Below are positions 1 through 64,000 of a stretch of DNA of 64,000 bases, piece after piece. The notes beneath the pieces are model-generated. The model had not been told where the DNA came from. It worked only from the letters and a program-made list of their open reading frames with translations, and did not search any database. The DNA lies in assembly GCA_028819305.1 (NCBI GenBank), contig JAPPLY010000069.1:1628-65627 (forward strand), in the 5' to 3' direction. The translations under genes and the position numbers were made by a program. Each line of letters begins with the position of its first letter. Positions within the stretch are counted from its first letter, which is position 1. Source of the stretch: Bdellovibrionales bacterium. GTDB lineage: Bacteria; Bdellovibrionota; Bdellovibrionia; Bdellovibrionales; UBA1609.

Positions 1-815
1 CATTTGATTATACACACACTATCGTAAACACTGATTTACTCGAAAGAATAAACCAAGTCAATAATCAACCGTGGACTGATAGTGTAAAAGAGGAGCATTT
101 TGCATCACTATTAACCACTGAAATCGCAAAAAGACACCATGACCAATATTTAGAACTAAAGGCGGAAAAAGAGAGAATAAGTAATAAATACTTTAGTGGT
201 CTTGACATAGAGGAAAAGATAACTATTAATACACCCTCAGATGCTGACATAGAAGGAACAATTTATAAGCCTGATTACACTAGTTTGAGAAAAATAATTG
301 GTGATGATGATGATATAGAATTGAGAACAGACCCCTCAAATGGTGATTACATCACCAAGATGTACAACCAAGATGAGGATGATAGTAGTAAGTTCCATAC
401 TACTAGGCTTATGAATAAGATAGCTAGTATAGAAAAAGACATGTTATCTACACCGCCATCAACCGATCCACCAACAAATCCAGGACCTGTTTCTCTAGAC
501 TACAATTCCCAAGACTCTTGGAGAGCTGGCATGTCCTCTTTCAAGGAGACTCAAGAATTTTTTATAAGTAGCAGTCAATTACTGTATCATCATGTTGCAG
601 CTAATAGAGCACTAAGCCAGGCACCCATAAATACATTTATCAGTTTCCCGAATTCAGGGATTCCTAGTAGTACTAGTACACCTACCTCTTCTATTCAAAC
701 GAATATGGAGTACCTATGTATGTGGTGTAACGAACACAGAAAAAAAAGGTTAGTTAAAGATGCCGAACAAGACCCGGTTTTAAATGAAATGCAAGTAGCA
801 CAACCCACCCCATAA
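1..815 (+). CDS. C-terminal part of a larger hypothetical protein, truncated by the window edge
   Basis: Hand translation of the frame of ORF 285..815 stays open back to nt 3 (FDYTHTIVNTDLLERINQVNNQPW...), so the TTG at 285 is internal. Acidic and Ser/Thr/Pro-rich, no motif recognised. Confidence 0.6.
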   Translation, partial: FDYTHTIVNTDLLERINQVNNQPWTDSVKEEHFASLLTTEIAKRHHDQYLELKAEKERISNKYFSGLDIEEKITINTPSDADIEGTIYKPDYTSLRKIIGDDDDIELRTDPSNGDYITKMYNQDEDDSSKFHTTRLMNKIASIEKDMLSTPPSTDPPTNPGPVSLDYNSQDSWRAGMSSFKETQEFFISSSQLLYHHVAANRALSQAPINTFISFPNSGIPSSTSTPTSSIQTNMEYLCMWCNEHRKKRLVKDAEQDPVLNEMQVAQPTP

Positions 816-842
816 TCAGATAGAAGAAACAGGCCCTGTTTG

Positions 843-884
843 ACCCCTGCTCTTCGCGAAGCTTGTCCTCGCAGTCACAGGGGT
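843..884. repeat. hairpin module of the dispersed repeat network (stem ACCCCTG/CAGGGGT around CTTCGCGAAGCTTGTCCTCGC)
   Basis: Inner string CGCGAAGCTTGTCCTCGC recurs at about 15126-15143 and, diverged, at about 58968-58985, 22996-23019 and 39051-39070. Confidence 0.6.
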
Positions 885-905
885 TAAACCGGGGACATTG
901 GTACA

Positions 906-1640
906 TTAAGAAAAAACTTTAGGCTCAAAGCCCTCCTTATTGATAAGATAAGCGCTGTTCCCCGTCGCTTTTATCACAAACAAACCCTGCCTCTCCGCAT
1001 ATTTACTGGCCGATTCATCCGCTCTTAAATAGGCCACAGCTCCATAAATAACCTTACCCCTATAAGATGAAAGACGATCACTAAACTTCTTTAAACCCTC
1101 TAAAAAATACTTAATATGTTGTACCTTTAAAGTGGTTTTTACCTCCACCACCACAGCTTCGTCTCCGTTACCGGCTACAATGTCATACTCGTAACGATCC
1201 TCACCGTGCTCTCTTTTTATATTCATGTAAGTGTGTTTAACATCTATGCCTCTTTCATTTAAAACTTTTACCAGGTCCCCTTCTACAAGGCTTTCCATAA
1301 GTTTGCCCCACTGGGTTTCAAAAAGCTCTTTCGCCTTTTTTAAACCCTCGTTGACCTTTTTATTTTCCGCCGAGAGATCTTTGATTATTTGATCTATTTC
1401 AGCTTTTCGCCTGTCTGCTTCCGCCCATCGCTTAGCCTGTTGCTTCTTTTCTTCAGCTCTTTGCTTCTCTGCTTCCGCCCATCGCTTAGCCTGTTGCCTA
1501 TTTTCCTCAGCCCTTTGCTTCTCTGCTTCCGCCTGCCGCCTCTCTGCTTCTGCCGAAAACCGCTTTAAATTCCTTTGGGTCTCTCTTATAAGACTCCAAA
1601 TCTCATTTGCTGGTGATATTGTGGATTTACTCATTTTCAT
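906..1640 (-). CDS. coiled-coil protein with C-terminal PD-(D/E)XK (restriction-endonuclease-like) motif
   Basis: 244 aa. N-terminal Ala/Glu/Lys/Arg/Gln-rich region carries an 18-aa tandem repeat. C-terminal EYDIVAGNGDEAVVVEVKT fits the D...(D/E)xK nuclease core. Confidence 0.55.
   Translation of the reverse strand: MKMSKSTISPANEIWSLIRETQRNLKRFSAEAERRQAEAEKQRAEENRQQAKRWAEAEKQRAEEKKQQAKRWAEADRRKAEIDQIIKDLSAENKKVNEGLKKAKELFETQWGKLMESLVEGDLVKVLNERGIDVKHTYMNIKREHGEDRYEYDIVAGNGDEAVVVEVKTTLKVQHIKYFLEGLKKFSDRLSSYRGKVIYGAVAYLRADESASKYAERQGLFVIKATGNSAYLINKEGFEPKVFS
1398..1532 (-). repeat. 54-bp (18-aa) tandem repeat inside CDS 906..1640, 2.5 units
   Basis: Protein AEAEKQRAEENRQQAKRW / AEAEKQRAEEKKQQAKRW / AEADRRKAE. 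The DNA string CTCTGCTTCCGCCCATCGCTTAGCCTGTTGC is seen twice. Confidence 0.85.
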
Positions 1641-1698
1641 CTCCTTTCTTTATAATACCATAGTTTTTTAAAAACCAGATATGCAAAATCCATGCCTA

Positions 1699-1998
1699 AA
1701 TCCAAAAGGGTTTTAATTGGCGAACTTATACAAAAAACAACCAGGGGAAGAGATAAACCCAAAGGGTTTTAATTGGTAAACTGAGGAAAATCTATGATAA
1801 ATTTATCTCTTTAAACCCAATGAAAAAATTCAGGAGAGAACAGGCTTTAAAAGCGAGTTAGGCCCTTGACACAGTAGCGACCACCGGTCGCTCTGTGGCA
1901 AAACGCATGTCCGAGCCTTTTAAATCCTGGTTCTCTCCTGAAGAAAACCATAACCCAAAGGGTTTTAATTGGTAAACTGCGATAAAATCTATAAAGAT
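1699..1998. repeat. three direct copies of the T4 core (CCAAAGGGTTTTAATTGGTAAACT) at 1699-1728, 1755-1800 and 1952-1998
   Basis: Copies 2 and 3 are alignable for about 46 bp. Copies 1 and 2 are 57 bp apart, copies 2 and 3 are 197 bp apart, with a T3 hairpin element between them. Confidence 0.8.
1829..1942. mobile_element. T3 palindromic MITE-like element, copy a (114 bp)
   Basis: Terminal inverted repeats TTCAGGAGAGAACAGG / CCTGGTTCTCTCCTGAA. The inner string GCTCTGTGGCAAAACGCATGTCCGAG matches 5781-5806 in reverse complement. Confidence 0.8.
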
Positions 1999-2006
1999 TA
2001 CTCATT

Positions 2007-2062
2007 TAAAATAAAAAAATATAAATCAAATCAAATTGTTGGGACTTTTTCAGAACCTTCTA
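2007..2062. mobile_element. T2 element, right-end fragment
   Basis: AAAATAAAAAAATATAAATCAAATCAAATTGTTGGGACTTTTTCAGAACC matches the right end of 43832-44082. Confidence 0.7.
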
Positions 2063-2180
2063 ATTAGAAGGGATACGGTAAAGTTTTTTTGTAAGCATCT
2101 TCTGTAAGTGAAAATAGCTCTCTTTTTAAGACTTCCCTTATCTTTTGAAGGTGGTTTCTTTTTTGAGGATCAAGAGATAG

Positions 2181-2717
2181 TTAGTTGAGACTCTGAATTT
2201 CCGCTATATAGGGAAGGTGACGAAACTGTTCTTGATAATCCAGACCATATCCCACTAGAAAGGAAGAGGCTTCCACTTCAAAACCAATATAGTCCACCTG
2301 GCATTTTCTTTCTCTTATTTTTTGAGGTTTAGCGATGAGAACAACAGTTGTGAGGGATAAGGGATTATGATTTTTGAGGTGAGATTGTAGGAAGTTCAAA
2401 GTATATCCTTGATCCACAATATCTTCTACCAATAGGATATGTTTTCCTGATATATTTAAAGTGGTATCCATGGTTAATTTTACTTCTTTTGAAGGTTCTT
2501 TTTTTTTTCCGTATCTGGATGTTTCACAAAAATCGCATAATACCCGGCAGGAAAGGGAGCGTATCAGGTCCGAGTAAAAAGCAAAAGCCCCTTTTAAAGT
2601 TCCTATAGCAATCACCTGTTCGTTTTTAAACTTTTTGTTAAGAGATAGGGCTATCTCCTTGATCTTTTTTTGTATCTGTTCTTCTGTAATTAAAATAGTG
2701 GTTTTTATATCCAACAT
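2181..2717 (-). CDS. hpt: hypoxanthine(-guanine) phosphoribosyltransferase
   Basis: 178 aa. PRPP-binding motif LLVEDIVDQGYTL and GYGLDY...R..PYI signature typical of HPRT. Confidence 0.9.
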   Translation of the reverse strand: MLDIKTTILITEEQIQKKIKEIALSLNKKFKNEQVIAIGTLKGAFAFYSDLIRSLSCRVLCDFCETSRYGKKKEPSKEVKLTMDTTLNISGKHILLVEDIVDQGYTLNFLQSHLKNHNPLSLTTVVLIAKPQKIRERKCQVDYIGFEVEASSFLVGYGLDYQEQFRHLPYIAEIQSLN

Positions 2718-2801
2718 AACTCCTTCTTTGTTTATACTGAAAGGGTATTATTCAAATAAGAGATGTATAATATAGTTTATATTTTATCGGTTTGTATAGT
2801 T

Positions 2802-4199
2802 TTAAATTTGTCTAGCTCTTTTGTCCACATTTAAGGCGGCTTCTCTCATTACTTCCGATAAAGTGGGATGGGCATGGAAGCTTCGGGCTAAGTCTTCGCT
2901 GCTGGCACCCAGTTCCATTGCTACCACAGCCTCCGCTATCATATCAGAGGCTCTAGGGCCTAATATATGTACACCTAAGATAAGATCTGTATTCGTGTTT
3001 GCTAGAATTTTTACAAAACCTTCCGTAAATCCTAAAGCTTTAGCTCTTCCGTTGGCTGTAAAAGGGAATTTGCCGGATTTGTAAGGAATGTTTTCTTTAA
3101 TTAATTGTTCTTCCGTTTTACCTACACTAGCTACTTCTGGCCATGTGTAAATAACAGAGGGCACTGTTTCGTAGTGAACATGGCCAGCTTGACCGGCGAT
3201 AATTTCAGCTACAGCGACCCCTTCTTCTTCTGCTTTATGAGCGAGCATAGCCCCCCCAATAAGATCACCAATGGCAAAAATATGAGAGTGGGAAGTTCTC
3301 CATTTAGAATCTACTTGCACAAAACCCCGTTCATCCGTTTGAATGTGGGCTTTTTCCAGATTCAAATTTTTTGTATAGGGGCGACGACCTACCGCTAGTA
3401 AGACATGATCTCCTTTTAAGGAAAGCTTGTCCCCGGTTTTACTTTTATAAAATAGCTCTACTTCTTTTTTTGTGGTTTTTATTTCTTGAACCTGGCTTTC
3501 TAATAGAAACTTTATTTTTTGTTTTTGTAATACCTTTAAAATATTTTTAGACAGTTCTTGATCCATAGTCGGGCAGAGCCGATCTGCGTATTCCAGTACC
3601 ACTACTTCTGTGCCCAGGCGGGACCAGACCGAGGCCATCTCCAGCCCAATATAGCCTCCTCCTACGATTAAAAGGGTTTTAGGTACCTTATTTAAACTCA
3701 GAGCTTCTGTGGAGGAGATCACTTTTTTACCATCAAAGGGAATACCGGGGAGATCATTGGGGATGCTGCCAGTGGCCAGGATAATGTTTTTTCCTTCTAT
3801 TACCTGAGTTTTAGAACCATTTTTAATTTGTATTTTTTGAGGAGAGAGAAAAGACCCAACCCCTTCGAACCGGTCAATTTTGTTTTTTTTTAACAAATAT
3901 TGAATACCGCCCGTTAATTCTTTTACGATTTTACTTTTTCTGTTCATCATGGTTGTTAGATCTAAGGAAACAGAGGAAGTTTTAACTCCATGATGGATCA
4001 TTTCCTCTTTGGCAAAGTGATAATGCTCAGAAGAATCTAAAAGAGCTTTGGAAGGAATGCAACCTACATTCAAGCAAGTTCCTCCAAGGTTTTTGTCTTT
4101 TTCCACTACGGCCGTTTTTAATCCTAGTTGAGCTGCTCGAATAGCCCCTGTATAACCTCCTGGCCCGGAACCTATTACTATTAAATTATAAGCAGACAT
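2802..4199 (-). CDS. lpdA: dihydrolipoyl dehydrogenase (E3)
   Basis: 465 aa. FAD fold GSGPGGY, redox disulfide GGTCLNVGCIPSK, C-terminal HAHPTLSE. Confidence 0.92.
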   Translation of the reverse strand: MSAYNLIVIGSGPGGYTGAIRAAQLGLKTAVVEKDKNLGGTCLNVGCIPSKALLDSSEHYHFAKEEMIHHGVKTSSVSLDLTTMMNRKSKIVKELTGGIQYLLKKNKIDRFEGVGSFLSPQKIQIKNGSKTQVIEGKNIILATGSIPNDLPGIPFDGKKVISSTEALSLNKVPKTLLIVGGGYIGLEMASVWSRLGTEVVVLEYADRLCPTMDQELSKNILKVLQKQKIKFLLESQVQEIKTTKKEVELFYKSKTGDKLSLKGDHVLLAVGRRPYTKNLNLEKAHIQTDERGFVQVDSKWRTSHSHIFAIGDLIGGAMLAHKAEEEGVAVAEIIAGQAGHVHYETVPSVIYTWPEVASVGKTEEQLIKENIPYKSGKFPFTANGRAKALGFTEGFVKILANTNTDLILGVHILGPRASDMIAEAVVAMELGASSEDLARSFHAHPTLSEVMREAALNVDKRARQI

Positions 4200-4229
4200 A
4201 TTTTCTTTTCCTCCTGAGTTTTTTGATGA

Positions 4230-5624
4230 TTAAACATCCATTATTAAACGGATAGGGTCTTCCACGCATTCTTTGATTTTCAGTAAAAAACCGACAGACT
4301 CTTTTCCATCCACCAGGCGATGATCGTAAGATAAAGCTATATACATCATCGGTTTAATTTGTATTTGTCCATCTACAACAACAGGTCTTTCTTCAATTTT
4401 ATGCATGCCTAAAATCCCGCTTTGGGGAGGGTTTAAAATAGGTGTGGACATAAGGGATCCAAAGACCCCTCCGTTGCTAATGGTAAAAGTCCCTCCCATC
4501 AAATCGTCTGGGCTAATTTTACCATCCCGTGCCTTTTCCGCATAAAAGAGAACGGCTTTTTCCAATTCCGCCATTCCTTTGTGATCGGCTTCGTGAATAA
4601 CGGGAACAACTAAACCTCTATCTGTACTGACAGCTACTCCTATGTGGCAGGAGTGATTATACACCATCTCATCTCCTTCAATAAAGGCGTTCACCCTAGG
4701 GAAAGCTTGTAAAGCATGAATTGTTGCTTTGATAAAAAAACCCATGAAACCAAGTTTAACCTGGTGTCTTTTTTGAAAAGCTTCTTTATATTGAGCACGC
4801 AGATTTATTACTTTGGACATATCAATTTCGTTGAAAGTAGTAAGAGTGGCTGTGCTTTGCTGAGACTTTACAAGTCGTTCAGCAATTCGTTTTCGGATGG
4901 TGCTCATTTTCTTGCGTGTTGTTTTATACTGAGCTTGTTTGAATGTCGTGGCTTCTGTATTCTTATGGGGAAGGAACGGAGTGCGAAGAGTGCCAATTCC
5001 TGACCTGTCCGGTATATTTGATGGAGGTTTTTCGGAAGGGGAAGAGGTGGTTTTGGAAGCCCGGTTTTGGATAAAGGACAGTACATCTCCTTTTGTAATA
5101 CGACCGCCAGGCCCCTGACCTGTAATATGATCTGGATTGAGCTTGTTTTCCGTTATGAGTTTTCTAACAGACGGGGAAAGGTTTTGGTTCATGGAGTGCA
5201 AAGATGATTTTTGAGTTGAGGTATTGGGTTTATCTTTTTTCAGGAAGTTATCTATAAGTGTTTTATCAGAGGGTAATGCTTGTTTTTCCTGATTTTGGGA
5301 TGGAGAATCAAAAGTTGTATGGCTATTTGAGTTAGAAAGAGCTTTTTGAGTTTGTGTTGGTTGTTCTTTTTCTAAAGCAGGAGGTGATATAGAGGTGTCC
5401 AGTTCAGCAATCACTTCACCTACTTTTACATCCTCTCCTTCTTGTTTGAAAATATTGAGCTGACCACTTTGTTCTGCTACCAGATCCATAGAGGCTTTGT
5501 CTGTCTCCATGACCACTAATACTTCATTTTGTTTGACATAATCGCCATTTTTCTTTTGCCATTCACCAATGGTGGCTTCGGTAACAGATTCCCCCACAGA
5601 GGGAACTTTGATTTGTTGTTTCAT
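4230..5624 (-). CDS. sucB: 2-oxoglutarate dehydrogenase E2, dihydrolipoyllysine succinyltransferase
   Basis: 464 aa. Lipoyl domain METDKAS, E3-binding domain SPSVRKL...[11 protein letters not shown], catalytic DHRLVDG, SucB-like C-terminus [10 protein letters not shown]. Long Ser/Thr/Gln-rich linkers. Confidence 0.88.
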
Positions 5625-5691
5625 AGGTTAACTTGCTCCAGTCTTACTTTCCTTTTTTTTGTGTTTATCGTGCGGAGAGGAGCTTATAGAA

Positions 5692-5743
5692 ACCTCAAAA
5701 CATGTCCTCGCGGAAACGGGGATCAAGTAAGATCAGTGGTATA
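5692..5743. repeat. T1 right-half (CCTCAAAACATGTCCTCGCGGAAACGGGGATCAAGTAAGATCAGTGGTATA)
   Basis: Direct imperfect repeat of 5888-5936. Same module as 39046-39087. Confidence 0.7.
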
Positions 5744-5747
5744 AGCT

Positions 5748-5860
5748 CTTCAGAAAAGAATAAGACTCAAAAAGTTCAGACATGCGTTTTGCTACAGAGC
5801 AACTTTCAGCCGCTCTGTAGCAAAGCCGAACTCACTTTTGAGTCTTATTCTTTTCTGAAG
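5748..5860. mobile_element. T3 palindromic MITE-like element, copy b (113 bp)
   Basis: Outer arms CTTCAGAAAAGAATAAGACTCAAAAGT / ACTTTTGAGTCTTATTCTTTTCTGAAG. Inner arms GCTACAGAGC / GCTCTGTAGC. Confidence 0.85.
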
Positions 5861-5887
5861 AATTGTTATCCTCATTTATGTGAAACA

Positions 5888-5936
5888 CCTCAAAACTGTG
5901 TCCGCGTGAAAGCGGAGAATTTAATCGGATCAGATA
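5888..5936. repeat. T1 right-half, second direct copy
   Basis: CCTCAAAACTGTGTCCGCGTGAAAGCGGAGAATTTAATCGGATCAGATA. Confidence 0.65.
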
Positions 5937-6413
5937 AGTATCCTACAAAAAAATAAAGTGATTTGCAATGTCTATCGTTTTAGGCTTAAAACCCACTCTT
6001 TCCCCTCTCTCCCATCATACCTTATTGGACAAAGTTTAAAGGAAGAGAAACTCCTGGTCCCTATTATCCCTGTTGTGTTCTATTATTAAAGAGTTCATAA
6101 ATATTTCGTCAACTTCTCATTACTTCAGTAAGGAAAAAATCTCTTTTTGAAAATTTTTAAAACGAAATCGGGAAAAAGAATTCTATTCATATAGTTCATA
6201 TTGTGAGTATATCTATTAATTATTAGTTTTGAGTGTTTTCTAAAGTAAAACATGTTTCTTTTTGAGACAGAATAAATAAAAACATTAGGTTCAAGAGAAA
6301 TGTATTGACATGAAAAAGGGCTTTGTTGATAAACTCAACCTATCTTCTTGCTTGAAAAGAAATATATTCTCGAATATTTTATGTTTAAAGTGAAAGAAAA
6401 TAAGGCGGAATGT

Positions 6414-6665
6414 ATGCACCCCTATAGGTTTCAAAATAATATAAAAGTCAAGTCTAAGTATGTCTCTCATTTTCTTAAATATAATAAAAATGGGTTCTTA
6501 ATAATTGAGATAATTATCGCTACAGGTCTTTTTACAATATTGGCCATAGGTTCTTTTAAGATGATTGAATCTCAATTGCTTTCTGTAAAGACAGCTAATA
6601 ATATTCAATCTGAAGGGGATTTAAGGATAGCTATTCATTCTGCTTTGAATGAACAATTGCTTTAA
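6414..6665 (+). CDS. type IV pilin-like protein, N-terminal part (prepilin-type cleavage/methylation motif)
   Basis: KNG/FLIIEIIIATGLFTILAIG has Gly -1, Phe +1 and Glu +5, followed by a hydrophobic helix. ATG at 6414 is preceded by AAGGCGGA. The frame stops at 6663-6665. Confidence 0.6.
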   Translation: MHPYRFQNNIKVKSKYVSHFLKYNKNGFLIIEIIIATGLFTILAIGSFKMIESQLLSVKTANNIQSEGDLRIAIHSALNEQLL

Positions 6666-7410
6666 TAATTTGGATTTTAACACCCTTTCAAATGATCCCA
6701 AAATGGCAAATACAAAGATAGTTACTTCCTTAAATGTTGATTCTTATTCATTAAGTCCTGGTTCGGATTTTAAAGATTATTTTTCTATACAAAAAATAAG
6801 TTTAAAAGAAATAACAACAGATCAAAGGGAATTGATAGTTTATTTTAAAAGGCATGGTTTAAAAATGTTATCCACAAGGGGCAGTAACCCTTGTACTTCA
6901 AGTGACACTAGCGGCTGTTACCTTTATGTTTGTAATGTGAAATATACAGGTTCTCCGGTGGATGCTTGCAGTGCTCTTGATTGCTATGATCCATCTGATG
7001 ACGGTCACTTAATATCTCATAATACATTTGAAACAAAAGTAAACGAGATACTTAAAAAGATAGACGATTTGTCATCAAAGATGGACGGTTTGACAATTAA
7101 TAACCTCAATAATAATGATAACGATGATGATAACAATGCTGGTAACAACAACAACAATGCTGGTAACGAATGTACACCTACTTATGCATATAAGAAGATA
7201 GGAGGTAAAAAATTTTGCAATAGTGAAAATAAATCAAACTGGGTACAGTATGTTGATAATCAGTGTCATAGTTTTTGTAAACAAGTAGGTGAAAGTAAAG
7301 GTATAAAAACTGTCGCGTCTGCTACAACAAATTGCGCCTCTACAAATTCTTGTATAGACTGTAGGACATGTAATTGTGGTTCAACTATCGTTGTTAAGGC
7401 ATGTCCTTAA
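6649..7410 (+). CDS. Asn/Asp-rich and Cys-rich protein with no signal peptide of its own; probably the continuation of 6414..6665 in the +1 frame
   Basis: 253 aa. Overlaps the upstream ORF by 17 nt, with no SD in front of its ATG and TGA immediately upstream in its frame. Contains an NNLNNNDNDDDNNAGNNNNNAGN linker and a C-terminal domain with about 12 Cys. Confidence 0.5.
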   Translation: MNNCFNNLDFNTLSNDPKMANTKIVTSLNVDSYSLSPGSDFKDYFSIQKISLKEITTDQRELIVYFKRHGLKMLSTRGSNPCTSSDTSGCYLYVCNVKYTGSPVDACSALDCYDPSDDGHLISHNTFETKVNEILKKIDDLSSKMDGLTINNLNNNDNDDDNNAGNNNNNAGNECTPTYAYKKIGGKKFCNSENKSNWVQYVDNQCHSFCKQVGESKGIKTVASATTNCASTNSCIDCRTCNCGSTIVVKACP

Positions 7411-7578
7411 GCCTCAAAAAAGTCCCTGCAAAGCTGGTTACGCTAATATGATATAACTTATATATGTCTGTATTGTGCTAAAGTTGCGGGAAACGGACCT
7501 TTTTTACTTACTGAAAGCAAAATTGGCATGTTTATAAACTTAAGCCGTTTTTTTAGATTAAAGCCTTTTGAAAATTTT

Positions 7579-8604
7579 CTATTGTGTTTTATAATTCAGG
7601 TCTCTTCCCAGAAGCATGAGTCGGAACTTCTCCCAGGTGGTGTCGATATCCTTATTGTTGTGTACATGGGTGTATTTTACATGGCTGCTTGGGCTGGCAT
7701 CAGGATTTAGTTCAATCATCCACAGTGCTTTTATTTCGTTGGGCAGCATAGAATACCGGATATCAATTATGCGATTGGGATAATGTGGATGAACGGAGAC
7801 GAAGCCATTGGAAAACCAGCGGAACCGTTCAATATCGCGGGCCTGTTGAGAACGGGAGTTTAGCCAGGGAAAATGTTTCTTTACGTCCAGCTTGACGATG
7901 GATTCTCCATGATAAATTTTCGGTTGCAACCCTGCCCGTATGCCATCGACGTAATATCGGTCGTCGGTTTCGTAGATCACTTTCCATAGTAGCAGATTAG
8001 CAAAGCCTGGCTTGGCTTCCAGTTGTACTGGGTGATGATCTCTGGATTGAGCCAGTTGCCAGCCGACGTGTTCCACTCGTTCCTGTTGAATCAATCCAAA
8101 GCACAGATAGACCAGTACCCAGATGGCGGCGACTCTAGCCATAACAAGAGTTTTCCTGATCGCCGCTATCACGACTAGGATGACCATGGGAAGGGTAAAC
8201 AAGGGGTCAATGATGGAGATATTTCTCCACGAAACCCGGTGGTCGCTAAATGGCCAGAAAAGCTGGGTTCCGTAGGACGTGCAGGCGTCCAGCAAGGCAT
8301 GTGTCGCATATCCTGCGATGCAATACAATAGTGTTTTTCCGAAGCTAAGTCCAAAGTGCCGGGAAATAAGGTGGAAACACAGGGCACACAGAAAGCCACC
8401 TATGGGAATGAATATCAGGGAGTGCGTAAACTGGCGATGATATTCCAGGGAGAGCAGTGGGTCCATGTCCGATGTGATCAACACGTCGAGGTCGGGAGCC
8501 ATCCCGGCCAGTGTTCCGATTATGGCCGCACTGGCCAGGTGCTTTTTTTGTGAGACATTCTGACTAGCGACAACACCAAGTACACCCTGGGAAATTGGAT
8601 CCAT
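7579..8604 (-). CDS. membrane-bound metal-dependent hydrolase, DUF457/YdjM family
   Basis: 341 aa. N-terminal MDPISQGVLG...APDLDVL...HRQFTHSL is typical of DUF457, with several TM helices. Markedly higher GC than the flanks. Confidence 0.6.
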   Translation of the reverse strand: MDPISQGVLGVVASQNVSQKKHLASAAIIGTLAGMAPDLDVLITSDMDPLLSLEYHRQFTHSLIFIPIGGFLCALCFHLISRHFGLSFGKTLLYCIAGYATHALLDACTSYGTQLFWPFSDHRVSWRNISIIDPLFTLPMVILVVIAAIRKTLVMARVAAIWVLVYLCFGLIQQERVEHVGWQLAQSRDHHPVQLEAKPGFANLLLWKVIYETDDRYYVDGIRAGLQPKIYHGESIVKLDVKKHFPWLNSRSQQARDIERFRWFSNGFVSVHPHYPNRIIDIRYSMLPNEIKALWMIELNPDASPSSHVKYTHVHNNKDIDTTWEKFRLMLLGRDLNYKTQ

Positions 8605-8641
8605 AGGTATAGATTATATAACACATTGAAGTGCTTTGGAA

Positions 8642-8812
8642 ACTGGTGCCACTTATCCTGTATGCCAACAAACCAACAGCTTCATTAAGTATGTCAGATT
8701 GGAGGATGCCAAGGTTGCGTTTAACTACAGGAAAAGGGAAGTTACAGAGGGTTCAATCACGGGCCTCGACGTTTCGTGTACCAGGTGTCGATGCACCAGG
8801 ATGAAAGATTAA
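8642..8812 (+). pseudogene. possible short remnant of an IS91-family (Y2) transposase
   Basis: A 56-codon open stretch translates to ...NSFIKYVRLEDAKVAFNYRKREVTEGSITGLDVS... This recalls from memory the IS91-family stretch ISNSRL...DGKVTFRYKD. GC-rich like the neighbouring gene. Weak evidence. Confidence 0.2.
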
Positions 8813-9128
8813 AGAATCTTTCAATCTTTTGGCACATCTGCTTGTAATAGGGAAAAATTCTAACTTATTGATTTCTATGACATTTGAGTTAATTGTAAAT
8901 TTTATATGGTGCGCCCGGAGCAATTTGGAACTATCGAAATAAGTAACAACAAATGACTATAGCTTAAAAGTAGCGTGTGCTTAATTTCCTGAAAGTATCA
9001 TCCATCTTCCATCAAAGTTTCCTTGCACTATTCAATGTATGAGGGAAGATAGTGTGGGGAGATGTGTTTATTGACTTTCATTCTATTATATAGTATATTC
9101 TTTCTATTAAATAGAATAAAAAGGTCTT

Positions 9129-9467
9129 ATGATAGAAACTTTGTTAGGTAACCGGGTGGCTGAAAAATGTCTTTTGTTTATCGCCAACTATAGAGAAGGC
9201 TATATTAATGGTATTGCAAGAACATTTAACATATCACCTAGTCAGGTTAAAAAACAATTAGAGCGGCTAGAAACGGGAGGAGTTTTAGTAAGCCGGAGAG
9301 CTGGAAATGTGAAAATGTTCATGTTCAACCCCCGTGCGGTTTATAAAAGGGAGTTACAAATCCTTTTAGAGAAAGTTTTGATGAATTTGCCGAAGCCTGA
9401 GTTACAAGAGTATTATAGAAAAAGACGCCGTCCGCGGAGGACAGGAAAAAGAATTGAAAAAGATTAG
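9129..9467 (+). CDS. winged-helix transcriptional regulator, antitoxin-like partner of the downstream nucleotidyltransferase
   Basis: 112 aa. GIARTFNISPSQVKKQLERLETGGVLVSRRAGN resembles an HTH plus wing, with a basic tail. Its stop overlaps the start of the next ORF. Confidence 0.6.
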   Translation: MIETLLGNRVAEKCLLFIANYREGYINGIARTFNISPSQVKKQLERLETGGVLVSRRAGNVKMFMFNPRAVYKRELQILLEKVLMNLPKPELQEYYRKRRRPRRTGKRIEKD

Positions 9468-10011
9468 TGAAAAAACCTCTCTGGAAGACATGATTGGTAT
9501 CATTGTATCGCACCTGGGAAATAGAGGCATTTCTGTTGTTCTTGTTGGGGGAGCAGCCGTCTCTATTTATACGGATAACAAGTATATGTCAAAAGACATT
9601 GATTTCATTTCATCTGAGGATCATAAAAAAATTGCATCTGCTATGGCTGAATTGGGTTTTAAATCTAAGGGCAAAGATTTTTACCACCCTCATACTAGAT
9701 TTACAGTTGAGTTTCCATCTGGTCCGCTTGGCATTGGAAATCAGGTTCCCATTAAGCCAGAAGGACAAATTAAAATAAATGGAATTACTGTAAAAATGTT
9801 CTCGCCGACATAATCTATTATGGATAGGTTAGCTTGGTTTTACTATTCAAATGATAGACAGTGTCTAGATCAGGCTGTAATGATTTACCTAGATCATTTG
9901 CGGTCGGTGAACTTAAAGAAAATTAGAAAGTGGTCTAAAGTTGAAGGACATATAGAAAAATTTGATATTTTTATAAGGCATATAACAGACTTTCCAAAGA
10001 TAAGTGTATAG
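9454..10011 (+). pseudogene. minimal nucleotidyltransferase (pol-beta fold) interrupted by an in-frame TAA at 9811-9813
   Basis: VLVGGAAVSIYTDNKYMSKDIDF matches GG-x14-DxD. ORFs 9454..9813 and 9820..10011 are in the same frame (both 1 mod 3), reading ...KMFSPT*SIMDRLAWFYYSNDRQCLDQAV... Confidence 0.6.
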
Positions 10012-10067
10012 AAGAAGATTAAGTTAAATAAAAAAATCACTAAACTTTATCCATTGAGATACATACT

Positions 10068-10100
10068 TTATCTGAAGAGCAGATAAGCTCTGTTTCTTAA
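10068..10100 (+). terminator. candidate intrinsic terminator
   Basis: TTATCTG-AAGAG-CAGATAA stem-loop followed by the T-rich GCTCTGTTTCTT. Confidence 0.35.
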
Positions 10101-10210
10101 CATAATTTTAAAAATGTGTGGCACCAGAGAGTCATAAGTTATTGATATTGTTAATTTATTGCATCGTATTGTACTGAAGTCGGAAACTCTATAGTAATGC
10201 ACAATCATGT

Positions 10211-11506
10211 TCATAAAAATAGTTGATTGCGCCAAAGGGTGGCTGAACGGGCGGGGCCGACGGAAACCATATCCACCGGTACACCCGATTCTTGTTGGAT
10301 AAAGGTGATATAGTGTTGAGCCGCTTTTGGTAAATCTTTAAATTTTTTAATGGAGGAAATATCTTCTTGCCAGCCAGGTAAAATTTTATAAACGGGTTTA
10401 TACGAAGTTAACTCAGAGGAGTGTATAGGGTAGTTAGGGACTACCTTTCCGTTTAGTTGATAGGCTACACAGATAGGGATTTCTTTCATGTCAGAAAGCA
10501 CATCCAGTTTCATTAAGGCTAAATGAGTAATGCCACTGACGCGAACAGCGTACTTAAGCGCGGGCAGGTCCAGCCAACCACACCTTCTCTTTCGACCGGT
10601 GGTAGCCCCCCATTCTTCCCCTTTTTTTTGTAAAAAAATACCTTGCTTATCCTGGCATTCTGTAGGGAAAGGCCCTCCTCCTACTCTGGTGGTATAAGCT
10701 TTAGTAATGGCGATCACTTTTTTAATAAAGCCTGGTCCAATACCTGATCCCACTAAGGCGGCTCCTGCTACTGTATTGGAGCTGGTAACATAAGGGTAAG
10801 TGCCATGTAAAATATCCAGAAGGCTGCCCTGGGCCCCTTCAAAAAGGACTTTTTTGTTTTCTGTTAAAGCTTTATGGATAATAAAGGAGGTATCCTGACA
10901 ACGGTAGGGTCTTAGCTCTTCTCTTAAAAAAAGAATCTGTTTTAAAGTGTTTTCTAAAGAAATGGCTTTTTCTTTATAAAATTTTTCAATTAGGAAATTT
11001 TTCTCACTTAAGGCACGCTCTAGTTTATGTTTTAATATTTTCTCATCTAAAAATAAATCTCTGAATAACAAAGCTTTGCGGGAGGCTCTATCTTCATAAG
11101 CCGGGCCAATTCCTTTTCCAGTGGTGCCTATTTTTTCAGCCCCTTTTTCGCGAGCCTGGTCCAATACTTTATGATAGTCTAATAACACCGTGGCCGAATC
11201 CGAAATAAGAAGCTTTGAAGAATCGCTTAAACCATCCCCGGATTCTTTAATAGCTTGTATTTCAGAAACTAAAGTTTCCATATCCAAAACAACACCGGCA
11301 CTAATCACACAGATCGTGTTGGAATGGAAAACTCCAGAAGGAATAAGATGCAGGACTTTTTTTTGTCCGGCAATATTTAATGTATGACCGGCATTTGATC
11401 CCCCCTGGTAACGAATCACATAATCCGCTGTAGAGGAAAAAACATCAACCGCTTTTCCTTTTCCTTCGTCTCCCCATTGGGAACCTATTACAATAACACC
11501 TGACAC
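10211..11506 (-). CDS. purA: adenylosuccinate synthetase
   Basis: 431 aa, GTG start. GSQWGDEGKGK P-loop, TTGKGIGPAYEDR, GATTGRKRRCGWLD. Confidence 0.95.
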   Translation of the reverse strand: MSGVIVIGSQWGDEGKGKAVDVFSSTADYVIRYQGGSNAGHTLNIAGQKKVLHLIPSGVFHSNTICVISAGVVLDMETLVSEIQAIKESGDGLSDSSKLLISDSATVLLDYHKVLDQAREKGAEKIGTTGKGIGPAYEDRASRKALLFRDLFLDEKILKHKLERALSEKNFLIEKFYKEKAISLENTLKQILFLREELRPYRCQDTSFIIHKALTENKKVLFEGAQGSLLDILHGTYPYVTSSNTVAGAALVGSGIGPGFIKKVIAITKAYTTRVGGGPFPTECQDKQGIFLQKKGEEWGATTGRKRRCGWLDLPALKYAVRVSGITHLALMKLDVLSDMKEIPICVAYQLNGKVVPNYPIHSSELTSYKPVYKILPGWQEDISSIKKFKDLPKAAQHYITFIQQESGVPVDMVSVGPARSATLWRNQLFL

Positions 11507-11733
11507 AAAGAGAAATTAAGACACGAGGGACCTGATTTTGGCAAGTTCTATTTGCAAGATAAATACCTAAGTTGAGAGAAAACACTTACAAATAAGGGTA
11601 AATAAGACAAAGTGCTGGAGACCTAAGTCTATAAATATCCTTTTTTTTAAAAACATGTTATTTTACCTAATGTAGTTTATGTTTTCTACCGACCTTAAAT
11701 AAGGCTGTTCATATCTCATGGGAGGAGAATATC

Positions 11734-12345
11734 ATGATGAAGCAAACCGTTTTTTCTATTTTGTTTTTATCTTTTTTATGTGCTTGTGAACCTTTAAATA
11801 TAGATGATGGTGGTGATACAAGACCAGATGATCGCTCAGGAGATTTGGAAGAGGAATTACCTAAAGATGTATTTGAAGGTCTATCTTGGCAGGAAATATT
11901 GAAGAATTGTAAACCAGAGGTGGATGTGCCAAGTAATGTCCTTGATCTGGCTCTTGATACCATTAACTTGTCTCAATATTATTTGCCTGGACAGATAAGA
12001 AAGTGTTTGGAGAAGAAATTGGAAGATGCTCATAATAAAATTTGTGCAGCCCGAGTAAAACTGGAAAGAAAAAGGGATAATGCGCGTGATGGAGCCACCC
12101 GAGCTAGAGTGGAAAATAGCTTGGTTAAATTAGATACGATGCAATTTAAATTTAATCAAAGACTGTATAATATGGCTTTAAATTTAGATGATCATTTACA
12201 GAGGTGGGATAGAAATGGAAAAGCGAAAACAGTCGTAGGTCGAACTTGGGATTTTTTTAAGGAAGAAGAAACCGAGGCTCTTCGTGATATTTTGGATATA
12301 GAGTCCTACAGTGAATGTAATACATATAGTAGGGATGATGAATAA
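11734..12345 (+). CDS. hypothetical lipoprotein
   Basis: 203 aa. Strong SD GGGAGGAG. Signal peptide ending FLCAC (lipobox-like). Confidence 0.6.
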   Translation: MMKQTVFSILFLSFLCACEPLNIDDGGDTRPDDRSGDLEEELPKDVFEGLSWQEILKNCKPEVDVPSNVLDLALDTINLSQYYLPGQIRKCLEKKLEDAHNKICAARVKLERKRDNARDGATRARVENSLVKLDTMQFKFNQRLYNMALNLDDHLQRWDRNGKAKTVVGRTWDFFKEEETEALRDILDIESYSECNTYSRDDE

Positions 12346-12427
12346 TTGAAAAAGGCCTCACATATATTTGATTCGGTATAAAATTGCAGCCTTTTCAGGA
12401 GAGAATAAGAGGTAAAACGTTCGTAAC

Positions 12428-12544
12428 TATACTTGACTGATCTTATTACTCCCTGCAGGGAAAAGATTTTGTGGTTTCTTTCAGGCTTCTTCTCCTTCGC
12501 TAGCTAAGCTTTTAAACCTGAAACTTTCAAACACGATCGGTATA
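12428..12544. mobile_element. T1 MITE-like element
   Basis: Left end TATACTTGACTGATCTTATTACTCCC. Core GCTTTTAAACCTGAAACTTTCAAACACGATCGGTATA matches 56180-56221. A T3 terminal fragment TTCAGGAGAGAATAAGAG lies just upstream at about 12389-12420. Confidence 0.75.
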
Positions 12545-12594
12545 GGTGGGAAACATATTGACTTCCTATTTGTTCCTATTTCATAATCCTCGTT

Positions 12595-14055
12595 ATGAGG
12601 AAATGGGTTTTTATTATCCTCCCAGTTGTTTTTATCGCTTTATTTTTAGCCATTAATAATCTGATACTTTCTTCTGAGTATTCCTATATGAATACGCGTC
12701 GTGACCAACCCTATAAATTGGAAAGTAAGTTTCCATTTCCCATCCCGTCTTTGCGTAAGGATAAAGCGGATGAAGACAAGGGTATGGTTACAAAAAGCGA
12801 TGCACTGCTATTTACCTCAAAGAAAAACATAGTTATCAAAGAGGAGCCTGGTAGTATTAGGCAGCTAGGACAGGATGTAATACCTACTTCTTCCTACAAG
12901 GAATCCTCTAGGGCTTTTCTACAGACCGAAGCGGCTGCTTTCCATCCCTCTTCTCAGGATGGGGATCTTGGTCTTTCTTTTATTATGGAAACACCCCCTT
13001 CTGTCTTTTTTTCCCTAGAGTTTATTAATGAGCAGATTTTAGAACAGGATACCTTGTTTAAAAATATACCTGTTGGTGGTTTATCCGCTTTGACTTACCA
13101 TCCGGAAAAAAAACATTTTTTGGCTTTATCAGATGCTAAAGGAAATAGAAGAGGACCACCTCGTTTTTATAAATTAAAGTTAAATAAGAAAGAGGAGGGA
13201 AAAAAATACGAACTTGAGTTAATAGATCAGGTTCTTTTACAAAATAAAATCGGCAAGCCCTTTAAACCTATTGACCCAGAAGGGATTTCTTTTTTTAAGT
13301 CAGACTATATATTTATCAGCTCTGAAGGGGTCCAACTTCCTTATTTAATGGAGCCTCCTGGTGTTTTTGTATTTGACTCACAGGGAAAATGGAGTTCCTC
13401 CTGGCCCCTTCCAGATATATATTGGACAGATGATCCTTCTCGAAGGGACATTTGGGGGGTAAAAGAAAATAAGGCTTTTGAAGCTTTGACAATAAACCAT
13501 GAGCAAAATCAACTTTGGTTGGCTACAGAGTCTTCTCTTCACCAAGATGATTTAATAGAGGTAGATGCTTCAGATAAACAATATATTCGTATTAGCCGTT
13601 TTGATGTTGAAATGGCTCAAATGACAGGCCAATTTATTTATGAAATGGATTCTTATATTGAAATAAATAATTTCACAGGCCATAATGGCTTGACGGATTT
13701 TTTCTCTGTAGGGGATGCAAAATTCTTAGTGGTGGAAAGGACCTATTTAAAAAATAATTCTATTTCTGGGGATAGAAAAACAGATAACAACCTGGTTCGC
13801 TTGTTTTTAACTGATTGTTCGAGGGCTAGTGACATATCACACTATAAAAAACTTAATAAAGGACGTATTGTTACCTGTGGAAAAAAACTAGTTGCGGATT
13901 TGTCTGCCGCCTTGGGAGATGTCGTAGATAATATTGAAGGTATTACAATAGGACCGGAAGTTTCTAAAGGGCAATATTTGCTAGTACTGGTTAGTGATAA
14001 TAATTTCAGTCGTAAACAGAAGACACAATTTTTATTTTTTCACTATTCATTATGA
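12595..14055 (+). CDS. secreted esterase-like/phytase-like family protein (putative)
   Basis: 486 aa. N-terminal TM/signal. IDPEGISF and C-terminal VLVSDNNFS...TQFLFF resemble the esterase-like activity of phytase family as I remember it. Confidence 0.45.
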   Translation: MRKWVFIILPVVFIALFLAINNLILSSEYSYMNTRRDQPYKLESKFPFPIPSLRKDKADEDKGMVTKSDALLFTSKKNIVIKEEPGSIRQLGQDVIPTSSYKESSRAFLQTEAAAFHPSSQDGDLGLSFIMETPPSVFFSLEFINEQILEQDTLFKNIPVGGLSALTYHPEKKHFLALSDAKGNRRGPPRFYKLKLNKKEEGKKYELELIDQVLLQNKIGKPFKPIDPEGISFFKSDYIFISSEGVQLPYLMEPPGVFVFDSQGKWSSSWPLPDIYWTDDPSRRDIWGVKENKAFEALTINHEQNQLWLATESSLHQDDLIEVDASDKQYIRISRFDVEMAQMTGQFIYEMDSYIEINNFTGHNGLTDFFSVGDAKFLVVERTYLKNNSISGDRKTDNNLVRLFLTDCSRASDISHYKKLNKGRIVTCGKKLVADLSAALGDVVDNIEGITIGPEVSKGQYLLVLVSDNNFSRKQKTQFLFFHYSL

Positions 14056-14139
14056 TATGTTTTGTTGTATTTGTACTCCGTTGGTTTGAATTTTTATGTT
14101 GTTTTTTATGATGGTAGTGGTCTTTTCAGGAAAAAATCA

Positions 14140-15039
14140 ATGAAACCTTATCTTTTTGTTCCGGGAAAGTACAAAAAACCTTCTTTAGTATCTCCAGAAG
14201 GTAGGATGACTTACTTTCATAAATCGCATAAAATCAAAGATCCTACGTGTCTTCCTTCTCGTGCTATTTTATGTTTTTGGGATGGCTTGGCTCGGTCTCT
14301 TAAAAAAAGAAAGGACTTTCAAAAAAGTCTTTCTGTTCACGAAACGGGTGGTTTGCATGTTGATTTATACCGAACAGGTCAAGAAAACGCGCCCTCCAAA
14401 CTCCGTTCGTCCTCGGGAAGAAGTTTACAGAAACGACAAAACTCAAACCCGATCAGTATATATAAACCGCAGAGTGCGGCACAGTCTGCATCTGTTGCTG
14501 TAGTGAGCCGTTTTGGGATAGGCGCTCCGGCAGGAGTGGTGTGTTTAGAGAACTTGCGCGCTTATGGAGTAAAGGAGTTTATAAGTGTGGGTCTCGTGGG
14601 CTCTCTAAATTCAAATTTAAAATTAGGTTCCAAAGTGCTAATCAAAAAATCTTTTAGAGGGGAAGGATGTTCTTATCACTATAGAGCCCCCTTTCCTTAT
14701 GTTGAAATGTCAGAGAGTGAAGAGAGGGGTATGTATTTAAAATTGATTAAAGAATTAAAATTAAAACCAGTCGTTAGTTGGACTACAGACGCGCCTTTTA
14801 GAGAAACAAAAGAAGAGGTGCTGTATTTTCAATCTAAAGGCGTAGAGTGTGTGGAAATGGAAGCTTCCGCTTTGATGGCTGTAGGGGAATATTACGGTGT
14901 GTCTGTCTTTTGTCTAGGTGTCGTATCGGATCACCTTTCTCCTGAAGCTTGGACTCCAGGGTTTTTTGATCCTTCTGTTAAAAAGAGTTTGTCTGAACTC
15001 CTTAATAAGATATTGTTTTTATATACTGATTTTGTTTGA
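14140..15039 (+). CDS. nucleoside phosphorylase-family protein (PNP/UDP_1 superfamily) carrying an in-frame T1 insertion
   Basis: RFGIGAPAGVVCLENLRAYGVKEFISVGLVGSL, WTTDAPFRET and VECVEMEASAL fit the phosphorylase superfamily. Start moved to ATG 14140 (MKPYLF). The last 6 codons plus stop lie in a T1 terminus. Confidence 0.55.
   Translation: MKPYLFVPGKYKKPSLVSPEGRMTYFHKSHKIKDPTCLPSRAILCFWDGLARSLKKRKDFQKSLSVHETGGLHVDLYRTGQENAPSKLRSSSGRSLQKRQNSNPISIYKPQSAAQSASVAVVSRFGIGAPAGVVCLENLRAYGVKEFISVGLVGSLNSNLKLGSKVLIKKSFRGEGCSYHYRAPFPYVEMSESEERGMYLKLIKELKLKPVVSWTTDAPFRETKEEVLYFQSKGVECVEMEASALMAVGEYYGVSVFCLGVVSDHLSPEAWTPGFFDPSVKKSLSELLNKILFLYTDFV
14366..14462 (+). mobile_element. T1 MITE-like element inserted in frame within CDS 14140..15039
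   Basis: TATACCGAACAGGTCAAGAAAACGCGC...GACAAAACTCAAACCCGATCAGTATATA. The left 27 nt align with 61836-61862 (TATACCGATCGGGTTTGAAAATCGCGC). Encodes YRTGQENAPSKLRSSSGRSLQKRQNSNPISIY. Confidence 0.7.
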
Positions 15040-15212
15040 ATTTTCCCGATGGCTTGTAGGCGGGAAGGAAGTTGTTGCCTTCTCGCCCCGCGGAAACGGA
15101 AAGCCACTTTGTTGCCTTCTTCTCCCGCGAAGCTTGTCCTCGCGAAAGTATTGTCATTCTCGCGAAAGCGGGAATCTCTTTCTGACAGGAATTTTTAAAC
15201 ACAATTAGTGTA
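15022..15212. mobile_element. composite T1 element with hairpin modules
   Basis: Starts TATACTGATTTTGTTTGAATTTTCCC. Contains GGAAAGCCACTTTGTTGCC, CGCGAAGCTTGTCCTCGCGAAAG and TCTCGCGAAAGCGGGAATC. Ends ATTTTTAAACACAATTAGTGTA. Confidence 0.7.
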
Positions 15213-15254
15213 ATGGTTTAAATCTTTTTTAAGAGAAAGTAAAAGGTGTGATGT

Positions 15255-16610
15255 ATGTCTCAATATGATTTTGATTTGCTCACAATTGGGGGTGGTTCAG
15301 GAGGAGTGCGGGCCAGTCGCTGGGCAGCGGGCTTGGGGGTTAAAGTAGCTATATGTGAAGAGAGTCGTTATGGTGGCACTTGTGTTATGCGAGGCTGTAT
15401 TCCAAAAAAATTGATGTTGGTGGGATCAGAATTACCCGGTCATATAAAGTATTTTTCTGCTTATGGTTGGTCTGTTGGATCTTCAAATCTGGACTGGTCC
15501 GCTCAAAAAGCAGCTAGAGATAAAGAGCTTAGTCGCTTGGAAGGGATTTATGAAAATCTTTTATCTAAAAAGGGAGTAACTGTTTTAAAAGGTCATGGAA
15601 AGATTATTTCTCCTCATATAGTGAAAGTGGAAGATAAAACATATACAGCTCGTTTTATCTTGATTGCTGTAGGAGGGTACCCTTACATGCCGGATATCCC
15701 TGGTATTGAATATGCGATCACTTCTGATGATGTATTTGAGCTACCTGAACAGCCTCGTTCCATTTTAATTATGGGAAGTGGCTATATAGGAGTGGAGTTT
15801 GCTAGTATTTTTAATGGTTTTGGTTCAAAAGTCAGTCTTGTTTTCAGAAGAGATAAACCTTTGAGGGGATTTGATGAGGAAGTAAGAGCTTTTTTACTGG
15901 AGGAAATGGTAAAAGAGGGGATTGAAGTGATACCGAATAATACTGTGGAGAAAATTATTAAAAAAGGGAATCTTTTGGAGATTCATCTAAATAGGGGTGC
16001 GATAAAGACAGTAGAACAGGTCTTATTTGCCACAGGCAGGAAGCCAAAAATAGATAACTTAGGGCTTGAGTCATTGGGAATTAAAACAAACTCTCAAGGA
16101 GAACTGGAAGTAAATGAATATTTTGAAACTTCCGTCAAAGGTATTTATGCTTTAGGGGATTGTGCCAACACCCCCTACCAACTAACTCCAGTAGCAACAG
16201 CGGAGGCTATGTTGCTGGCGGAACATTTATTTTCCAGATCGAAGAAGAAAATAGATTATAATTTTATTCCCACGGCTGTTTTTAGCCGTCCTCCTGTAGC
16301 CACGGTGGGTTTAACAGAAGAGCAGGCGGTGGATAAAGGTTATTCTGTTTCCATTTATACTTCCCGTTTTCGTCCTCTTAAATATACAGTTACTACAATT
16401 GATAAAAAAACTTTTATGAAAATAATTGTAGATAAAAAAACGGATAAAGTGTTGGGGGTACATATTGTAGGGGAGGATGCACCGGAAATGATGCAGGGTA
16501 TAGCCGTGGCTTTAAAAGTAGGAGCTAAAAAACACGATTTTGATAAAACAATCGGTATTCACCCCACCAGTGCGGAGGAGTTTGTCACTATGAGAACTCC
16601 AAAAAACTGA
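15255..16610 (+). CDS. gor: glutathione-disulfide reductase
   Basis: 451 aa. GGGSGG, redox site GGTCVMRGCIPKK, C-terminal IGIHPTSAEEFVTMR as in Gor. Confidence 0.88.
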   Translation: MSQYDFDLLTIGGGSGGVRASRWAAGLGVKVAICEESRYGGTCVMRGCIPKKLMLVGSELPGHIKYFSAYGWSVGSSNLDWSAQKAARDKELSRLEGIYENLLSKKGVTVLKGHGKIISPHIVKVEDKTYTARFILIAVGGYPYMPDIPGIEYAITSDDVFELPEQPRSILIMGSGYIGVEFASIFNGFGSKVSLVFRRDKPLRGFDEEVRAFLLEEMVKEGIEVIPNNTVEKIIKKGNLLEIHLNRGAIKTVEQVLFATGRKPKIDNLGLESLGIKTNSQGELEVNEYFETSVKGIYALGDCANTPYQLTPVATAEAMLLAEHLFSRSKKKIDYNFIPTAVFSRPPVATVGLTEEQAVDKGYSVSIYTSRFRPLKYTVTTIDKKTFMKIIVDKKTDKVLGVHIVGEDAPEMMQGIAVALKVGAKKHDFDKTIGIHPTSAEEFVTMRTPKN

Positions 16611-16670
16611 TAAATTTGCTATAATGGTTATCTATGCTATTATAAATAATAAAAAAAAATATGGGTAAGA

Positions 16671-17537
16671 ATGAAAATCATCTTTATAAATTGGTTCATT
16701 TTTATTTATAGCAGTTTGTTTGTTTTAGTTCCTTATGCTTATAGTTCTTGTAAAGTCTTAACTGAAGACAACTGTCCTATATTAGAAAATTTTCAGGTTT
16801 TTAATAAAAATACTCAAGTGCATTTTAACCATCTGTGTTCGGAGTTGGCTTATGATACTGAATTTGCAAAACAGTCTTTTGTTTTTTTTGAAAAGTCAGG
16901 CACCTCTCCGGCAAAAGCCTTAGTGTTAGCTCATCTCAGAGTAGGCTGGTTAGGTATTAACAAACTACGAGGTATAGCTGTTGATTTTATGGAAATAAAA
17001 GTGGAATCTTTGTGGCCTCAAGCTTCTATTTCTTTAGCACTGGAAGTAAAAGATACACAAACCGGGCATATTATGCGGGGGGAGTTTGTAAGTCATTATT
17101 TGAAAGGCCCCCATTCCCAAGTCAACTATCAACTAGATGAGCATGGAAACATGAATTGGCATGATTTTACAGAGCTTGGAGAAGAAACAACAACAGAGCT
17201 GCGCAATCACCCTGTCCCTGCTCCTTCTATTATTATAGGTGAATGGATTCACTTAAGTTGGTTTAATCTAGTAGTTAAATACGAGTTATCACTTATTATA
17301 AAAAATGATAATACAGCAAAAGAAATAAAGTTGGCTGGCCCTCCTATTAAAAATATGGATTTTTTTTTAGATATTGAAAAACCGAAAGTAGAGACTCTAG
17401 GTTTTTTTGACACTCTTAACCCTTTTCAAAAAGGGAGTTTTTGGGACCAGTTATATTATGGTTTTAAATACGATAAGTGTATTGATGCCAGGAAGAAGGC
17501 CAGAATAGAATTTATCAAAACTTTTAATCGAATGTAG
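16671..17537 (+). CDS. hypothetical secreted protein
   Basis: 288 aa. Hydrophobic N-terminus, no motif recognised. Confidence 0.5.
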   Translation: MKIIFINWFIFIYSSLFVLVPYAYSSCKVLTEDNCPILENFQVFNKNTQVHFNHLCSELAYDTEFAKQSFVFFEKSGTSPAKALVLAHLRVGWLGINKLRGIAVDFMEIKVESLWPQASISLALEVKDTQTGHIMRGEFVSHYLKGPHSQVNYQLDEHGNMNWHDFTELGEETTTELRNHPVPAPSIIIGEWIHLSWFNLVVKYELSLIIKNDNTAKEIKLAGPPIKNMDFFLDIEKPKVETLGFFDTLNPFQKGSFWDQLYYGFKYDKCIDARKKARIEFIKTFNRM

Positions 17538-17542
17538 CAGTT

Positions 17543-17600
17543 TGTACTGATTTTTTTTGATCCCCGCAAAAGCGCGGAACGAGGATTCCTGATCGGTTTG
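17543..17600. repeat. mini T1 element
   Basis: TGTACTGATTTTTTTTGATCCCCGCAAAAGCGCGGAACGAGGATTCCTGATCGGT. Confidence 0.6.
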
Positions 17601-17676
17601 GTAGTCTCCTGAAGAGGGGGGCTTAAGCGATTCTGTGTGAGAATACTTGGAATAGGGGAATGTATATACAAAAGTA

Positions 17677-18510
17677 ATGGAAGATCTAAAAAAAATATTT
17701 CAGGAAAAATATAAAGAGTTGGGTATTCCTATACCCAGCCTTCATTTTGTTTTGGGTTCTTTAATGGGATCAGAGTTAGAGGGGTGTCATAAAAACTCTC
17801 AATGGGAAAAGAGTGGGCGTCTGGCTTTCTCCGAAGTACCAGGTTTAAATCCGCCCTCTGCCCCTTCTCACTCCGGTTTTTATGAGTATTTTTATCATAA
17901 AGAAAAACATAAGAGTATTTGTTTTCAATCGGGCAGATTGCATGGTTATGAAGGTTTGTCGGCTCAAGAAGTAGTACGCACAGTCACAGGGCCTTGCCAG
18001 GCTGGTACCAATCGTTTTATGCTTTCCAATATTTCCGGAGGATTAAAGACAGAACTGGTTCCTGGTTCTGTTGTGGCCATCACAGATCATATTAATTTTA
18101 CGGGGAAAAGTCCTCTTGTGGGACTTTCAAAAGAAAAATCGAAGGATTTTTATTTTGTGGATATGGAAAAGGCTTATGATCCTGAAATGACTTCCTCTAT
18201 TGTAGAGGAGATGAAAAAACAAAAATTAACAGTACGGTCTGGTGTTTATATGGGGGTGTTAGGGCCTCAGTTTGAAACACCAGCGGAGGTGCGTTTGTTT
18301 GCCAAGTGGGGGGCTGATGTCGTAGGTATGTCCACAATATGGGAGGTGATAGCTCTTTGTTACTTAAAAGCAAAAGTAGGCGCCTTTTCTATAGTGGCCA
18401 ATCCGGCCTGTGGAGTGGGGAAGTCAGTGGAAATTAATTCTTCTTTTCTCCAACCTTGCTTTTCTTCCATAATAAGGTCTTTTTTTCACTTTGCTAATAA
18501 AAAAGTGTAA
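17677..18510 (+). CDS. punA: purine nucleoside phosphorylase (PNP/MTAP family)
   Basis: 277 aa. GRLHGYEG, GVLGPQFETPAE, GADVVGMST. Confidence 0.85.
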   Translation: MEDLKKIFQEKYKELGIPIPSLHFVLGSLMGSELEGCHKNSQWEKSGRLAFSEVPGLNPPSAPSHSGFYEYFYHKEKHKSICFQSGRLHGYEGLSAQEVVRTVTGPCQAGTNRFMLSNISGGLKTELVPGSVVAITDHINFTGKSPLVGLSKEKSKDFYFVDMEKAYDPEMTSSIVEEMKKQKLTVRSGVYMGVLGPQFETPAEVRLFAKWGADVVGMSTIWEVIALCYLKAKVGAFSIVANPACGVGKSVEINSSFLQPCFSSIIRSFFHFANKKV

Positions 18511-18591
18511 ATAACGGATCCTAAAAAAAAGTCTAAGAATTAAATAAAAAAGTCCAGGGTTTTGGGGACGACTAAAAGACTATTTATTATA

Positions 18592-18888
18592 TTACCACCG
18601 TCGGCCACCACCGCCGCCGCTACCTCTGTTATTTCTTTTACGAGGCTTATCAATAGATTCATTTACTCTCATAGGACGACCTTTTAAATCGTAGCCATTA
18701 AAAGCAGATATGACCGCTTCACTTTCTTCTTTAGAAGACATTTCTACAAAACCAAAACCTTTGGATCTACCAGATTGATGATCGCTAATGATTTTTACGG
18801 AAACCACTTCCCCTTTTGGAGAAAAAAGGTCATTTAACTCACTTTCTGTTACATTATAGGACAGATTACCCACATATAATTTACTCAT
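18592..18888 (-). CDS. RRM-type RNA-binding protein with Gly/Arg tail
   Basis: RNP2 LYVGNL and RNP1 KGFGFVEM. Start set at MSKLYV. The 37-aa upstream extension in the ORF track has no support. Confidence 0.85.
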   Translation of the reverse strand: MSKLYVGNLSYNVTESELNDLFSPKGEVVSVKIISDHQSGRSKGFGFVEMSSKEESEAVISAFNGYDLKGRPMRVNESIDKPRKRNNRGSGGGGGRRW

Positions 18889-19117
18889 TATTTCCTCTCT
18901 TTTAGATGATTTTAAACTCAACGGATTTGACTTTTCCGTACCTTCAAGGGGTTTTGCCCTTGAAATAAATAGAAAACCAAACGGAAAATTCAAATACAAT
19001 CAGTATGTTTTAAACAACCTTACTTAAATTTTTGTTAAAGGACAATACTTCTTTTAAGAGCAAAACAATAGTCTTGTCAAATCAATTATCCTTTAATATC
19101 TATAAAAAGGGCCATAT

Positions 19118-19261
19118 AGTCGGTTCTGAAAAAGTCACAACAAAGTATCATGCCCGCGAAAGCGGGCATCTAGCCCTGTTTACCTTTCTAGATTCCCATT
19201 TTCACGGGACTGAAAGCTCTTAGAGAGCTTTCAGTTTGGTGGGACTTTTTCTCAACCGACT
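19118..19261. mobile_element. T2 MITE-like element (144 bp)
   Basis: TIRs AGTCGGTTCTGAAAAAG / CTTTTTCTCAACCGACT. Inner perfect palindromes ATGCCCGC-GAAA-GCGGGCAT and ACTGAAAGCTCT-TAGA-GAGCTTTCAGT. Confidence 0.85.
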
Positions 19262-19407
19262 TTTTATTATAAAATTTTTGTAAATTTTCATGTTTTTTAT
19301 TGGAATAAAATCAACCTTTATGAGAAAAAATGAGATTATTTATTAAATTAGGGGGAAAATAGACCCACCCGGGTTGATTTGTACTACACTTATAAGGAAA
19401 AACTGTC

Positions 19408-20793
19408 ATGGAAAGAGGTAAAAAGACAATCGGAAAGCAAAAATACAATCAGCCTAAAAAAGGTTCATTTGTGAATCAAAAAAGAGGTTTTTCAACAGTG
19501 ATACTGTGTGAATACCTTCTTTCTATGGAAGGAGGGGATGGGAAAATAACGAAAAATCAAATGATTGTGGTGGATGGAAGCAGGATTCATTCGGTTGGCC
19601 CCATTCCAGAATCTTTACCTGAAGCTGAAGAAGTGATTCGGTTGAATAATCATCTGGTTTGTCCTGGCCTTATCAATACACACACGCATCTTCCTATGGT
19701 TTTATTTCGTGGCTTAGGGGATCACCTCACTTTAAAAAGATGGCTGGAGGAGCTTATTTTTCCCCTGGAAAAAAAGATGGTTGACCCGGATTTTATTCGC
19801 TTGGGGACAGAGCTAGCTATATTAGAGTTGATTAAAAGCGGAACCACCACAATATGTGATATGTATTTCCACACTCCAGTTATGGCTGAAGTATTTGAGT
19901 CTTATGGCTTACGGGGAGTCTTAGCTGTGGATATGCTCGGCTCTTTTTCCGATTGGAAAACAGACTTAGATTATTTATGCGATCGGTACAAGGGCAATAA
20001 TCAACAAGTGTATCCGGCTGTTGCCTGTCATGCCCCTTACACTTGTTCCGCGGAATTACTAAAAATGTCTTCTCAAGAAGCGCGAGATAGGAAAATTCCT
20101 ATTGTTATTCATGTAGCGGAAACGGAGTGGGAAATATCAGAAATTAAAAAGCGATACGGGAAAACTCCTGTGGTTCATTTAAAAGACTGTGGTGTTATTG
20201 GCCCTCAGTGTGTGTTTGTTCATTGTGTGCATGTTAATGAGAGGGATATGGATATAATGGCGGAGACGGGCACCCCTTTGTCGTATAATCCAGAAAGTAA
20301 TATGAAGTTGGGTTCAGGTACGGCTCCTATTTTAAGAGCTATGGAAAAAGGGATTACTGTAGGCATGGGAACAGACGGAGCGGCCAGTAATAATAATTTG
20401 AACTTATTTACAGAAATGGATACGGGGGCTAAATTACAAAAATTAAACAACCCATCTAAAACTATTTTGGCCAGAGATATTTTTTCCATGGTGACTTCTT
20501 CAGCAGCAAAGGTTTTGGGGCTTTCTCACTGTATTGGTAAGATAAAATCTGGTTTTTTTGCTGATATTATTGCTTTAAATTTGAATTATCCTCATTTCTT
20601 TCCTAGAAATGACCTTATTAATCATCTAGTGTATTCCGCTTCAGGAGGGGAGGTGGATTTTATGATGTGTCACGGAAAAGTTTTAATGAAAGAGTCGGAA
20701 ATTCAAGGAGTGGACATGTTTAGGGTGTATGCCTCTGCGGAGATGGTAAAGGAAAAAATAAAACAAGGTACAGGATATACCGATCCAGTTTAA
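19408..20793 (+). CDS. amidohydrolase, 5-methylthioadenosine/S-adenosylhomocysteine deaminase-like
   Basis: 461 aa. Metal motif LINTHTHLPM and a family-typical HVAE...GTDGAASNN. The true start may be the GTG at V22. Confidence 0.7.
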   Translation: MERGKKTIGKQKYNQPKKGSFVNQKRGFSTVILCEYLLSMEGGDGKITKNQMIVVDGSRIHSVGPIPESLPEAEEVIRLNNHLVCPGLINTHTHLPMVLFRGLGDHLTLKRWLEELIFPLEKKMVDPDFIRLGTELAILELIKSGTTTICDMYFHTPVMAEVFESYGLRGVLAVDMLGSFSDWKTDLDYLCDRYKGNNQQVYPAVACHAPYTCSAELLKMSSQEARDRKIPIVIHVAETEWEISEIKKRYGKTPVVHLKDCGVIGPQCVFVHCVHVNERDMDIMAETGTPLSYNPESNMKLGSGTAPILRAMEKGITVGMGTDGAASNNNLNLFTEMDTGAKLQKLNNPSKTILARDIFSMVTSSAAKVLGLSHCIGKIKSGFFADIIALNLNYPHFFPRNDLINHLVYSASGGEVDFMMCHGKVLMKESEIQGVDMFRVYASAEMVKEKIKQGTGYTDPV

Positions 20794-20886
20794 AAATCTT
20801 TAAAAAAGCTCACAACAACAAAAAAAAATCTGGTCCTCATCCCCGTTTCGTGAAGAATCCACCCTTTACAGAAAAGGGAATCACGC

Positions 20887-21129
20887 TAGATCATCGGTTC
20901 TGAAAAAGCCCTAAAAATTTTATTTTATATTTTTGTTATTTTAACGGAAAGCCATTAAAGTGGCTTTCTGTCCCGCGGAAACGAGCATCTAATAAATGAT
21001 AATTAGACCCCCGCTTTTGCGGGGGTGACAACATTCCCAAAAAGCTTGTCTCCGTATAAACAGAGAGATGAATTCATTTTTCCCTCCATTAGCAAAATTT
21101 TGAATAAGAAAACTTTTTCAGAACCGACT
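20887..21129. mobile_element. T2 MITE-like element with nested modules (about 240 bp)
   Basis: Ends ...ATCGGTTCTGAAAAAG and ACTTTTTCAGAACCGACT. Carries hairpins GGAAAGCCATTAAAGTGGCTTTC and CCCCCGCTTTTGCGGGGG. Confidence 0.8.
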
Positions 21130-21152
21130 AAATCGGTTCAGTATATCAAAAT

Positions 21153-22073
21153 TTAATTTTGCCTGGAGAGTAAGTTTCCATAAGAAGAGGGACTGATATA
21201 AAGATGGAAACTTTGTCTGATGTGAATATAACCATCTTCCTCTATTAGTTCTTTTGGAGGGTTGGGAAAAGGGGCGGCAGCTAGAAAAGCGTGCAGAGCG
21301 GCAGAATCAATGTCTTCCGCTCCAGAACCTTTTACTATTCTTATATCTTGAACTTCTCCTTGAGGAGAGAGGTGAACATAGAGGCTTGTGGAAAATAATT
21401 TTTGTATGTGTTTTTTTGTGTTTAATTTGATTAAAAAAGGATGTAACTCTGTTCTAAAGTATTGTGTCCATCTCCAATAAAGTTGCTCCTTCATACGGGA
21501 AAAATAAGAGTAATATGTAAATTCTTTTGTGTTCAATAAGGTGTGAGAACCAGGATCTATTCCTGGGAGAAAATCCATAGTGCGACTTAAGTCTGATTCC
21601 TGTTGCGGTGAAAAAACGCCAGAGGTGTTTATTTTTGAGATATCCATTTGAATGGGGCTGGCAGCGATTTTATCCAATAAGGAAGGGGAAGGATCTAGAG
21701 AGCTGATCTTTCTGGTTGCGTTTGGTTGAGAGAGGGGAAAGGGGGGTGATTTTTTTATGGCATGACCTGGAATAGGGGATTCAGCTTGATAAAAAAGCCC
21801 TTTTAACATAGCTTGGGTTTCTTTTTCTACAGATTTGTCTGCTTGACTGAGATAAGATCTTTGTTTTTGAGGAGTTATCCTATTAAAATTTTTTTGATTA
21901 ACAATTTGTTTATGATCCGGGTAATGCACAAAAACAATATCATCTTCCTTTTGTGAGCTGGTGTTTTGGGATAGAGGGGACCAAATCAGTGACAAAATAA
22001 CACTGTGGACCAGTAATGAAAATAAAAAAGAATAAAAAAAAGGATTTAATCGGGTATTTTTATTTTGAAACAA
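21153..22073 (-). CDS. TonB-like energy transducer (C-terminal TonB domain)
   Basis: 306 aa. N-terminal TM FFYSFLFSLLVHSVILSL. C-terminus GEVQDIRIVKGSGAEDIDSAALHAFLAAAPFPNPP. Confidence 0.55.
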   Translation of the reverse strand: MFQNKNTRLNPFFYSFLFSLLVHSVILSLIWSPLSQNTSSQKEDDIVFVHYPDHKQIVNQKNFNRITPQKQRSYLSQADKSVEKETQAMLKGLFYQAESPIPGHAIKKSPPFPLSQPNATRKISSLDPSPSLLDKIAASPIQMDISKINTSGVFSPQQESDLSRTMDFLPGIDPGSHTLLNTKEFTYYSYFSRMKEQLYWRWTQYFRTELHPFLIKLNTKKHIQKLFSTSLYVHLSPQGEVQDIRIVKGSGAEDIDSAALHAFLAAAPFPNPPKELIEEDGYIHIRQSFHLYISPSSYGNLLSRQN

Positions 22074-22173
22074 AGCAAAAACCTCATTTTTAGGTGATGG
22101 GATTTAAAAATCTGATTCTAACACAGAAAATAAAAATTTCATATATTGAGCATAAAATTGTATATTCTAAGGT

Positions 22174-22902
22174 ATGAAACTGGTTTTTTACTCTGCTACA
22201 GATATTGGTCCTGTTAGAAGAAATAATCAAGACAGTATTTTAGCGGATGGAGATAAAGGGCTTTTTATAGTGGCAGACGGTATGGGCGGCCATCAAGGAG
22301 GTGAGGTAGCTTCTCGTCTTGCTGTTCAGATCATGTCGCAGCAGATAGAAAAAATCCAACAAAAACAGGAGGTTTTTTTATCTACAAACCTCAGAGAGGC
22401 TTGTGTTGAAACTAATAAAATTATTCACAATGAAGGTCAAAAGGATCTGAACTTAAGAGGTATGGGAACCACTTTATGTATGTTGCTTGTGGAAAAGAAT
22501 GGACAATCTTATATTATAAATATAGGGGATTCCAGATTGTATATGGAAAAGGATGGACAAATGTGGTTGCTGACAGAAGACCATAATTTTTTGACCAATC
22601 AAAAAAAAGCCAGTTTTTTATCTGGAGACCCGGAATGGGAGGCTTCTTCGGAGGATAATGTGTTAACGAAAAGTGTTGGGTTTTTTCCTAATGTAGATAT
22701 GGATCTTTTTGAAAGAAAAGTGGAAAAAAAGGAAAAATATCTGATTTGCTCTGATGGATTAAGCGGATTTGTTCCGGATCAAAAGATTCGTAATATTTTA
22801 ACAAAATGTGATTTACAGGATATCCCTGGAGAATGTATTAAGACAGCCTTAGAATATGGCAGTGAAGATAATATTTCCGTAATTGTTATTGAAGTTCAAT
22901 AA
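22174..22902 (+). CDS. PP2C-family Ser/Thr protein phosphatase
   Basis: 242 aa. RRNNQDS, VADGMGGHQGGEVAS, CSDGLS, GSEDNISV. Confidence 0.88.
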   Translation: MKLVFYSATDIGPVRRNNQDSILADGDKGLFIVADGMGGHQGGEVASRLAVQIMSQQIEKIQQKQEVFLSTNLREACVETNKIIHNEGQKDLNLRGMGTTLCMLLVEKNGQSYIINIGDSRLYMEKDGQMWLLTEDHNFLTNQKKASFLSGDPEWEASSEDNVLTKSVGFFPNVDMDLFERKVEKKEKYLICSDGLSGFVPDQKIRNILTKCDLQDIPGECIKTALEYGSEDNISVIVIEVQ

Positions 22903-22915
22903 GACTTTATTGTAT

Positions 22916-23050
22916 TATACCGATCGTTTTTGAAAATTTTAGGTTTAAAAGTTGGTTACGGAAAGCCACTACAGTGGCTGCCCGTTTGAAAGTTACGAAA
23001 AAGCTTTTCCTCGCGAAAGTAGGGAATGGGGATAATATCCACTGGGTATA
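22916..23050. mobile_element. T1 MITE-like element (135 bp)
   Basis: TATACCGATCGTTTTTGAAAATTTTAGGTTTAAAAG...GGAAAGCCACTACAGTGGCTG...CCTCGCGAAAGTAGGG...CCACTGGGTATA. Confidence 0.8.
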
Positions 23051-23182
23051 TATTTATAAACTGTTTGTTGTGGCTAGAATTTAGTGTATATTAGTTTTTT
23101 TTTGCAGCTCTATAGTTTTATTAAAAGGAAAGCCGTTTATATATAATGATGCTAAGGTGTTTTTCTTTGGAGGTAAAGTAAA

Positions 23183-24169
23183 TTGATAAAGAAAAGTTGG
23201 ACTGTATTTGTTGTTTCTAATGATAATACAAAGGGTAGCTTTAAAGAGTTCCTTATTTCTGGAACTAAATTAAAGTATGGTTTAGCTGGTTTTGTGTTTT
23301 TATTTTTATTGCTGGGTCTTTTTGCGGTTGATTATTTTTTGACCTTTTCTGCTCATCTCCATTACCGGCGACATCAGGCTGAAAATCAAAGTCTTAAATC
23401 TCAATTATCTCAAATGCATCTTAAAATGAAAAAATTAAATATCCGGTTACATCAGATTGAGGATTTCTCACATAAAGTTAAAGTGATAGCGGGATTAGAG
23501 CACACTCCCTCCTCCTTTTTGGGAATGGGGCCTTTATCTAGTGCTTCTTTTCCTGATTTACCTGCTACAATTGATATAAAGCCGAATAAAAACCATTCTT
23601 TACATCGTGCACCTACTTCTACCTCATCTGTTCATTCTGAAGTAGTGTCGCCTCCGGCCTCTGTAGATTCTATTATGGTATATATGGATCGTTTGGATAA
23701 AAAATCTCAACTGATAAGAGAAGATGTTATTGTTCTGACAGAACGGTTATACGAACGAAGGGATATTATGAGTAGTACTCCTAGTATTTTACCGGTTAAA
23801 GGTTGGATTAGCTCCCATTTTGGATATCGTCAGTATCCTTTTACAGGAGCTGTGTCTTTACATGAGGGAATGGATATCGCTGCTTTTCCTGGTACTCCTG
23901 TATATGCTCCTGCCGATGGGGTAGTGGTGTTTGCCGGCTACAGAAAAGGATATGGAAATGTCGTGGTTATAGATCATGGATACGAGCTTTCCACTCTCTA
24001 TGGGCACTTATCTGATATTATGGTTTCGCGTTGGCAAAAAACTAAGAGGAGACAGGTCATAGGCACTATAGGTAGTACCGGTAACTCCTCTGGTCCTCAT
24101 TTGCATTATGAAGTACGTATTTCTAATGTGCCAGTGGATCCATCTAATTATATTTTGGATACTCTATAA
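23183..24169 (+). CDS. M23 family metallopeptidase (murein endopeptidase-like)
   Basis: 328 aa, TTG start after GGAGG. N-terminal TM, coiled coil, HEGMDIAA...GTPVYAPADG...GSTGNSSGPHLHYEV. Confidence 0.88.
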   Translation: MIKKSWTVFVVSNDNTKGSFKEFLISGTKLKYGLAGFVFLFLLLGLFAVDYFLTFSAHLHYRRHQAENQSLKSQLSQMHLKMKKLNIRLHQIEDFSHKVKVIAGLEHTPSSFLGMGPLSSASFPDLPATIDIKPNKNHSLHRAPTSTSSVHSEVVSPPASVDSIMVYMDRLDKKSQLIREDVIVLTERLYERRDIMSSTPSILPVKGWISSHFGYRQYPFTGAVSLHEGMDIAAFPGTPVYAPADGVVVFAGYRKGYGNVVVIDHGYELSTLYGHLSDIMVSRWQKTKRRQVIGTIGSTGNSSGPHLHYEVRISNVPVDPSNYILDTL

Positions 24170-24216
24170 AGCGGTGGGAAATTTTTCATAAAAATAGGAA
24201 CAGAGGAGGATTTTTT

Positions 24217-24885
24217 ATGAGTTTTGTTAAAGTATTAAAAGAGGCATTGTCGCCTTATCATTTGTTAAAACACCCTTTTTATCAAATGTGGATGGAGGGG
24301 ACCTTACCTAAAGAATGTTTACGTAAATACGCAGGCCAGTACTATCATCATGTTTCTGCTTTTCCTCGTTATATTAGTGCGTTGCACTCTCTATGTGAAA
24401 ATCAGCAGGATCGTAAAATTCTTCTTGAAAACTTGAACGATGAAGAAGGATCCCAAGGTGGTGAACCTCATCCTGATTTATGGATGTATTTTGCGGAAGG
24501 ACTAGGCTTAGATAAGGAAGAAGTAAAAAAAGCTCCTGTTTGTAAAAGCATTCAGCATTTGATAGATATTTTCTTTTCTCACTGTCGTGGTTCTTATGCA
24601 CAGGGTTTGTCTGCGCTATATAGTTATGAATATCAGGTGCCGGAAGTAGCTGACACAAAAATACAAGGTTTAAAAGAGCATTACGGGATCACGGATAAAA
24701 GAACATTATTGTTTTTTCTAGTGCATAAAGCCGCGGATGTAGAACACAGAAAAGCGATAGAAAAACTATTGGAGAAATTACCAGAAGAGCAACAAAAAGA
24801 AGCTTTAAATTCAGCTGTGGACATAGCGAAGGCATTATGGGATTTTCTAACGGAAATGCAACCATCTCCTTCTGTAACCGCATAA
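24217..24885 (+). CDS. CADD/PqqC/TenA-like heme-oxygenase-fold di-iron protein (candidate pABA synthase)
   Basis: 222 aa. HPFYQMW..G.L..E.L..YAGQYYHHVSAFPRYISALHS, NLNDEEG, ALYSYEYQVPEVA and ADVEH recall chlamydial CADD (CT610) as I remember it. Confidence 0.7.
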   Translation: MSFVKVLKEALSPYHLLKHPFYQMWMEGTLPKECLRKYAGQYYHHVSAFPRYISALHSLCENQQDRKILLENLNDEEGSQGGEPHPDLWMYFAEGLGLDKEEVKKAPVCKSIQHLIDIFFSHCRGSYAQGLSALYSYEYQVPEVADTKIQGLKEHYGITDKRTLLFFLVHKAADVEHRKAIEKLLEKLPEEQQKEALNSAVDIAKALWDFLTEMQPSPSVTA

Positions 24886-24892
24886 AGGTCAA

Positions 24893-25258
24893 ATGCATTC
24901 CTTCTTAGAGATTAAGTCTCTTGTGTTACCTGTTTATATTGGACGTACTAAAGAAGAGCGTCAAAAAAAACAGGACATATCGTTTCATATCACGCTAGGT
25001 TTTATTCAGGCGCCTAAAGGTGAAAAGACAGATCAATTAAAAAACTCTGTTTGTTATTTTAAGGTGTGTGAAAAGCTTAGGAAGCTCACATCCCAAAATA
25101 CCTTTTCTTTGATTGAAAAATTAGCTTTTGAAACTGTGACTATATTAAAAAAAGATCTACCCCCTCATATTTGTGTTCGTGTATGTGTTCATAAAATAAA
25201 AGCCCCGGTTCCTTATTTAAAAGGGGGAGTGTCCTATACTTGCGGAGATTTATTTTAA
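24893..25258 (+). CDS. folB: dihydroneopterin aldolase/epimerase family protein
   Basis: 121 aa. IGRTKEERQKKQ...SLIEKLAFE...VHKIKAPVP pattern of FolB/FolX. Confidence 0.7.
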   Translation: MHSFLEIKSLVLPVYIGRTKEERQKKQDISFHITLGFIQAPKGEKTDQLKNSVCYFKVCEKLRKLTSQNTFSLIEKLAFETVTILKKDLPPHICVRVCVHKIKAPVPYLKGGVSYTCGDLF

Positions 25259-25356
25259 ACATATATGACTGATCTTGTTTGATATCTGTGTCCAAAAAGG
25301 AAATATTTTGTGGTTTTTCACATAAAGCGAGTTATTTCTATAGGAGAGATTTATAA

Positions 25357-26649
25357 ATGGTAGCATATATTGGCCTTGGTTCCAATCTAGGTCATCGTCT
25401 GCAAAATCTGGAATGGGCAGCGAAGCAAGTAATACAAATGGGTTTTCCCATTTTAAAAGTTTCCCCTATATATGAAACTCCCGCTTTGCTCCCACCAAAA
25501 GCTTTAGAGGGTTGGAATCGCCCTTTCTTAAATGCGGTATTAAAAATTCAGTGTCATCAACAAACCCCTGAGCAGCTTTTATTCTTACTGAAAAAAATAG
25601 AAAACCAGATGAGGAGGGAGGATTCAACAAAATGGGCCCCTCGAGTTATTGATCTGGATATTTTACTTTTTAATAAGGAAATAGTTTATTCTTCAGAGTT
25701 ACGTATTCCTCATCCGGAGTTAATACATAGAAATTTTGTTTTGACCCCTTTAAAAGAACTGGAACCTTCTTTAATTATTCCTCCTATCGGGTATTACAAA
25801 GAAAAAAGTATAAAAAAAAGCTATACAGCTTTAGAATATTTTCGTCTTTTGAAATCAAAATTACCGACCTGGATGCATATTTTAAATGTTACCCCTGACT
25901 CTTTTTCTGATGGAGGTGAGTTACACTTGAGTAAATTTGTATCTATATTGCGTAAAATATCGGATAACTATATTCATATTATTGATTTGGGAGCTGAGTC
26001 CACTCGTCCAGGAGCTATACCTATTTCTTCTGAGGAAGAGTGGCAGAGACTTCGGCCTTATGTTGAATTATTTTTTCGTTTTTATAAAGACAAAATATTT
26101 CGTCCAAAATTGAGTGTGGATACGCGATATATAAAAACAGCAAGAAAAGCCCTTGATAAGGGGGTGGATATAATCAATGATGTTAGTGGTTTGTCTAATG
26201 GAATGATAGATTTGCTTAAAAGTACGGAAGCGGAGTATATTCTTATGCATAGTATAACTGTTCCAGCGGATAGAACAAAAACTTTACCAATGAATAAAGA
26301 CCCCGTAAATGAAATAAAAAAATGGCTTAAAGAAAAAGTGAGTATTTTAAAAAAAGAGAACATCCTTCTTGATCGTGTTATTTTTGATCCTGGTATTGGC
26401 TTTGGCAAAACCGCTGACCAATCTTTAGAAATTTTAAAAAGGATACATGAGTTTTATTGTTTTCCTTTACGGGTAGCGGTGGGGCATTCTAGAAAATCAT
26501 TTATGAAATTATTTTCGTCTGATAAGCCAAAAGAAAGAGATCCGGAAAGTGCTGGTATTTCTGTTTCTCTGGTGGAAAAGGGGGTGGATATTTTGCGAGT
26601 GCACGAGACGGATTTTCATGCTCGTGTTATGAAAGGTTTTTTATCTTAA
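25357..26649 (+). CDS. folKP: bifunctional HPPK / dihydropteroate synthase
   Basis: 430 aa. N-terminal GLGSNLG...VIDLDILL...IPHPEL (FolK). C-terminal ILNVTPDSFSDGG...GAESTRPGA...DPGIGFGK (FolP). Confidence 0.9.
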   Translation: MVAYIGLGSNLGHRLQNLEWAAKQVIQMGFPILKVSPIYETPALLPPKALEGWNRPFLNAVLKIQCHQQTPEQLLFLLKKIENQMRREDSTKWAPRVIDLDILLFNKEIVYSSELRIPHPELIHRNFVLTPLKELEPSLIIPPIGYYKEKSIKKSYTALEYFRLLKSKLPTWMHILNVTPDSFSDGGELHLSKFVSILRKISDNYIHIIDLGAESTRPGAIPISSEEEWQRLRPYVELFFRFYKDKIFRPKLSVDTRYIKTARKALDKGVDIINDVSGLSNGMIDLLKSTEAEYILMHSITVPADRTKTLPMNKDPVNEIKKWLKEKVSILKKENILLDRVIFDPGIGFGKTADQSLEILKRIHEFYCFPLRVAVGHSRKSFMKLFSSDKPKERDPESAGISVSLVEKGVDILRVHETDFHARVMKGFLS

Positions 26650-26706
26650 AAATTTGGAATGAGAAAAATTTTTAAGAGATGACTAAAAACCTTTTAGGTT
26701 TTATTT

Positions 26707-27432
26707 ATGGAGAATTTTATGCAAATTAAAGCTATTCGTACACAAGTGTTTTCTCAGGGTATGGACCTGGTGGACTTTATTATTGAAAGTGCGAAAGATC
26801 AATGTAAGGAACAATCTGTTTTGGCTATTACTTCTAAAATTGTTAGTTTGGCGGAAGGAAGGACAATAAGTAAAACAAAAATAGGTAAAAAAGAGTTGAT
26901 TCAAAAGGAATGTGAGCATTATTTAGGTGAAATAGGATATAATTGTCATTTAGCTATTCGTCATGGTTTGTTAGTGCCTTCTGCTGGAATTGATGAGTCT
27001 AATTCGGCCAAAGACGAGTATATTTTATATCCGAAAGATCCTTTTTCTTCGTTGGAACAGATAGCAGAAAAAATAAAAAAAAAATTATCTTTAAAAAGAA
27101 TGGGTTTGATGATGACGGACTCACGCACTTTACCTTTGCGTCAAGGGGTAGTGGGTGTGGCTTTGGCTTACAATGGTTTTCGGGCGGTTAAGGATATGGT
27201 TGGACAAAAAGATTTATTTGGTCGGTGCCTGCGTATGACCAGGATAAACATAGTGGATGCTTTAGCTGCTTCAGCCGTTTTACTTATGGGAGAGGGAGCA
27301 GAACAATGTCCTTTGGCTTTGATTTACGATGCTCCTGTGACTTTTACAGAAAGTACAGACCCATCTGAATTGACAATTTCTATTGAAGAAGATTTGTACA
27401 GACCTTTATACAGAAATAAGTTACGGCCTTAG
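26707..27432 (+). CDS. CofE-like gamma-glutamyl ligase (candidate non-canonical folylpolyglutamate synthase)
   Basis: 241 aa. ITSKIVSLAEGR, SAGIDESN, MMTDS, GVALAYNGF and LLMGEGAEQCPLALI fit the F420-0:gamma-glutamyl ligase fold. Confidence 0.7.
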   Translation: MENFMQIKAIRTQVFSQGMDLVDFIIESAKDQCKEQSVLAITSKIVSLAEGRTISKTKIGKKELIQKECEHYLGEIGYNCHLAIRHGLLVPSAGIDESNSAKDEYILYPKDPFSSLEQIAEKIKKKLSLKRMGLMMTDSRTLPLRQGVVGVALAYNGFRAVKDMVGQKDLFGRCLRMTRINIVDALAASAVLLMGEGAEQCPLALIYDAPVTFTESTDPSELTISIEEDLYRPLYRNKLRP

Positions 27433-27543
27433 CCCCTTTTTTGCCTTAGCCTCTTCTTTGTCTTATTCGTAATATCCGAGCGGCTTTAATTTAGCCCTCT
27501 TTTAATATTCCCTTTTAGCTTTATTCGTAATATCCGACTTGAT

Positions 27544-28305
27544 TTATAATTTTTTCGAGCAGCTGCTGATATCTGTTTTTGTTTGATCTCCTATAATATC
27601 AACATGATGTTCATCGGCTTTAGTTTCGTCGCCAGTAACATGTCTGCTAATAATTTTAAAGTGTGTAAAGTAGTCAAAGGATGGACAATTTGGTTCAGCT
27701 GCATCTTTATTGTCACAGACAGTTCCTCCTGATAGGAGTTTAATTATTCTACTCCAATCAATTTTTAAGTCTTTAAATTGTGATTTTTGCAATTGCACGC
27801 ACTCTCCTTTTTTTAAGGTGACGGACTTCTCACCTGAGCTTATTGTAACAGAGTTGGCATCACTGTTATTAGTAATGGAGTAGCGTGTGTCAGTTAATTC
27901 TTTACAATCTGAAGTATAATTGGAATTTCCTACTTTCTGTAATTCACCACTAGACGTATTTATGTCATAGTGACCGGCATCGGGACATTTGTCACCTGCT
28001 GTACTATCACAGATATTTGTTGTAGCACTTGTAGAAATTTTCAAGTTTTCAAACTGTGATTTTGTTAACCTCACACAGGCGTGTTGCTCTAAAACTATTG
28101 AAAGAGTACCTGAAGCTACTTTAACATTGGCCGTTTGTTTATTTGTAATGATAAAAAAATCTGGTTCCCCGGTTTCTTTATCTACACATTGCCCATCTCT
28201 CCATTCTTTAGAGGAGTCTTTTAAACAATTTCTTTTTTTATTGTTACCGCAACCCATAAGAGTAAGTGCTAAAAAAGTAAGGATCACGATCATAATACTT
28301 TTCAT
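27544..28305 (-). CDS. Cys-rich lipoprotein with internal duplication
   Basis: 253 aa. SD GGAGG, lipobox LTLMGC. Two related units: ...VKVASGTLSIVLEQHACVRLTKSQFENLKIS... and ...VTISSGEKSVTLKKGECVQLQKSQFKDLKID... Confidence 0.65.
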   Translation of the reverse strand: MKSIMIVILTFLALTLMGCGNNKKRNCLKDSSKEWRDGQCVDKETGEPDFFIITNKQTANVKVASGTLSIVLEQHACVRLTKSQFENLKISTSATTNICDSTAGDKCPDAGHYDINTSSGELQKVGNSNYTSDCKELTDTRYSITNNSDANSVTISSGEKSVTLKKGECVQLQKSQFKDLKIDWSRIIKLLSGGTVCDNKDAAEPNCPSFDYFTHFKIISRHVTGDETKADEHHVDIIGDQTKTDISSCSKKL

Positions 28306-28575
28306 TTGTATCCTCCAAGGGTAGTGAAAGGGATTTACAACATGATAAAGCGCTATTTTACATATAATGTTGTTAATATGTCAAAAAGTGTCTTTTTTTC
28401 TTAAAAAAAGTAAAATACCCCGACGAAGGGGCATGTTTTATAACTGAAATACATAAGTATATGAGGTAGCTTTTTGTTGCTCTATATTAGGGTAAAGTCG
28501 GGAGGGGTGTCAAAATGGAGGAGTATAGCTTAAAAAATATTGTGAAGGGACTTTTGTCTTGATAAGCTTTTTCCA

Positions 28576-29574
28576 ATGAAGCAAAAAATAATCTTCATAT
28601 ATCAAAAACATTTTCATAGGAAATTAACAAACTTCTGTCAATTTTTCTATGATAAAAAATACTGGATATTTGTCTTGTTTTGCTCTTATTGTGTAGCCGA
28701 TTTAATGGTTATTAGTTTACGGCCTGTATTTTTATCTGATGTTATGCCTCGTACCTCTCTCCCCTCTTATTCAGAAAAAACCTCTTCCATAGAGGAGTAT
28801 ATCCCTATATGGGACTTTAATATTTTCCATAATGCAGCTATTCCTACCCCCCTTTCTTCCGCTGTGGACAGTGGCAACGAAGTGAGTCCGGGCGATGGTC
28901 TCCCACGGCTATCTCGCCTGCCTTTGCAACTCAATGGCACTATTGTTCACAGCGACCCTCCACGCTCTATTGCCGATATTACTATAAAAAGTAAAAATGT
29001 GTCTGAATTTTACCAAGTAGGTAATATAGTGGATTCTTTAGCTCGTATTACACAAATAGAATTGGAAAGGGTGTATTTTATTAATCTCAATAGCAACAGA
29101 GAGGAATATTTAGAAATACAAAATTGGGATAGCATAGCGGTTGATTTTGGAATCACGAAACAAAGGGAACAGGTAAGACACAAACCCGCAGGCTTTATAA
29201 AACAAGTCGGGGATTTTCAGTTTCAGGTGAATAGGTCTGATGTCAATAAAATGCTCCGCTCCCTTCCTAATATTCTGCGGGAGGCTAAAGTTGTGCCTCA
29301 TTGGGAAAAGGGAAAAATGATGGGTTGGCGCTTTGAATACATCAAATCAGACAGTATCTTTGAAGAAATGGGCTTTCAAAAATCGGACATCATCACTTCC
29401 ATTGCCGGGGAGATGCCTCGTTCTCAAATTCAGGCTGCTGAAATGTTCCAACGGTTTAAAAATCACTCAAAAGTGGATATAATGTTGAAGAGAAAAGGAA
29501 AAGACATCCCCTTTTCCTGGTCTGTCAATGAAGATGTTTCCATTGAGGAACCACCCAGAAGCCATCTGTATTAA
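28576..29574 (+). CDS. gspC: type II secretion system protein C
   Basis: 332 aa. N-terminal TM. HR-like region LQLNGTIVHSDPPRSIADITIK...YQVGNIV...ITQIELERVYF. C-terminal PDZ-like GFQKSDIITSIAGE. Confidence 0.65.
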   Translation: MKQKIIFIYQKHFHRKLTNFCQFFYDKKYWIFVLFCSYCVADLMVISLRPVFLSDVMPRTSLPSYSEKTSSIEEYIPIWDFNIFHNAAIPTPLSSAVDSGNEVSPGDGLPRLSRLPLQLNGTIVHSDPPRSIADITIKSKNVSEFYQVGNIVDSLARITQIELERVYFINLNSNREEYLEIQNWDSIAVDFGITKQREQVRHKPAGFIKQVGDFQFQVNRSDVNKMLRSLPNILREAKVVPHWEKGKMMGWRFEYIKSDSIFEEMGFQKSDIITSIAGEMPRSQIQAAEMFQRFKNHSKVDIMLKRKGKDIPFSWSVNEDVSIEEPPRSHLY

Positions 29575-29606
29575 ACAAATACAGGGTTTTAATTTATACA
29601 GCAAGG

Positions 29607-32366
29607 ATGCTCATCAGAATGTACCATTTTATACAAATTTTGTTTAAAAATTTTAAAAGCTTGGCTAAAAAGCGGAAAAGGCCGGGAAGTTACAAAAAAA
29701 TAATACCCATTTTGTCTATTTTTATCTTTTTAGCTTTGCCCGTGATGGGGGCTTATAGCCTGGAAAACAAAAAATCAGCCCAAAAATCTTTTCCGAAATT
29801 TATTGGTAATAAACCTACAAAAAACCCCACTTTTCCTCAGTACATTGGTAAAAAACCTAAAGATGTTAAAACATTTCCTGAGCTTATTGGCAAAAAAACG
29901 GGGGTGGAACTGCAAGAGGCAAAACCGGAAGACATTACATCTAATAACTACCCTGATGTACTTGACGGTATTGGGGTGGTCAATTGGGAATTAAGCAAAG
30001 TTATAAAACTTATGAGTGAATACTTCCAGATTAAAATTATTATGGATCCTAGTATAGGTAGCCAGAAAATAAGCATTATTTCCTACACTCCCATTACGGT
30101 TGCTGAAGTTTATCAAGCTTTTTTATCTGCTCTGGCTATCCACGATCTGACAGTGATTCGTACTGGTTCTTTCTTAAAAGTGGTTAAAACAGAAGTAGCT
30201 TTAAAAAGCAATTTAAGAGTTTACGAAGGGAACAAAAAAATTAATACGGATCAGTTTCTTACCAGTATTATCAAATTAAAAAATATTAGTGCGGCCTCTT
30301 TGGAAGCAAAAATGAAACCTTTTATTGATGCAAAGGCCGTAAAGTCCCTTATTTTCTATCCTCCTTCCAATGCCGTCATTATTTCTGATTACGGTTTAAA
30401 TGTCGAGAGGATCAGAAAAATTATTAAGAGTTTAGATGTTCCCAGTAAGGATTTTATTTTTAAAGTCTTCCCCATTAAACATGCCAGAGCAGAAACACTG
30501 GTCAAAATCATTAACAACTTGTTGCCAACAGGAAACCGGCCCGCCTACTCCTATCGGAGAGCCTCCGCAAAAAAAACACAGTCCCAACAATTTGTCAACA
30601 TCAGCGCTCTTTCTTCTGATGAGAGAACCAACTCTATTATAGTTATGGGAAATAAATCCGGCATTGATAAAGTGCAAGAGCTTATAAAGGAATTAGATTA
30701 TTATAAAGACCCTGAATTAGCGGGAGGAATTTATGTTTATAAAGTGAAGCATGGAACAGCGGAGGAGTTAGCAACGACTTTAAACGATCTCATTGGCAAC
30801 ACTTCTTCTTCAAAAGAAACAGCACAAAAAAATATGCTTAAATCTTCTAACACTCCCGCTTCAAGAAGAGGGGGAGGTAGTTCTTCAGCATCAAACTTAC
30901 AAGATGTTAATACGGCACAATCTTTTCAAGATGTGCGAATCATAGCTGAAAAAAACACAAACAGCCTGCTTATTGTGTCTAATAAATACAATTATGAAAC
31001 AATATTGAATATTTTGAAAAAAGTGGATATTTCCAGAAATCAAGTGTTTGTAAAGTCTATTATTATGGAGCTTAGTACACAAAAAAGCAATGACTGGCAG
31101 ATGGCCAATTATTACTTTCCAGAAACAGGGGAAGGAATAGTGCGTATGGGGTATGGAATAAAAAAACTAACAGATATAGGTTCTCCTGGAGGAGCCACTC
31201 TCTTTTTTCCTCTCTCCCTTCTTAATATATCCAAAAGCACCACGACGGACATAACTAATTTTGCAAACTTAAATAACCTAGATATAAAAAAGGATTTAAA
31301 AATACCTACTCTATCTTCTTTTATAAATTTTTTACAAACAAATGTAGGAGCTAATATTCTTTCCACTCCCCAGGTTATGGCTTTAGATCATCAACAAGCA
31401 GAAGTAAAAATTACAGAGCATATTCCTATACTGGGAGAAAGAACCACGCAAACTAATATCGCTAATCAGTTCACTGTATCCGCCGGCAAAGAGACGGTGG
31501 AAACATCTCTCATTATTACACCTCATATTAACCCTGATGTGAACTCCATTCGTTTAGAAATTGAGCAAAAAATTGATAATATATCTAAAGAAGCGGAAGT
31601 GCCTGAAGCTCTTAGAGATTTTGGTGTAGCTGTAAAGAAAAGAACTATTAAAACTTTTATTAATTTAAAAGACCAAGAAACAGCTGTCTTAGGTGGCCTA
31701 GTAAAAGAAACCAACAGTAAAGTAAATTCAAAAATTCCCATTTTAGGAGATATTCCCATCATAGGTTGGCTATTTAAAAATTCTGAAACAGATAGAAAAA
31801 AATCCAACTTAATTGTATTTATCACACCTTATATTATTCGCTCGGCGAAAGGGCATAAAACAATCTTAAGTCGCAAATTAAAAGAGAGAATGGATTTTAT
31901 TCGTCAATTCACCGGTAAGAAAGACCCTCATCGAGAGTTAATTGAAAAAATGCGACCAACTGAACTGAACTCCCTAGAGGACTTCTCCACCTATGGGGAA
32001 AGATCTTCATGGAGTAAGGAAAAAGCTTTAAGAGAGGAAGAGGATTTACCTTACATGGATGACGACTATTATGAAGAAGATGTCATCCCTCCTGATATGG
32101 AAGCTAAGGAAACAAAGCCCGATCAACCGGTGGAGGAACGGATTAGAAATATACCAAATACAGATGAACCTGTCAGGGACGATTACTATGATGATGCTGA
32201 TTTAACTCCACCTGATGATATGTCCTCCATATCTGATACGCCCTCCATAGATGATTCGGAAGACTCTCCAGAGGAGGAGAACCAGCCTGATATGGACAAC
32301 CTGATCCCTTCAGATATAGACTCCATAGATGAGGTACCTTCAGAAGAAAAAGCACCGCCACTATAA
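29607..32366 (+). CDS. gspD: type II secretion system secretin with unusual N- and C-terminal extensions
   Basis: 919 aa. N0-like VNWELSKVIKLMSEY..., secretin core ending PILGDIPIIGWLFKNSETDRKKSNLIVFITPYIIRS. Three 14-aa repeats at 29787-29903. Acidic tail of about 130 aa. Confidence 0.85.
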   Translation: MLIRMYHFIQILFKNFKSLAKKRKRPGSYKKIIPILSIFIFLALPVMGAYSLENKKSAQKSFPKFIGNKPTKNPTFPQYIGKKPKDVKTFPELIGKKTGVELQEAKPEDITSNNYPDVLDGIGVVNWELSKVIKLMSEYFQIKIIMDPSIGSQKISIISYTPITVAEVYQAFLSALAIHDLTVIRTGSFLKVVKTEVALKSNLRVYEGNKKINTDQFLTSIIKLKNISAASLEAKMKPFIDAKAVKSLIFYPPSNAVIISDYGLNVERIRKIIKSLDVPSKDFIFKVFPIKHARAETLVKIINNLLPTGNRPAYSYRRASAKKTQSQQFVNISALSSDERTNSIIVMGNKSGIDKVQELIKELDYYKDPELAGGIYVYKVKHGTAEELATTLNDLIGNTSSSKETAQKNMLKSSNTPASRRGGGSSSASNLQDVNTAQSFQDVRIIAEKNTNSLLIVSNKYNYETILNILKKVDISRNQVFVKSIIMELSTQKSNDWQMANYYFPETGEGIVRMGYGIKKLTDIGSPGGATLFFPLSLLNISKSTTTDITNFANLNNLDIKKDLKIPTLSSFINFLQTNVGANILSTPQVMALDHQQAEVKITEHIPILGERTTQTNIANQFTVSAGKETVETSLIITPHINPDVNSIRLEIEQKIDNISKEAEVPEALRDFGVAVKKRTIKTFINLKDQETAVLGGLVKETNSKVNSKIPILGDIPIIGWLFKNSETDRKKSNLIVFITPYIIRSAKGHKTILSRKLKERMDFIRQFTGKKDPHRELIEKMRPTELNSLEDFSTYGERSSWSKEKALREEEDLPYMDDDYYEEDVIPPDMEAKETKPDQPVEERIRNIPNTDEPVRDDYYDDADLTPPDDMSSISDTPSIDDSEDSPEEENQPDMDNLIPSDIDSIDEVPSEEKAPPL
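29787..29903 (+). repeat. three tandem 42-bp (14-aa) repeats in the gspD N-terminus
   Basis: SFPKFIGNKPTKNP / TFPQYIGKKPKDVK / TFPELIGKKTG. Confidence 0.75.
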
Positions 32367-32464
32367 AAATCATTTGATCTATATAAATAATTAGGTTACA
32401 TTTTATAGGTATAAATCCCTAAGAAGAAAAATATATAACCTCTCAAAAAAAGGAGCTGATAATC

Positions 32465-33337
32465 ATGAAACTACTACCTTCACATAAATTACTTATTTTA
32501 CTGTCTATAACTCTCCCTCTTTTATTTAATATTTCTTGTGCTCACCATAAGTATAAGAAGAAATATAAAAAAGCAGGCCTGGCTGTCCTTTCTCCTGTAA
32601 ATAACAGTAAAGTAAAAGGTTGGGTGCATTTTCATAAAATCGAGCGGAAAAAGGTGTTGGTAAGAGCGAAAGTGACAGGATTAGAGCCAAATAAAAAATA
32701 TGGATTTCATATCCATCAATATGGGGATTGTAGGGAAGACGGCAAAAATGCAGGTGGTCACTTAAGTTATCGCAAAAACAGCAAACACGGTGCCCCTGAC
32801 TCTGAAAAAAAACATATAGGTGATTTGGGTAATCTAGTGACGGGAAAAACAGGAACGGCTACTTACCAAAATATTCTGGATATTTGTATGTATAAGACAG
32901 GGGGTCGTTCTGTTATTGTGCATGCCAATGAAGACGACTTAAAATCACAACCTTCAGGTAACTCAGGTTCTTATATCGGTTGTGGTGTGATTGGTTATGT
33001 GAAGTCAGCAGATCAAGAAAAAGGAGTTTCTAAAGTCACAAAAGAAAAAGCCAAAGCTACAAAAATGGAAAAAGAAACCCCTAAAGCTAAAGGAACTACT
33101 AAGACTAAAGAAAAAACTAAAGCTATAGAAACAAAAAAAGGGGAACTAAAAACCAAAGAAGAAACTAAAACCAAGGAGACCGAAGAAAAAGCACCTAAAG
33201 TTAAAGAAACTATCAAGACAAAGGAAAAAGCCAAAGCCACAAAAATGAAAAAAGAAGCCCCTAAAGCTAAAGAAAAAGCCAAAGCTACAAAAATGAAAAA
33301 AGAAGCCCCTAAAGCTAAAGAAAAACCAAAACAGTAG
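32465..33337 (+). CDS. sodC: periplasmic Cu/Zn superoxide dismutase with Lys-rich repeat tail
   Basis: 290 aa. SD AAGGAG. Signal/lipobox-like LFNISC. GFHIHQYGDC, HIGDLGNL, VIVHANEDDL and GCGVIG, followed by about 110 aa of K/E/T/A repeats. Confidence 0.88.
   Translation: MKLLPSHKLLILLSITLPLLFNISCAHHKYKKKYKKAGLAVLSPVNNSKVKGWVHFHKIERKKVLVRAKVTGLEPNKKYGFHIHQYGDCREDGKNAGGHLSYRKNSKHGAPDSEKKHIGDLGNLVTGKTGTATYQNILDICMYKTGGRSVIVHANEDDLKSQPSGNSGSYIGCGVIGYVKSADQEKGVSKVTKEKAKATKMEKETPKAKGTTKTKEKTKAIETKKGELKTKEETKTKETEEKAPKVKETIKTKEKAKATKMKKEAPKAKEKAKATKMKKEAPKAKEKPKQ
33041..33337 (+). repeat. Lys-rich coding repeats, including two perfect-looking 48-bp tandem units at 33221-33316
   Basis: KEKAKATKMKKEAPKA appears twice, plus a partial third unit and a diverged copy (KEKAKATKMEKETPKA) at 33041-33088. 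Confidence 0.85.
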
Positions 33338-33446
33338 CAAAGTAAAAGTGCATTGGACAAGCTCTTGCGGGACAGGGAGTCCCAAAAGAGGCTTTCCGTA
33401 TGAGAAAATAAGTGGAAATAACGAGCTTTCTTGGAACTGACAGAAG

Positions 33447-35279
33447 ATGGTAAAGATAAGAAAAGCTTCTTTATTTTTGTTTCTTTGTTTATCAGGTGTG
33501 CTTATCCTGATACCTTTTTTTAAGGTATCAAAAAATCAATTCAAAAAAGCAGAATTGAGCGCAGAGCTTAGAAAAAAATTTAAGAAACAACTAAAACCAT
33601 TACCAGATCCTCCCTTTCAAGAGGTACTAGGGTATAAAGTTACAAAAGCGGAGGCTAACTTAGGTCGTTTGCTTTTTAATGATCCCGTCCTCTCCAGAAA
33701 TAATGATGTTAGTTGTGCCACCTGCCACTTAACCAATCATGGTTTTGCTGATGGTAATCGCCTGAATTTCGGTGCTCTGGGGGCAGGAGGTCCTACCGGA
33801 AAAAATGTTGGGAAAAAATGGGGAACAGGCAGGCTTTCCATCAACCGCTTTTGTTCAGATGATGGGGCTGGTTTTTATTGTGACGACCCTATGTTTCGGA
33901 ATACTCTTTCCACTATTAATGTTATCTACCGTGCTCACCCTCAAACAGACTCAGGGTTGCTATGGGATGGCCGATTTGGAAGGTTAGACTTTCAGGTGTT
34001 ATTACCCATACATACAAGGGAGGAGATGTGTGGAGTGAACCCCATACCAGCTAAAAACAATCCTTTCAGAAAAGGAGGTCCTCTCTTCGACAAACCAGTA
34101 ATAATCAAACATTCGCATCTTTATAATCCTACATCCGGGAAACAGATTTTTACTTTTAATAGCCCCCCACAAACCATTTCATCTGTAGAGAGTTTTAGAC
34201 CGAATAAGAGCATTACCTACCCTGCCAGAAATGAATGTGTCGCCATTGCTGTAGCTAAAGTGCGAAAAATTCCCTACTACCAAAAAAAATTTAAAAAAAT
34301 ATACAATTCTAAAGTGACTGACATTTTAATTGGAAAAGCTTTAGCTACTTTCGTCAGTACTCATATTGCTAATAAAAGCCCTTATGATTTATTTGTGGCT
34401 GGCTATGACACCTTATCTATTAAACAACTAAAAGGCCTGGCTATTTTTATGACTCCGGTTGGTCAGACCATTACTATAGGTAAAAAACAATGGAAAGGGA
34501 AGGGGGCGGGGTGTGCGTACTGTCACTCTCCTCCTTTTTTTGGTGGTTCTCAATTTTACACACTAGGGATAAAAGGGGATGACCGTAGTTCTCTATCTAA
34601 ACCAGGGGTTATTTTTGAAAACGGAGGGTTCCCCATTAATGTCCAAACAACACATGGTGTGCTTCCTTCCTGTCATATTTCCAGAGTATCTGTTAGTGCA
34701 ACAAGTGCTTCCCCTGACATAGGAAGAGCTATTGCCACTTCCGATGTAAAAGATTGTTTTAAATTTCGCACACCGGTTTTAAGAAATGTGATTGAAACCT
34801 ACCCTTATTTTCACCATGGAACAGAAACGGGATTAAATATTTTCCCAGATCATACCCATCATTCTTTGACAAATAAAAAATTTAAAGCTCTCAGTTTGTA
34901 TGCCTTAAAACGAGCTATCGAGTACCATTTAAGAGGCCCGATAGACATAGCAAAAGTAAATTCTCTTCAACCAACACAAGTGTTTTTTGATTCTTTTTTT
35001 CAAATTGACCCTTTAGTTTCACCTCTCTTAATGCAGTTTGGTCCGCCAGACAGTGCTCAACATTATCCGCTTATGCTGGACAAACATTCTCTTAACTCTT
35101 TAGTGGATTTTGTGGCTTTCGGTTTATATGATAAAACAGCTGTTCGGAAAGGGTACTTAAATAATCGTCTCAGCCATCCTATGAGGGTTCCCAGTGGCTT
35201 TCTTCCCACTATTACCAGGGATCACGGGACACAGATGGAGTTACCTCCCAATGGAAAATTTTCTATTTCAAAAAAATAA
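33447..35279 (+). CDS. di-haem cytochrome c peroxidase/MauG-family protein (long form)
   Basis: 610 aa. N-terminal signal/TM. Haem motifs CATCH and CAYCH. Confidence 0.7.
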   Translation: MVKIRKASLFLFLCLSGVLILIPFFKVSKNQFKKAELSAELRKKFKKQLKPLPDPPFQEVLGYKVTKAEANLGRLLFNDPVLSRNNDVSCATCHLTNHGFADGNRLNFGALGAGGPTGKNVGKKWGTGRLSINRFCSDDGAGFYCDDPMFRNTLSTINVIYRAHPQTDSGLLWDGRFGRLDFQVLLPIHTREEMCGVNPIPAKNNPFRKGGPLFDKPVIIKHSHLYNPTSGKQIFTFNSPPQTISSVESFRPNKSITYPARNECVAIAVAKVRKIPYYQKKFKKIYNSKVTDILIGKALATFVSTHIANKSPYDLFVAGYDTLSIKQLKGLAIFMTPVGQTITIGKKQWKGKGAGCAYCHSPPFFGGSQFYTLGIKGDDRSSLSKPGVIFENGGFPINVQTTHGVLPSCHISRVSVSATSASPDIGRAIATSDVKDCFKFRTPVLRNVIETYPYFHHGTETGLNIFPDHTHHSLTNKKFKALSLYALKRAIEYHLRGPIDIAKVNSLQPTQVFFDSFFQIDPLVSPLLMQFGPPDSAQHYPLMLDKHSLNSLVDFVAFGLYDKTAVRKGYLNNRLSHPMRVPSGFLPTITRDHGTQMELPPNGKFSISKK

Positions 35280-35303
35280 TGATACTTCCATACCCATCGG
35301 ATA

Positions 35304-35705
35304 TTATTTTTGATCAGCGGAAACTGCAATGCTTTCCACTCCGGCCTGACGAATCTGGTCCATCACATCCACTAGAAGACCGGTCTCTGATCTTTTATCT
35401 GCCTGAATCACTACTGTGCCTTCAGGGCTTTCCGCATGTAACCTCTCAATATTGGCCCTTACGGAACGAATATCCACTTTCCTTCTTTGGATCCATATTT
35501 CTCCTGACTGGTTAATCGCTACTAATATAGAAGCTTGTTGTTTTTTCTTAGCTGTTTTGGCGGAAGGACGACTGACATCAATACCTGATTCCTTTACAAA
35601 AGAGGTAGTTACAATAAAGAAAATAAGCATAATAAAAACTACATCCAACATGGGAGTAAGATCAATCCCGCTTTCTTCTTCTTTTCTTTTAAACATTCTT
35701 CTCAT
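35304..35705 (-). CDS. exbD: ExbD/TolR biopolymer transport protein
   Basis: 133 aa. IDLTPMLDVVFIMLIFFIV. Confidence 0.88.
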   Translation of the reverse strand: MRRMFKRKEEESGIDLTPMLDVVFIMLIFFIVTTSFVKESGIDVSRPSAKTAKKKQQASILVAINQSGEIWIQRRKVDIRSVRANIERLHAESPEGTVVIQADKRSETGLLVDVMDQIRQAGVESIAVSADQK

Positions 35706-35765
35706 TTTTTGTTTTCTTTTCTATTATGGAGCTAGTAACCTCTTACTTGTGATCGAAGGGCCGGC

Positions 35766-35795
35766 TTCACGGGGATCAAAACAAGATCAGTATAT
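35766..35795. repeat. T1 terminus variant (CTTCACGGGGATCAAAACAAGATCAGTATA)
   Basis: Nearly identical to 53866-53898 (GGAAACGGGGATAAAACAAGATCAGTATA) and related to 5711-5743. Confidence 0.7.
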
Positions 35796-35803
35796 TCCTA
35801 TCT

Positions 35804-35901
35804 AGTCGGTTCTGAAAAAGCTTTTTCTTGTTAATATTACTCCCTCAAAATAACAAAAATATAAATAAAATTAAATTGTTAGGACTTTTTCAGAATCGAC
35901 T
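35804..35901. mobile_element. T2 MITE-like element (98 bp, minimal form)
   Basis: AGTCGGTTCTGAAAAAG...CTTTTTCAGAATCGACT. Its last bases overlap the TAG stop of exbB. Confidence 0.85.
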
Positions 35902-36439
35902 ATCTATAATCCATCCACCTTGGTTGTTGAATTTGCCTTAAATAAAATTGCACACGGTTTTCCAATACACGACTAACAAAAATACCGGACAAAGCTCCTA
36001 CCATACCGGCCATGGTGGGAATAGTGGCCATGGAAATACCACTCGCCATCAGACGCGCATTACCGGTCCCTACCTCTGCCATAACTTCAAACACAGCCAC
36101 CATCCCTGTAACCGTGCCCAATAAACCCATAAGAGGACAAAGGGCCACCAAAACTTTAATAGCAGGTATATTTTTATTCAATAATAACCTTAAACCCGAT
36201 AAGTCTGCTTTCCACATTCGCAAATATAAAGAAGAAGTTACAGAGTTAGCGGGAGGGCGTTTTTGCCATTTATTTAATACTAATTGAGTATCCTTTTTGA
36301 AGCTGAAGCGAAAATACCAAAATCTTTCTATAATGTAAAACCATAGAGCTAGGAGGAGAAAAAAGATCAAATACAAAACTCCACCACCTTTATCCATAAA
36401 GTTTTGTATCACTTCAAAAAAATAATAAATATAAGTCAT
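35900..36439 (-). CDS. exbB: MotA/TolQ/ExbB proton-channel protein
   Basis: 179 aa. LMGLLGTVTGMVAVFEVMA...MASGISMATIPTMAGMVGAL. Confidence 0.85.
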   Translation of the reverse strand: MTYIYYFFEVIQNFMDKGGGVLYLIFFLLLALWFYIIERFWYFRFSFKKDTQLVLNKWQKRPPANSVTSSLYLRMWKADLSGLRLLLNKNIPAIKVLVALCPLMGLLGTVTGMVAVFEVMAEVGTGNARLMASGISMATIPTMAGMVGALSGIFVSRVLENRVQFYLRQIQQPRWMDYR

Positions 36440-36448
36440 AGAGTGTCT

Positions 36449-37816
36449 CTAAGTAGAAATAGGTTTGTCCTCTTTCTCTTTTCCTCTAGAATCCCTATTT
36501 AAAAGGAGTTTTTCAGCCAGAAGTCCGCTGGTTTGCTCTTCTAATATTTGTACTAGTTTTTGAGCACGGCTGGAAATAAAACTGTGGCCAAGCAAAAGAG
36601 GGATAGCACAACAAAGCCCTAATACGGTTGTCATTAAAGCTTGTGAGATACCACCGGCCATAAGTTTAGGGTCTCCTGTACCAAAAAGAGTAATAGCTTG
36701 AAAAGTGAGGATCATCCCTATAACTGTTCCTAAAAGACCCATAAGGGGAGCTATGGCCGCAAAGAGTTTAATAACTCCAATGCGTTTTTCCACTCTAGGC
36801 AGATATTTCACCACCACTTCATTTAATTTCATTTCTAAAGATTCTATATCCTGATCTTTATTTTTTTCATAAACAGAGAGAATCTGTCCAATAGGATTAT
36901 CTTCTTTTGGTTCGAGTTGTTTTAATTGAATATTTATTTTTGCTGTCTCTCTCCTTATAACTAACCATCTTTCTATGGCAATGGCGATTCCTATCAGTAG
37001 GACAATAATAATTAAAAGCCCTACTAGCCCCCCTTGTTTGAGTCTTTCAAATAGGTTAGGGGTCCGAATCAAAATAGAAATTAAAGAACCTCTGGTTGGG
37101 TCCAGAGCGAAAATAGGTTGAGTGCCTTTTTTTGCTTTTTCCATTTTTTTAATATAACGGGTAAAGTGCCTCTTTGGTTGGCTGGCTAACTCCACAACTT
37201 GAGGAGGGTCCCCTTGGTAATTTAAATATTGACCATCACTTACCAGATTAAAACTGCCGACACGCGTGATAAGTTGTTTAGCCTGCTTTCCTTCCAGAGT
37301 AATAACTTCCGCTTCAAACTGTGTCACTTTCCCTTGCTCTGTCATTTCTCTTTGTATTTCAAACCACAGTCTTCTGAGTTCTTCGATATTAGGTAGTTTT
37401 TTTCGGGCGGCCATATTTTCTACAAAATGTTCCCGCCCGGGTATTTCCACGGAAACAAGAGAATTTAAAACTTGTCCTCGAAAATCGCCGGCTATTTGTT
37501 TAACAACACCAAAAAGTTCTCCCAGAACACCTACAGCTAAATTTAATTCGTTCTCCAAAATAGTTAATTCTTTTTCATTGGTTTCAAATTGAGAAGTGAG
37601 TTGTTGGCTAATTCTTTCTTCTTTTTTTAATTCTTTTAAGGCTTGATTGAGAAGTTGTTTTCTCTTATCTCTTTCCTTTTTAAACTGAAGTTCTCTTTTC
37701 CGAAATTCTTCTGATTCATATTGCCTTTCTTCCAATACTTTCTTTAAAAGATCATCTAAAGTGTTAGCCTGAGTAGAAAAAGATATAGAAAAAATCACAA
37801 AAGCGAGGACAAACAT
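36449..37816 (-). CDS. large MotA/TolQ/ExbB-family protein with long periplasmic coiled-coil N-domain (TtpC-like)
   Basis: C-terminal APLMGLLGTVIGMILTFQAI...MAGGISQALMTTVLGL. Start set at MFVLAFVIFSISFSTQA (signal peptide) rather than the upstream TTG at 37870. Confidence 0.75.
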   Translation of the reverse strand: MFVLAFVIFSISFSTQANTLDDLLKKVLEERQYESEEFRKRELQFKKERDKRKQLLNQALKELKKEERISQQLTSQFETNEKELTILENELNLAVGVLGELFGVVKQIAGDFRGQVLNSLVSVEIPGREHFVENMAARKKLPNIEELRRLWFEIQREMTEQGKVTQFEAEVITLEGKQAKQLITRVGSFNLVSDGQYLNYQGDPPQVVELASQPKRHFTRYIKKMEKAKKGTQPIFALDPTRGSLISILIRTPNLFERLKQGGLVGLLIIIVLLIGIAIAIERWLVIRRETAKINIQLKQLEPKEDNPIGQILSVYEKNKDQDIESLEMKLNEVVVKYLPRVEKRIGVIKLFAAIAPLMGLLGTVIGMILTFQAITLFGTGDPKLMAGGISQALMTTVLGLCCAIPLLLGHSFISSRAQKLVQILEEQTSGLLAEKLLLNRDSRGKEKEDKPIST

Positions 37817-37916
37817 TATTTTATACCGAACCGATATGGAATTCTTGTTTTCACGAGGACCTGCTTGCAAACTCCATTTGTTTTGCGGAAGCGAGGATTA
37901 AATGAGGTTAGTATAT

Positions 37917-38951
37917 TCATTCGTCATCCTCTTTTTTTACAGGAGAAGCGCTTTCTTTTTCCAATTGATCATCTTTTTGTATTGCCGGTGAACCCTTTTT
38001 CACTTCTGTCTCTGATACCTTCTCTGTGTCTTCTACAGTTGAATCAGCCTCTTTCCTTTCTGATCCATTGGTTTCTTCTTCCGGTGGAGATGACAAGTTG
38101 TTATCTTCCGCTATCACTATGGCCGTTTTTACTGGAGCGGGAATGGGTAAAGTTAATAAATCCGGGGGTTGTTGGTTTCTGGCAATTTTAAGACCTTTTT
38201 CCACCGCTCTACTGTAACGGGAAGATAGAGTCTCCCATTTTTTTTGACTTTGCTTCCAGTAACCTTGCTTTTTTCCATCAGAGGTTTGATAAAGCAGAGC
38301 TATACGGCCTACCCGAAGATAGTTCACACTCAGTTTTTTGCCTTTAATCGCCTTGATACCTTGGTAAGCTTCCAGGGTTCTGCCATACTCAGTTTCAATC
38401 TGATAAGCTTCCATAAGACGGCGGTATTTTTCAGATATGGAAATATCCGCACGGTCCATGATTTTCTTAATTTCCTCCAGTCTTTTTTTTCTTTCTTCCA
38501 TTAAAAAAGGAATATCCAAGGAAATAAATTGTTCCAGATTTTTAACCATCTCTAACATCAGGGGAACAATGTCTTTACCAGTTTTTTTAACTTCCACAAT
38601 TTGTGTGCGGATGGATTTCATTTCCTGGTTTTGATCTAAAATGAGCTTTCTTATTTGTTCGTTATAGGTACGGGTGCTTTCGATCTGGCGTAGAGTGATC
38701 TCGTATTCACTAACCAGGTCTCCTGTTTCCTCTGCTAGAGAAGAGATTTTTTCTTGGGATCTGGCCCCTTTTTGGTGATTTTTGATTTGTTCTGCAATAA
38801 CTTTGTTTAGCTGATTTTCGCTATTGGAGGCATATAAACTTTTTATAGAAAAAAGCGATAGCCACTCAGTTGTCTGAGAACTTTCTTTGGCTGATAAAAA
38901 AAAGGGGCTGACTGCCAGTAAAACAGTCAGCCCAAATGAAATTAAATTCAC
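37917..38951 (-). CDS. DUF3450-family periplasmic coiled-coil protein with acidic C-terminal extension
   Basis: 344 aa, GTG start. EKYRRLMEAYQIETEYGRTLEAYQG...NYLRVGRIALLYQTSDG matches my memory of DUF3450. Confidence 0.7.
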   Translation of the reverse strand: MNLISFGLTVLLAVSPFFLSAKESSQTTEWLSLFSIKSLYASNSENQLNKVIAEQIKNHQKGARSQEKISSLAEETGDLVSEYEITLRQIESTRTYNEQIRKLILDQNQEMKSIRTQIVEVKKTGKDIVPLMLEMVKNLEQFISLDIPFLMEERKKRLEEIKKIMDRADISISEKYRRLMEAYQIETEYGRTLEAYQGIKAIKGKKLSVNYLRVGRIALLYQTSDGKKQGYWKQSQKKWETLSSRYSRAVEKGLKIARNQQPPDLLTLPIPAPVKTAIVIAEDNNLSSPPEEETNGSERKEADSTVEDTEKVSETEVKKGSPAIQKDDQLEKESASPVKKEDDE

Positions 38952-38967
38952 AAAACAATGCCTTTTT

Positions 38968-39087
38968 TATACCCATAGGGTATATTATTTTTCCGTAACT
39001 TCTTGGCTCTTTCCTCCGGGGCAGCTAAGCCTTTAACTCCGACATTTTCAAACCTTGTCCTCGCGAAAGCGGGGAACGACCGGTATA
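38968..39087. mobile_element. T1 MITE-like element (core plus CCTCGCGAAAGCGGGG module)
   Basis: TATACCCATAGGGTATATTATTTTTCCGTAACTTC...CATTTTCAAACCTTGTCCTCGCGAAAGCGGGGAACGACCGGTATA. Lies 17 bp upstream of the DUF3450 start. Confidence 0.85.
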
Positions 39088-39125
39088 TTATTAGTAGTGG
39101 TAGTAAAAAGCACCCCATCTCTCAT

Positions 39126-41939
39126 TTACTGAAAGTTGTAAGTCAACCTGGCATCAAGTGTTCTTCCCCTCACACTATATAAGTGGGAAGCAACATATCC
39201 ATGGCTTCCAAAATCCTTATCGTTACGGGGGCGTTCAGCACCAAAAATATTTCTAATCCCCACTGCTAAACTGGTTTGTTTATCTAAACTAAACACCCCA
39301 GCCAAGTCTAACTGCCAATAGTGGTCAATTTGTTCATCTTCAGGCCCTCCCTTTTCTTTTAACTGTGAGGGTATATTATGTACAACCAATTGAAATGTAT
39401 GTCCCAGGTCTTTATTCATTGTACTAAATGTAACAGTGTTTCTCCATCTGGGATACTTATACAGTGTGGATCGGTTTTCTAAATCGGAAACCGCATTTTC
39501 AAATCCGAACCAATCTTCCATCCATTCTTCGGCAGGGACAGGGGTTTCAGGGTCTGATTTCTTAAAAGCTTGCCGCTCCACATAGAGAAGGTGAGAATGA
39601 TCCATTTTCACACCTAAATCCCATGACATAGCTAGAGGTGTTGAAAAACCGAGAGATAAATCCACACCATGTACTTTATAGCTAGCCTGATTGGAAGGAG
39701 ATATTTCAATCATTTTCACTATATTATTAGCATCTCTTACAACATTAGCTTGTATTTCTTTTAAACTTTTAGAACCATATTTCGCCTCATAAGCAAATAT
39801 ATCTCCCACAAGTTCCCCTGCTGCATCAGACGAAGATGTTTCCACAATGATTTCACTTTGACTTGTCCGAAAGTAATCCACACTAAAAAACATGTTTTTA
39901 ACCGGTTCAAAAACAATACCAAGATTAAAAGATTGAGATAGTTCCGGTTGCAGGTTTTTGTTCCCTCTCAAAACAGTTACATATTGTTTTGTTTTACAGT
40001 CTGGATTTGCCTCTTGCTCCTTTTTAGACAAACTGGAAGGACAGAGTATCGGATCCTTTGCAAAAGGATGAGTAATAAGCTCATTTAAATGAATACTTTC
40101 GAGAGTGGGAGCCTTAAAACCCATGCTCCAGGAGGCTCTTAATTTTACTTCATCCATAGGTTGAAGAGAGACAGCCGCCCTCGGAGAAAATGGCATAGTT
40201 GTTTCTTCATCAAAAGGTACTACCTGCTCTGTCAGGCCAAAATCACTGTAGTAATCCATACGAGCAGCCAGCTGAAGCTCAACCATTTCAAAAGAGAAAA
40301 GGGACAATTCTCCATAAAAAGCACTAAACCAACGACTGCCTTCTCCTTCTGCTATACCGCCCCCACCCCATTGAAGGCCGGCTCTGGTTACCTCGTCACT
40401 TTTTTGACTGTATCTTTGCCAGGCACCTAAACCCCCTGTTGCAAAATACAGAGCATGATCATTCGTGCTCATTATTTCACCAGTTAGCTTAGGTTCAATG
40501 CTGAGCAGATTAGCATCAGTACTAAGAGTCGGCTCATAAATAGCTTTAGTGACATCACTTTTTTTATCATCAGGGAGAAAAGGATTAAACTCAGTAGGGT
40601 TTTTGTTAGCCATTTCCAGGAGTATTTTTCTATTAGCCCAACCGGATGTCCCTGTATTGAAGTAATGAGAACCCGATATATTAGCATATACATCAAACTC
40701 CATTGTGTCCTTTACAGGTGTAACGATACCAGCTTGAACTTGATAGTAATGCATATTCAGTACATTATGTCTTGGTCCAGATCCCGGTTCATTAACCAAA
40801 CGATATTTCAACTCTATGGGTCCACTTGCAGAAAGCCCCCAAGCTTGAGCTGTCTCCTGTGGCACACGAGGGTCTTTCTCTGTACCTATTTCGTCTGGCC
40901 GCTGCGGTGTTGCTAAATACTGTGGTGGTGGAGCTAATATAGAAAAAGACCGTGTAAAAGAATAAAGAGCCGTTGCTGTAAGAGTGCTGTTCCCCATTTC
41001 CTTATCCGCTTGTGCAAAGGCACTTGTTTGAAAAACTTGCGGCATAAATTGCATGTAAGGGCTATAGTCAAACTTACATTGTCCATCTTCTTGTATTCTG
41101 TACTTTGGACAATTTAGATCCGCTTGCCATGTAGAACCATCGTCGTTCCAAGATCCAGGGTTTCCCCAAGTACTCCAGAAATCTAATTCTGGCTTACCAA
41201 ATTCCCGGTCTCTCAAATACATAGGAGAGTTAAAGCGAATCTGCCCACTGACTAGATAGTTTATATCATTGTGATTTCCACCGTAAGTGGCATCAACACT
41301 GATTTTATCCCCTTTACCAGCCCAGGAATTATCTAATGAACTAGGTCCTACATCATCCCAGTTCCAAAAATCCATAAAAGAGCTAAGAGTTTCCAAATTA
41401 TTTCCTTCTTGTCTTTGTACTAAGGCTGCTTGTACATTTACCTGCCCGCCGACATAACCTTTCTTAGTAACAACATTAATCACACCACCAATAGCGTCAG
41501 ATCCATAAAGAGAAGAAGCTCCATCTTTTAAAATCTCCACTTTTTCAATAGAGGAAAGAGGAAGGATACTTAAGTCAACTGTATTACTACCACCAATAGG
41601 GGACATACGTCGGCCATTGATGAGCACCAAAATATCATTATGTTTCATCCCTCTTAAACTGGTTTTCATGGTAGCCGCATGGCTCTCTAAAGAAGTTTCC
41701 CTTTGTCCACCCAAAGAGGCTGTAGGTAGGTCACGAAGAACATCACCAAGGGAGTTATAACCGGACATTTCAATTTGCTCGCGATCAATAACCAAAAGCG
41801 GAGAAGGCCCCTCTATGTTTGTTCTTTTAATATGAGATCCGATGACATTGATTTTTTCCACTTTCCCATCATCTTCCTGCGCAACAGAATAAAATGATAA
41901 AAAAGCCAATGGAACTAAAAAAGACAGTAAATACCTCAT
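39126..41939 (-). CDS. TonB-dependent outer-membrane receptor
   Basis: 937 aa. Signal peptide, plug domain (IEKVEILKDGASSLYGSDAIGGVINVVTKK), long beta-barrel, C-terminal ...RLTYNFQ. Confidence 0.88.
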   Translation of the reverse strand: MRYLLSFLVPLAFLSFYSVAQEDDGKVEKINVIGSHIKRTNIEGPSPLLVIDREQIEMSGYNSLGDVLRDLPTASLGGQRETSLESHAATMKTSLRGMKHNDILVLINGRRMSPIGGSNTVDLSILPLSSIEKVEILKDGASSLYGSDAIGGVINVVTKKGYVGGQVNVQAALVQRQEGNNLETLSSFMDFWNWDDVGPSSLDNSWAGKGDKISVDATYGGNHNDINYLVSGQIRFNSPMYLRDREFGKPELDFWSTWGNPGSWNDDGSTWQADLNCPKYRIQEDGQCKFDYSPYMQFMPQVFQTSAFAQADKEMGNSTLTATALYSFTRSFSILAPPPQYLATPQRPDEIGTEKDPRVPQETAQAWGLSASGPIELKYRLVNEPGSGPRHNVLNMHYYQVQAGIVTPVKDTMEFDVYANISGSHYFNTGTSGWANRKILLEMANKNPTEFNPFLPDDKKSDVTKAIYEPTLSTDANLLSIEPKLTGEIMSTNDHALYFATGGLGAWQRYSQKSDEVTRAGLQWGGGGIAEGEGSRWFSAFYGELSLFSFEMVELQLAARMDYYSDFGLTEQVVPFDEETTMPFSPRAAVSLQPMDEVKLRASWSMGFKAPTLESIHLNELITHPFAKDPILCPSSLSKKEQEANPDCKTKQYVTVLRGNKNLQPELSQSFNLGIVFEPVKNMFFSVDYFRTSQSEIIVETSSSDAAGELVGDIFAYEAKYGSKSLKEIQANVVRDANNIVKMIEISPSNQASYKVHGVDLSLGFSTPLAMSWDLGVKMDHSHLLYVERQAFKKSDPETPVPAEEWMEDWFGFENAVSDLENRSTLYKYPRWRNTVTFSTMNKDLGHTFQLVVHNIPSQLKEKGGPEDEQIDHYWQLDLAGVFSLDKQTSLAVGIRNIFGAERPRNDKDFGSHGYVASHLYSVRGRTLDARLTYNFQ

Positions 41940-42441
41940 TATTGAAACCTCCTTATAAAACCCCAGGGTTTGTGTTTATAAACTCTCCTTAGAGAACATA
42001 TTTTATTTTTTTTGACAAGTGATTATTAAGAATGTTTTTTAAGTTTATAAAAATATAACGCAATACATAAATAGAAAATTACAAGTTATTATAATGATTT
42101 ACAGATATATAAAAATAACTTTAATGAGAACCCCTTATCAATCAAAATAAGCTGGTGGTTCTTTTGGCGGTCATAGTCCTTTTATCTTTAAGATAAAAGG
42201 ATTTAGAAACACCCTATTTTATCTGGACTTGATTTCAGTAGGGGATGTAAAACTTCTTGACTGGTTCGGTATAGATTTCAATTAGGATTATATAAGAAGC
42301 TTAAAGAAGAATATTAGTTATAGTATCCATTTTATTGGCCTTGTGTTGTAAATAAAAGCTTTCTATAGTTTATATATAATTATATATCAGAATTTCTTAA
42401 TAATATTTCAAAAATCTTTTTTTATATTTGATAAAAAAGGA

Positions 42442-42732
42442 ATGACAATGGAACAACTCCCATTACTAAAAGACACTAGAAAATTCTACCATAATGTTAG
42501 GAAGAATACTTCAGGTACATTTGTAAATAATATGAAATTACCGATTCATCGATGGTTTCGGTATTCTGCGGGATTTAGTGCTGATTGGGTTACACAAGAA
42601 ATATACAGCTATCAAAATGAAAGGGGGATATATCCAAAATTTGGACAGATTATTGGCAATTTATTGGAAGCTATTATTTACCCTCTTCTTCTAAAGTATT
42701 GCAATAAAAATAACCTTTTATTCGTTCTATAG
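42442..42732 (+). pseudogene. N-terminal remnant of a DNA methyltransferase
   Basis: NMKLPIHRWFRYSAGFSADWV resembles the conserved N-terminus of N4/N6 DNA methylases. The AdoMet motif region is degenerate (IYPKFGQIIGNLLEA). The ORF runs antisense into the 3-prime end of ctaA. Confidence 0.4.
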
Positions 42733-43636
42733 AACATTCCAAAGTCAATATAAAGCTCATAACAAGAAGATATACTATCAAAAGATGAACTAGTTTTAAA
42801 AATACAGGAGACAGTAATAATAAGTTCATTAGACCGGAAAATAAAGTCAAGCTCACACAAACAATAAATATTTTTTGCAAAACAGTCCTTGTTCCTTTTT
42901 CTCTTTTATCCTGAAAAAAATAATAATATAAAAAAGCTCCACCAAAAGATAAGGCTAAAAAAGGATGTAACCATCGCAGGCGAATAAGCCAAGGAGAGTC
43001 CGGGTTAAAATCCAGGGCCAGACCCTCTAAAAGAGAGGGAGAGGGAAATAAAGAGGACGCCAGAGAAGACACAGAACCAAAAAAAGCAATAAGAAAAAAA
43101 ACAAAGAGGAACAAAGCTTTTGAAAGCCGATCGCTTCCCTCGTTCATTCGGTTAAAAAAAGAAAACTTTTTTCCAAGAGACAATCGCCAGCAAATAAAAA
43201 GGCTACTGACTAATAATACAGAGTTCAATAAGTGTAGATTCATAACTAAAACACGAGCCGGAGAAGTATTGTCACCGGTTAGACCCGCCAACACCAAACC
43301 AGCCCCAATCAAGGCTTCACTGATAGTGAATAAAAAAATACATAAAACACTTTTAGAAACAGGATGCCGAAAAGGAAATTTCAGAAAAGACCAAATAAAA
43401 AGCCAAATAACCATTATGCCAAATAAACTGGAAGTAGCTCTGTGTATCCACTCAATCCAGGTTTTTTGTTGTTCTCCAGAGTCAATCAAATATTGCCCCT
43501 GACAGCTAGGCCAGCTTTGTCCACAACCATCTCCTGAATGAGAAATACGAACCCAAGCCCCCCATAAAATAACCAAGAGACAAAAACATAAAGTAAACAA
43601 ACAAAAAAAAGAGAAAGTTTTATTTTGTTGCTTCAT
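42674..43636 (-). CDS. ctaA: haem A synthase (COX15/CtaA)
   Basis: 320 aa, polytopic. WGAWVRISHSGDGCGQSWPSCQG. Confidence 0.8.
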   Translation of the reverse strand: MKQQNKTFSFFCLFTLCFCLLVILWGAWVRISHSGDGCGQSWPSCQGQYLIDSGEQQKTWIEWIHRATSSLFGIMVIWLFIWSFLKFPFRHPVSKSVLCIFLFTISEALIGAGLVLAGLTGDNTSPARVLVMNLHLLNSVLLVSSLFICWRLSLGKKFSFFNRMNEGSDRLSKALFLFVFFLIAFFGSVSSLASSLFPSPSLLEGLALDFNPDSPWLIRLRWLHPFLALSFGGAFLYYYFFQDKREKGTRTVLQKIFIVCVSLTLFSGLMNLLLLSPVFLKLVHLLIVYLLVMSFILTLECSIERIKGYFYCNTLEEEGK

Positions 43637-43831
43637 TTTTTATTACACACTCAATTTATACCACTTTAGTTTAGGTTTGAGATCTCATAGGGAAAGAACA
43701 AAACACTTATTTTTCATAGTTATAACAATAAATTCACTACCTTCTGATTAACTTAAGTGATCTTGAAACTTCCCTCATTTTTATTAATCCTTTAAGAGTT
43801 CATTATGAGTTCTTAAGAAAATATTCTATTT

Positions 43832-44082
43832 AATCGGTTCTGAAAAAGTTTTCTTATTATTCAAAATTTTACAAGTTTAATATATTTTACTCAGGAAAAC
43901 CGTTTGCCGGTTGAGTTCCCAAGGACCTTGACTTTCTACCAAGAAAAACAAGGTCCGTTCCGAGAGGCAAAGCTCCGTATAAAGGCAAATCTGTTTTCCT
44001 GAAGGACACATTTACAGGATGACATCTAAAATAACAAAAATATAAATAAAATCAAATTGTTGGGACTTTTTCAGAACTGACT
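43832..44082. mobile_element. T2 MITE-like element with nested palindromes (251 bp)
   Basis: AATCGGTTCTGAAAAAG...GGGACTTTTTCAGAACTGACT. Inner TCAGGAAAAC...GTTTTCCTGA and CCAAGGACCTTG...CAAGGTCC. Confidence 0.85.
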
Positions 44083-44256
44083 ATTTATATTTCTTATCCA
44101 TTTTTGTCCAGACTAAAGCTGTGTTTTATCATTTAAAGCCGTGCTTATCCTTCATAATAGCGGTATCATTTTTAAGAAGAGAAACGGTACAATATTTACT
44201 CACGGCTATAAATCGGAACTTAATATATAGAGAACAGAAGTCACAAAGGGAAAAAT

Positions 44257-45267
44257 ATGAAATATTTAATTTTATTACTTTCTTTTGTCCTTGCTCTTTC
44301 TTCCGGATGTGGTGGAGGTGAACATCATTCCACAGAAGATCTAAATGACGGAGCTTTAGCAGGAAGCCCTACTGATGATGGTTCTTCTAGCCAACCGGGA
44401 AGCTCATTGACAGATGACCCTCCTATACCATCTACACCACAGACACCCAATAACCTATGTACTAAAACTTGTGTGACAGATGCCGAATGTGGAGAAAAAT
44501 ATAACACTTGCCTAAAACCTCATGCTGGAGAGCCGACAAAGACATATACAGATATATGTACAAACAGTCAGGCTTCAAAAGTCACCTTAGTTGTTAATGA
44601 ATGGGATGCTCCTTCCGGGCAAAATAAATTACTTTGTGATTTTATTGAAAATGACAGGATTTTATATAAATTTGCGACTGTCCAAAAAGAAGCGTGTCGT
44701 AAGGATATGGAAGTAAGAAAAATGGAATTAGCCCAGGAAGGCTATAGTTGTGGAACACCAGCACCGATATCCATACAACCGGCAGTATCAGCACCAACAG
44801 AAACAATAACAGCAGATACAGAGAGGCTTGCTCCGCCAGGAAGGTCAGCAGCAACAACAGTAAGACATATGGGGGAAACTTCTCCGTTACCGACAAGTTC
44901 ACCACCGATAACAACCAGAGCGGAGGGTGATCTATCAGCGGAAAAAATAGAAGAAACAGATATTTGCGATAGACCATGTGGAGATACAGTACAGTGCAGA
45001 GCGAAACACAAAAACTGCTTAAGACCTAAAGTTGGAGATCCTGTAACAACAGAAGAAATAGTATGTACGAAAGCTGGCGAAAAAAATATCTCTTTTAAAT
45101 TGAATGAATGGGACAGTTCTGGTCAAGGAAAAACATTGTTATGTGATCTTATTGAAGATGGGGAATTACTCCGATTTGCGACCGTCCAAAAAAACAACTG
45201 TCAACTTCGTCTTAAAGAAAGACAAGCGGAATTGATAAATGAAGGTTATGACTGTCAGCCTCAATAG
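44257..45267 (+). CDS. Cys-rich lipoprotein with two copies of an uncharacterised domain of about 100 aa
   Basis: 336 aa, lipobox LSSGC. Repeat A: CTKTCVTDAECGEKYNTCLKPHAGEP...LVVNEWDAPSGQNKLLCDFIEN...FATVQKEAC...EGYSC. Repeat B: CDRPCGDTVQCRAKHKNCLRPKVGDP...FKLNEWDSSGQGKTLLCDLIED...FATVQKNNC...EGYDC. Confidence 0.7.
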   Translation: MKYLILLLSFVLALSSGCGGGEHHSTEDLNDGALAGSPTDDGSSSQPGSSLTDDPPIPSTPQTPNNLCTKTCVTDAECGEKYNTCLKPHAGEPTKTYTDICTNSQASKVTLVVNEWDAPSGQNKLLCDFIENDRILYKFATVQKEACRKDMEVRKMELAQEGYSCGTPAPISIQPAVSAPTETITADTERLAPPGRSAATTVRHMGETSPLPTSSPPITTRAEGDLSAEKIEETDICDRPCGDTVQCRAKHKNCLRPKVGDPVTTEEIVCTKAGEKNISFKLNEWDSSGQGKTLLCDLIEDGELLRFATVQKNNCQLRLKERQAELINEGYDCQPQ

Positions 45268-45375
45268 TCAGTCCTGAAAAAGCTTTCTTATTCAAAAATT
45301 TTCAAGTTTAATATATTTTATTCAGGAAAACAGCTTGCCGGTGAAGGGTCCAAGGTCCAAGATCCTTAGCTTCAT
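45266..45375. mobile_element. T2 element, left part only
   Basis: AGTCAGTCCTGAAAAAGCTTTCTTATTCAAAAATTTTCAAGTTTAATATATTTTATTCAGGAAAACAGCTTGCCGG aligns with the left 110 bp of 43832-44082. Begins inside the TAG stop of the lipoprotein gene. Confidence 0.8.
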
Positions 45376-45419
45376 CCTCTAAAGAAATTTTATTAGGTAA
45401 ATATACATACATTTGAAAA

Positions 45420-46934
45420 CTAACCATTTACTGTTTTTAATAACTCTGAGGGGGAGTAACAAGATTGGGAACGAACGGATAAGATACAACTTAGATAAGC
45501 TAGAAAAAAGATACAAGCAAACAGTCCGAACATAAATATGAAATTAAACTCCACGGGAAATTGAGCCCCGGCGTGAAATTGAGATAAAATAGGAATACGG
45601 GAGTATTTGAGAAATAAGCAAATAAACAAACTAAAAACCCAGGCTCCCAAAATTCCAAATGAGCATAATAACAATCCCATTTTCACAAACAAGCTCTGTA
45701 CTTTTTGCACTGGCATCCCTATAGCCATTAAAGCTCCTATCTCCTTTTTTTTCTGAACCATCAATAAAGCCAACAAAGAAGAAACAGCTAACAAAGTAAT
45801 AAGCCCCGCTAAGGATAAAAAAACGCTCATAATGATTTTTTCCACTTTCAAGGCGAGAAATACAGAGGAGTTTCTCTCTGGCCAGGCCTCTACGGAAAAC
45901 CCCTCTTTTTCCAACACTGTTTTATACGGCAAAAAATCTTCCGGTTCTGTTAAACTCATTTCAAAACCGGCATGGTAAGAACTATTTTTCCGAAAAGCAG
46001 GAAAATCTTTCCTGTTATAAAAAATGTAATTGGCATTCCATACTGCATTCTGAGTGGAAACAATAGACCCTATGTGAGCAGATTCAAATGGGATGGGTTC
46101 CCCTGGTGGAAGTAACAAATTTTCCGCTGGTATTAAATGTACTGTTTCCTCCTCGTATAAATCCAACTCACTCGCCAAACCGAAACCCAATACAATTTTC
46201 TTTTGTTCATCTTTATCTTCTTCCTTCTCCACTTCTTCTTTTTTTTCTTGAACGAAAAATAACTCTTCTTCTCCTAATCGAACCATCTTTAAATTCAGAA
46301 AGTCTTTTTTAGGCTTTTTATTATTTTTCTTCCCCGAATTATTCTGTTCCTGCTCTTCTTGAGCTTTTCCCTTCACCGAAATATGATCCAAAATATCCCC
46401 TTCCGTAGATAAAATAAAATCCCCTCTTATCTTTTGCAAAAAACTTTCTAACCAATAAGAATCGTAACCTCTAGCCACAGCTCCCGAAAACACGCCTTTT
46501 GGAGTTCGTATAACTATATCCACACTTTCAAAAAAAGAGAGGGAAATCACTTTCGAGTCTAGATCCTCCGATTTTAAAATTTTTTGAATCTTCTTTTTTT
46601 GTTCTTGAATATCCCCTTCCGGTATTATTTTTCCGGAATTTTCAAACCCGATCGGTACAAATTCATCAGTAAAAGAAATGTTTTCTTTATCCTGCTTCTT
46701 CTTTTCTAAAGAAATAATAATATGAGGTTCCGTTTCTAAAAATCGCTCTTTAATGGCCTGCCCTAATCCCCCCATAACATTAAATACAATCAATAAACTG
46801 CCAATAGAGATCACTAACCCTAAAAGACAAATAAAAGACACTCTTCGCACGACAGAATTGGCTCTTTTAGAAAAAAGATACCGATAAAAAAAAGTAAAAG
46901 CGGATAATGTACAAGGCAGCTTAACTTTAAACAA
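45420..46934 (-). CDS. FtsX-like ABC transporter permease, LolC/E-like, with Lys/Glu-rich insertion
   Basis: FFYRYLFSKRANSVVRRVSFICLLGLVISIGSLLIVFNVMGGL plus the C-terminal FtsX TM bundle. Start set at the TTG for ...LFKVKL, because the upstream 14 codons are a repeat element (GGAAACGGGGATCATCCCCGAGGGG). Confidence 0.6.
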   Translation of the reverse strand: MFKVKLPCTLSAFTFFYRYLFSKRANSVVRRVSFICLLGLVISIGSLLIVFNVMGGLGQAIKERFLETEPHIIISLEKKKQDKENISFTDEFVPIGFENSGKIIPEGDIQEQKKKIQKILKSEDLDSKVISLSFFESVDIVIRTPKGVFSGAVARGYDSYWLESFLQKIRGDFILSTEGDILDHISVKGKAQEEQEQNNSGKKNNKKPKKDFLNLKMVRLGEEELFFVQEKKEEVEKEEDKDEQKKIVLGFGLASELDLYEEETVHLIPAENLLLPPGEPIPFESAHIGSIVSTQNAVWNANYIFYNRKDFPAFRKNSSYHAGFEMSLTEPEDFLPYKTVLEKEGFSVEAWPERNSSVFLALKVEKIIMSVFLSLAGLITLLAVSSLLALLMVQKKKEIGALMAIGMPVQKVQSLFVKMGLLLCSFGILGAWVFSLFICLFLKYSRIPILSQFHAGAQFPVEFNFIFMFGLFACIFFLAYLSCILSVRSQSCYSPSELLKTVNG

Positions 46935-47124
46935 AATTATACCCCTCGGGGATGATCCCCGTTTCCACAAGGACAAATTTTTCCACTCTTTTCATTCATA
47001 TCAATTTGAATCTTGTCCCTTAAATGAGTTGTTCTAACCATCCTTAATCAATGAGGATATTCCTTATTATAAATTAGGAAAATGAAAAGGCCAGTGAGAT
47101 TTTTATGCCTTTAAAACCTCATCC

Positions 47125-48423
47125 TTAATAAAATAAGTATTTTTTCATTTGTTCCTGCCAGAGTTTTTCATCAGCAGATAATTTTTCTTCCAATTCCATG
47201 ATAGAAGCACTTTGATCTGCAATCCAGTGTCTTAAAAAATCATCTCCTGATAAAATATCAATAGGTGGTTTTTCATACTCATACTCATAAGGGGGCGGAG
47301 CTATCCAATCAAAGTCTGGATGGTGTTTTTTAAGGCACTTAAGGAATAAACTAACCATTCGATAAGGATGGAAATCCTGTTCTTTGTAAAAAGGATCTTG
47401 AGCATAAATCCGAATGGCCGAGCAGATTTGATTTTGAAATTTGTCAAAGACCGGCTGGAAAAACTCTTCTCTTAATACACAACCCGTTAGCCACTGAGGA
47501 GCTATCTTAGCCATAGATTCTAAAATATTTTTCGTATTCATTTCAGGAAAGCCAAAAGCTTTTAAAGGAAAAACTGTTCCGCGTGCTTCAGATACTTTTG
47601 TTCCTTCTAATAAAACGGTGCCACTATAGCAACGGGCACATTCTTCATCTACCATATTAGGGCTGGGGAGCACCCAAGGTAAATCGTCTGGCCAGGCCTC
47701 TTTTTCCGGTTGATAACCTTTCATTTTTATTATTTCCAATTTCATATTCAATTTTTTTAAAGAGCAGTACCAATTTGCCGCTTCCGCTAAGGTTAGTCCG
47801 TGGCGGATAGGGAGAGGGGCTGCCCCTACAAAGCTTATAAACTTTTTATTTAGTATAGAACCTTCCACCTTTCTTCCGGCAGGATTAGGGCGATCCAGTA
47901 TCCATACCTCCTTACCGGCAGAGGAGCAATCCTCCAGGACATAAAAAAGGGTTGTTAAATAGGTATATACACGACAACCTACATCCTGTAAGTCCACTAT
48001 TAACACATCAAAATGAGAGAGCATTTCTTTTGTAAGCCTTCTGGTTTTACTGGAGTAAAGGCTGAAAATAGGGTAAGGGTTGATATTATTAGTGCTGGTG
48101 TAACTCTTTGAAGGTTTATTCAAATAAAACCCTTTGGATTTATCCTTTCTTATGGTTGTTCCCCTTGGGGATTCTCCCCAAGGAGACCCTGTTAGCTTAT
48201 CTTCTGTTGTAATCATATTAGCTTGTCTAGTGCTATTAAAACCATGTTGAGGACCAATAAGACAGTTTATTTTTAATGGTGTGTGGGAGGGGATGAGATC
48301 AAGAGAGTGTTGTAGATTTTGTGTTACAGAAGCTTGATGACCTAAGAAAGCAAGGCGGCTTTTTTCCAGACGACCTTGCCACTTTTTTTCTTTAATAAAA
48401 GATTCAATACCTAGTTCAAACAT
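47125..48423 (-). CDS. DUF1343-family protein (NamZ-like exo-muramidase family) carrying an in-frame repeat-element insertion
   Basis: 432 aa. PIFSLYSSKTRRLTKEMLSHFDVLIVDLQDVGCRVYTYLTTLFYVLE and ILDRPNPAGRKVEGSIL match the DUF1343 core. Confidence 0.8.
   Translation of the reverse strand: MFELGIESFIKEKKWQGRLEKSRLAFLGHQASVTQNLQHSLDLIPSHTPLKINCLIGPQHGFNSTRQANMITTEDKLTGSPWGESPRGTTIRKDKSKGFYLNKPSKSYTSTNNINPYPIFSLYSSKTRRLTKEMLSHFDVLIVDLQDVGCRVYTYLTTLFYVLEDCSSAGKEVWILDRPNPAGRKVEGSILNKKFISFVGAAPLPIRHGLTLAEAANWYCSLKKLNMKLEIIKMKGYQPEKEAWPDDLPWVLPSPNMVDEECARCYSGTVLLEGTKVSEARGTVFPLKAFGFPEMNTKNILESMAKIAPQWLTGCVLREEFFQPVFDKFQNQICSAIRIYAQDPFYKEQDFHPYRMVSLFLKCLKKHHPDFDWIAPPPYEYEYEKPPIDILSGDDFLRHWIADQSASIMELEEKLSADEKLWQEQMKKYLFY
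48073..48186 (-). mobile_element. composite palindromic element (T1-like hairpin plus T4 core) inserted in frame in the DUF1343 gene
   Basis: Coding strand CCTTGGGGA-GAA-TCCCCAAGG GGAACAACCATAA...AAATCCAAAGGGTTTTATTTGAATAAACC. Encodes SPWGESPRGTTIRKDKSKGFYLNKPSKSYTSTNNINPY between the conserved TG and PIFSLY. Confidence 0.7.
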
Positions 48424-48688
48424 GAAAAATTATTTTCTCCCGAAAGGGTGTTATACTGGTTCGTTATATTTCATTTTAAATTATATATTTTTATCTTTTT
48501 CTGTTGAAGTTGCTCTTTAATCTTTGGATATTAGTAAAAGCTTTTACATAACATTATAGATTTTTATGTTTTAAGTAAAGATGTAATATTTTCACTACTT
48601 TATTGAAATTGGTAAGTTTTTTTAGTAAATCATGGATTTTTCTATTAATATCTGTTATTTTAATGCCCTCTTATTATAAGAGGTTTAA

Positions 48689-49945
48689 ATGATGTTTTTT
48701 AAAGGTATCTTACTTATTTTACTATTAATGACGGTTGGATGTGTTCGTAATGAGGAAAAACGGGACGAAGATAAAGAAAAAGTTTTTGATCTTTGTCATT
48801 TCCCTAATAGTCTTAAACAAGCTGTTGTAAAAAAACTAAAAAAGAAATGTGAATCTGTCATTCCAGAAGACATAATTGATATTACTCATTTAAAAATAAA
48901 AAATGTCAGTGAACAGGATACAAAATTATTAAGTAAAAAATATGCTATGTATTTTTTAACTCTTGAAGAGTTGGATATATCAGATAATCCTAATATGCTA
49001 TCTCTTCCAGAATTTGTGATTTATCTGCCTAAATTAAAAAAGTTAGATATTTCAAAAACAGGAATTAAGAGTTTCCATCAAGAGATATCTCGTCTGGACA
49101 CCCTCACAGTATTGATAGCCTCTCACAATCATTATGAGAATCAGGAACCTCCTCTGGCGGTTTTTTCTCTCATTAATTTAAAGGTATTGGATATGTCTTA
49201 TAGCTCTATTCATTATATTGATGAGTATATTTATAAGCTAGAGAATTTAGAAGAGTTGTATCTAGCCGGGAATCAGTTAATGGTGGTTCCTTTTATGTTG
49301 CATATAATGCCTAGTCTATTACTGGTGGATTTAAGGGATAATAATTTTCATTCTCCTTCGGGATTAGAGTCTATGTTTGGTGGTGATTCATTAAATACTC
49401 TATATACATGTAAGGATGTTAATGACGACTCGGATAGGGAATCATGCCAGGAAGATATGTTAGAGAACTTCAAATGTGAGTGGTGGTATGAACTCCCTTT
49501 TAAAAGAGGAAAACCTTTTAGAAGGTATAAGGAAATGACAGATGAGGAGTTTGAAGTTTCTTTTAGGCTAGATGGTAAACATAGATGTTACTTATGGTGG
49601 CTCAATACTAAGTACATGTCTCTTACAGATAATGAGAAGGCTGCTTATCTTGAACATACTATTAATGGGAAGACCCATCGGGAATTACAGGTACTCCTTC
49701 CAGCAATGATAGAACATTGGGGAGGTTGGTATGGGTTAAAAGCTATGATTGGTATTTGTGAATATAGAATACTGTTTGCGGATACATCATATCATGTTGA
49801 TAGCCAGGAAGTTTTTCCTGAAGATTATTATGCAGAAAAATGGATTGAATATCCTGAGGAATGTGAGATGGATTTACATCTGTATCAGGATCACCCTTTA
49901 TATGAACAGTGGGTTGAGCAACTTAACAATCAGAAGACAAATTAA
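48689..49945 (+). CDS. leucine-rich-repeat lipoprotein
   Basis: 418 aa, lipobox LMTVGC. About 6 LRRs (LEELDISDNPNMLSLP, LKKLDISKTGIKSF, LKVLDMSYSSIHYI, LEELYLAGNQLMVVP, LLLVDLRDNNF). Trp/Cys-rich orphan C-domain. Confidence 0.75.
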   Translation: MMFFKGILLILLLMTVGCVRNEEKRDEDKEKVFDLCHFPNSLKQAVVKKLKKKCESVIPEDIIDITHLKIKNVSEQDTKLLSKKYAMYFLTLEELDISDNPNMLSLPEFVIYLPKLKKLDISKTGIKSFHQEISRLDTLTVLIASHNHYENQEPPLAVFSLINLKVLDMSYSSIHYIDEYIYKLENLEELYLAGNQLMVVPFMLHIMPSLLLVDLRDNNFHSPSGLESMFGGDSLNTLYTCKDVNDDSDRESCQEDMLENFKCEWWYELPFKRGKPFRRYKEMTDEEFEVSFRLDGKHRCYLWWLNTKYMSLTDNEKAAYLEHTINGKTHRELQVLLPAMIEHWGGWYGLKAMIGICEYRILFADTSYHVDSQEVFPEDYYAEKWIEYPEECEMDLHLYQDHPLYEQWVEQLNNQKTN

Positions 49946-50016
49946 CCTAATGTAAAAATAGGTGCTGAGTTTATAAATAAGGAAAATCTACTGAGGATGA
50001 GGAAAAGAGGTAGTAT

Positions 50017-53000
50017 ATGTTTCAGATAGTAAAAATATTCAACCTCAAGTTATTGTTACGGTTGGTTCTGTGTACTCAATTGTGTTTGAGTCCTTATTAT
50101 GGGTATTCAGCGGACAGTCCTGACAATTCTGACAACCCGACTGAGAAGAAAAGCTTTCCTTTGACAGGAGAGAGCACAGAGCAAGAAGAAGAGGCCAATG
50201 TTCGGAGACTTTTACAAGAACAGCAGGAGGAACTCAGAACGGAATATGGAGATAACCCGCGAATATGGAAAAAAATAGAGGCTGTCAATAAATTAGCTGC
50301 AGCTATTGATTTAGGAACAGTGAACGAATATCTTGCTGCCCATCCAGAAGTAAAGAAGGAAGCACAGAATCTTTTTCTTTTTGCTGACCAGACAGTGGAG
50401 TCTATTGAATATCATTTTGACTCTAAGACAAATAGGTTTATACAACAGGTGGGAGAAACTCTTAGGTTTAACGATTCTGCCAGCCATCCTATTCCTGTTA
50501 TATTCAATAATATCAAAGTTCGATATAATAAAAAATCCAGAGAATTGATTTTTGAGGGGATACTGCAAAAAAATATAAGAGGTACAGTGGAGGAACAGGT
50601 GGTCGTGCGTCATCGTGTTCCTGATATGGATATTATAAACTATGCCAATGATAGAGAGATGTTAGCTATTGTGGATCAGAAAAAAGGCTTGCTTTTAGTG
50701 GATATGGTGTTTGTGGAAGCTCACCTCAGTAGAACTCCTATTCCCTTTACAAAAGTTTATGTGCCAATACTGGAAAATTTAGAACAAAAAATAGCATCAG
50801 ATTCAAAAAAAGGTGTTGTTGATGTTGAGTTTGTTAATGAAAGTGTTCGTCGTCCTGATATAGCACCGGAATATATGGAAGCTATGGAAAAAACCTTTGA
50901 AGGTCGTTCTTTTGTTACTGCTGGTGACTTAATGATTTCCTATACAGATTCTAATAAACAAAAGCATCTTGTTCAATTTCTAAAAAGAACGGATATGGCA
51001 AGTTGGTTGAAAATGGAATTCTCGGTATTGAATATGATGATCAATACAGTAGCCCCCTACCTCATGGATGCAGAAGAGTTAAAACGCTTTGCTGAAGAAA
51101 AAAGAGATTTTCAGGCTAGGGGTGATAATAATGAACAACGAGAGAGTGGACAAAAAGAAGAAAGAATATTGTTAGATTACATGTTGTCCGGTTTTTTTAC
51201 TTCTGAATCCATTCAAAAATTGGTTCAAGCAAAAGGAGCTATAAAACAAAGAAGTGAACAGTTATCTAATTTATCTGAACGGGAAATTATATTGTACGAT
51301 GAGTGGGAACAGAATTTTAAGAAGATATCCAGGCGGATCAACTCTCTTAAAAGAAATCCCTCTAAAAGAACTGATCTGCGGGAGGCAGGTTTATCTGCAA
51401 AGGTAAGTCAGAGCGTGGTAGAACGTAAATCCATCGGGAATGTGTTTACAACAGGGGATATATTTACCTTATCCTCTAAAGGATACCCTTCTAAAGAAGA
51501 AGAAAGTAAAAAAGAGATAAGAAATAAGGCTCTTCGATGGATTGCCAGTAAATCTAAACCCGGATGGGAGTTTGTAAAAGAAAAGAAGGTGGAATTAGGT
51601 ATCGGGGCGGTTCTCTTTTTAACGGCAGGTTATTTTATGTCGAAGAAGCTTACTTATACTGATGGAGTTGCATTTTACACAACAACGACACTTCCTCATC
51701 TGCTTATTGTAGGGACATTGCTTCCGGTTTTATTCTATTCGATGGCTCGTTATTATCCTGATGCTATGGAAAAAACAAAGATTTTTTATGATGCTAAAAT
51801 AGGTAAGATGGATTCCTGGGCAAGAGAGTTTATGCAAAAATCTGTAGAAAGATGGAAAGACACAGGGTATCATCATAGGTTGGCTAATTGGGGAGCGAGA
51901 ATTGTTTCTTTTGGTATGCTTCCCTTTTGGATTCGTATTACAGAATGGATGGGGCAACCTCATTTTTTTCCGGCTTTACAAAAAAAACTAAAAGTATTTG
52001 ATAAAATTTCCCCGGATTCGGATATTGGTCAAATTGTAGGTCTTAAGAAAGACACAGCTCTTGGTATTTCCAACTTTCAGTGGAATAGAAGTAGTAAAGA
52101 CTTTGTTACACATGAACATTTACAAAATGTAGCTCAAGAGAAACAGTTTCGTATGCAGTCCATTGCCTGGTTAATGGCTACCTTAGCTGTTACGCAGGCA
52201 GAAGGTGTGAGTCCGGCGGAAATTCTTATATATGGAGTCAGTAATTTTGATTTAGATGCGGTAATAAGAGCGCAAAAAGATGCTGAGTTACGATCTGAAT
52301 TATTATGGGTAATGAAGAATTTGTATGCGGAAATAGAAAAAAAGAATGAACTAGATATGCGAAAAGAACTGGCAGAGTTGGATCCAAAAATTCTAACAAC
52401 CTATTATGAAGAAGCCAAACAATTAGCTCAGAAATTTCATGCTTCTCCTAATAAAAAGAAGATTCGGAAAATGGTTTATAATATAACACAACTTATTGAT
52501 AAAACTCCTTTAGGGTATCTTCGTCATCCTCGTAATATCGCAACTCTTAATATGGTTGAAAGTGATCTCTTACGAAGAGTACCAACTGATTTCGTAGCGG
52601 AAAGAGTTGTATTAGAATTTTTGATGGATCACTTAGTAGTTATTTTTATGCCTCTTGTTGCGACAGGGCGAGCTGACATTAATTTGGAAACTATGACGAG
52701 GGATATGTCAATATATGCAAATAAATTTGCCTTTACCGGGGAAGCTCATCTTCAGGATGTGTGGTTGAATGTTATAATTCATTTTTTTTTAGCTGCTGGT
52801 CAACGTAGTTTGCTTTTTACCCAATCAGCGTCAGATATTCAAAAAATTCACAAAAAATATGCTGGTGTTTATGAGCCAAAAGGAAAATTTTTACATGGAA
52901 TAGAAGATAAAGAGAATAGAATACGAGATGAATTTAAATCTCTTTTTTCATATCTTAAAATGCGAGGGGAATCTGACGCCAGTAAAGGTTATCCAAATAA

Positions 53001-53823
53001 TTTTGGTGACCTCATGTGGAAGGATTGGAAGACAAGAACTAAAATGTGGCAAATAGGAGCTATTTTGCACTCAAGCATGAGATGGGCTTTAACCGAACAA
53101 ACCTGGAGTCAAATCTTTTTTTCTTACCTGATAATAAACCTGGCGGGTGGAGCTATTAACGGATGGTGGATGTGGATTAATGGAGCTGCTCAATTAAATG
53201 ATGCAAAATTGATCGAGAACAGGGAAAGAATGGAAACATTACGGAATAAACTATATAAAATAAAACAGAAGTTACATACCAGTGAAAAGGATTTACATGC
53301 TTCTTATAAAAAGGTTTTGTTAGAAATAGTAGATCTGTATCGTAAAAATGGTTTGAAAAGAGAATTGCTTAAAGCAGTTGAAACAGTTAACCCTGCTTTA
53401 TTTTCTTATGTAAACCAATTGTCAAAGGCGGTTCAAGCGGAGTGGTCTATTCTTCAAAGTAAAGAAGAAATAACTCTTACAGCAGAGCGTCTGTTAATGT
53501 TAATTTCTAAAAATCCCCCCCTTCCCACAGAAAAAAGTAAGTTTTCTAGAAGTGCAATAGCGTTTGGTTTAGGAGGTATTGCTAGTACTATAGCAGCGGT
53601 GGAATTGATCATATACACTTTTGATCCTAACTATCTTAATTGGGGTACAGTAGGGGTGTTAGCAGCTAGTGTCTTTTCCATTTATATAGCTTTATGGTGG
53701 GGTTATAAAAAGTATGATCTAAAATGGAGAACCTACTTCTATGAAAGAGCGTTGGGTTTAGGTAGAGGAGTGAGAAATGTTTGTCGTCGAGCTTTTAACA
53801 ATCCTATGTCAGCGAGAGAATAA
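50017..53823 (+). CDS. very large hypothetical polytopic membrane protein
   Basis: 1268 aa. Signal-like N-terminus, soluble region of about 520 aa, then at least 8 hydrophobic segments interspersed with coiled-coil-like stretches. No motif recognised. Confidence 0.6.
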   Translation: MFQIVKIFNLKLLLRLVLCTQLCLSPYYGYSADSPDNSDNPTEKKSFPLTGESTEQEEEANVRRLLQEQQEELRTEYGDNPRIWKKIEAVNKLAAAIDLGTVNEYLAAHPEVKKEAQNLFLFADQTVESIEYHFDSKTNRFIQQVGETLRFNDSASHPIPVIFNNIKVRYNKKSRELIFEGILQKNIRGTVEEQVVVRHRVPDMDIINYANDREMLAIVDQKKGLLLVDMVFVEAHLSRTPIPFTKVYVPILENLEQKIASDSKKGVVDVEFVNESVRRPDIAPEYMEAMEKTFEGRSFVTAGDLMISYTDSNKQKHLVQFLKRTDMASWLKMEFSVLNMMINTVAPYLMDAEELKRFAEEKRDFQARGDNNEQRESGQKEERILLDYMLSGFFTSESIQKLVQAKGAIKQRSEQLSNLSEREIILYDEWEQNFKKISRRINSLKRNPSKRTDLREAGLSAKVSQSVVERKSIGNVFTTGDIFTLSSKGYPSKEEESKKEIRNKALRWIASKSKPGWEFVKEKKVELGIGAVLFLTAGYFMSKKLTYTDGVAFYTTTTLPHLLIVGTLLPVLFYSMARYYPDAMEKTKIFYDAKIGKMDSWAREFMQKSVERWKDTGYHHRLANWGARIVSFGMLPFWIRITEWMGQPHFFPALQKKLKVFDKISPDSDIGQIVGLKKDTALGISNFQWNRSSKDFVTHEHLQNVAQEKQFRMQSIAWLMATLAVTQAEGVSPAEILIYGVSNFDLDAVIRAQKDAELRSELLWVMKNLYAEIEKKNELDMRKELAELDPKILTTYYEEAKQLAQKFHASPNKKKIRKMVYNITQLIDKTPLGYLRHPRNIATLNMVESDLLRRVPTDFVAERVVLEFLMDHLVVIFMPLVATGRADINLETMTRDMSIYANKFAFTGEAHLQDVWLNVIIHFFLAAGQRSLLFTQSASDIQKIHKKYAGVYEPKGKFLHGIEDKENRIRDEFKSLFSYLKMRGESDASKGYPNNFGDLMWKDWKTRTKMWQIGAILHSSMRWALTEQTWSQIFFSYLIINLAGGAINGWWMWINGAAQLNDAKLIENRERMETLRNKLYKIKQKLHTSEKDLHASYKKVLLEIVDLYRKNGLKRELLKAVETVNPALFSYVNQLSKAVQAEWSILQSKEEITLTAERLLMLISKNPPLPTEKSKFSRSAIAFGLGGIASTIAAVELIIYTFDPNYLNWGTVGVLAASVFSIYIALWWGYKKYDLKWRTYFYERALGLGRGVRNVCRRAFNNPMSARE

Positions 53824-53824
53824 A

Positions 53825-53862
53825 AAGGGGATATCCTCCTTATATTTCCCCTTGAGGTTTTT
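53825..53862 (+). terminator. candidate intrinsic terminator
   Basis: Stem AAGGGGA / TCCCCTT with a 15-nt loop, followed by GAGGTTTTT. Confidence 0.35.
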
Positions 53863-53865
53863 CTG

Positions 53866-53898
53866 TTCTGTGGAAACGGGGATAAAACAAGATCAGTA
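53866..53898. repeat. T1 terminus variant
   Basis: CTGTGGAAACGGGGATAAAACAAGATCAGTATA. Confidence 0.7.
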
Positions 53899-53921
53899 TA
53901 AAAAATATAGGACTTACATTT

Positions 53922-54443
53922 TTAAATTTTCTTATAAGAAATTTTAGGTGTAACTTTTTTTGCTTTGCTTTTTGCTTTTTGCTGGCGCATGTAAGTTATG
54001 TTTTTTTTCATAATCTCCCTTTGGAAGAGAGCCAATATTCTCACAGCTAATAAGGCGGCATTGTGGGCATTATCCACAGCTACAGTAGCTACGGGCACTC
54101 CTCGGGGCATTTGAGCTACAGATAAAAGAGAATCTAGCCCTTTTAGTTTTTTTGTCATAATCGGCACACCAATAACAGGTAAAGGAGTGAGAGAGGCGAC
54201 CATACCTGGGAGATGAGCGGCCCCTCCGGCACCGGCAATGATGACCTTAATACCTCTTCCTTTACATTCTTTAGCGTATTTTTGCATCATTTCCGGTGTG
54301 CGATGAGCTGACACCACTTTTACTTCATAGGGAATATGAAAATTTTCTAATATAGGAATAGCTGCTTCCATAGCCGGCCAGTCTGAATCACTCCCCATAA
54401 TAACAGATACCCTATTTTTATTAATGGTAGATTTTTTTTTCAT
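53922..54443 (-). CDS. purE: N5-carboxyaminoimidazole ribonucleotide mutase
   Basis: 173 aa. [33 protein letters not shown]. Confidence 0.92.
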
Positions 54444-54489
54444 TTTAATTACCTCACATTTATTTAAGGCTAGGACAAGTTAAACTTTT

Positions 54490-54608
54490 TAGTTTGCCTA
54501 AATAAAACCCTTTGGTTTTATCTTCATTTTTTTTAATATTTTCAGTTGTTTTTTTATTTCTTTCCATGACTGTTTTCCTTTTAGGTTTGTCTAAATAAAG
54601 CTCTTTGG
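54490..54608. repeat. two direct copies of the T4 core in the purK-purE spacer
   Basis: TAGTTTGCCTAAATAAAACCCTTTGGTTTTATC and TAGGTTTGTCTAAATAAAGCTCTTTGGATTTAA. Same core as 48120-48150 and, in reverse complement, 1755-1783. Confidence 0.7.
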
Positions 54609-54610
54609 AT

Positions 54611-55726
54611 TTAAAGAAATTTCTTTTTAAAGTCCAAAAGTGTAGTAAGAGCTTTTGTAGAAGTGCTGTTTAAGCTGTTGAGATGCCCCATTTTTCTACC
54701 AATCCGGGTTTGCATTTTACCATACCAGTGCAGTGTTGTTTCTGCCGGGGGAAGCCATTGACTGGATGTCTTCTGCCCCAGCAGATTTAACATGGCAAAG
54801 CCTCCAGAAAGTTTTTTAGGAGGGGATATGTTCATATTTAAAACCGCTTTAATATGAAGTGTAAATTGGTCTTCACTGAGGGCATCCATAGAGTAATGAC
54901 CGGAATTATGAACCCGTGGAGCTATTTCGTTAACCAATAGCCCTTGTTTTGTTTCAAATAGCTCAAAGGCCATCACACCATCATAAGAGATTTGATTCAG
55001 CATATTTTTTAATTTTTTTACCAAAGAATCTTTTTTTTGATGTCGGCAGGGGCCTTTTACCCAAAGGCAACATGCTTCTTCCTGATAAGTTTCCACTAAG
55101 GGAAGCTCCACAATTTGTTCTTTTCTGTTTCTCACCAGGATAATAGCCAGTTCCTTTTTAAAAGGTATTAATTCTTCTGCAATAAGGTGAGGATTTTTAT
55201 CTATAAACTCCTTGGCTGTATCCTCCTTTGCAATATTTTTTACAATTAAAGTGCCGTAGCCATCATAGCCTTGATGTCTTTTTTTTAAAACAAAACCCTT
55301 TGGAAATAAACTGGTCAGGTCTTTTATTTGTTTAGAAGAATCTATTTCAATAAAACGAGCGGTGGGGATTTTATATTTTTTCAACAGATTTTTTTGATTT
55401 AAACGATCCTGTAAAAGATTCATAATTTTTGGTTGAGGGTGAACAGGTGTGTCACTGGCGATGGAAGCTTCATGCAAAATGGTGGGATCTATAAATTCAT
55501 TTTCAAATACAGCCAAATCCACCTTATTTAAAAAATTTTTTATGTCTCTTTTTGTGTTTGGATTCCCTTGTACAAAATCAGAAGTAACCTGGGCAGCGGG
55601 ATCTTGGGGATGGGAACTAAGAATATAAGGTTTTATGCCCATTTCATGGCATCTTAGGGCCATCATTCGAGCTAATTGCCCTCCTCCTAAAATACCTAAT
55701 CGGACTTTTGAAAGTCGGTTTTTCAT
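54611..55726 (-). CDS. purK: N5-carboxyaminoimidazole ribonucleotide synthase
   Basis: 371 aa. ILGGGQLARM, ATP-grasp body, EIAPRVHNSGH. Confidence 0.9.
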   Translation of the reverse strand: MKNRLSKVRLGILGGGQLARMMALRCHEMGIKPYILSSHPQDPAAQVTSDFVQGNPNTKRDIKNFLNKVDLAVFENEFIDPTILHEASIASDTPVHPQPKIMNLLQDRLNQKNLLKKYKIPTARFIEIDSSKQIKDLTSLFPKGFVLKKRHQGYDGYGTLIVKNIAKEDTAKEFIDKNPHLIAEELIPFKKELAIILVRNRKEQIVELPLVETYQEEACCLWVKGPCRHQKKDSLVKKLKNMLNQISYDGVMAFELFETKQGLLVNEIAPRVHNSGHYSMDALSEDQFTLHIKAVLNMNISPPKKLSGGFAMLNLLGQKTSSQWLPPAETTLHWYGKMQTRIGRKMGHLNSLNSTSTKALTTLLDFKKKFL

Positions 55727-55981
55727 TTAAACCTGTAATAAAGGATCCAGTTTGTTTTGCTTGTCTAGATCCATTAAATCGGAACATCCTCCTATCAGCT
55801 CACCATTGATGAAAATTTGAGGAACTGTTCTCATGCCTGTTTTGCTCATAAGTTCTTGAGTTTCTGTTGGTTTGTTGTCCAATATGATTTCTTCGTATTT
55901 CACTCCTTTTTTATCCAAGAGGTCTTTTGCCATAACACAAGCCGGGCAGGTGGTTTTGGAGTATATTTTCACTTTTGTCAT
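55727..55981 (-). CDS. grxC: glutaredoxin
   Basis: 84 aa. KIYSKTTCPACVMAK, TVPQIFINGELIGGCSDL. Its stop directly abuts the purK start. Confidence 0.88.
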   Translation of the reverse strand: MTKVKIYSKTTCPACVMAKDLLDKKGVKYEEIILDNKPTETQELMSKTGMRTVPQIFINGELIGGCSDLMDLDKQNKLDPLLQV

Positions 55982-56122
55982 ACTTTTCTCCTTTTCATTT
56001 ATCTATAACAATAGAAATTTTATTCGTCTTTTATGGTCAAGTTATGAAAACGGAAAGAGGTCACAACCGCCATCATATATAAATTAAGGTAAAAGGAAGA
56101 TTTCTAAAAAGCAACATTTTTT

Positions 56123-56221
56123 TATACCCAGTGGGCATTATTTTTTCATAACTTCCCGGCCTTTCTCCCTTATTAGACAAGCTTTTAAACCTGAAATTTT
56201 CAAACATAATCGGGTTATATA
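56123..56221. mobile_element. T1 MITE-like element, core form (99 bp)
   Basis: TATACCCAGTGGGCATTATTTTTTCATAACTTCCCGGCC...GCTTTTAAACCTGAAATTTTCAAACATAATCGGGTTATATA. Ends 2 bp from the permease stop. Confidence 0.85.
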
Positions 56222-56223
56222 TT

Positions 56224-58071
56224 TTAGTGAATGGTAGTGATAGGCATTTCAATTTCACTGGCAATATACTTTCGTATTTCATAAGAATGATCAGGGTCTC
56301 TTCCAATGCCAAAATAAATAGCTTTAGGGGTTACGGATTCTTTTAATGTTCTAAGTCCTTCTAATAAATTTCCTGGCAGAATTTTAACTGTTAAAATAAT
56401 ATCTTTGTTTTTGTAAATGGGGGCAATTTGTTGTGATACCACTCTTTGTAGCACTTCGTAAAATCCGTGATTAGAAGCAGATTCTTCTTCTTCCGCATAA
56501 AATAAAATCAGCTCAAAAGGCCCTGGGTTTTTTTCAGATATAAAGTTTAATGCTTTAGAAATGAGACGCCGTAGCCGATGCTCTCCAATACATAAAACAT
56601 GTTGTGGCAGATTTTCAGGGAGTTCATCTACATTATGAAGAAAGTGCCCCAACCCTAAACGCAGGTCCGTGTGTGTTTCCAGACGATTTTCCAATATACC
56701 CCAACGATAGTAAGCCATAAGGACAACTGTAATTCCTATAAGAAAAGTCAGCATAAACAGCACATCCGAGTTGGCATGGGTGACTAATAAAAAAATGGCA
56801 AAACTGAGGATTAAACTTGTTAATAAAGGATAGAGGGGAATTTTTATTCCATTATTAAACTTAATAAGAGTTTGGGAAAGATATTGTGTTGGGGTGGATT
56901 TTCTAAAACCTTTGTTTCTCATTAAAATAGCACCTACGGCAAAGCTGACCATAACACCTAAAAAAGCTACTTCATATACTTTAGCGGCAATATCCACCTC
57001 TCCCGCTACCATAGACGACATAAACATAACAATAGCCATGAAGCTTAAGGAAATGACAGGGTATCCTTCCAATGATGGGATAATATGGGATAGTCTTTTT
57101 AAACAAATTTGAGGTAAGTTTCCATTTTTGGCCATAGTAGTAGCCAGTCCAATAAAACCAATAAAAGCGGTATTGGTGGCGGCAAACAAAGTAAGAGTGG
57201 CATCTATTACAATGATAGTAAGTAAAAATCGTCCTCCTATTTTTTCCGAGAGGCCGGATAAGAGGTGATGAATATGGCTATCCACTTCTTCCGGTGTCAG
57301 AATAGTCAAGCACATGATAGAGATAACAGGTGCTGTTATAGAAACCATAACAATAACAACTTTATATAGTTTTCGAACGGTGAGTAATGTAGGTTGTTCT
57401 AATGTTTCTACAATTTGAGCCGCGGACTCAAAACCAGTAATACCTAAAAAAGCGGCCGCAAATCCATAAGCTAAAGTGGCTCCTGTTAGAGTTTGAGGGT
57501 AGGCGGAAAAGTCACCGAATTTAGAAAAATCAATTTCTGAAAAATGGAACAGGATATAACCTAAGCCCCAAATGGAGATAAGAATCAAAAGCCCAAAATG
57601 GCATATAGCAATGCCAGTTACTATTTTTGCCGGTTCTTTTATCCCTTTAATGTTTAAGAGGCTAAACAAAATCACAGGTATAAATGAGATGGTAACCACA
57701 GTGGATTGATCCAGCCCCCCCTCAAAAAGAGAGGATAGATAAAATGCGCCAGAAAGGGAGCTGACAGCAGCGGTGGCTAAATAAGATACAAAAGTAAGAG
57801 CACCGGCAAAAACGGCAGCCTGCTTACCCACACTTCTTAAAATCATAGAGTAAGCTCCTCCATTATAAGGGCTCATAGCCAAACCTTCTTCATAAGTGCG
57901 TTTGAATATCCACATAGCCAGACAGGCTGTGAGCACAAACAGAGGAGCGAAATAGCCAACTATGGGGTATAAGATTCCTGTGCCGTAAAATACGGAGGTG
58001 CCAATATCAGCGCCCACGACTCCTGCAGCAATTAACCAATTTAATTCAGATTTTTGTTTATCCGGTTCCAA
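56224..58071 (-). CDS. APC-superfamily amino acid/polyamine permease with cytoplasmic C-terminal domain
   Basis: 615 aa, TTG start. About 12 TM segments, then a soluble tail of about 160 aa. Confidence 0.6.
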   Translation of the reverse strand: MEPDKQKSELNWLIAAGVVGADIGTSVFYGTGILYPIVGYFAPLFVLTACLAMWIFKRTYEEGLAMSPYNGGAYSMILRSVGKQAAVFAGALTFVSYLATAAVSSLSGAFYLSSLFEGGLDQSTVVTISFIPVILFSLLNIKGIKEPAKIVTGIAICHFGLLILISIWGLGYILFHFSEIDFSKFGDFSAYPQTLTGATLAYGFAAAFLGITGFESAAQIVETLEQPTLLTVRKLYKVVIVMVSITAPVISIMCLTILTPEEVDSHIHHLLSGLSEKIGGRFLLTIIVIDATLTLFAATNTAFIGFIGLATTMAKNGNLPQICLKRLSHIIPSLEGYPVISLSFMAIVMFMSSMVAGEVDIAAKVYEVAFLGVMVSFAVGAILMRNKGFRKSTPTQYLSQTLIKFNNGIKIPLYPLLTSLILSFAIFLLVTHANSDVLFMLTFLIGITVVLMAYYRWGILENRLETHTDLRLGLGHFLHNVDELPENLPQHVLCIGEHRLRRLISKALNFISEKNPGPFELILFYAEEEESASNHGFYEVLQRVVSQQIAPIYKNKDIILTVKILPGNLLEGLRTLKESVTPKAIYFGIGRDPDHSYEIRKYIASEIEMPITTIH

Positions 58072-58098
58072 ATGTTCCCGCCTCTGTAGTTGAGGTTA

Positions 58099-58290
58099 AT
58101 GTTCCCCGTTTTTTATATCCAATGGATATGATACCTGTTTCCACGGGGACAAGCTTTATCGTCACTTTCCGATCTTTTACCCCAGGTTAGCCAAGCCTTT
58201 AAGCTTGAAATTTTCCCATTCCTCGGAAGCGGAAAGCCACTTTGATGGCTTTCCGCTTCGCGAAAGTGGGGAGCGGGGAACGATCGGTAT
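58099..58290. mobile_element. stacked T1-type elements and hairpin modules
   Basis: GTTCCCCGT...ACGGGGAC. GCCTTTAAGCTTGAAATTTTCCC. GGAAAGCCACTTTGATGGCTTTCC. CGCGAAAGTGGGGAGCGGGGAACGATCGGTAT. Confidence 0.75.
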
Positions 58291-58330
58291 CACTCTAAAA
58301 ATAAATTTTGTTGAGTCTAAAAAAAACCTT

Positions 58331-58813
58331 TTAGCTTCCTTTTTTGTTCGATAGTTTTAATATATGCATATATTCCCTTTTAGTAACAGGCATAACAGAC
58401 AGCCGCTGGCCTTTTTTTAGTAATAGCATTTTGGAAAGGGCTTTTTCCCGCCTCAATTCCTCAATAGGTATGAATTTTTTAAAAATGGACTTGAATTTTA
58501 CCTCCACGCAAAACCACCTGGGATTCCCCTTTGTAGAGCTGGGGTCATAGTACTTTGACTTTGGATCAAAGGCTGTTGGATCGGGTTGGGCTGACTTAGA
58601 AACACAGGCGAGACCAGCCATTCCAGGAGGTTTGGAATTGGAGTGGTAAAATAGCACCTCATCTCCTACTTGCATATCCTTTATCATAAAATTGCGGGCC
58701 TGGTAATTTCTCACTCCATCCCATAGGTCTTTTCCTGATTTTTTTAAATCCTGGATGGAGTAAGTACTCGGTTCCGATTTCATAAGCCAATATTTTTTTG
58801 TTTGTTGTTTCAT
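58331..58813 (-). CDS. EVE (PUA-like) domain protein
   Basis: 160 aa. YWLMKSEPSTYSI..L....LWDGVRNYQARNFM..M..GD.VLFYHSN. Confidence 0.8.
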   Translation of the reverse strand: MKQQTKKYWLMKSEPSTYSIQDLKKSGKDLWDGVRNYQARNFMIKDMQVGDEVLFYHSNSKPPGMAGLACVSKSAQPDPTAFDPKSKYYDPSSTKGNPRWFCVEVKFKSIFKKFIPIEELRREKALSKMLLLKKGQRLSVMPVTKREYMHILKLSNKKGS

Positions 58814-58821
58814 TAGCGATA

Positions 58822-58924
58822 CTCTTCCGTTTAGTTTGAAATATGGGAAGAAGCCTCTTTAGAATAGTCGCTTTGTGTCAAAACGCATATCTAAACCTTT
58901 TGTTTCTTATTCGCCCTGGAAGAG
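58822..58924. mobile_element. T3 element, copy c (one arm degenerate)
   Basis: Terminal CTCTTCC / GGAAGAG. GTCGCTTTGTGTCAAAACGCATATCTAAACCTTTTGTTTCTTATTC aligns with 1885-1935. Lies 9 bp upstream of the EVE start. Confidence 0.65.
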
Positions 58925-58961
58925 ACTCATAACTTTATTCATATAAAAAATACAAAATTCT

Positions 58962-59022
58962 GTTCCTCGCGAAGTTTGTCCCCGCAAAAGCGAGGAGTGG
59001 GGATCACACCCGATCGGTATAT
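58962..59022. repeat. T1 right-half
   Basis: GTTCCTCGCGAAGTTTGTCCCCGCAAAAGCGAGGAGTGGGGATCACACCCGATCGGTATATA. Confidence 0.7.
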
Positions 59023-59106
59023 ATAAATATATTTCCTATGACTGACAACTAGAATCTGAAAAATCAAGCCATGAATACAGAATGTACTTTTATGAAGTCA
59101 TAGTAT

Positions 59107-59169
59107 GGCTATTTTGTCCTGAAAGTCAAAATAGACTTGACTATTTTGTAGTATAGTCTAAAATAGACA
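59107..59169. promoter_or_regulatory. array of four alternating 8-mers (CTATTTTG / CAAAATAG) directly upstream of the ATPase gene; candidate operator
   Basis: GCTATTTTGTC (59108), GTCAAAATAGAC (59125), GACTATTTTGTAG (59139), GTCTAAAATAGAC (59157). The last one ends 1 nt before the ATG. Confidence 0.35.
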
Positions 59170-59170
59170 G

Positions 59171-60319
59171 ATGAAACGTTTTATTAAAGAAGATCTGATT
59201 AAAGACCTGTCTAAAAAAATGGTATTTCTAGGAGGGCCGAGGCAAGTTGGAAAGACGACTTTAGCTAAGCAGATTTTAAAAAGCTTTCCATATAAAAAGG
59301 CAAAGTTGGGGTTGTATCTCAATTGGGATTTTGATGAAGATAGGTACAGAATAAGGGAAAAGAGATGGGATGAGGATCATCAGTTAATAGTATTTGATGA
59401 GCTTCATAAATACCGCCGTTGGAAAAATTGGATAAAAGGCGTATATGACAAATTCCATCATCAACATAAGTTTCTTATAACAGGAAGCGCGCGTATGGAT
59501 GTATATAGGCGAGGAGGAGATTCTTTATTAGGTCGTTATCACTATTGGAGACTACATCCTTTCACTTTAGATGAATTGCCTCCTAGTATGTCCATTCAGG
59601 AAGGTTTTAAGAGACTTATGACAGTAGGTGGGTTCCCGGAGCCGTTTTTAGATGGTGGTGAGTCATCCGCCAGAAGATGGCGTCGGGAACGTTTTGATAG
59701 AGTGTTAAAAGAAGATGTTCGAGATTTAGAATATATTAAAATGATACAGGATCTTGGATTATTTGTAGATATCTTACGTAGGAGGTGTGGTCAGTTGATC
59801 GTGCTTTCAAATGTGGCCCGGGAAATACAGGTATCCCCTAAGACAGCTAAATTATGGTTGGAGGTTCTTAATAGGATGTATATTTGTTTTTCTGTTTGGC
59901 CCTATACAAAGCGGCTACCACGGGCGGTGCAAAAACCTCCTAAGGTTTATTTTTTTGATAATGCGGATATTATTTCTGAAAGTGATGAAGGCCCGCGTTT
60001 TGAAAATTTTGTAGCTACTCATCTTCTTAAAAAGATTCATTACTTAGAGGATAGTACAGGACTCCCATTTGAGTTGAAATATATTAGAGATAAAGAATCC
60101 CGTGAAGTGGATTTTATTATATTAAAAGGAAGTAAGATATTTGCCTTAATAGAGGTGAAGCTGTCTGATGATAAAATTTCTAGGTCCCTTCAATATTATT
60201 CAGAAAAACTTAAGCCAAAGCATTCTCTTCAAATAGTGGCGCATTTAAAACAGGAATATAAAAAAAACAATTGTAGAGTAGTAGCACCTCAAACGGCTTT
60301 GAATATATTATTTCGTTAA
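59171..60319 (+). CDS. AAA-type ATPase with DUF4143-like C-terminal domain
   Basis: 382 aa. Walker A GPRQVGKTT, Walker B LIVFDELH. Architecture typical of AAA_14 plus DUF4143. Confidence 0.75.
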   Translation: MKRFIKEDLIKDLSKKMVFLGGPRQVGKTTLAKQILKSFPYKKAKLGLYLNWDFDEDRYRIREKRWDEDHQLIVFDELHKYRRWKNWIKGVYDKFHHQHKFLITGSARMDVYRRGGDSLLGRYHYWRLHPFTLDELPPSMSIQEGFKRLMTVGGFPEPFLDGGESSARRWRRERFDRVLKEDVRDLEYIKMIQDLGLFVDILRRRCGQLIVLSNVAREIQVSPKTAKLWLEVLNRMYICFSVWPYTKRLPRAVQKPPKVYFFDNADIISESDEGPRFENFVATHLLKKIHYLEDSTGLPFELKYIRDKESREVDFIILKGSKIFALIEVKLSDDKISRSLQYYSEKLKPKHSLQIVAHLKQEYKKNNCRVVAPQTALNILFR

Positions 60320-60360
60320 AGCTCTTGCCTAGGGTAAAAATCTAGTGGATATTAGGGATT

Positions 60361-61767
60361 ATGTCTTTTCGTGAAGAATCCGACAGCTTAGGTGTAGTGC
60401 GTATTCCGAAAAATCGTTTATGGGGAGCGCAGACTCAACGATCCCTGGAAAATTTCCGTATTGGTGGTTTATCGGAAAGAATGCCGATAGAGCTTATACA
60501 CACTTTAGCTTTGGTTAAAAAATGTGCAGCTAGAGCTAACCAGGAACTTTCTCTTCTGGACGGTGAAAAGGCAGACGCTATTATTCAGTCTGCTGAGGAG
60601 GTGAGGCAGGGGCAGTGGGATGATCATTTTCCTCTGGTGGTTTGGCAAACGGGAAGCGGTACTCAAACTAATATGAATGTCAATGAGGTTATTGCTAATA
60701 GAGCCATTCAGATTTTAGGGGGTCGGTTTGGGGATAAAAGTGTTCACCCTAATGATGATGTGAACAAATGTCAATCCTCTAACGATGTGTTTCCCGCAGC
60801 CATGAATATTGTATCTGTAGATCAAGTAAGTGGCATCCTATTAAAAAAACTGAAATCTTTAGAGAAGAGTTTAAATGTCAAAGCGAAGGAGTTTGAAAAA
60901 ATAATAAAAGTGGGTAGAACTCATCTTATGGATGCTACCCCTCTTAGCTTGGGACAGGAGTTTTCCGGCTATGCGGGTCAAATGGCGAGTCATCAAGATA
61001 GGCTCAAAGGGTGTCTGGTTCGCCTGTATTCTTTAGGTTTAGGAGGGACGGCTGTGGGTACAGGCTTAAACGCTCATCCTGATTTCGCTAAACGTGCTAT
61101 TGCTTTTATTGCTGAAGAGACGGGTTATCCTTTTTTACCGGTACAAAATCTATTTACTTCCAGCTCCGCTCATGATGATTTAGTAGAATTAAGTGGTTTT
61201 TTAAAGACTCTGGCTTGTGGTTTGATGAAACTAGGCAATGATATTCGCCTTATGGCCAGCGGCCCCAGGGCTGGTTTTAATGAAATTTTTATTCCCGCTA
61301 ATGAACCGGGTAGTTCTATTATGCCAGGAAAAGTCAATCCTACACAAAGCGAGGCTTTAACGATGGTTTGTGCTGAAGTGATAGGTTGTGATGCGGCTGT
61401 ATCTATAGGAGGAGCGAGTGGGCATTTTGAATTAAATGTTTTTAAACCCCTGATTATTTTTAACATATTAAGGTCTATTCAATTGCTGGCTTCAGCTAGT
61501 GAAAGCTTTCAAAAAAATTGCGTAGATGGTATAAAAGCAAACGAACAGCAGTTAAAACAAAACCTGGATCGTTCCCTTATGCTGGTAACCGCTCTGAATC
61601 CTCATATCGGATATGATAAAGCGGCTCAGATTGCTAAAGCTGCGTATCAGAATGGTTCTACATTAAAGGAGGAGGCTTTACGGTTGGGTTATGTTACGGC
61701 TGAGGAGTTTGATCGTATTATCCGGCCAAGAGATATGTTAGGCCCTAAGAATAAAATAACAGGTTAG
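60361..61767 (+). CDS. fumC: class II fumarate hydratase
   Basis: 468 aa. GSSIMPGKVNPTQSEAL signature and the WQTGSGTQTNMN motif. Confidence 0.95.
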   Translation: MSFREESDSLGVVRIPKNRLWGAQTQRSLENFRIGGLSERMPIELIHTLALVKKCAARANQELSLLDGEKADAIIQSAEEVRQGQWDDHFPLVVWQTGSGTQTNMNVNEVIANRAIQILGGRFGDKSVHPNDDVNKCQSSNDVFPAAMNIVSVDQVSGILLKKLKSLEKSLNVKAKEFEKIIKVGRTHLMDATPLSLGQEFSGYAGQMASHQDRLKGCLVRLYSLGLGGTAVGTGLNAHPDFAKRAIAFIAEETGYPFLPVQNLFTSSSAHDDLVELSGFLKTLACGLMKLGNDIRLMASGPRAGFNEIFIPANEPGSSIMPGKVNPTQSEALTMVCAEVIGCDAAVSIGGASGHFELNVFKPLIIFNILRSIQLLASASESFQKNCVDGIKANEQQLKQNLDRSLMLVTALNPHIGYDKAAQIAKAAYQNGSTLKEEALRLGYVTAEEFDRIIRPRDMLGPKNKITG

Positions 61768-61835
61768 ACTTCATTTTGAACTACTGAAAAATACTCGCTA
61801 AAGAAAAAAACCTCTCTCTACAGGAAGTTTTTTCT

Positions 61836-61972
61836 TATACCGATCGGGTTTGAAAATCGCGCTTTATTTGTTTTGTCTTCTTCCAGAAGACAAAACTCCC
61901 ACGAAGCCTGCCCTCGCGAAAGCAGGGGCGGGAATCCAGCCTAATCCTCCATTTTCAAACCAGAGGGGTATA
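61836..61972. mobile_element. T1 MITE-like element (137 bp)
   Basis: TATACCGATCGGGTTTGAAAATCGCGC...GTCTTCTTCCAGAAGAC...CCCTCGCGAAAGCAGGGG...ATTTTCAAACCAGAGGGGTATA. Confidence 0.8.
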
Positions 61973-61979
61973 AGTCCGA

Positions 61980-62252
61980 TTAATTCTGTTGGTTTAATTG
62001 CTGTTGGCACTCTTTCAAAGCAGTGCTTTGCTGGTACTCATTACGAAGGGCACTCCCCATATTGTCTAGGTCTGCCCGGTTCAATGTTTCTCTTATTGCT
62101 CCTATTTCTCTTACTAATTTGTCTAATGATATAATCGCGCTATTTAATTTGTTTCTCGTTGCCATTATATCGTTTCCTAAATCACTCTGCCCATAAGTTA
62201 AAGAAGGGTTAATTAGTAAAATAAGACCTGTAATCAATAATATTTTTTTCAT
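61980..62252 (-). CDS. small secreted coiled-coil protein, hypothetical
   Basis: 90 aa. SD AAGGAG. Signal peptide MKKILLITGLILLINPSLTYG. Confidence 0.55.
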   Translation of the reverse strand: MKKILLITGLILLINPSLTYGQSDLGNDIMATRNKLNSAIISLDKLVREIGAIRETLNRADLDNMGSALRNEYQQSTALKECQQQLNQQN

Positions 62253-62382
62253 ATTTCATCTCCTTGGTTATTAACCAAACAATTGGATTAGGGAACAAAA
62301 AACATAAGAAAAAAAATTAGAAAGTAAAAAAGGAGTTTGATAAAATAGTAATTTTATTTAATTTTGTATAGAATTTAGTTGG

Positions 62383-63180
62383 TTGTCTTACTTTTGCCTG
62401 TCGCGGCCCTCGGGAGGGATTAAACAAATCTTGACAATTGTTGAGTTATCTCTTTTTCTTCTGGGTGTTTCTATAGGTCTTTCTTCCTCTTTTCTAGGGG
62501 TGGGAGGGGGATTGATTATGGTGCCTTTGTTACCCTTGTTTCTGCCGTTAAGTGCTGTGGAAACGGTGGCTACCTCTTTGTTTGTAGTCATGGTTACTGT
62601 GTTTGTAAATAGCCTTTCTTTTGTAAGAAAGGGTCTCGTGGATTGGTCGTATTTTTTTTACATTGGTTTTGGATCTGTCAGTTGGGCTGTTCTTTTATCT
62701 TATATTAGTGTGCAGGGAATGGATGTTATTTTCCGACTGGGCTTGGTTTTAGCCTTGCTCTTCATTTTATTAAATCCTCTTTCTTACTTTAATTTTAAGC
62801 CTAGTAGAGTGAAGAGCTTTTTTCTGGGAAGCTGTGGTGGCTTTTTAACTGGTATTTCCGGAATGGGGAGTTCTATTTTCAGCCCCATCTTCTTTGAGTT
62901 TAAATGGTTGGAGAAAAAGCAGATTGTGCCGACGGTTAATGCGGTTATGTTTGTGACTACTATAAGCGTATTGACTATCTTGTTTTTAGGACATCCAAAA
63001 CACTTCGGTCTTGTACATTTATATGCGTCTCTATTTATTTTAGCCGGAGCATTCTTAAGTTCTTTTGTCGGACGATGCTTAAATCTGGGGCCTTATGAAA
63101 AATACCGCCGAGTTTTATTAAAAGTGCTTGTTTTATGTCTTCTTATAAAAGTTCTCTTTGAGTTGGTTTTTAAGATTTGA
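62383..63180 (+). CDS. TauE/SafE-family anion exporter (DUF81)
   Basis: 265 aa, polytopic. FLGVGGGLIMVPLL. TTG start is uncertain. Confidence 0.65.
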   Translation: MSYFCLSRPSGGIKQILTIVELSLFLLGVSIGLSSSFLGVGGGLIMVPLLPLFLPLSAVETVATSLFVVMVTVFVNSLSFVRKGLVDWSYFFYIGFGSVSWAVLLSYISVQGMDVIFRLGLVLALLFILLNPLSYFNFKPSRVKSFFLGSCGGFLTGISGMGSSIFSPIFFEFKWLEKKQIVPTVNAVMFVTTISVLTILFLGHPKHFGLVHLYASLFILAGAFLSSFVGRCLNLGPYEKYRRVLLKVLVLCLLIKVLFELVFKI

Positions 63181-63183
63181 ATT

Positions 63184-63335
63184 GTTTGTACTGATCTGAT
63201 TTAAAAAATCCGATAAGGAACTTGCTTAGAATTGAGAACACATATTCTTGCGCAGGCAGGGATCGAACCTTTTTTGTCTTTTTAATCAACATCAGATACT
63301 CATGTTCTCGCACAGACAGAGATCGAACCCTTCGG
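63184..63335. repeat. degenerate T1-like element containing two direct repeats of about 32 bp
   Basis: Starts TGTACTGATCTGATTT. Contains CTTGCGCAGGCAGGGATCGAACC and CTCGCACAGACAGAGATCGAACCCTTCGGTAT. Confidence 0.5.
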
Positions 63336-63561
63336 TATTCAGGTTCTATGCGCGCATATACGGTGATTTAGTATATCTATGCGCTTTTAAGTCGTTGATA
63401 GGCAATTAAACGTCAATTCAGTTGTTCGGTGTGTGTATAAAGGCGTGCTGGACTTAGGTTTTGTGTAGTTTTTTGAAGTAGAAGAGGGATACAATAAAAA
63501 ACAAAACTAAGAATCAGAGGTGCCTTAGGCTCTTCCTCATTAGAATATATTGTGGTAGGTA

Positions 63562-63876
63562 GTGGATATGAGTGTAGAACAACAAATTCGAGATAAGTTG
63601 ACTTCTCATTTGCAAATAGAACTGTTGGAAGTTGTGAATGAAAGCCCCTATCATCAGGTGCCAGAAGGGGCTGAAACTCACTTTCGAGTATTAATAGTTT
63701 CAAAGGATTTTAAGGACTTAAGCACTGTTAAGCGTCATCAGAAAGTATATCAGATTTTAAAAGAAGAGTTACATGGTCCTGTTCATGCTTTTTCTCAAAA
63801 GACTCTTACCCCGGAGGAATGGAAAAATATCAGTTTCCCTATCCCATCCTCGCCGCCTTGTCAGAAGAAAAGTTAA
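63562..63876 (+). CDS. bolA: BolA-family protein
   Basis: 104 aa. HFRVLIVSKDFKDLSTVKRHQKVYQILKEEL.GPVHAFSQKTLTPEEW. Confidence 0.8.
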   Translation: MDMSVEQQIRDKLTSHLQIELLEVVNESPYHQVPEGAETHFRVLIVSKDFKDLSTVKRHQKVYQILKEELHGPVHAFSQKTLTPEEWKNISFPIPSSPPCQKKS

Positions 63877-64000
63877 AAAGCTTCATCTATACATTAAGGA
63901 TAGAGTGTCTGATTCTTGCTCACTCTGCCCTTAGCCTCTGCCCTCTGCCTTATATCCTATACTGTTCTCAGTCATTATTGATTTTTTTTGTTTTTTCTTT

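Follow-up and report, generated by a model that had tools for sequence, protein, structure and literature searches.

T1, probably an orphaned IS630-type MITE superfamily in the small genome of an uncultured bacterium

Copies of T1 in the 64-kb window

The window, i.e. the whole 64-kb stretch of DNA analyzed here, belongs to genome G000, a draft assembly (92.9% complete, 88 contigs) whose contig ends are mostly repeats. The genome is small (~2 Mb), gene-dense, and A/T-rich. Genes of the window include those encoding a 2-oxoacid dehydrogenase E2 acyltransferase (ORF 4230-5624, minus strand), a PNP/UDP-phosphorylase-family protein, and a secretin. None of the 39 window ORFs scanned against Pfam was a transposase, as the original prediction had stated, and neither Rfam nor tRNA matches were found in the window. 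For taxonomic placement, a 1,268-aa ORF had no match among the genome contigs searched, and matches to EF-Tu, at 71-78%, were scattered over many phyla and did not resolve the position of the genome. Copies and fragments of the repeat family T1 were located as follows (strand in brackets where assigned).

843..884: fragment of nested hairpin modules (CGCGAAGC-TTGTCCTCGC...), without T1 terminus
4925..5016 (-): T1b of 92 nt, termini at both ends; net 90 nt in frame in the linker of the E2 gene
5692..5743 (+): T1b solo right end with one hairpin module
5888..5936 (+): degenerate second T1b right end with module, across a 114-nt palindrome from 5692..5743
12428..12544 (+): T1a, left part degenerate, right terminus intact; 12455-12544 corresponds to profile positions 9-96
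14366..14460 (+): T1b, full 95 nt, TA on both flanks; net 93 nt in frame in the PNP/UDP-phosphorylase-family gene
15022..15212: T1 of 191 nt, two termini, several hairpin modules
17543..17600: mini form, degenerate terminus (TGTACTGATTTTTTTTGA) with hairpin module
22916..23050 (-): T1a of 135 nt, two termini with GGAAAGCCAC hairpin and GNRA module
25262..25345: spacer with degenerate T1 end (TGACTGATCTTGTTTGAT...)
29630..29709 (-): T1a fragment covering profile positions 11-96, at the secretin ORF start
35766..35795 (+): T1b solo right end (…GGGGATCAAAACAAGATCAGTATA)
38968..39087 (+): T1a of 120 nt, GNRA hairpin module inserted ahead of the right terminus
53866..53900 (+): T1b solo right end with partial module
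56123..56221 (+): near-complete T1a
58099..58290 (+): T1a with left-side module, GGAAAGCCAC hairpin, and GNRA module
58962..59022 (+): nested hairpin modules followed by a solo right end
61836..61972: T1 of 137 nt (95 + 2 x 21), two termini with module
63184..63335: degenerate; T1-type terminus (GTACTGATCTGATTT...), then two repeats of the GATCGAACC type

Each of the 16 intervals listed in the original prediction holds what was described there, and the recurring strings are in excess genome-wide. The list was incomplete, since it lacked 4925-5016, 25262-25345, and 29630-29709 as well as solo termini at 2733, 37822, 42273, 46659, and 46938. In total, the window holds 29 T1 termini at 22 loci, so that the proposed density of about one copy per 4 kb was right or slightly low. 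The loci regarded as halves are real, but represent T1b solo right ends with or without a hairpin module. The family was also proposed to make up most intergenic DNA of the window, which proved to be an overestimate: of the 1,565 bp of T1 DNA listed, 1,236 bp are non-coding, equal to 12% of the ~10 kb of non-coding DNA present. This share rises to at most ~19% once the missed copies are added, and all small-repeat families summed account for ~25%.

Termini, copy number, and target site

T1 comprises at least three subfamilies (T1a, T1b, and T1c), which have one terminal inverted repeat (TIR) of ~14-20 nt in common (TATACYGAWCNGGT; preceded by its target, TA then TACYGAWCNGGT...). Both ends converge on a single consensus, TATACCGATCCGGTTTGAAA, with the information residing mostly at positions 1-6, 10, and 12-14. 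The left end of T1a (TATACCCnnnGGGTAT) is a hairpin and agrees with the insertion sequence (IS) end described below over only ~11 nt.

Imposing a threshold of at least 12 bits on a 20-nt weight matrix, ~830 T1 termini were detected in the 1.98 Mb of G000, compared with 21 expected by chance (Markov-1 random genome of equal size). The terminal strings TATACC(C/G)A, GATCGGTATA, GATCAGTATA, and TATACTGATC of the original prediction are all strongly over-represented genome-wide. Observed and expected counts were 65 vs 7.7 for TATACTGATC, 53 vs 4.5 for TATACCGATC, 24 vs 0.3 for CCTCGCGAAAG, and 34 vs 1.6 for GGAAAGCCAC. Iterated nhmmer searches of G000, with the T1a profile seeded with the near-complete copy at 56123..56221, gave 111 T1a matches and 347 non-overlapping matches for T1a, T1b, and T1c together; the family is present well beyond the window. 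T1 DNA totals ~39 kb, i.e. 2% of the genome and ~6% of its non-coding DNA, at a frequency of ~1 element per 5 kb.

A full copy measures 95 nt with both flanking TAs counted, and the longest paired forms, of ~200 nt, have no coding capacity for a transposase. Lengths of paired elements peak at 95, 116, 137, and 158-161 nt, corresponding to a net insert of 93 nt plus steps of 21 nt. For 110 of 177 paired elements, the length minus 2 is a multiple of three.

Target sites were compared with G012, the closest relative of G000 (main contig 2.08 Mb). All five empty sites of exact length in G012 read flank-TA-flank, whereas G000 reads flank-TA[TACC…GGTA]TA-flank; given the single TA at five of five such sites, we conclude that T1 duplicates a TA target. 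The T1b copy at 14366..14460 is missing from the G012 ortholog, and its site displays the same TA-duplication pattern with one substitution. A T1c nested inside a T1a splits TTTAAAT into TTTA-element-TAAAT. The insertion context is TA within A/T-rich surroundings, with T at -1 in 64% of the flanks.

Among 34 tested T1 loci, G012 is empty at at least 12 and filled at at least nine, and the outgroups G002, G008, and G013 are likewise empty at several of the tested insertion sites. For the window, G012 spans the 4925..5016 site without the element, lacks a ~94-nt stretch at 25262..25345, and carries an orthologous, partly decayed copy of the T1a at 22916..23050. Two sites do not form clean filled/empty pairs: G012 holds other T1-end debris at 12428 and a different insert of ~160 nt at 56123.

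IS630 relatives, age, and alternative explanations

An intact 1,141-bp IS630-family element with T1-matching ends was found in a sister genus (genome G102), where it is present in eight identical copies. Its ends, taken from three identical copies, are TATACTGGTCTTGTTTGAATTTTCAGG … AAATCAAACCAGTATA with TA on the flanks, and its transposase has 338-341 aa. A truncated element in a third genus (G055) ends at TATACCGATCCGGTTTGAGTTTTCAGG and encodes a transposase with HTH_33 and DDE_3. On the T1 terminus matrix the G102 and G055 IS ends scored 20.6, 15.0, and 24.9 bits, and 25-26 of 31 nt are identical between T1b right ends and the IS end of G102. A multi-copy IS630 of G006, a member of the same genus as G000, was rejected as T1 partner, as its ends (…TATCGGAATA…) scored -22 and -25 bits.

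The genome search for transposases with matching TIRs was thus positive in other genera, but not in G000 or G012, where neither the Pfam DDE_3 (PF13358) search nor a protein search detected an IS630-type transposase. In tblastn of the G102 transposase against G000, no IS630 match was obtained, and the matches returned were rve-type (PYRPQTNGKVERFW) fragments. Among T1 terminus pairs 0.6-4 kb apart in G000, none combined matching extended ends with a long ORF. Self-megablast of G000 for long repeats yielded diverged paralogous gene families and nothing else, and DDE transposases were absent from multi-copy ORF families and contig ends. These multi-copy ORFs and contig ends include an AAA ATPase family, tyrosine integrases, Rpn/YhgA-like genes, and an Hjc-like PD-(D/E)XK family. 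Given the draft state of G000 (93% complete, repeat contig ends), a multi-copy IS could have been lost from it by collapse; G012 has none either.

Matching ends and TA duplication suggest that T1 was mobilized by an IS630 relative, and because the cognate transposase is absent from G000 and G012 we refer to T1 as an orphan. The MITE assignment of the original prediction is well founded, given TIRs, TA duplication, presence/absence polymorphism with respect to relatives, and the occurrence of the same ends on an autonomous IS630-family relative. Its description as modular and mosaic also stands, and is explained by at least three MITE subfamilies on one TIR together with a nesting 21-nt module. 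We therefore regard T1 as very probably an IS630-type MITE superfamily of at least three subfamilies, which duplicates TA, has inserts polymorphic relative to the closest relative, and is now orphaned. It is a known kind of element, found in a new lineage.

T1 copies are 74-93% similar to their own consensus; no pair exceeds 96% identity, and nearest neighbors share a median of 85%. Copies decay freely, some having lost their termini. The missing transposase and the similarity range together indicate an old, orphaned family, and the divergence from consensus suggests that T1 is no longer mobile and probably decaying.

Alternatively, T1 could still be active, with an IS630 copy that is present in the organism and was lost from the draft assembly. 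Such loss would be compatible with 88 contigs at 92.9% completeness and with 155 of 176 contig ends matching other ends, and at least 12 of the 34 insertions tested are present in G000 but not in G012. We nevertheless consider ongoing activity unlikely: the G102 transposase retrieved rve-type fragments only, the DDE_3 search was negative, the nearly closed G012 likewise has no IS630 gene, and the copies lack any pair above 96% identity, with nearest neighbors at a median of 85%.

Still less probable is that a host function as RNA or DNA structures (terminator, mRNA stability, protein binding) is the main reason why T1 and its hairpins persist, mobility being incidental. The module loop is of the GNRA type (C-GAAA-G), its stem displays compensatory changes (TA pairs at 9:14 in 47 cases vs ~16 expected), and T1c, as well as T1b on one strand, folded better than shuffled sequences (z of -2.8 and -3.0). 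However, T1a did not (z of -0.8 and -1.3), the window is without Rfam match, no T-run follows the hairpins, and copies decay freely to the point of losing termini. T1 is rarest in convergent (3′-3′) spacers (13 of 199, compared with 46 of 211 divergent ones), and a role as terminator was rejected for this reason.

The original prediction's other label, a REP/BIME-like palindrome mosaic, here spread by RAYT (IS200/IS605-type Y1), can practically be dismissed: modular build, GC-rich hairpins, and numerous partial copies fit it, but PF01797 (Y1/RAYT) had no match in G000 or G012 while control genomes were positive, TIRs with a 2-bp TA duplication are not made by Y1 elements, GTAG/CGTC-headed palindromes are missing, and ~31% of the copies lie within ORFs.

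Insertions in genes, the 21-nt module, and related systems

Within read-through ORFs lie 109 of the 347 T1 matches, about a third. Genic T1b copies are mostly found on the strand whose three frames are stop-free. The copy at 14366..14460 adds 31 residues to the phosphorylase-family protein, and that at 4925..5016 lies between the E3-binding and catalytic domains of the E2 acyltransferase. At 15022..15212, the phosphorylase-family gene takes its final codons and its stop (…LYTDFV*) from the first bases of T1, and it ends in the same way in G012. An insertion in a gene would persist only if the frame is kept and no stop is introduced. Survival restricted to such inserts could account both for net lengths in multiples of three (93 nt, 21-nt steps) and for the strand preference of genic T1b. 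Inheritance from master copies, instead of selection, could explain part of the multiple-of-three bias.

The optional hairpins correspond to a separate, GC-rich stem-loop module of 21 nt with a GNRA loop, TTGTCCYCGYGAAARCGGGGA, of which the genome holds ~255 copies vs one expected by chance. It is located at two hot spots, ~18 nt inward of either T1 end in mirror orientation, and also in loops of other modules, the nesting being recursive (loop within loop). Near-identical modules are present in members of the genus without T1, and one orthologous T1b differs between G000 and G012 by 42 nt, i.e. two modules. Tentatively, the module may itself be an ultra-small mobile unit with A-rich sites, the GAAA loops of other copies included, as targets, no known transposase, and seven codons per insertion; its copy number, recursive nesting, 21-nt steps, occurrence in T1-less genus members, and the 42-nt difference point in this direction. 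Since each insertion would add exactly seven codons, the module and its T1 carriers could grow in genes with the frame intact. A presence/absence comparison of 16 stand-alone modules gave no clean case. Gene conversion among T1 copies could be the cause of the 42-nt difference instead.

TIRs with a terminal TA are found in most bacterial MITEs (PMC5896051). Among the closest known systems are IS630-family-derived MITEs with TA duplication, such as Correia/CREE of Neisseria (reviewed in PMC10969869) and RUP of pneumococcus, which share with T1 a size of ~100-200 nt, lack of coding capacity, and TIRs starting at TA. They further share a duplicated TA target, numerous copies, insertions that are polymorphic among relatives, and mutual nesting. 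RUP is linked to IS630. T1 differs from both in its TIR and body sequences, in a unit length tuned to a net 93 nt, and in a partner IS that is missing from the host genome and found only in other genera.

QMITE1 and QMITE2 of Coxiella burnetii, also a reduced genome, overlap gene ends and lie in part in frame inside ORFs (PMC5896051), similar to the T1 at 15022 that provides last codons and a stop. Their sequences and host lineage are different, and the 21-nt nested module is not described for them (PMC5896051). Enterobacterial and pseudomonad REP/BIME elements resemble T1 as mosaics of GC-rich hairpin units in spacers, but REPs are mobilized by RAYT and carry GTAG/CGTC heads (PMC3733652), and they are extragenic palindromes of 20-40 nt without target-site duplication; T1 has none of these properties. 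Rickettsia palindromic elements (RPEs), many of which lie in frame within unrelated housekeeping genes that are left open (PMC10969869), are likewise short palindromic repeats of a small A/T-rich genome. T1 is RPE-like in its effect on proteins, with in-frame inserts and genes that stay open, but is probably not a member of an RPE family. No TIR, target-site duplication, or transposase partner is recognized for RPEs. The TIRs of T1, in contrast, are clear, its TA target is duplicated, and it has an IS630 relative; as these properties differ, homology is unlikely.

In the annotation of this lineage, T1 accounts for genes with unusual starts or ends and for insertions within genes. It represents a case in which MITEs derived from IS630 colonized the small genome of an uncultured bacterium, housekeeping enzymes included. 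As its ends, its target, the duplication, and the parent IS can each be identified, tolerance or use of 31-residue protein inserts becomes testable. The patchy spread over several genera and the loss of the transposase provide a dated record of a transposon invasion followed by extinction.

Census of T1 repeats in the window and the genome

The window (C85:1628-65627) belongs to G000, a draft genome of 1.98 Mb (36% G+C, 88 contigs, 92.9% complete). It carries ordinary chromosomal genes, including those encoding a secretin, a TonB-dependent receptor, ExbB/ExbD, PurE/PurK, adenylosuccinate synthetase, an E2/E3 2-oxoacid dehydrogenase pair, and Cu/Zn superoxide dismutase. As originally stated, no transposase was detected among the 39 window ORFs scanned; searches of the window for tRNA genes and Rfam matches also returned none. 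EF-Tu hits, at 71-78%, were spread over different phyla. The closest relative in the collection, G012, is syntenic with the window (genes approximately 86% identical). It contains approximately 1,056 bp (G012:C5:1310951-1312008) absent from G000 between window positions 35290 and 35302, just upstream of exbD. At the level of the assembly, 155 of 176 contig ends matched other ends. Many fell in Rpn/YhgA-like genes (seven paralogs), whose C-termini carry EGRQEGRQ repeats, or in tandemly repeated GAGGCAAAGCCCCGTA, which explains the assembly breaks. Locations include:

C56, right end
C1, left end
C22, left end
C29, left end
C87:9220-10296

Iterated nhmmer searches seeded with window positions 56115-56230 converged at 111 matches for subfamily T1a, with the 96-nt consensus TTATACCCATGGGGTATTATTTTTCCGTAACTTTTCGGTTTTTTCCTCTTGGCAGCCAAGCCTTTAAATCCGGAATTTTCAAACACGATCGGTATA. 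De novo clustering detected 776 regions of short repeats genome-wide (78 kb, 4% of the genome) and showed that T1 termini bound two more bodies, T1b (the type found at 14366) and T1c. Profiles of the three subfamilies gave 347 non-overlapping matches totaling 34 kb. With a 20-nt weight matrix, 830 termini scored at least 12 bits, compared with 21 in a Markov-1 random genome; at 16 bits, the random genome contained none.

The original observation of a recurrent repeat family was confirmed: genome-wide, the strings it described exceed expectation 8- to 80-fold, and all of its intervals contain either a T1 copy, a solo T1b right end, or a fragment of the hairpin module. Several further window copies had been overlooked. 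The exception was the statement that T1 makes up most intergenic DNA. T1 accounts for approximately 12% of the window's ~10 kb of non-coding DNA (at most ~19% with the overlooked copies), and all repeat families combined for approximately 25%. Genome-wide, T1 occupies 2% of the DNA and, based on rough gene calls, ~6% of non-coding DNA.

Element anatomy and the 21-nt hairpin module

T1 ends are inverted repeats with the consensus TATACCGATCCGGTTTGAAA, in which TATAC, C10, and GGT12-14 are the strongest positions. In all three subfamilies, a clean full-length copy measures 95 nt including TA at each end. Among 177 elements with paired termini, lengths peaked at 95 (27 elements), 116 (14), 137 (8), and 158-161 nt, and length minus 2 was a multiple of three in 110 (59 expected). 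These 21-nt steps correspond to copies of a single hairpin module, TTGTCCYCGYGAAARCGGGGA, consisting of a GC stem of 6-7 bp closed by a GNRA loop (GAAA or GGAA). Approximately 255 copies differ from the consensus by no more than five substitutions, compared with one in a random genome. Variation is mainly by transitions, with an excess of paired changes (e.g. TA at pair 9:14 in 47 copies, ~16 expected). Within T1, modules are located ~18 nt in from one or the other terminus, with mirrored orientation at the two ends. Nesting of one module in the GAAA loop of another also occurs and produces "Russian-doll" forms of 137, 158, and 200 nt. In variants of ~111-120 nt, a second hairpin (GGAAAGCCAC…GTGGCTTTCC) takes the place of part of the T1a core.

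Whether the module can move independently of T1 has evidence on both sides. The recursive nesting, the 21-nt quantization of lengths, and near-identical modules in genus members without T1 argue for such mobility, as does one orthologous T1b whose G012 copy is longer by two modules (42 nt), placed exactly at the hot spot on the right. Against it, each of 16 stand-alone modules tested by their flanks either has a conserved counterpart in G012 or was a false positive. An alternative to independent mobility is gene conversion among T1 copies.

T1 is unlikely to serve primarily as a terminator or structured RNA. T1a shows no folding advantage over shuffled sequences, and T1 is scarcest in convergent spacers. 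The better-than-shuffled folding of T1c, and of T1b on one strand, is to be expected of palindromes bearing terminal inverted repeats. For the T1b consensus, the predicted folding energy was -29.7 kcal/mol (z -3.0) on one strand and -11.2 kcal/mol (z +0.9) on the other; many G-T/G-U-compatible pairs are therefore present on one strand only.

Other repeat families lie nearby. T2, a second MITE-like family, has the inverted termini TAGTCGGTTCTGAAAAAG; the string GGTTCTGAAAAAG is present 63 times in the genome (0.08 expected). T2 holds nested inserts, among them the same hairpin modules as T1. A third family is a near-perfect palindrome of ~114 nt (…CAGGAGAGAATAGG…GCGAGTTCGG…GACACAGTAGCGACC…; genome community 4, 66 members), whose copy at 5748-5860 is flanked by two T1b right-end halves forming ~50-nt direct repeats. 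A multi-copy gene family (~10 paralogs genome-wide) combines a weak Hjc-like PD-(D/E)XK nuclease match with an N-terminal coiled-coil repeat; CCCAAAGGGTTTTAATTGG direct repeats, of which the genome has 31, lie ahead of it. Their window positions are:

2007-2068, T2
19111-19267, T2
20885-21136, T2
35797-35908, T2
43825-44093, T2
45259-45358, T2
1829-1942, third-family palindrome
5748-5860, third-family palindrome
906-1640, minus strand, Hjc-like PD-(D/E)XK family gene
1699-1998, region upstream of this gene

Insertion sites and the probable IS630 parent

To look for empty sites, the two flanks of each of 34 full-length T1 loci were joined through a single TA and compared with G012 and three further genus members. 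G012 spans at least 12 of the 34 loci without T1; for seven of these, the length is exactly as predicted (counting window 14366 with its unrelated 3-nt indel). In at least nine loci, the flanks are split by ~90-160 nt in G012, i.e. the site is filled there too. All five exact-length empty sites that were read have the form flank-TA-flank in G012 and flank-TA-[TACC…GGTA]-TA-flank in G000; window 14366 follows the same pattern with TG for TA. Likewise, a T1c nested in T1a parts the consensus TTTAAAT into TTTA-element-TAAAT. T1 flanks are A/T-rich, with T at position -1 in 64%. Since G002, G008, and G013 were also empty at several of the T1 sites tested, these are insertions in the G000 lineage and not deletions. 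Older insertions are common to both genomes and are decaying; in the G012 ortholog of the copy at 22916-23050, one terminus has been lost. Identity of T1 copies to the consensus was 74-93% (mean 83%), and no pair exceeded 96%.

The original description of T1 as modular MITE/REP-like held for the modular MITE part, but T1 is not REP/BIME-like. Pfam Y1 (RAYT) had no match in G000 or G012, with control genomes scoring. Pfam DDE_3 (IS630) also had no match in these two genomes, with control genomes scoring. DDE_3 genes were found in 16 of 101 genomes of the same family. In G055, an element end (TATACCGATCCGGTTTGAGTTTTCAGG) lies 22 nt past the stop codon of a DDE_3 gene encoding a transposase of 295 aa with HTH_33 and DDE_3 domains and a truncated N-terminus. 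A search with this protein identified an intact relative (66% identical) in G102, a sister-genus genome that has eight DDE_3 copies. Alignment of three identical copies defined an IS of 1,141 bp, TA-flanked, with ends TATACTGGTCTTGTTTGAATTTTCAGG… and …AAATCAAACCAGTATA and a transposase of 338-341 aa. On the T1 terminus matrix, the G102 and G055 ends reached 20.6, 15.0, and 24.9 bits; between T1b right ends and the G102 IS end, 25-26 of 31 nt are identical.

The strict terminus pattern TATACYGRTCNKGTTTGA occurred 29 times in G000, 30 in G012, 83 in G006, 36 in G055, 80 in G105, 110 in G107, and 9 each in G069 and G102; it was missing from 90 of the 101 family genomes. When reversed as a control, the pattern was absent from all. 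G006 has these 83 T1-type termini, yet its multi-copy IS630 is unrelated (ends scoring -22 and -25 bits). It also contains tandem T1a-like units of ~94 nt ending in TTTTCAAACAAGATCGGTATA (G006:C1:1287155-1287306). A tblastn search of G000 with the G102 transposase returned rve-type fragments only. These short fragments (IS481/IS3-like, PYRPQTNGKVERFW; C20:31194-31355, C76:6557-6688, and C30:1720-1995) were the sole DDE remnants seen in G000, and two adjoin T1 copies.

On the simplest reading, patchy spread of an IS630-family element among genera gave rise to MITE bursts, and the parent was later lost from the G000/G012 lineage, leaving T1 copies behind as orphans.

T1 copies within genes

In 109 of 347 T1 matches and 35 of 96 clean full-length copies, a reading frame stays open for 120 nt or more to each side, compared with 57% of random 95-nt windows; T1 is thus under-represented in genes, though by no means absent from them. 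Of the six frames, two are stop-free in the T1a consensus, four in T1b, and three in T1c. Of the 20 read-through T1b copies, 18 occupy the strand that has three open frames; the remaining two are on the opposite strand. Genes affected include (i) a PNP/UDP-phosphorylase-family gene, in which T1 at 14366 inserts 31 residues (YRTGQENAPSKLRSSSGRSLQKRQNSNPISI) at a point where the G012 ortholog is uninterrupted (…LHVDL|YKQKS…); (ii) the E2 acyltransferase gene, in which T1 at 4925-5016 encodes residues ~203-233, between the E3-binding (149-182) and catalytic (234-461) domains; and (iii) an HD-domain, RNase Y-like gene with T1c at C6:17916, where three relatives have an empty site. In addition, the terminus at 15022 provides the last codons and stop of the phosphorylase-family gene in G000 and G012 alike. 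The N-terminal Pfam match of NamZ (DUF1343) is in two pieces (window 48073-48186, within ORF 47125-48423, minus strand), which is consistent with an in-frame repeat insertion of the kind originally noted elsewhere.

T1 is a superfamily of orphan MITEs derived from IS630, and its in-frame insertions are RPE-like. Its notable features are the codon-phase design of its lengths and the nested hairpin module.

Follow-up and report, generated by a model that had tools for sequence, protein, structure and literature searches.

A short element of the T1 family has very probably inserted in frame into a nucleoside phosphorylase (PNP) gene of an uncultured Bdellovibrionales bacterium through transposition that duplicates a TA target, so that the host protein is read through the element and the enzyme is retained. 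The gene lies in a stretch of DNA of 64,000 nucleotides (hereafter the window; G+C 37%) that was taken from a metagenome-assembled bin, and a protein identical to the gene product is recorded from NCBI, ENA and Logan sources. Several related contigs carry the names of published sponge-metagenome projects (ROBB21, ENGE20, APA_bin, RHO2_bin), which suggests that the related clade is sponge-associated. The positions of the features are collected in Table 1.

Table 1. Positions of the host gene, of T1 elements and T1-derived gene ends, and of a second inverted-repeat family, in the window and in related loci (L numbers).
Feature	Sequence	Position	Strand	Remarks
Host gene, NP-I family nucleoside phosphorylase/hydrolase	Window	14140..15039	+	299 aa + stop; NCBI MDE0119718.1
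Left copy of duplicated TA target	Window	14366..14367	+	From comparison of empty and filled sites
In-frame element	Window	14368..14458	+	91 nt, TACCGAACAGG...CCCGATCAGTA; with one TA, 93 nt = residues 77-107 (YRTGQENAPSKLRSSSGRSLQKRQNSNPISI)
Right copy of duplicated TA target	Window	14459..14460	+	From DNA alignment with three orthologous loci
Second T1 copy, at the stop codon of the host gene	Window	15022..15212	+	TA + 187 nt + TA, inserted at the TA of what was a TAA stop; both inverted ends present
Closest relative of the PNP element in the window	Window	4925..5016	-	In frame in sucB (2-oxoglutarate dehydrogenase E2), +30 residues (IPDRSG...KQAQY)
Short T1-type segment	Window	46608..46659	-	~48 nt = 16 residues (PIGFENSGKIIPEGDI); read in frame in a LolC/E-like FtsX permease gene, periplasmic part
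T1 terminus as gene end	Window	20776..20793	+	Last five codons and stop (YTDPV-TAA) of amidohydrolase 19408..20793
Further T1-derived gene end	L019	2491
Further T1-derived gene end	L036	6110	-
Further T1-derived gene end	L040	4083
Subfamily copy (nhmmer)	L002	430-526		Same insertion as L044 1751-1847
Subfamily copy (nhmmer)	L033	1776-1891
Subfamily copy (nhmmer)	L045	15030-15123
Subfamily copy (nhmmer)	L045	13467-13556
Intergenic reference copy, generic T1	Window	61836..61975	+	Left terminus a perfect match to the consensus; RNA -55 kcal/mol, z -5.9
Second inverted-repeat family, sites	Window	2031-2067; 19111-19143; 20885-20917; 21103-21133; 35797-35829; 35866-35902; 43825-43857; 44057-44084

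The open reading frame that contains the host gene extends over 14062..15039, and its start was placed at the ATG at 14140 (MKPY...), as in all orthologues. The NCBI record of the product, named 'MAG: nucleoside phosphorylase [Bdellovibrionales bacterium]' and located on a contig of 67,954 nt, and the protein P0001 are each 100% identical to it. A search against Pfam gave a match to PNP_UDP_1 from residue 118 on only (E 2.7e-23; 83 bits against a cut-off of 25.1). The AlphaFold2 model of the protein has a pTM of 0.79, with a pLDDT of about 90 in the NP-I core, and its best Foldseek matches were MTAP and PNP structures such as 1jdv, with a probability of 1.00 to MTAP, PNP and MTAN. By its Pfam match and predicted fold, the host protein is an NP-I nucleoside phosphorylase/hydrolase.

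The insertion is delimited by comparison of empty and filled sites. When the gene was aligned with the orthologous loci L001, L002 and L003, the insert appeared as a single gap of 93 columns; the empty site in all three reads GATC-TA-TATAAA, the filled site of the window reads GATT-TA-TACCGAAC...GATCAGTA-TA-TATAAA, and the TA duplication falls exactly on the gap boundaries. The TA target spans codons L76/Y77. In the protein, the residues YRTGQENAPSKLRSSSGRSLQKRQNSNPISI between ...HVDL and YK... are found in the window alone and are absent in 16 of 16 orthologues (46-89% identity), including the closest genome, L045 (GCA_965243065.1), whose PNP protein is 88-89% identical. These comparisons bear out the first-pass annotation, which had placed a T1 element with both termini at 14366-14462 and had anticipated an indel at residues of about 76-108. 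Its claim of an open frame adding about 32 residues holds for the frame; the insert itself comprises 31 residues, and the 32nd extra residue of the protein comes from an unrelated GGT codon upstream. It had also expected that deletion of 96 nt would restore a VDLKPQ junction, and here the numbers changed: excision of the actual insert in silico gives ...VDLYKPQ.... The extra GGT (Gly) codon lies at about 14347-14349, 15 nt upstream of the element, and is found in none of the orthologues.

The ends of the insert are those of a T1 element. Its right end (the reverse complement of 14439..14460) matches the family terminus, a 22-mer (TATACCGATCGGGTTTGAAAAT), at 18 of 22 positions and its left end at 15 of 22, and the two ends pair with each other at 10/13 positions. 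As RNA, the sense strand of this copy folds like shuffled sequence (z -0.17) and the antisense strand reaches z -2.6 via G-U pairs (n=2 copies compared); because of the sense-strand result and of the incomplete pairing of the ends, the word "palindromic" fits the PNP copy weakly. Generic T1 copies give z-scores of -4.2 to -5.9. There are no stop codons in any of the three sense frames of the element, and the antisense strand has stops, the first of which is the TGA of the terminus.

Membership in a wider family is supported at the DNA level. Sites within seven or fewer mismatches of the terminus 22-mer number 29 in the window, against 6.75 expected from shuffled sequences (maximum 10). The full length of the PNP element aligns, nearly without gaps, with the reverse complement of the element in sucB at 72% identity (blastn, E 1e-11), its right arm aligns with 61836-61894 (E 0.004), and a profile of the subfamily recovers the element itself at E 7e-25 (nhmmer) as well as full-length copies in L002/L044, L033 and L045 (E 1e-8 to 1e-22). 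The similarity to other T1 copies that the first-pass annotation relied on is thus significant, with one exception: the alignment it cited, of the left 27 nt with 61836-61862, has 74% identity and an E of about 2, which is insignificant alone. The six subfamily copies share their ends and length with generic T1 copies of 95 nt and differ from them in the core. Taken together, a size of 91 nt without a transposase ORF, terminal inverted repeats, a TA duplication and dispersed, polymorphic copies identify the element as a MITE, in a subfamily of the lineage-specific, TA-flanked, inverted-repeat T1 family. The TA duplication is seen at the PNP site (against three empty sites) and at the stop-codon site, and the sucB site is consistent with it. 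The gains are reciprocal: the PNP copy is found only in the window, and a copy in a phytase-like gene only in L002/L044.

The PNP gene is one of several genes hit internally. The sucB host ORF (4230..5624, minus strand) carries its insert in the linker that joins the E3-binding domain to the catalytic domain, and the reading frame used there differs from that of the PNP copy. Its empty site, TCAAAT|CAAACA, is preserved in P0124/L042, which resolved the comparison after L003 had been tried as the empty-site reference and set aside because its linker is too diverged. The phytase-like gene of L002/L044, which adjoins the PNP gene, carries an in-frame copy of 30 residues that is absent from the window orthologue (12595..14055). 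In L033, the copy is read in frame close to the end of a hypothetical ORF, downstream of which lies a pair of ABC-transporter genes. The short segment in the LolC/E-like FtsX permease gene (45420..46976, minus strand) has a terminus that matches the consensus at 21/22 positions; the L003 orthologue is without the 16 residues, and the boundaries of the segment misfit a simple TA duplication when compared with L003. Including the TA, the in-frame copies measure 93, 90, 90, 114 and 48 nt, all multiples of three. In the in-gene copies besides the PNP copy, no unused sense frame contains more than one stop, and the antisense strands have stops.

The distribution of the sucB copy deserves separate mention. 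It is common to the window and the more distant L044, yet it is absent from the closer L042 and L045, where the empty site is clean. It would take precise excision to produce this distribution, or recombination, or insertion more than once at the same TA.

Another T1 copy, at 29630-29720 of the window, lies just upstream of a likely TTG start and signal peptide of a 919-aa ORF (29607..32366), and gene callers may extend this ORF through the copy. Because the T1 end at 29630 is upstream of the likely start and signal peptide, it was left out of the tally of in-frame copies.

We considered whether the element peptide, or the subfamily as a whole, has been selected for life in genes, supplying useful loops or linkers. 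Four of the six subfamily copies are intragenic and their sites are loops or linkers; moreover, the PNP, phytase-like and L033 copies use the same reading frame (YRTGQE...SN..SI), which also stays open in the L045 copy that lies immediately before the start of the amidohydrolase gene. Exaptation of this kind is nevertheless improbable. With about 88% of the genome coding, 4/6 represents no enrichment, and the subfamily is not confined to genes, since two of the six lie between genes or in a 5' UTR. The sucB copy uses another frame, the peptide is predicted to be disordered and is poorly conserved between copies (57-65% identity), and the sucB copy of P0123/L044 (L044 5987-6050) is being whittled away, having decayed to the core with both ends deleted in frame. 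Nor was a conserved peptide family found among 1.8 and 5.8 billion proteins; in particular, a profile of four element peptides, doubled in tandem, scored nothing among the 5.8 billion. In a phmmer search with the 33-residue peptide, the single match among 1.84 billion cluster representatives was a tandem-repeat protein of 1426 aa, which we rejected as a repeat artefact. The insert is more likely to be neutral or mildly deleterious than to be of use.

The predicted structure places the insert where the fold would tolerate it. In the AlphaFold2 model, residues 82-115 have a pLDDT < 50 and form a coil between strands 73-78 and 117-123, and the insertion site corresponds to a beta-hairpin turn whose length is already variable among the orthologues. 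The insert is predicted to be a hydrophilic, net-basic, disordered surface loop between two strands. The insert-bearing protein is predicted to yield the tryptic peptides TGQENAPSK and QNSNPISIYKPQSAAQSASVAVVSR, and a C-terminal peptide that ends ...ILFLYTDFV. Translation probably runs through the insert, judging by the reading frame.

A gene that has received such an insert might be a pseudogene, or dying, its open frame being merely a leftover. The insert sits only 10 residues before a conserved strand and Gly-rich loop (VAVVSRFGIGAPAG), and a second PNP_UDP_1 paralogue nearby (window 17677..18510; compare L003 13340..14158) could compensate for a loss. The state of the gene makes this very unlikely. 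Its frame is intact over 900 nt, without frameshift or stop; all 42 of the 42 family-invariant positions in the alignment with 16 orthologues are retained, and the AlphaFold2 model folds confidently around the loop. The dN/dS against the nearest orthologue is 0.14, a measure that is blind to a very recent insertion in a gene that has just lost function. When changes were polarised with an outgroup, the window branch had 31 synonymous and 13 non-synonymous changes and the sister branch 13 and 6, such that the non-synonymous to synonymous ratio is equal on the two branches and the window branch is not enriched in amino-acid changes. The gene therefore looks intact, selectively constrained and functional, contrary to the decayed pseudogene that the first-pass annotation had named as a possible refutation, and enzyme activity is probably retained despite the insert.

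That the loop simply grew by local duplication or slippage, or that the assembly is at fault, with no mobile element involved, is scarcely credible: the same loop does vary in length elsewhere (P0008, +45 aa; inserts in P0026 and P0049), but homologues of the element turn up in unrelated genes and genomes (E 1e-11 to 1e-22), its inverted ends agree with the family consensus, the TA duplication is exact at the gap edges, and the identical protein is recorded from several sources. As the 45-aa insert of P0008 is without inverted ends or repeats, it gives no evidence of another element there.

TA-duplicating transposition followed by read-through would proceed as follows. A transposase supplied in trans would cut the TA across the L76/Y77 codons and duplicate it, after which the mRNA would be read straight through and the enzyme would bear a disordered surface loop of 31 residues. 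The insertion would have survived because its 93 nt are a multiple of three, because it holds no stop in the sense direction, and because it landed in a hairpin turn of variable length.

The 3' end of the same gene carries a second, older insertion. Positions 15022..15039 read TAT ACT GAT TTT GTT TGA, giving the protein a tail YTDFV and a new stop TGA at 15037-15039. In the orthologues L002 and L003, which are without the 3' copy, the gene ends ...LFL-TAA (...TTG TTT TT(G/A) TAA), and the right end of the 3' copy, ...GTG-TA-A, would restore the TAA. The first-pass annotation had recognised the gene end as a T1 terminus, which proved to be that of a 191-nt copy, and had counted six codons and the stop where there are five and the stop. 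Since the nearest relatives, L001 and L045, carry the 3' copy (with the tail YTDPV) and are without the internal one, the 3' insertion is the older event. In the mechanism we propose, this T1 copy would have hit the TA of the TAA stop; a terminus read as TA|TAC YGA TNN GTT TGA would bring its own stop five codons later, so that only the tail YTD(F/P)V would be added to the protein and a long hairpin to the 3' UTR. As RNA, the 3' copy (191 nt) has a folding energy of -68 kcal/mol and a z-score of -4.2. In L045, the 3' T1 copy of the PNP gene (10847-11130) contains tandemly amplified internal hairpin modules (GGGATTCCCGCTTTCGCGGGAATGACA...) and has no recognisable right end.

The same outcome is seen elsewhere. 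At least five independent genes end in a T1 terminus that provides their last five codons (YTD.V) and their stop; for the amidohydrolase in the window, the orthologues in L003 and L045 end ...KQAL-TAA. This recurrence suggests repeated T1 insertion into the TA of stop codons.

To see how widely the family occurs, 185,579 species genomes were scanned for the exact terminus pattern; 38 stretches matched, and Bdellovibrionales/Oligoflexia genome bins account for 32 of these. The related DNA sampled, about 320 kb, contains 125-127 T1 termini and about 30 paired elements (40-360 nt), all TA-flanked; as its loci were retrieved with the T1 pattern, T1 is over-represented in it. An autonomous parent was sought in this DNA as a long ORF between T1 ends; T1 ends 700-2500 nt apart enclosed only ordinary genes in the approximately 320 kb, and the only transposase nearby is IS3-type (HTH_Tnp_1 + rve; L045 18833-20025). 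An IS630/Tc1-mariner-like, TA-duplicating enzyme, its gene expected to lie between TATACCGATCGGG ends, would be the obvious candidate for mobilisation, and none was found in the sampled DNA. The whole window gave zero matches to Rfam at gathering thresholds, two subfamily-specific DNA patterns gave zero matches in scans of JGI metagenomes, and a literature search returned nothing relevant on MITEs in Bdellovibrionota.

Comparable elements are known from other bacteria. The Correia elements of Neisseria and the pneumococcal RUP are mainly intergenic, TA-duplicating MITEs with IS630/Tc1-mariner-type mobilisation. They share with T1 a size of ~50-220 bp, terminal inverted repeats that start with TA, duplication of the TA, variants that differ in size and core, and hairpin-forming transcripts beside genes; beyond TATA, their ends are dissimilar from those of T1. 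The Rickettsia palindromic elements (RPEs) are not known to have clear terminal inverted repeats and a target duplication, both of which are clear in T1.

In their behaviour in genes, the RPEs are nonetheless the closer parallel. RPE-1 to RPE-10 were described as in-frame repeats in genes (Ogata et al. 2000, as cited in PMC10969869). Like T1, RPEs are short repeats (~100-150 bp) that sit in frame in unrelated housekeeping genes, leave the host ORF intact, place their peptide at fold-compatible sites, affect many genes per lineage and vary in presence or absence between relatives. The parallel that the first-pass annotation drew with RPEs therefore stands for behaviour and not for membership. 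The hosts differ, Rickettsia on the one side and uncultured Bdellovibrionales on the other, and the sequence family is apparently a different one; T1 is set apart by its host and by the terminus scan, in which the T1 terminus pattern occurred in zero Rickettsia genomes among the 185,579 species representatives. Unlike RPEs, most copies of the T1 family are intergenic, and many replace stop codons.

The QMITE1 and QMITE2 elements of Coxiella burnetii provide the parallel for the gene ends: functional genes there run at their 3' ends into the end of a QMITE and take their last codons or stop from it (PMC5896051). Like T1, QMITEs make occasional in-frame internal insertions and form stable hairpin RNAs, but functional genes in Coxiella are hit only at their 3' ends, and the internal in-frame copies lie in hypothetical ORFs (PMC5896051). 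T1, which belongs to another sequence family, has internal in-frame copies in genes for conserved enzymes (PNP, sucB, LolC/E-like permease). T1 is thus a new element family showing a known behaviour, the in-frame insertion of MITEs as in RPEs.

In-frame MITE insertions in conserved enzymes have been documented mainly for Rickettsia, and their generality and origin have been in question. Tentatively, the Bdellovibrionales/Oligoflexia bins might represent, beside Rickettsia, a second lineage with selfish DNA inside protein-coding genes on a large scale, in which an active TA-targeting MITE remodels proteins. If this is true, short stop-free subfamilies would add surface loops and linkers to conserved enzymes, and the stop built into the terminus, five codons in, would allow harmless landing in TAA or TAG stop codons. 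Within its 64 kb, the window has three in-frame copies inside genes and two that replace stop codons; the same density in a 2-Mb genome would amount to about a hundred affected genes. The case is unusually clean, with exact empty sites in close relatives, a visible TA duplication, and reciprocal gains and losses in neighbouring genes of sister genomes. Some copies are fresh and some decayed, and others are intergenic or at a stop codon, a range that makes it testable whether the inserts are tolerated or used, how fast they decay and which protein sites accept them. In such bins, gene callers and orthology pipelines will silently give longer proteins and altered C-termini.

Two further repeats were seen in the window. 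Positions 33038-33350, within an ORF of 290 aa (32465..33337), hold degenerate tandem repeats with a period of 18-66 nt, in which codons for Lys, Ala, Thr and Glu abound. A second inverted-repeat family, with ends like TAGTCGGTTCTGAAAAAG, is often found beside T1 copies in intergenic regions.

Follow-up and report, generated by a model that had tools for sequence, protein, structure and literature searches.

In-frame insertion of a T4 repeat fragment, probably as a neutral passenger, in a variable loop of a NamZ-like enzyme from a Bdellovibrionales MAG

A gene of the NamZ/DUF1343 type carried by a Bdellovibrionales MAG raises the question of whether repeat DNA can be inserted and translated within a conserved enzyme of this lineage. 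The gene lies in a stretch of 64,000 nucleotides, which is called the window below. A previous, sequence-only reading of this DNA had proposed that an in-frame insert of 114 bp, built from two repeat modules also found in spacers, interrupts the conserved core of the enzyme. The 38 residues in question (SPWGES...NINPY) are indeed encoded at 48073-48186 and the solved DUF1343 structures 4JJA and 4K05 do not include any such insert, as their motif D-S-K-T-G-V-P-I-L-S-L-Y is uninterrupted. The features discussed are listed in Table 1.

Table 1. Location of the features discussed, numbered from the first nucleotide of the window
Feature	Position	Strand	Details
NamZ/DUF1343-like gene	47125-48423	minus	432 aa, reading frame intact
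PQHG motif	48241-48252	minus	Tip of strand 2; the insert begins about 18 residues downstream
In-frame insertion	48099-48194	minus	96 nt = 32 codons, relative to orthologue P0003; ends uncertain by a few nt
Hairpin module TCTCCTTGGGGA-GAA-TCCCCAAGGGGA	48160-48186	minus	9 bp perfectly paired; as RNA, 12 bp including one G-U
Perfect 9-bp hairpin CCTTGGGGA-GAA-TCCCCAAGG	48163-48183		Within the hairpin module
T4-derived part of the insert, AACAACCA...ATAAATCCAAAGGGTTTTATTTGAATAAACCTTCAAAGAGTTAC	48100-48160	minus	Profile match and repeat matches
T4 core of the insert	48113-48141		Within the T4-derived part
Native loop codons (STNNINPY)	48073-48098	minus	Homologous NHINPY in P0003, SANSISPF in P0002
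Three intergenic T4 copies	1680-1729, 1741-1795, 1939-1992	plus	nhmmer E=8.5e-9, 8.6e-11 and 2.4e-10, descriptive only since the copies at 1680-1992 belonged to the training set of the profile
Two intergenic T4 copies	54480-54526, 54575-54631	minus	purK-purE spacer
Element with terminal inverted repeats	about 14366-14460		About 95 nt, in frame in a PNP_UDP_1-type phosphorylase ORF; ends TATACCGA...TCAGTATA

The identification of the host as a DUF1343/NamZ-like enzyme is upheld by Pfam matches to both NamZ_N (210 bits for a cut-off of 26.9) and NamZ_C (114.8 bits for a cut-off of 25), which are above the gathering thresholds; the NamZ_N match is split into two stretches because of the insert. 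An identical protein, encoded on a 67,954-nt contig, is on record as MDE0119744.1, a DUF1343 domain-containing protein from a Bdellovibrionales bacterium. The AF2 model obtained from a 68-sequence alignment (mean pLDDT 89.6, pTM 0.88) is similar to 4K05 (TM 0.86, E=3e-27) and to 4JJA (TM 0.83), indicating that the two-domain fold of DUF1343 proteins is intact. The protein thus shares architecture, fold and most family-invariant residues with 4JJA, 4K05 and NamZ, the exo-beta-N-acetylmuramidase (GH171) of Bacillus subtilis, but differs from them by several features. Gln59 of its PQHG motif aligns with the Glu of PEHG in 4JJA and 4K05, so that the conserved Glu of strand 2 is replaced, and PQHG is found in 119 of its 120 closest homologues; the whole clade therefore has a Gln in place of the putative catalytic Glu. 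The loop between strands 2 and 3 is variable in this clade, and, by inspection of its N-terminus, the ORF as read does not start with a signal peptide. The Glu of PEHG is presumably Glu92 of the B. subtilis enzyme, an equivalence based on the B. subtilis sequence and on the published description of this protein. Glu92 is located at the tip of strand 2 and has been proposed to play a catalytic role (PMC8054146). Judging from its sequence, the window protein is a NamZ-like enzyme of the cell-wall-recycling type, whose activity is putative.

The limits of the insertion were defined by a three-way DNA alignment of the window, the locus of an orthologue that carries the insert (P0002, locus L001) and the locus of an orthologue that lacks it (P0003, locus L002). 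The insertion is real but is shorter than proposed, 96 nt instead of 114, and about 26 of the 114 nt are native loop codons. It encodes roughly (L)TGSPWGESPRGTTIRKDKSKGFYLNKPSKSY(T). Both the window and P0002 have these 96 nt, whereas P0003, P0026, P0038 and P0004-P0009 lack them. They are also missing in L019 and L020, two close relatives that have the same local gene order as the window and carry a different loop of 23 residues instead. The distance between PxHG and P(V/I)xSLY, which is 20-22 residues in 79 of the 120 homologues, reaches 56 residues in the window protein and P0002. The insert is therefore not a protein-level feature of distant DUF1343 homologues, being missing from all of them as well as from close ones such as P0003. 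Only one of its three sense frames is open, the one that is used, as would be expected after a survival filter. Inspection of its ends and flanks did not reveal any terminal inverted repeat or target-site duplication.

The direction of the event is less clear-cut. A neighbor-joining tree weakly favors the window and P0002 as sisters, and quartet counts computed on NamZ for the window, P0002 and P0003 give essentially a trichotomy. From these sequences, a precise loss of the 96 nt in P0003, instead of a gain elsewhere, is possible. The loop of P0004 has ATCAGAAAA..ACTCCAAAGG in common with the insert of P0002; these shared letters could mean that the insertion is older and was later shortened by deletions.

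Of the inserted 96 nt, no more than about 60, in the 3' two-thirds of the insert, are attributable to a repeat family, the one that the sequence-only reading named T4. The T4 core (ATAAAYCCAAAGGGTTTTATTTG) consists of a hairpin of 6-8 bp and a T-rich tail. The units are 56-62 nt long and often form direct arrays; those of the related genome CBDETO010000005.1 are 60-62 nt long and often in tandem. The matches of the T4 core of the insert that had been reported near 54496-54525 and 1755-1783 were recovered at 54500-54522 (22/23, E=3.5e-5) and 1752-1771 (19/20), and a repeat finder aligned 48121-48160 with 1736-1775 (40 nt, 83% match). In a self-BLAST of the window at E<=0.01, no repeat match other than that between the insert and T4 links a gene with an intergenic region. 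An nhmmer profile was built from 21 intergenic T4 copies, the NamZ inserts being left out; the window contributed those at 1680-1992 and 54480-54631, and a pattern scan of CBDETO010000005.1 yielded the others (L004-L007). This profile matches 48121-48154 with 23.5 bits (E=2.1e-6), and its best match in L001 is the orthologous insert (14.9 bits). The central claim of the sequence-only reading, i.e. that repeat DNA is translated in frame within a conserved enzyme, thus holds for the T4 part, which significantly matches intergenic copies at the nucleotide level.

Other T4 copies also affect the ends of genes. In the purK-purE spacer of the window, two T4 cores lie within a block of about 141 nt that is missing in L001, L019 and L020; the upstream core supplies the stop codon of purK. 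As far as these sequences indicate, the T4 family is insertion-polymorphic among relatives. In L004, the last ten residues of RibD and its stop codon are provided by a T4 copy. A search of Rfam with T4 arrays did not give any family match. A role of T4 as a strong intrinsic terminator was considered and is unlikely, because copies are located inside ORFs as well as between the co-oriented genes purK and purE. In the NamZ copy, the core stem is 6 bp long and includes a wobble pair. IS110-type transposases adjoin some T4 arrays, as in L002 and L004.

Of the two repeat modules proposed, T4 is demonstrably a repeat but the hairpin module has no relative in the searches carried out. The perfect 9-bp hairpin announced by the sequence-only reading is present, and no such match appeared in 100 shuffles. 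The similarity of GGAACAACCATAA to 39070-39087 proved not to exceed chance. This region belongs to a family of GAAA-loop hairpins, GTCCTCGCGAAAGCGGGGAA(CGACCGGTATA), which includes 39057-39087; a profile of 11 copies of this family did not match anything on the insert at E<=10, and the module was accordingly rejected as one of its members. Likewise, blastn-short did not find any significant match of the module in the window and 11 related loci. The exact 21-mer of the hairpin occurs in seven contigs of JGI metagenomes, which all correspond to a single unrelated locus with a small Cys-rich ORF and without T4. A likeness of the module to 46930-46982 (17/22) was seen by eye only and does not count as evidence here.

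Comparison of the window with P0002 gives an identity of 50% for the hairpin module (module 1) and 75% for the T4 part, and module 1 has diverged beyond the neutral rate (p=0.008). In 8 tests, the window (ACAACCA) and P0002 (GCTTTACAG) each gave a marginal trace of a T4 tail in the 5' part of the insert, with a shuffle p of about 0.01. These weak traces suggest that the 5' part could derive from the end of the T4 unit before it, with later remodeling; the perfect hairpin would be secondary and would have been created in the window lineage, perhaps through template switching or conversion.

The sequence-only reading had placed the insertion in the conserved core of the enzyme. The enzyme is conserved, but the site is a loop of very variable length in the clade and is predicted to be disordered. 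In the model, strand 2 (residues 52-57) ends in PQHG and strand 3 comprises residues 118-121; as no secondary structure is predicted over residues 61-117, the insert is located in the loop that connects these strands. Residues 83-111 have a pLDDT <50, and the insert is predicted from the model to form a disordered surface loop of 32 residues.

The selective regime was assessed by comparing the window and P0002 in register. The insert has only 41% amino acid identity, and its differences per site at codon positions 1, 2 and 3 are 0.29, 0.32 and 0.44, whereas the flanks have 88-92% amino acid identity and differences of 0.07-0.08, 0.03-0.04 and 0.15-0.31, respectively. At the four-fold degenerate sites of the flanks, 40/129 positions differ (0.31), which is about the rate of the insert at every codon position. 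Because its divergence matches this rate at all three positions, the insert can be considered neutral: on these substitution patterns, it drifts at the neutral rate, whereas the flanks are under purifying selection.

These rates bear directly on the possibility that the insert is functional, either as a loop recruited beside the active-site cleft (for substrate access or partner binding) or as an mRNA hairpin involved in regulation (pausing, RNase site or attenuation). Its position shortly after the tip of strand 2, which carries the putative catalytic position (PMC8054146), the strength of the window hairpin (a 111-nt fold of -28.9 kcal/mol, z=-2.3) and the maintenance of frame and length in two lineages would be compatible with such roles. 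However, the hairpin is not kept in the P0002 orthologue (z-score -0.2), the model predicts disorder for this segment, and close relatives lack the insert altogether; its amino acid identity is also well below that of the flanks, and its divergence is about equal at all codon positions and matches the rate of the four-fold degenerate sites. A functional insert is thus unlikely, and the reading of the insert as a tolerated T4 passenger is preferred.

The same repeat is also translated in an unrelated enzyme. In a related genome, an array of 2.7 T4 units is translated within a FadB-like enzyme of 807 aa that has ECH and 3HCDH domains (...ALLMF-KPKGFYLANSPGSSNSHNQN-KPKGFYLANSPGSSNSHNQN-KPKGFCLS...), and two orthologues carry KPKGFYLGEPLKNSPF... 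and KPKGFYLNEPLKSYPSS... at the same site. The peptide KPKGFYL... is found at one site in the FadB-like proteins P0121, P0122 and P0123, which represent three related genomes; 12 other aligned orthologues lack it. P0123 originates from the assembly that encodes P0002 (ERZ25067975). P0122 is MDE0119173.1, which belongs to the same accession block as the NamZ-like protein of the window (MDE0119744.1); because their accession numbers are neighboring, P0122 very probably comes from the MAG of the window itself.

At the DNA level, 48100-48141 of the NamZ-like gene and the T4 copy in the FadB-like gene of L021 are identical at 36/42 positions over AAAYCCAAAGGGTTTTATTTRAATRAACCTTYAAAGAGYTAY. The peptides encoded by the NamZ and FadB-like inserts are SKGFYLNKPSKSY and PKGFYLNEPLKSY. 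When the whole NamZ-like protein is compared with the whole FadB-like protein P0123 by BLASTP, only the insert segment matches (12/18 identical, E=9e-4). The two enzymes thus have in common the peptide K(S/P)KGFYLN(K/E)P(S/L)KSY, which is read in the same frame of a T4 subtype.

These data also weigh on a second alternative, according to which the extra residues are merely a native, fast-evolving and indel-prone loop of NamZ whose likeness to the repeat results from chance or composition. This loop is prone to changes, as it is expanded by 10-50 unrelated residues at the same place in 18 of the 120 homologues. For two of the inserts found there, those of L009 (55 aa) and L010 (28 aa), no match was found in their own 16-21-kb loci or with the T4 profile, so that these two do not support a repeated colonization of this loop by repeats. 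Chance can also produce T4-like sequences: the profile has a 16-nt match inside purK (E=0.01) that is conserved in L002 and sets the background. However, the match of the NamZ insert is four orders of magnitude better than this one and extends to 40-42 nt, the unrelated FadB-like enzyme shares this peptide and its DNA, and the closest relatives lack the 96 nt. A purely native origin is therefore very improbable. Since many members of the clade have unrelated loop expansions, two of them without a repeat origin, part of the extra length could nevertheless be older loop sequence.

An assembly artefact or a decaying pseudogene, to which the MAG source and the frameshifted NamZ genes of the related long-read contigs L019 and L020 could point, is hardly conceivable, as the insertion has the same site and length in two independent assemblies and the full-length ORF is open, contains the family-invariant residues and has flanks under purifying selection.

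It is highly likely that part of a T4 repeat, or of a T4 array, was inserted without disrupting the frame in a permissive loop of the NamZ-like enzyme in an ancestor of the MAG and of the P0002 genome, and that it has been a neutral passenger since then. The steps would be the following. A fragment of this short interspersed or tandem family would have entered the DNA that encodes the loop between strands 2 and 3, in an ancestor common to the MAG and the P0002 genome, by a gain rather than a loss. The gene stayed open because the 96 nt are a multiple of three and are devoid of stop codons in the frame used. The product would carry a disordered surface loop of 32 residues and would still be made and active, the insert being a tolerated passenger of selfish DNA and not a functional domain. 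As the same T4 is found in the same frame in a FadB-like enzyme of the same genome group, the NamZ insertion would be one case of a lineage-wide colonization similar to that by Rickettsia palindromic elements (RPEs).

T4 may not be alone. A second family, palindromic and about 110 nt long, was found in related genomes and is translated in the FadB-like enzyme, not in NamZ. The sequence-only reading had held that two conserved enzymes in 64 kb tolerate translated repeats; this is plausible, as an in-frame element of about 95 nt was found in the PNP_UDP_1-type ORF of the window. A multi-family system of translated repeats like that of Rickettsia, involving at least three families (T4, the palindromic family of about 110 nt and the elements of about 95-100 nt that end in inverted repeats) and loops of at least three enzymes (NamZ-, FadB- and PNP-like) from at least three genomes, can be put forward only tentatively, and we would give it somewhat less than an even chance. 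If it existed and if the elements were biased toward coding-compatible frames or permissive loops, it would be a second, independent natural system in which selfish DNA seeds protein segments.

Rickettsia provides the best documented examples of selfish repeats that colonize essential or conserved genes in frame, and reviewers have considered that the phenomenon may exist elsewhere. Here, its probable occurrence in a phylogenetically remote, uncultured lineage is backed by comparison with orthologues, by a test against the neutral rate and by a second host enzyme. For annotators, the locus is a warning that Pfam domains in two pieces and unusual loops are genuine in these MAGs. The locus also offers a natural experiment on the tolerance of a loop beside an active site, as well as a dated and drifting insert in which the decay or recruitment of such segments can be followed.

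In-frame insertions of RPEs (Ogata et al. 2000) and of MITEs have been reviewed (PMC10969869) and provide the main points of comparison. Like the MITEs ERIC, BOX, Correia/NEMIS and those of cyanobacteria (PMC10969869), T4 elements are small, multi-copy, of non-coding origin and insertion-polymorphic, and some copies are fused in frame to host ORFs or provide a stop codon. However, the NamZ insert does not have the terminal inverted repeats or the target-site duplication that characterize MITEs, and no cognate transposase was identified. REPs are imperfect palindromes of 20-40 nt that are linked to a RAYT transposase. T4 resembles REP/BIME by the short hairpin of its core, by its intergenic clusters or arrays and by its occurrence at the ends of genes. 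It differs from them because its copies are direct and not alternating and its consensus does not carry any GTAG or CGTC head; furthermore, REPs are extragenic by definition, whereas the T4 copy of NamZ is located within a reading frame.

The closest parallel is provided by RPEs. Both are short non-autonomous repeats found in intergenic regions and in frame in unrelated conserved enzymes (PMC10969869). Both are read in one frame, which gives a recognizable common peptide, both occupy permissive surface regions, and orthologues without the element exist in both cases. The genome is here, as in Rickettsia, small (about 2 Mb), AT-rich, repeat-rich and possibly that of a host-associated bacterium. 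The features that define the RPE-like class are also found for T4, i.e. intergenic copies, an in-frame copy in a gene whose orthologues include some without the insert, and a peptide common to unrelated proteins. On the other hand, the host is a Bdellovibrionales MAG and not a Rickettsia. The T4 unit has 56-62 nt and a hairpin of 6-8 bp, whereas an RPE is an overall palindrome of 100-150 bp; the NamZ insert folds only locally, and T4 forms direct tandem arrays; in form, the palindromic second family of about 110 nt is closer to RPEs than T4. Thus, although T4 is not a member of the RPE family by its host lineage, its unit size and its direct arrays, the phenomenon is RPE-like in its effect.

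The FadB-like enzyme of the related genome CBDETO010000005.1 contains two translated repeats: an array of 2.7 units of the T4 repeat family, and a palindromic element ~110 nt long (translation ...VAKRMSEPFNS...). Intergenic copies of this palindromic element are found in the window at 5749-5862, 1829-1927 and 58866-58901, and many copies lie near IS110 transposase genes in L002 (the locus of the NamZ orthologue P0003) and in L004 (another locus of CBDETO010000005.1). The FadB-like orthologue from the genome of the NamZ orthologue P0002 carries two other inserts, and their DNA resembles intergenic or repeat sequence at other sites (E=2e-12 with L002 18197-18278, E ~1e-3 to 1e-4 with several window sites). 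In the window, a phosphorylase ORF whose Pfam match begins only from residue 144 includes an in-frame element, further copies of which occur at window 4925-5016 (E=1e-7), at L004 7292-7391 (E=7e-11) and in L005, also from CBDETO010000005.1. This is probably the first of the two in-frame insertions that the sequence-only reading had claimed.

Coordinates of the repeats, inserts and associated genes
Feature	Location	Strand	Remarks
Phosphorylase ORF	window 14062-15039	+	PNP_UDP_1-type, Pfam match
In-frame element	window ~14366-14460	+	~95 nt, inside phosphorylase ORF; ends TATACCGA...TCAGTATA
Inverted pair	window 29652-29718 and 56123-56189		67 nt, 82%; another repeat family
FtsX/LolE-like ORF	window 45420-46976	-	
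LRR protein and 1268-aa protein	window 48689-53823	+	between purE and NamZ
purK-purE spacer	window 54444-54610		167 nt
Translated repeats of FadB-like enzyme	L007 2093-2254 and ~3070-3181		genome CBDETO010000005.1
Inserts of FadB-like orthologue	L021 10475-10622 and 11036-11150		49 and 38 aa; P0002 genome
T4 copy at end of RibD-like gene	L004 3976-4025	-	

T4 copies also form the ends of genes. The end of the window purK is replaced by a T4 copy that supplies the stop codon, and the purK-purE spacer owes its length to a ~141-nt block with two T4 cores; this spacer is 10-26 nt long in L001 (the P0002 locus) and in L019 and L020, two further relatives. A RibD-like gene ends in a T4 copy that contributes its last residues, NPKGVLMGEL, along with its stop codon; here the repeat is translated in its other open frame. 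Repeats are found at listed gene starts as well. The listed start of the FtsX/LolE-like ORF is a TTG within a hairpin repeat (46930-46982), and translation probably does not include its first ~18 residues. Relative to its L001 orthologue, this protein has two extra internal segments of 16 and 14 residues. One arm of the inverted pair falls within the first ~40 codons of a 919-aa ORF (29607-32366), the true start of which probably lies downstream of this arm.

Another NamZ homologue, P0004, has a loop (L011 10223-10276) containing ATCAGAAAA..ACTCCAAAGG, which recurs in the central part of the P0002 insert; this stretch encodes QKNSKG in P0004 and KENSKG in P0002. The likeness would be either the remnant of an older insertion or due to chance in A-rich sequence.

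The genes for the LRR and 1268-aa proteins are present in the window, L019 and L020 and absent from L001 and L002. Together with the SWIB, Sel1 and EVE-domain genes located nearby in relatives, they hint at a host-associated lifestyle.

The NamZ-like protein of the window has PQHG and not PEHG at the tip of strand 2 (48241-48252, minus strand), and Gln occupies this position in 119 of its 120 closest homologues. Judging from this motif, the whole clade may not comprise canonical muramidases: the corresponding position reads PEHG in the solved DUF1343 structures 4JJA and 4K05, and presumably also in Bacillus subtilis NamZ, whose Glu we take to be the putative catalytic Glu92.
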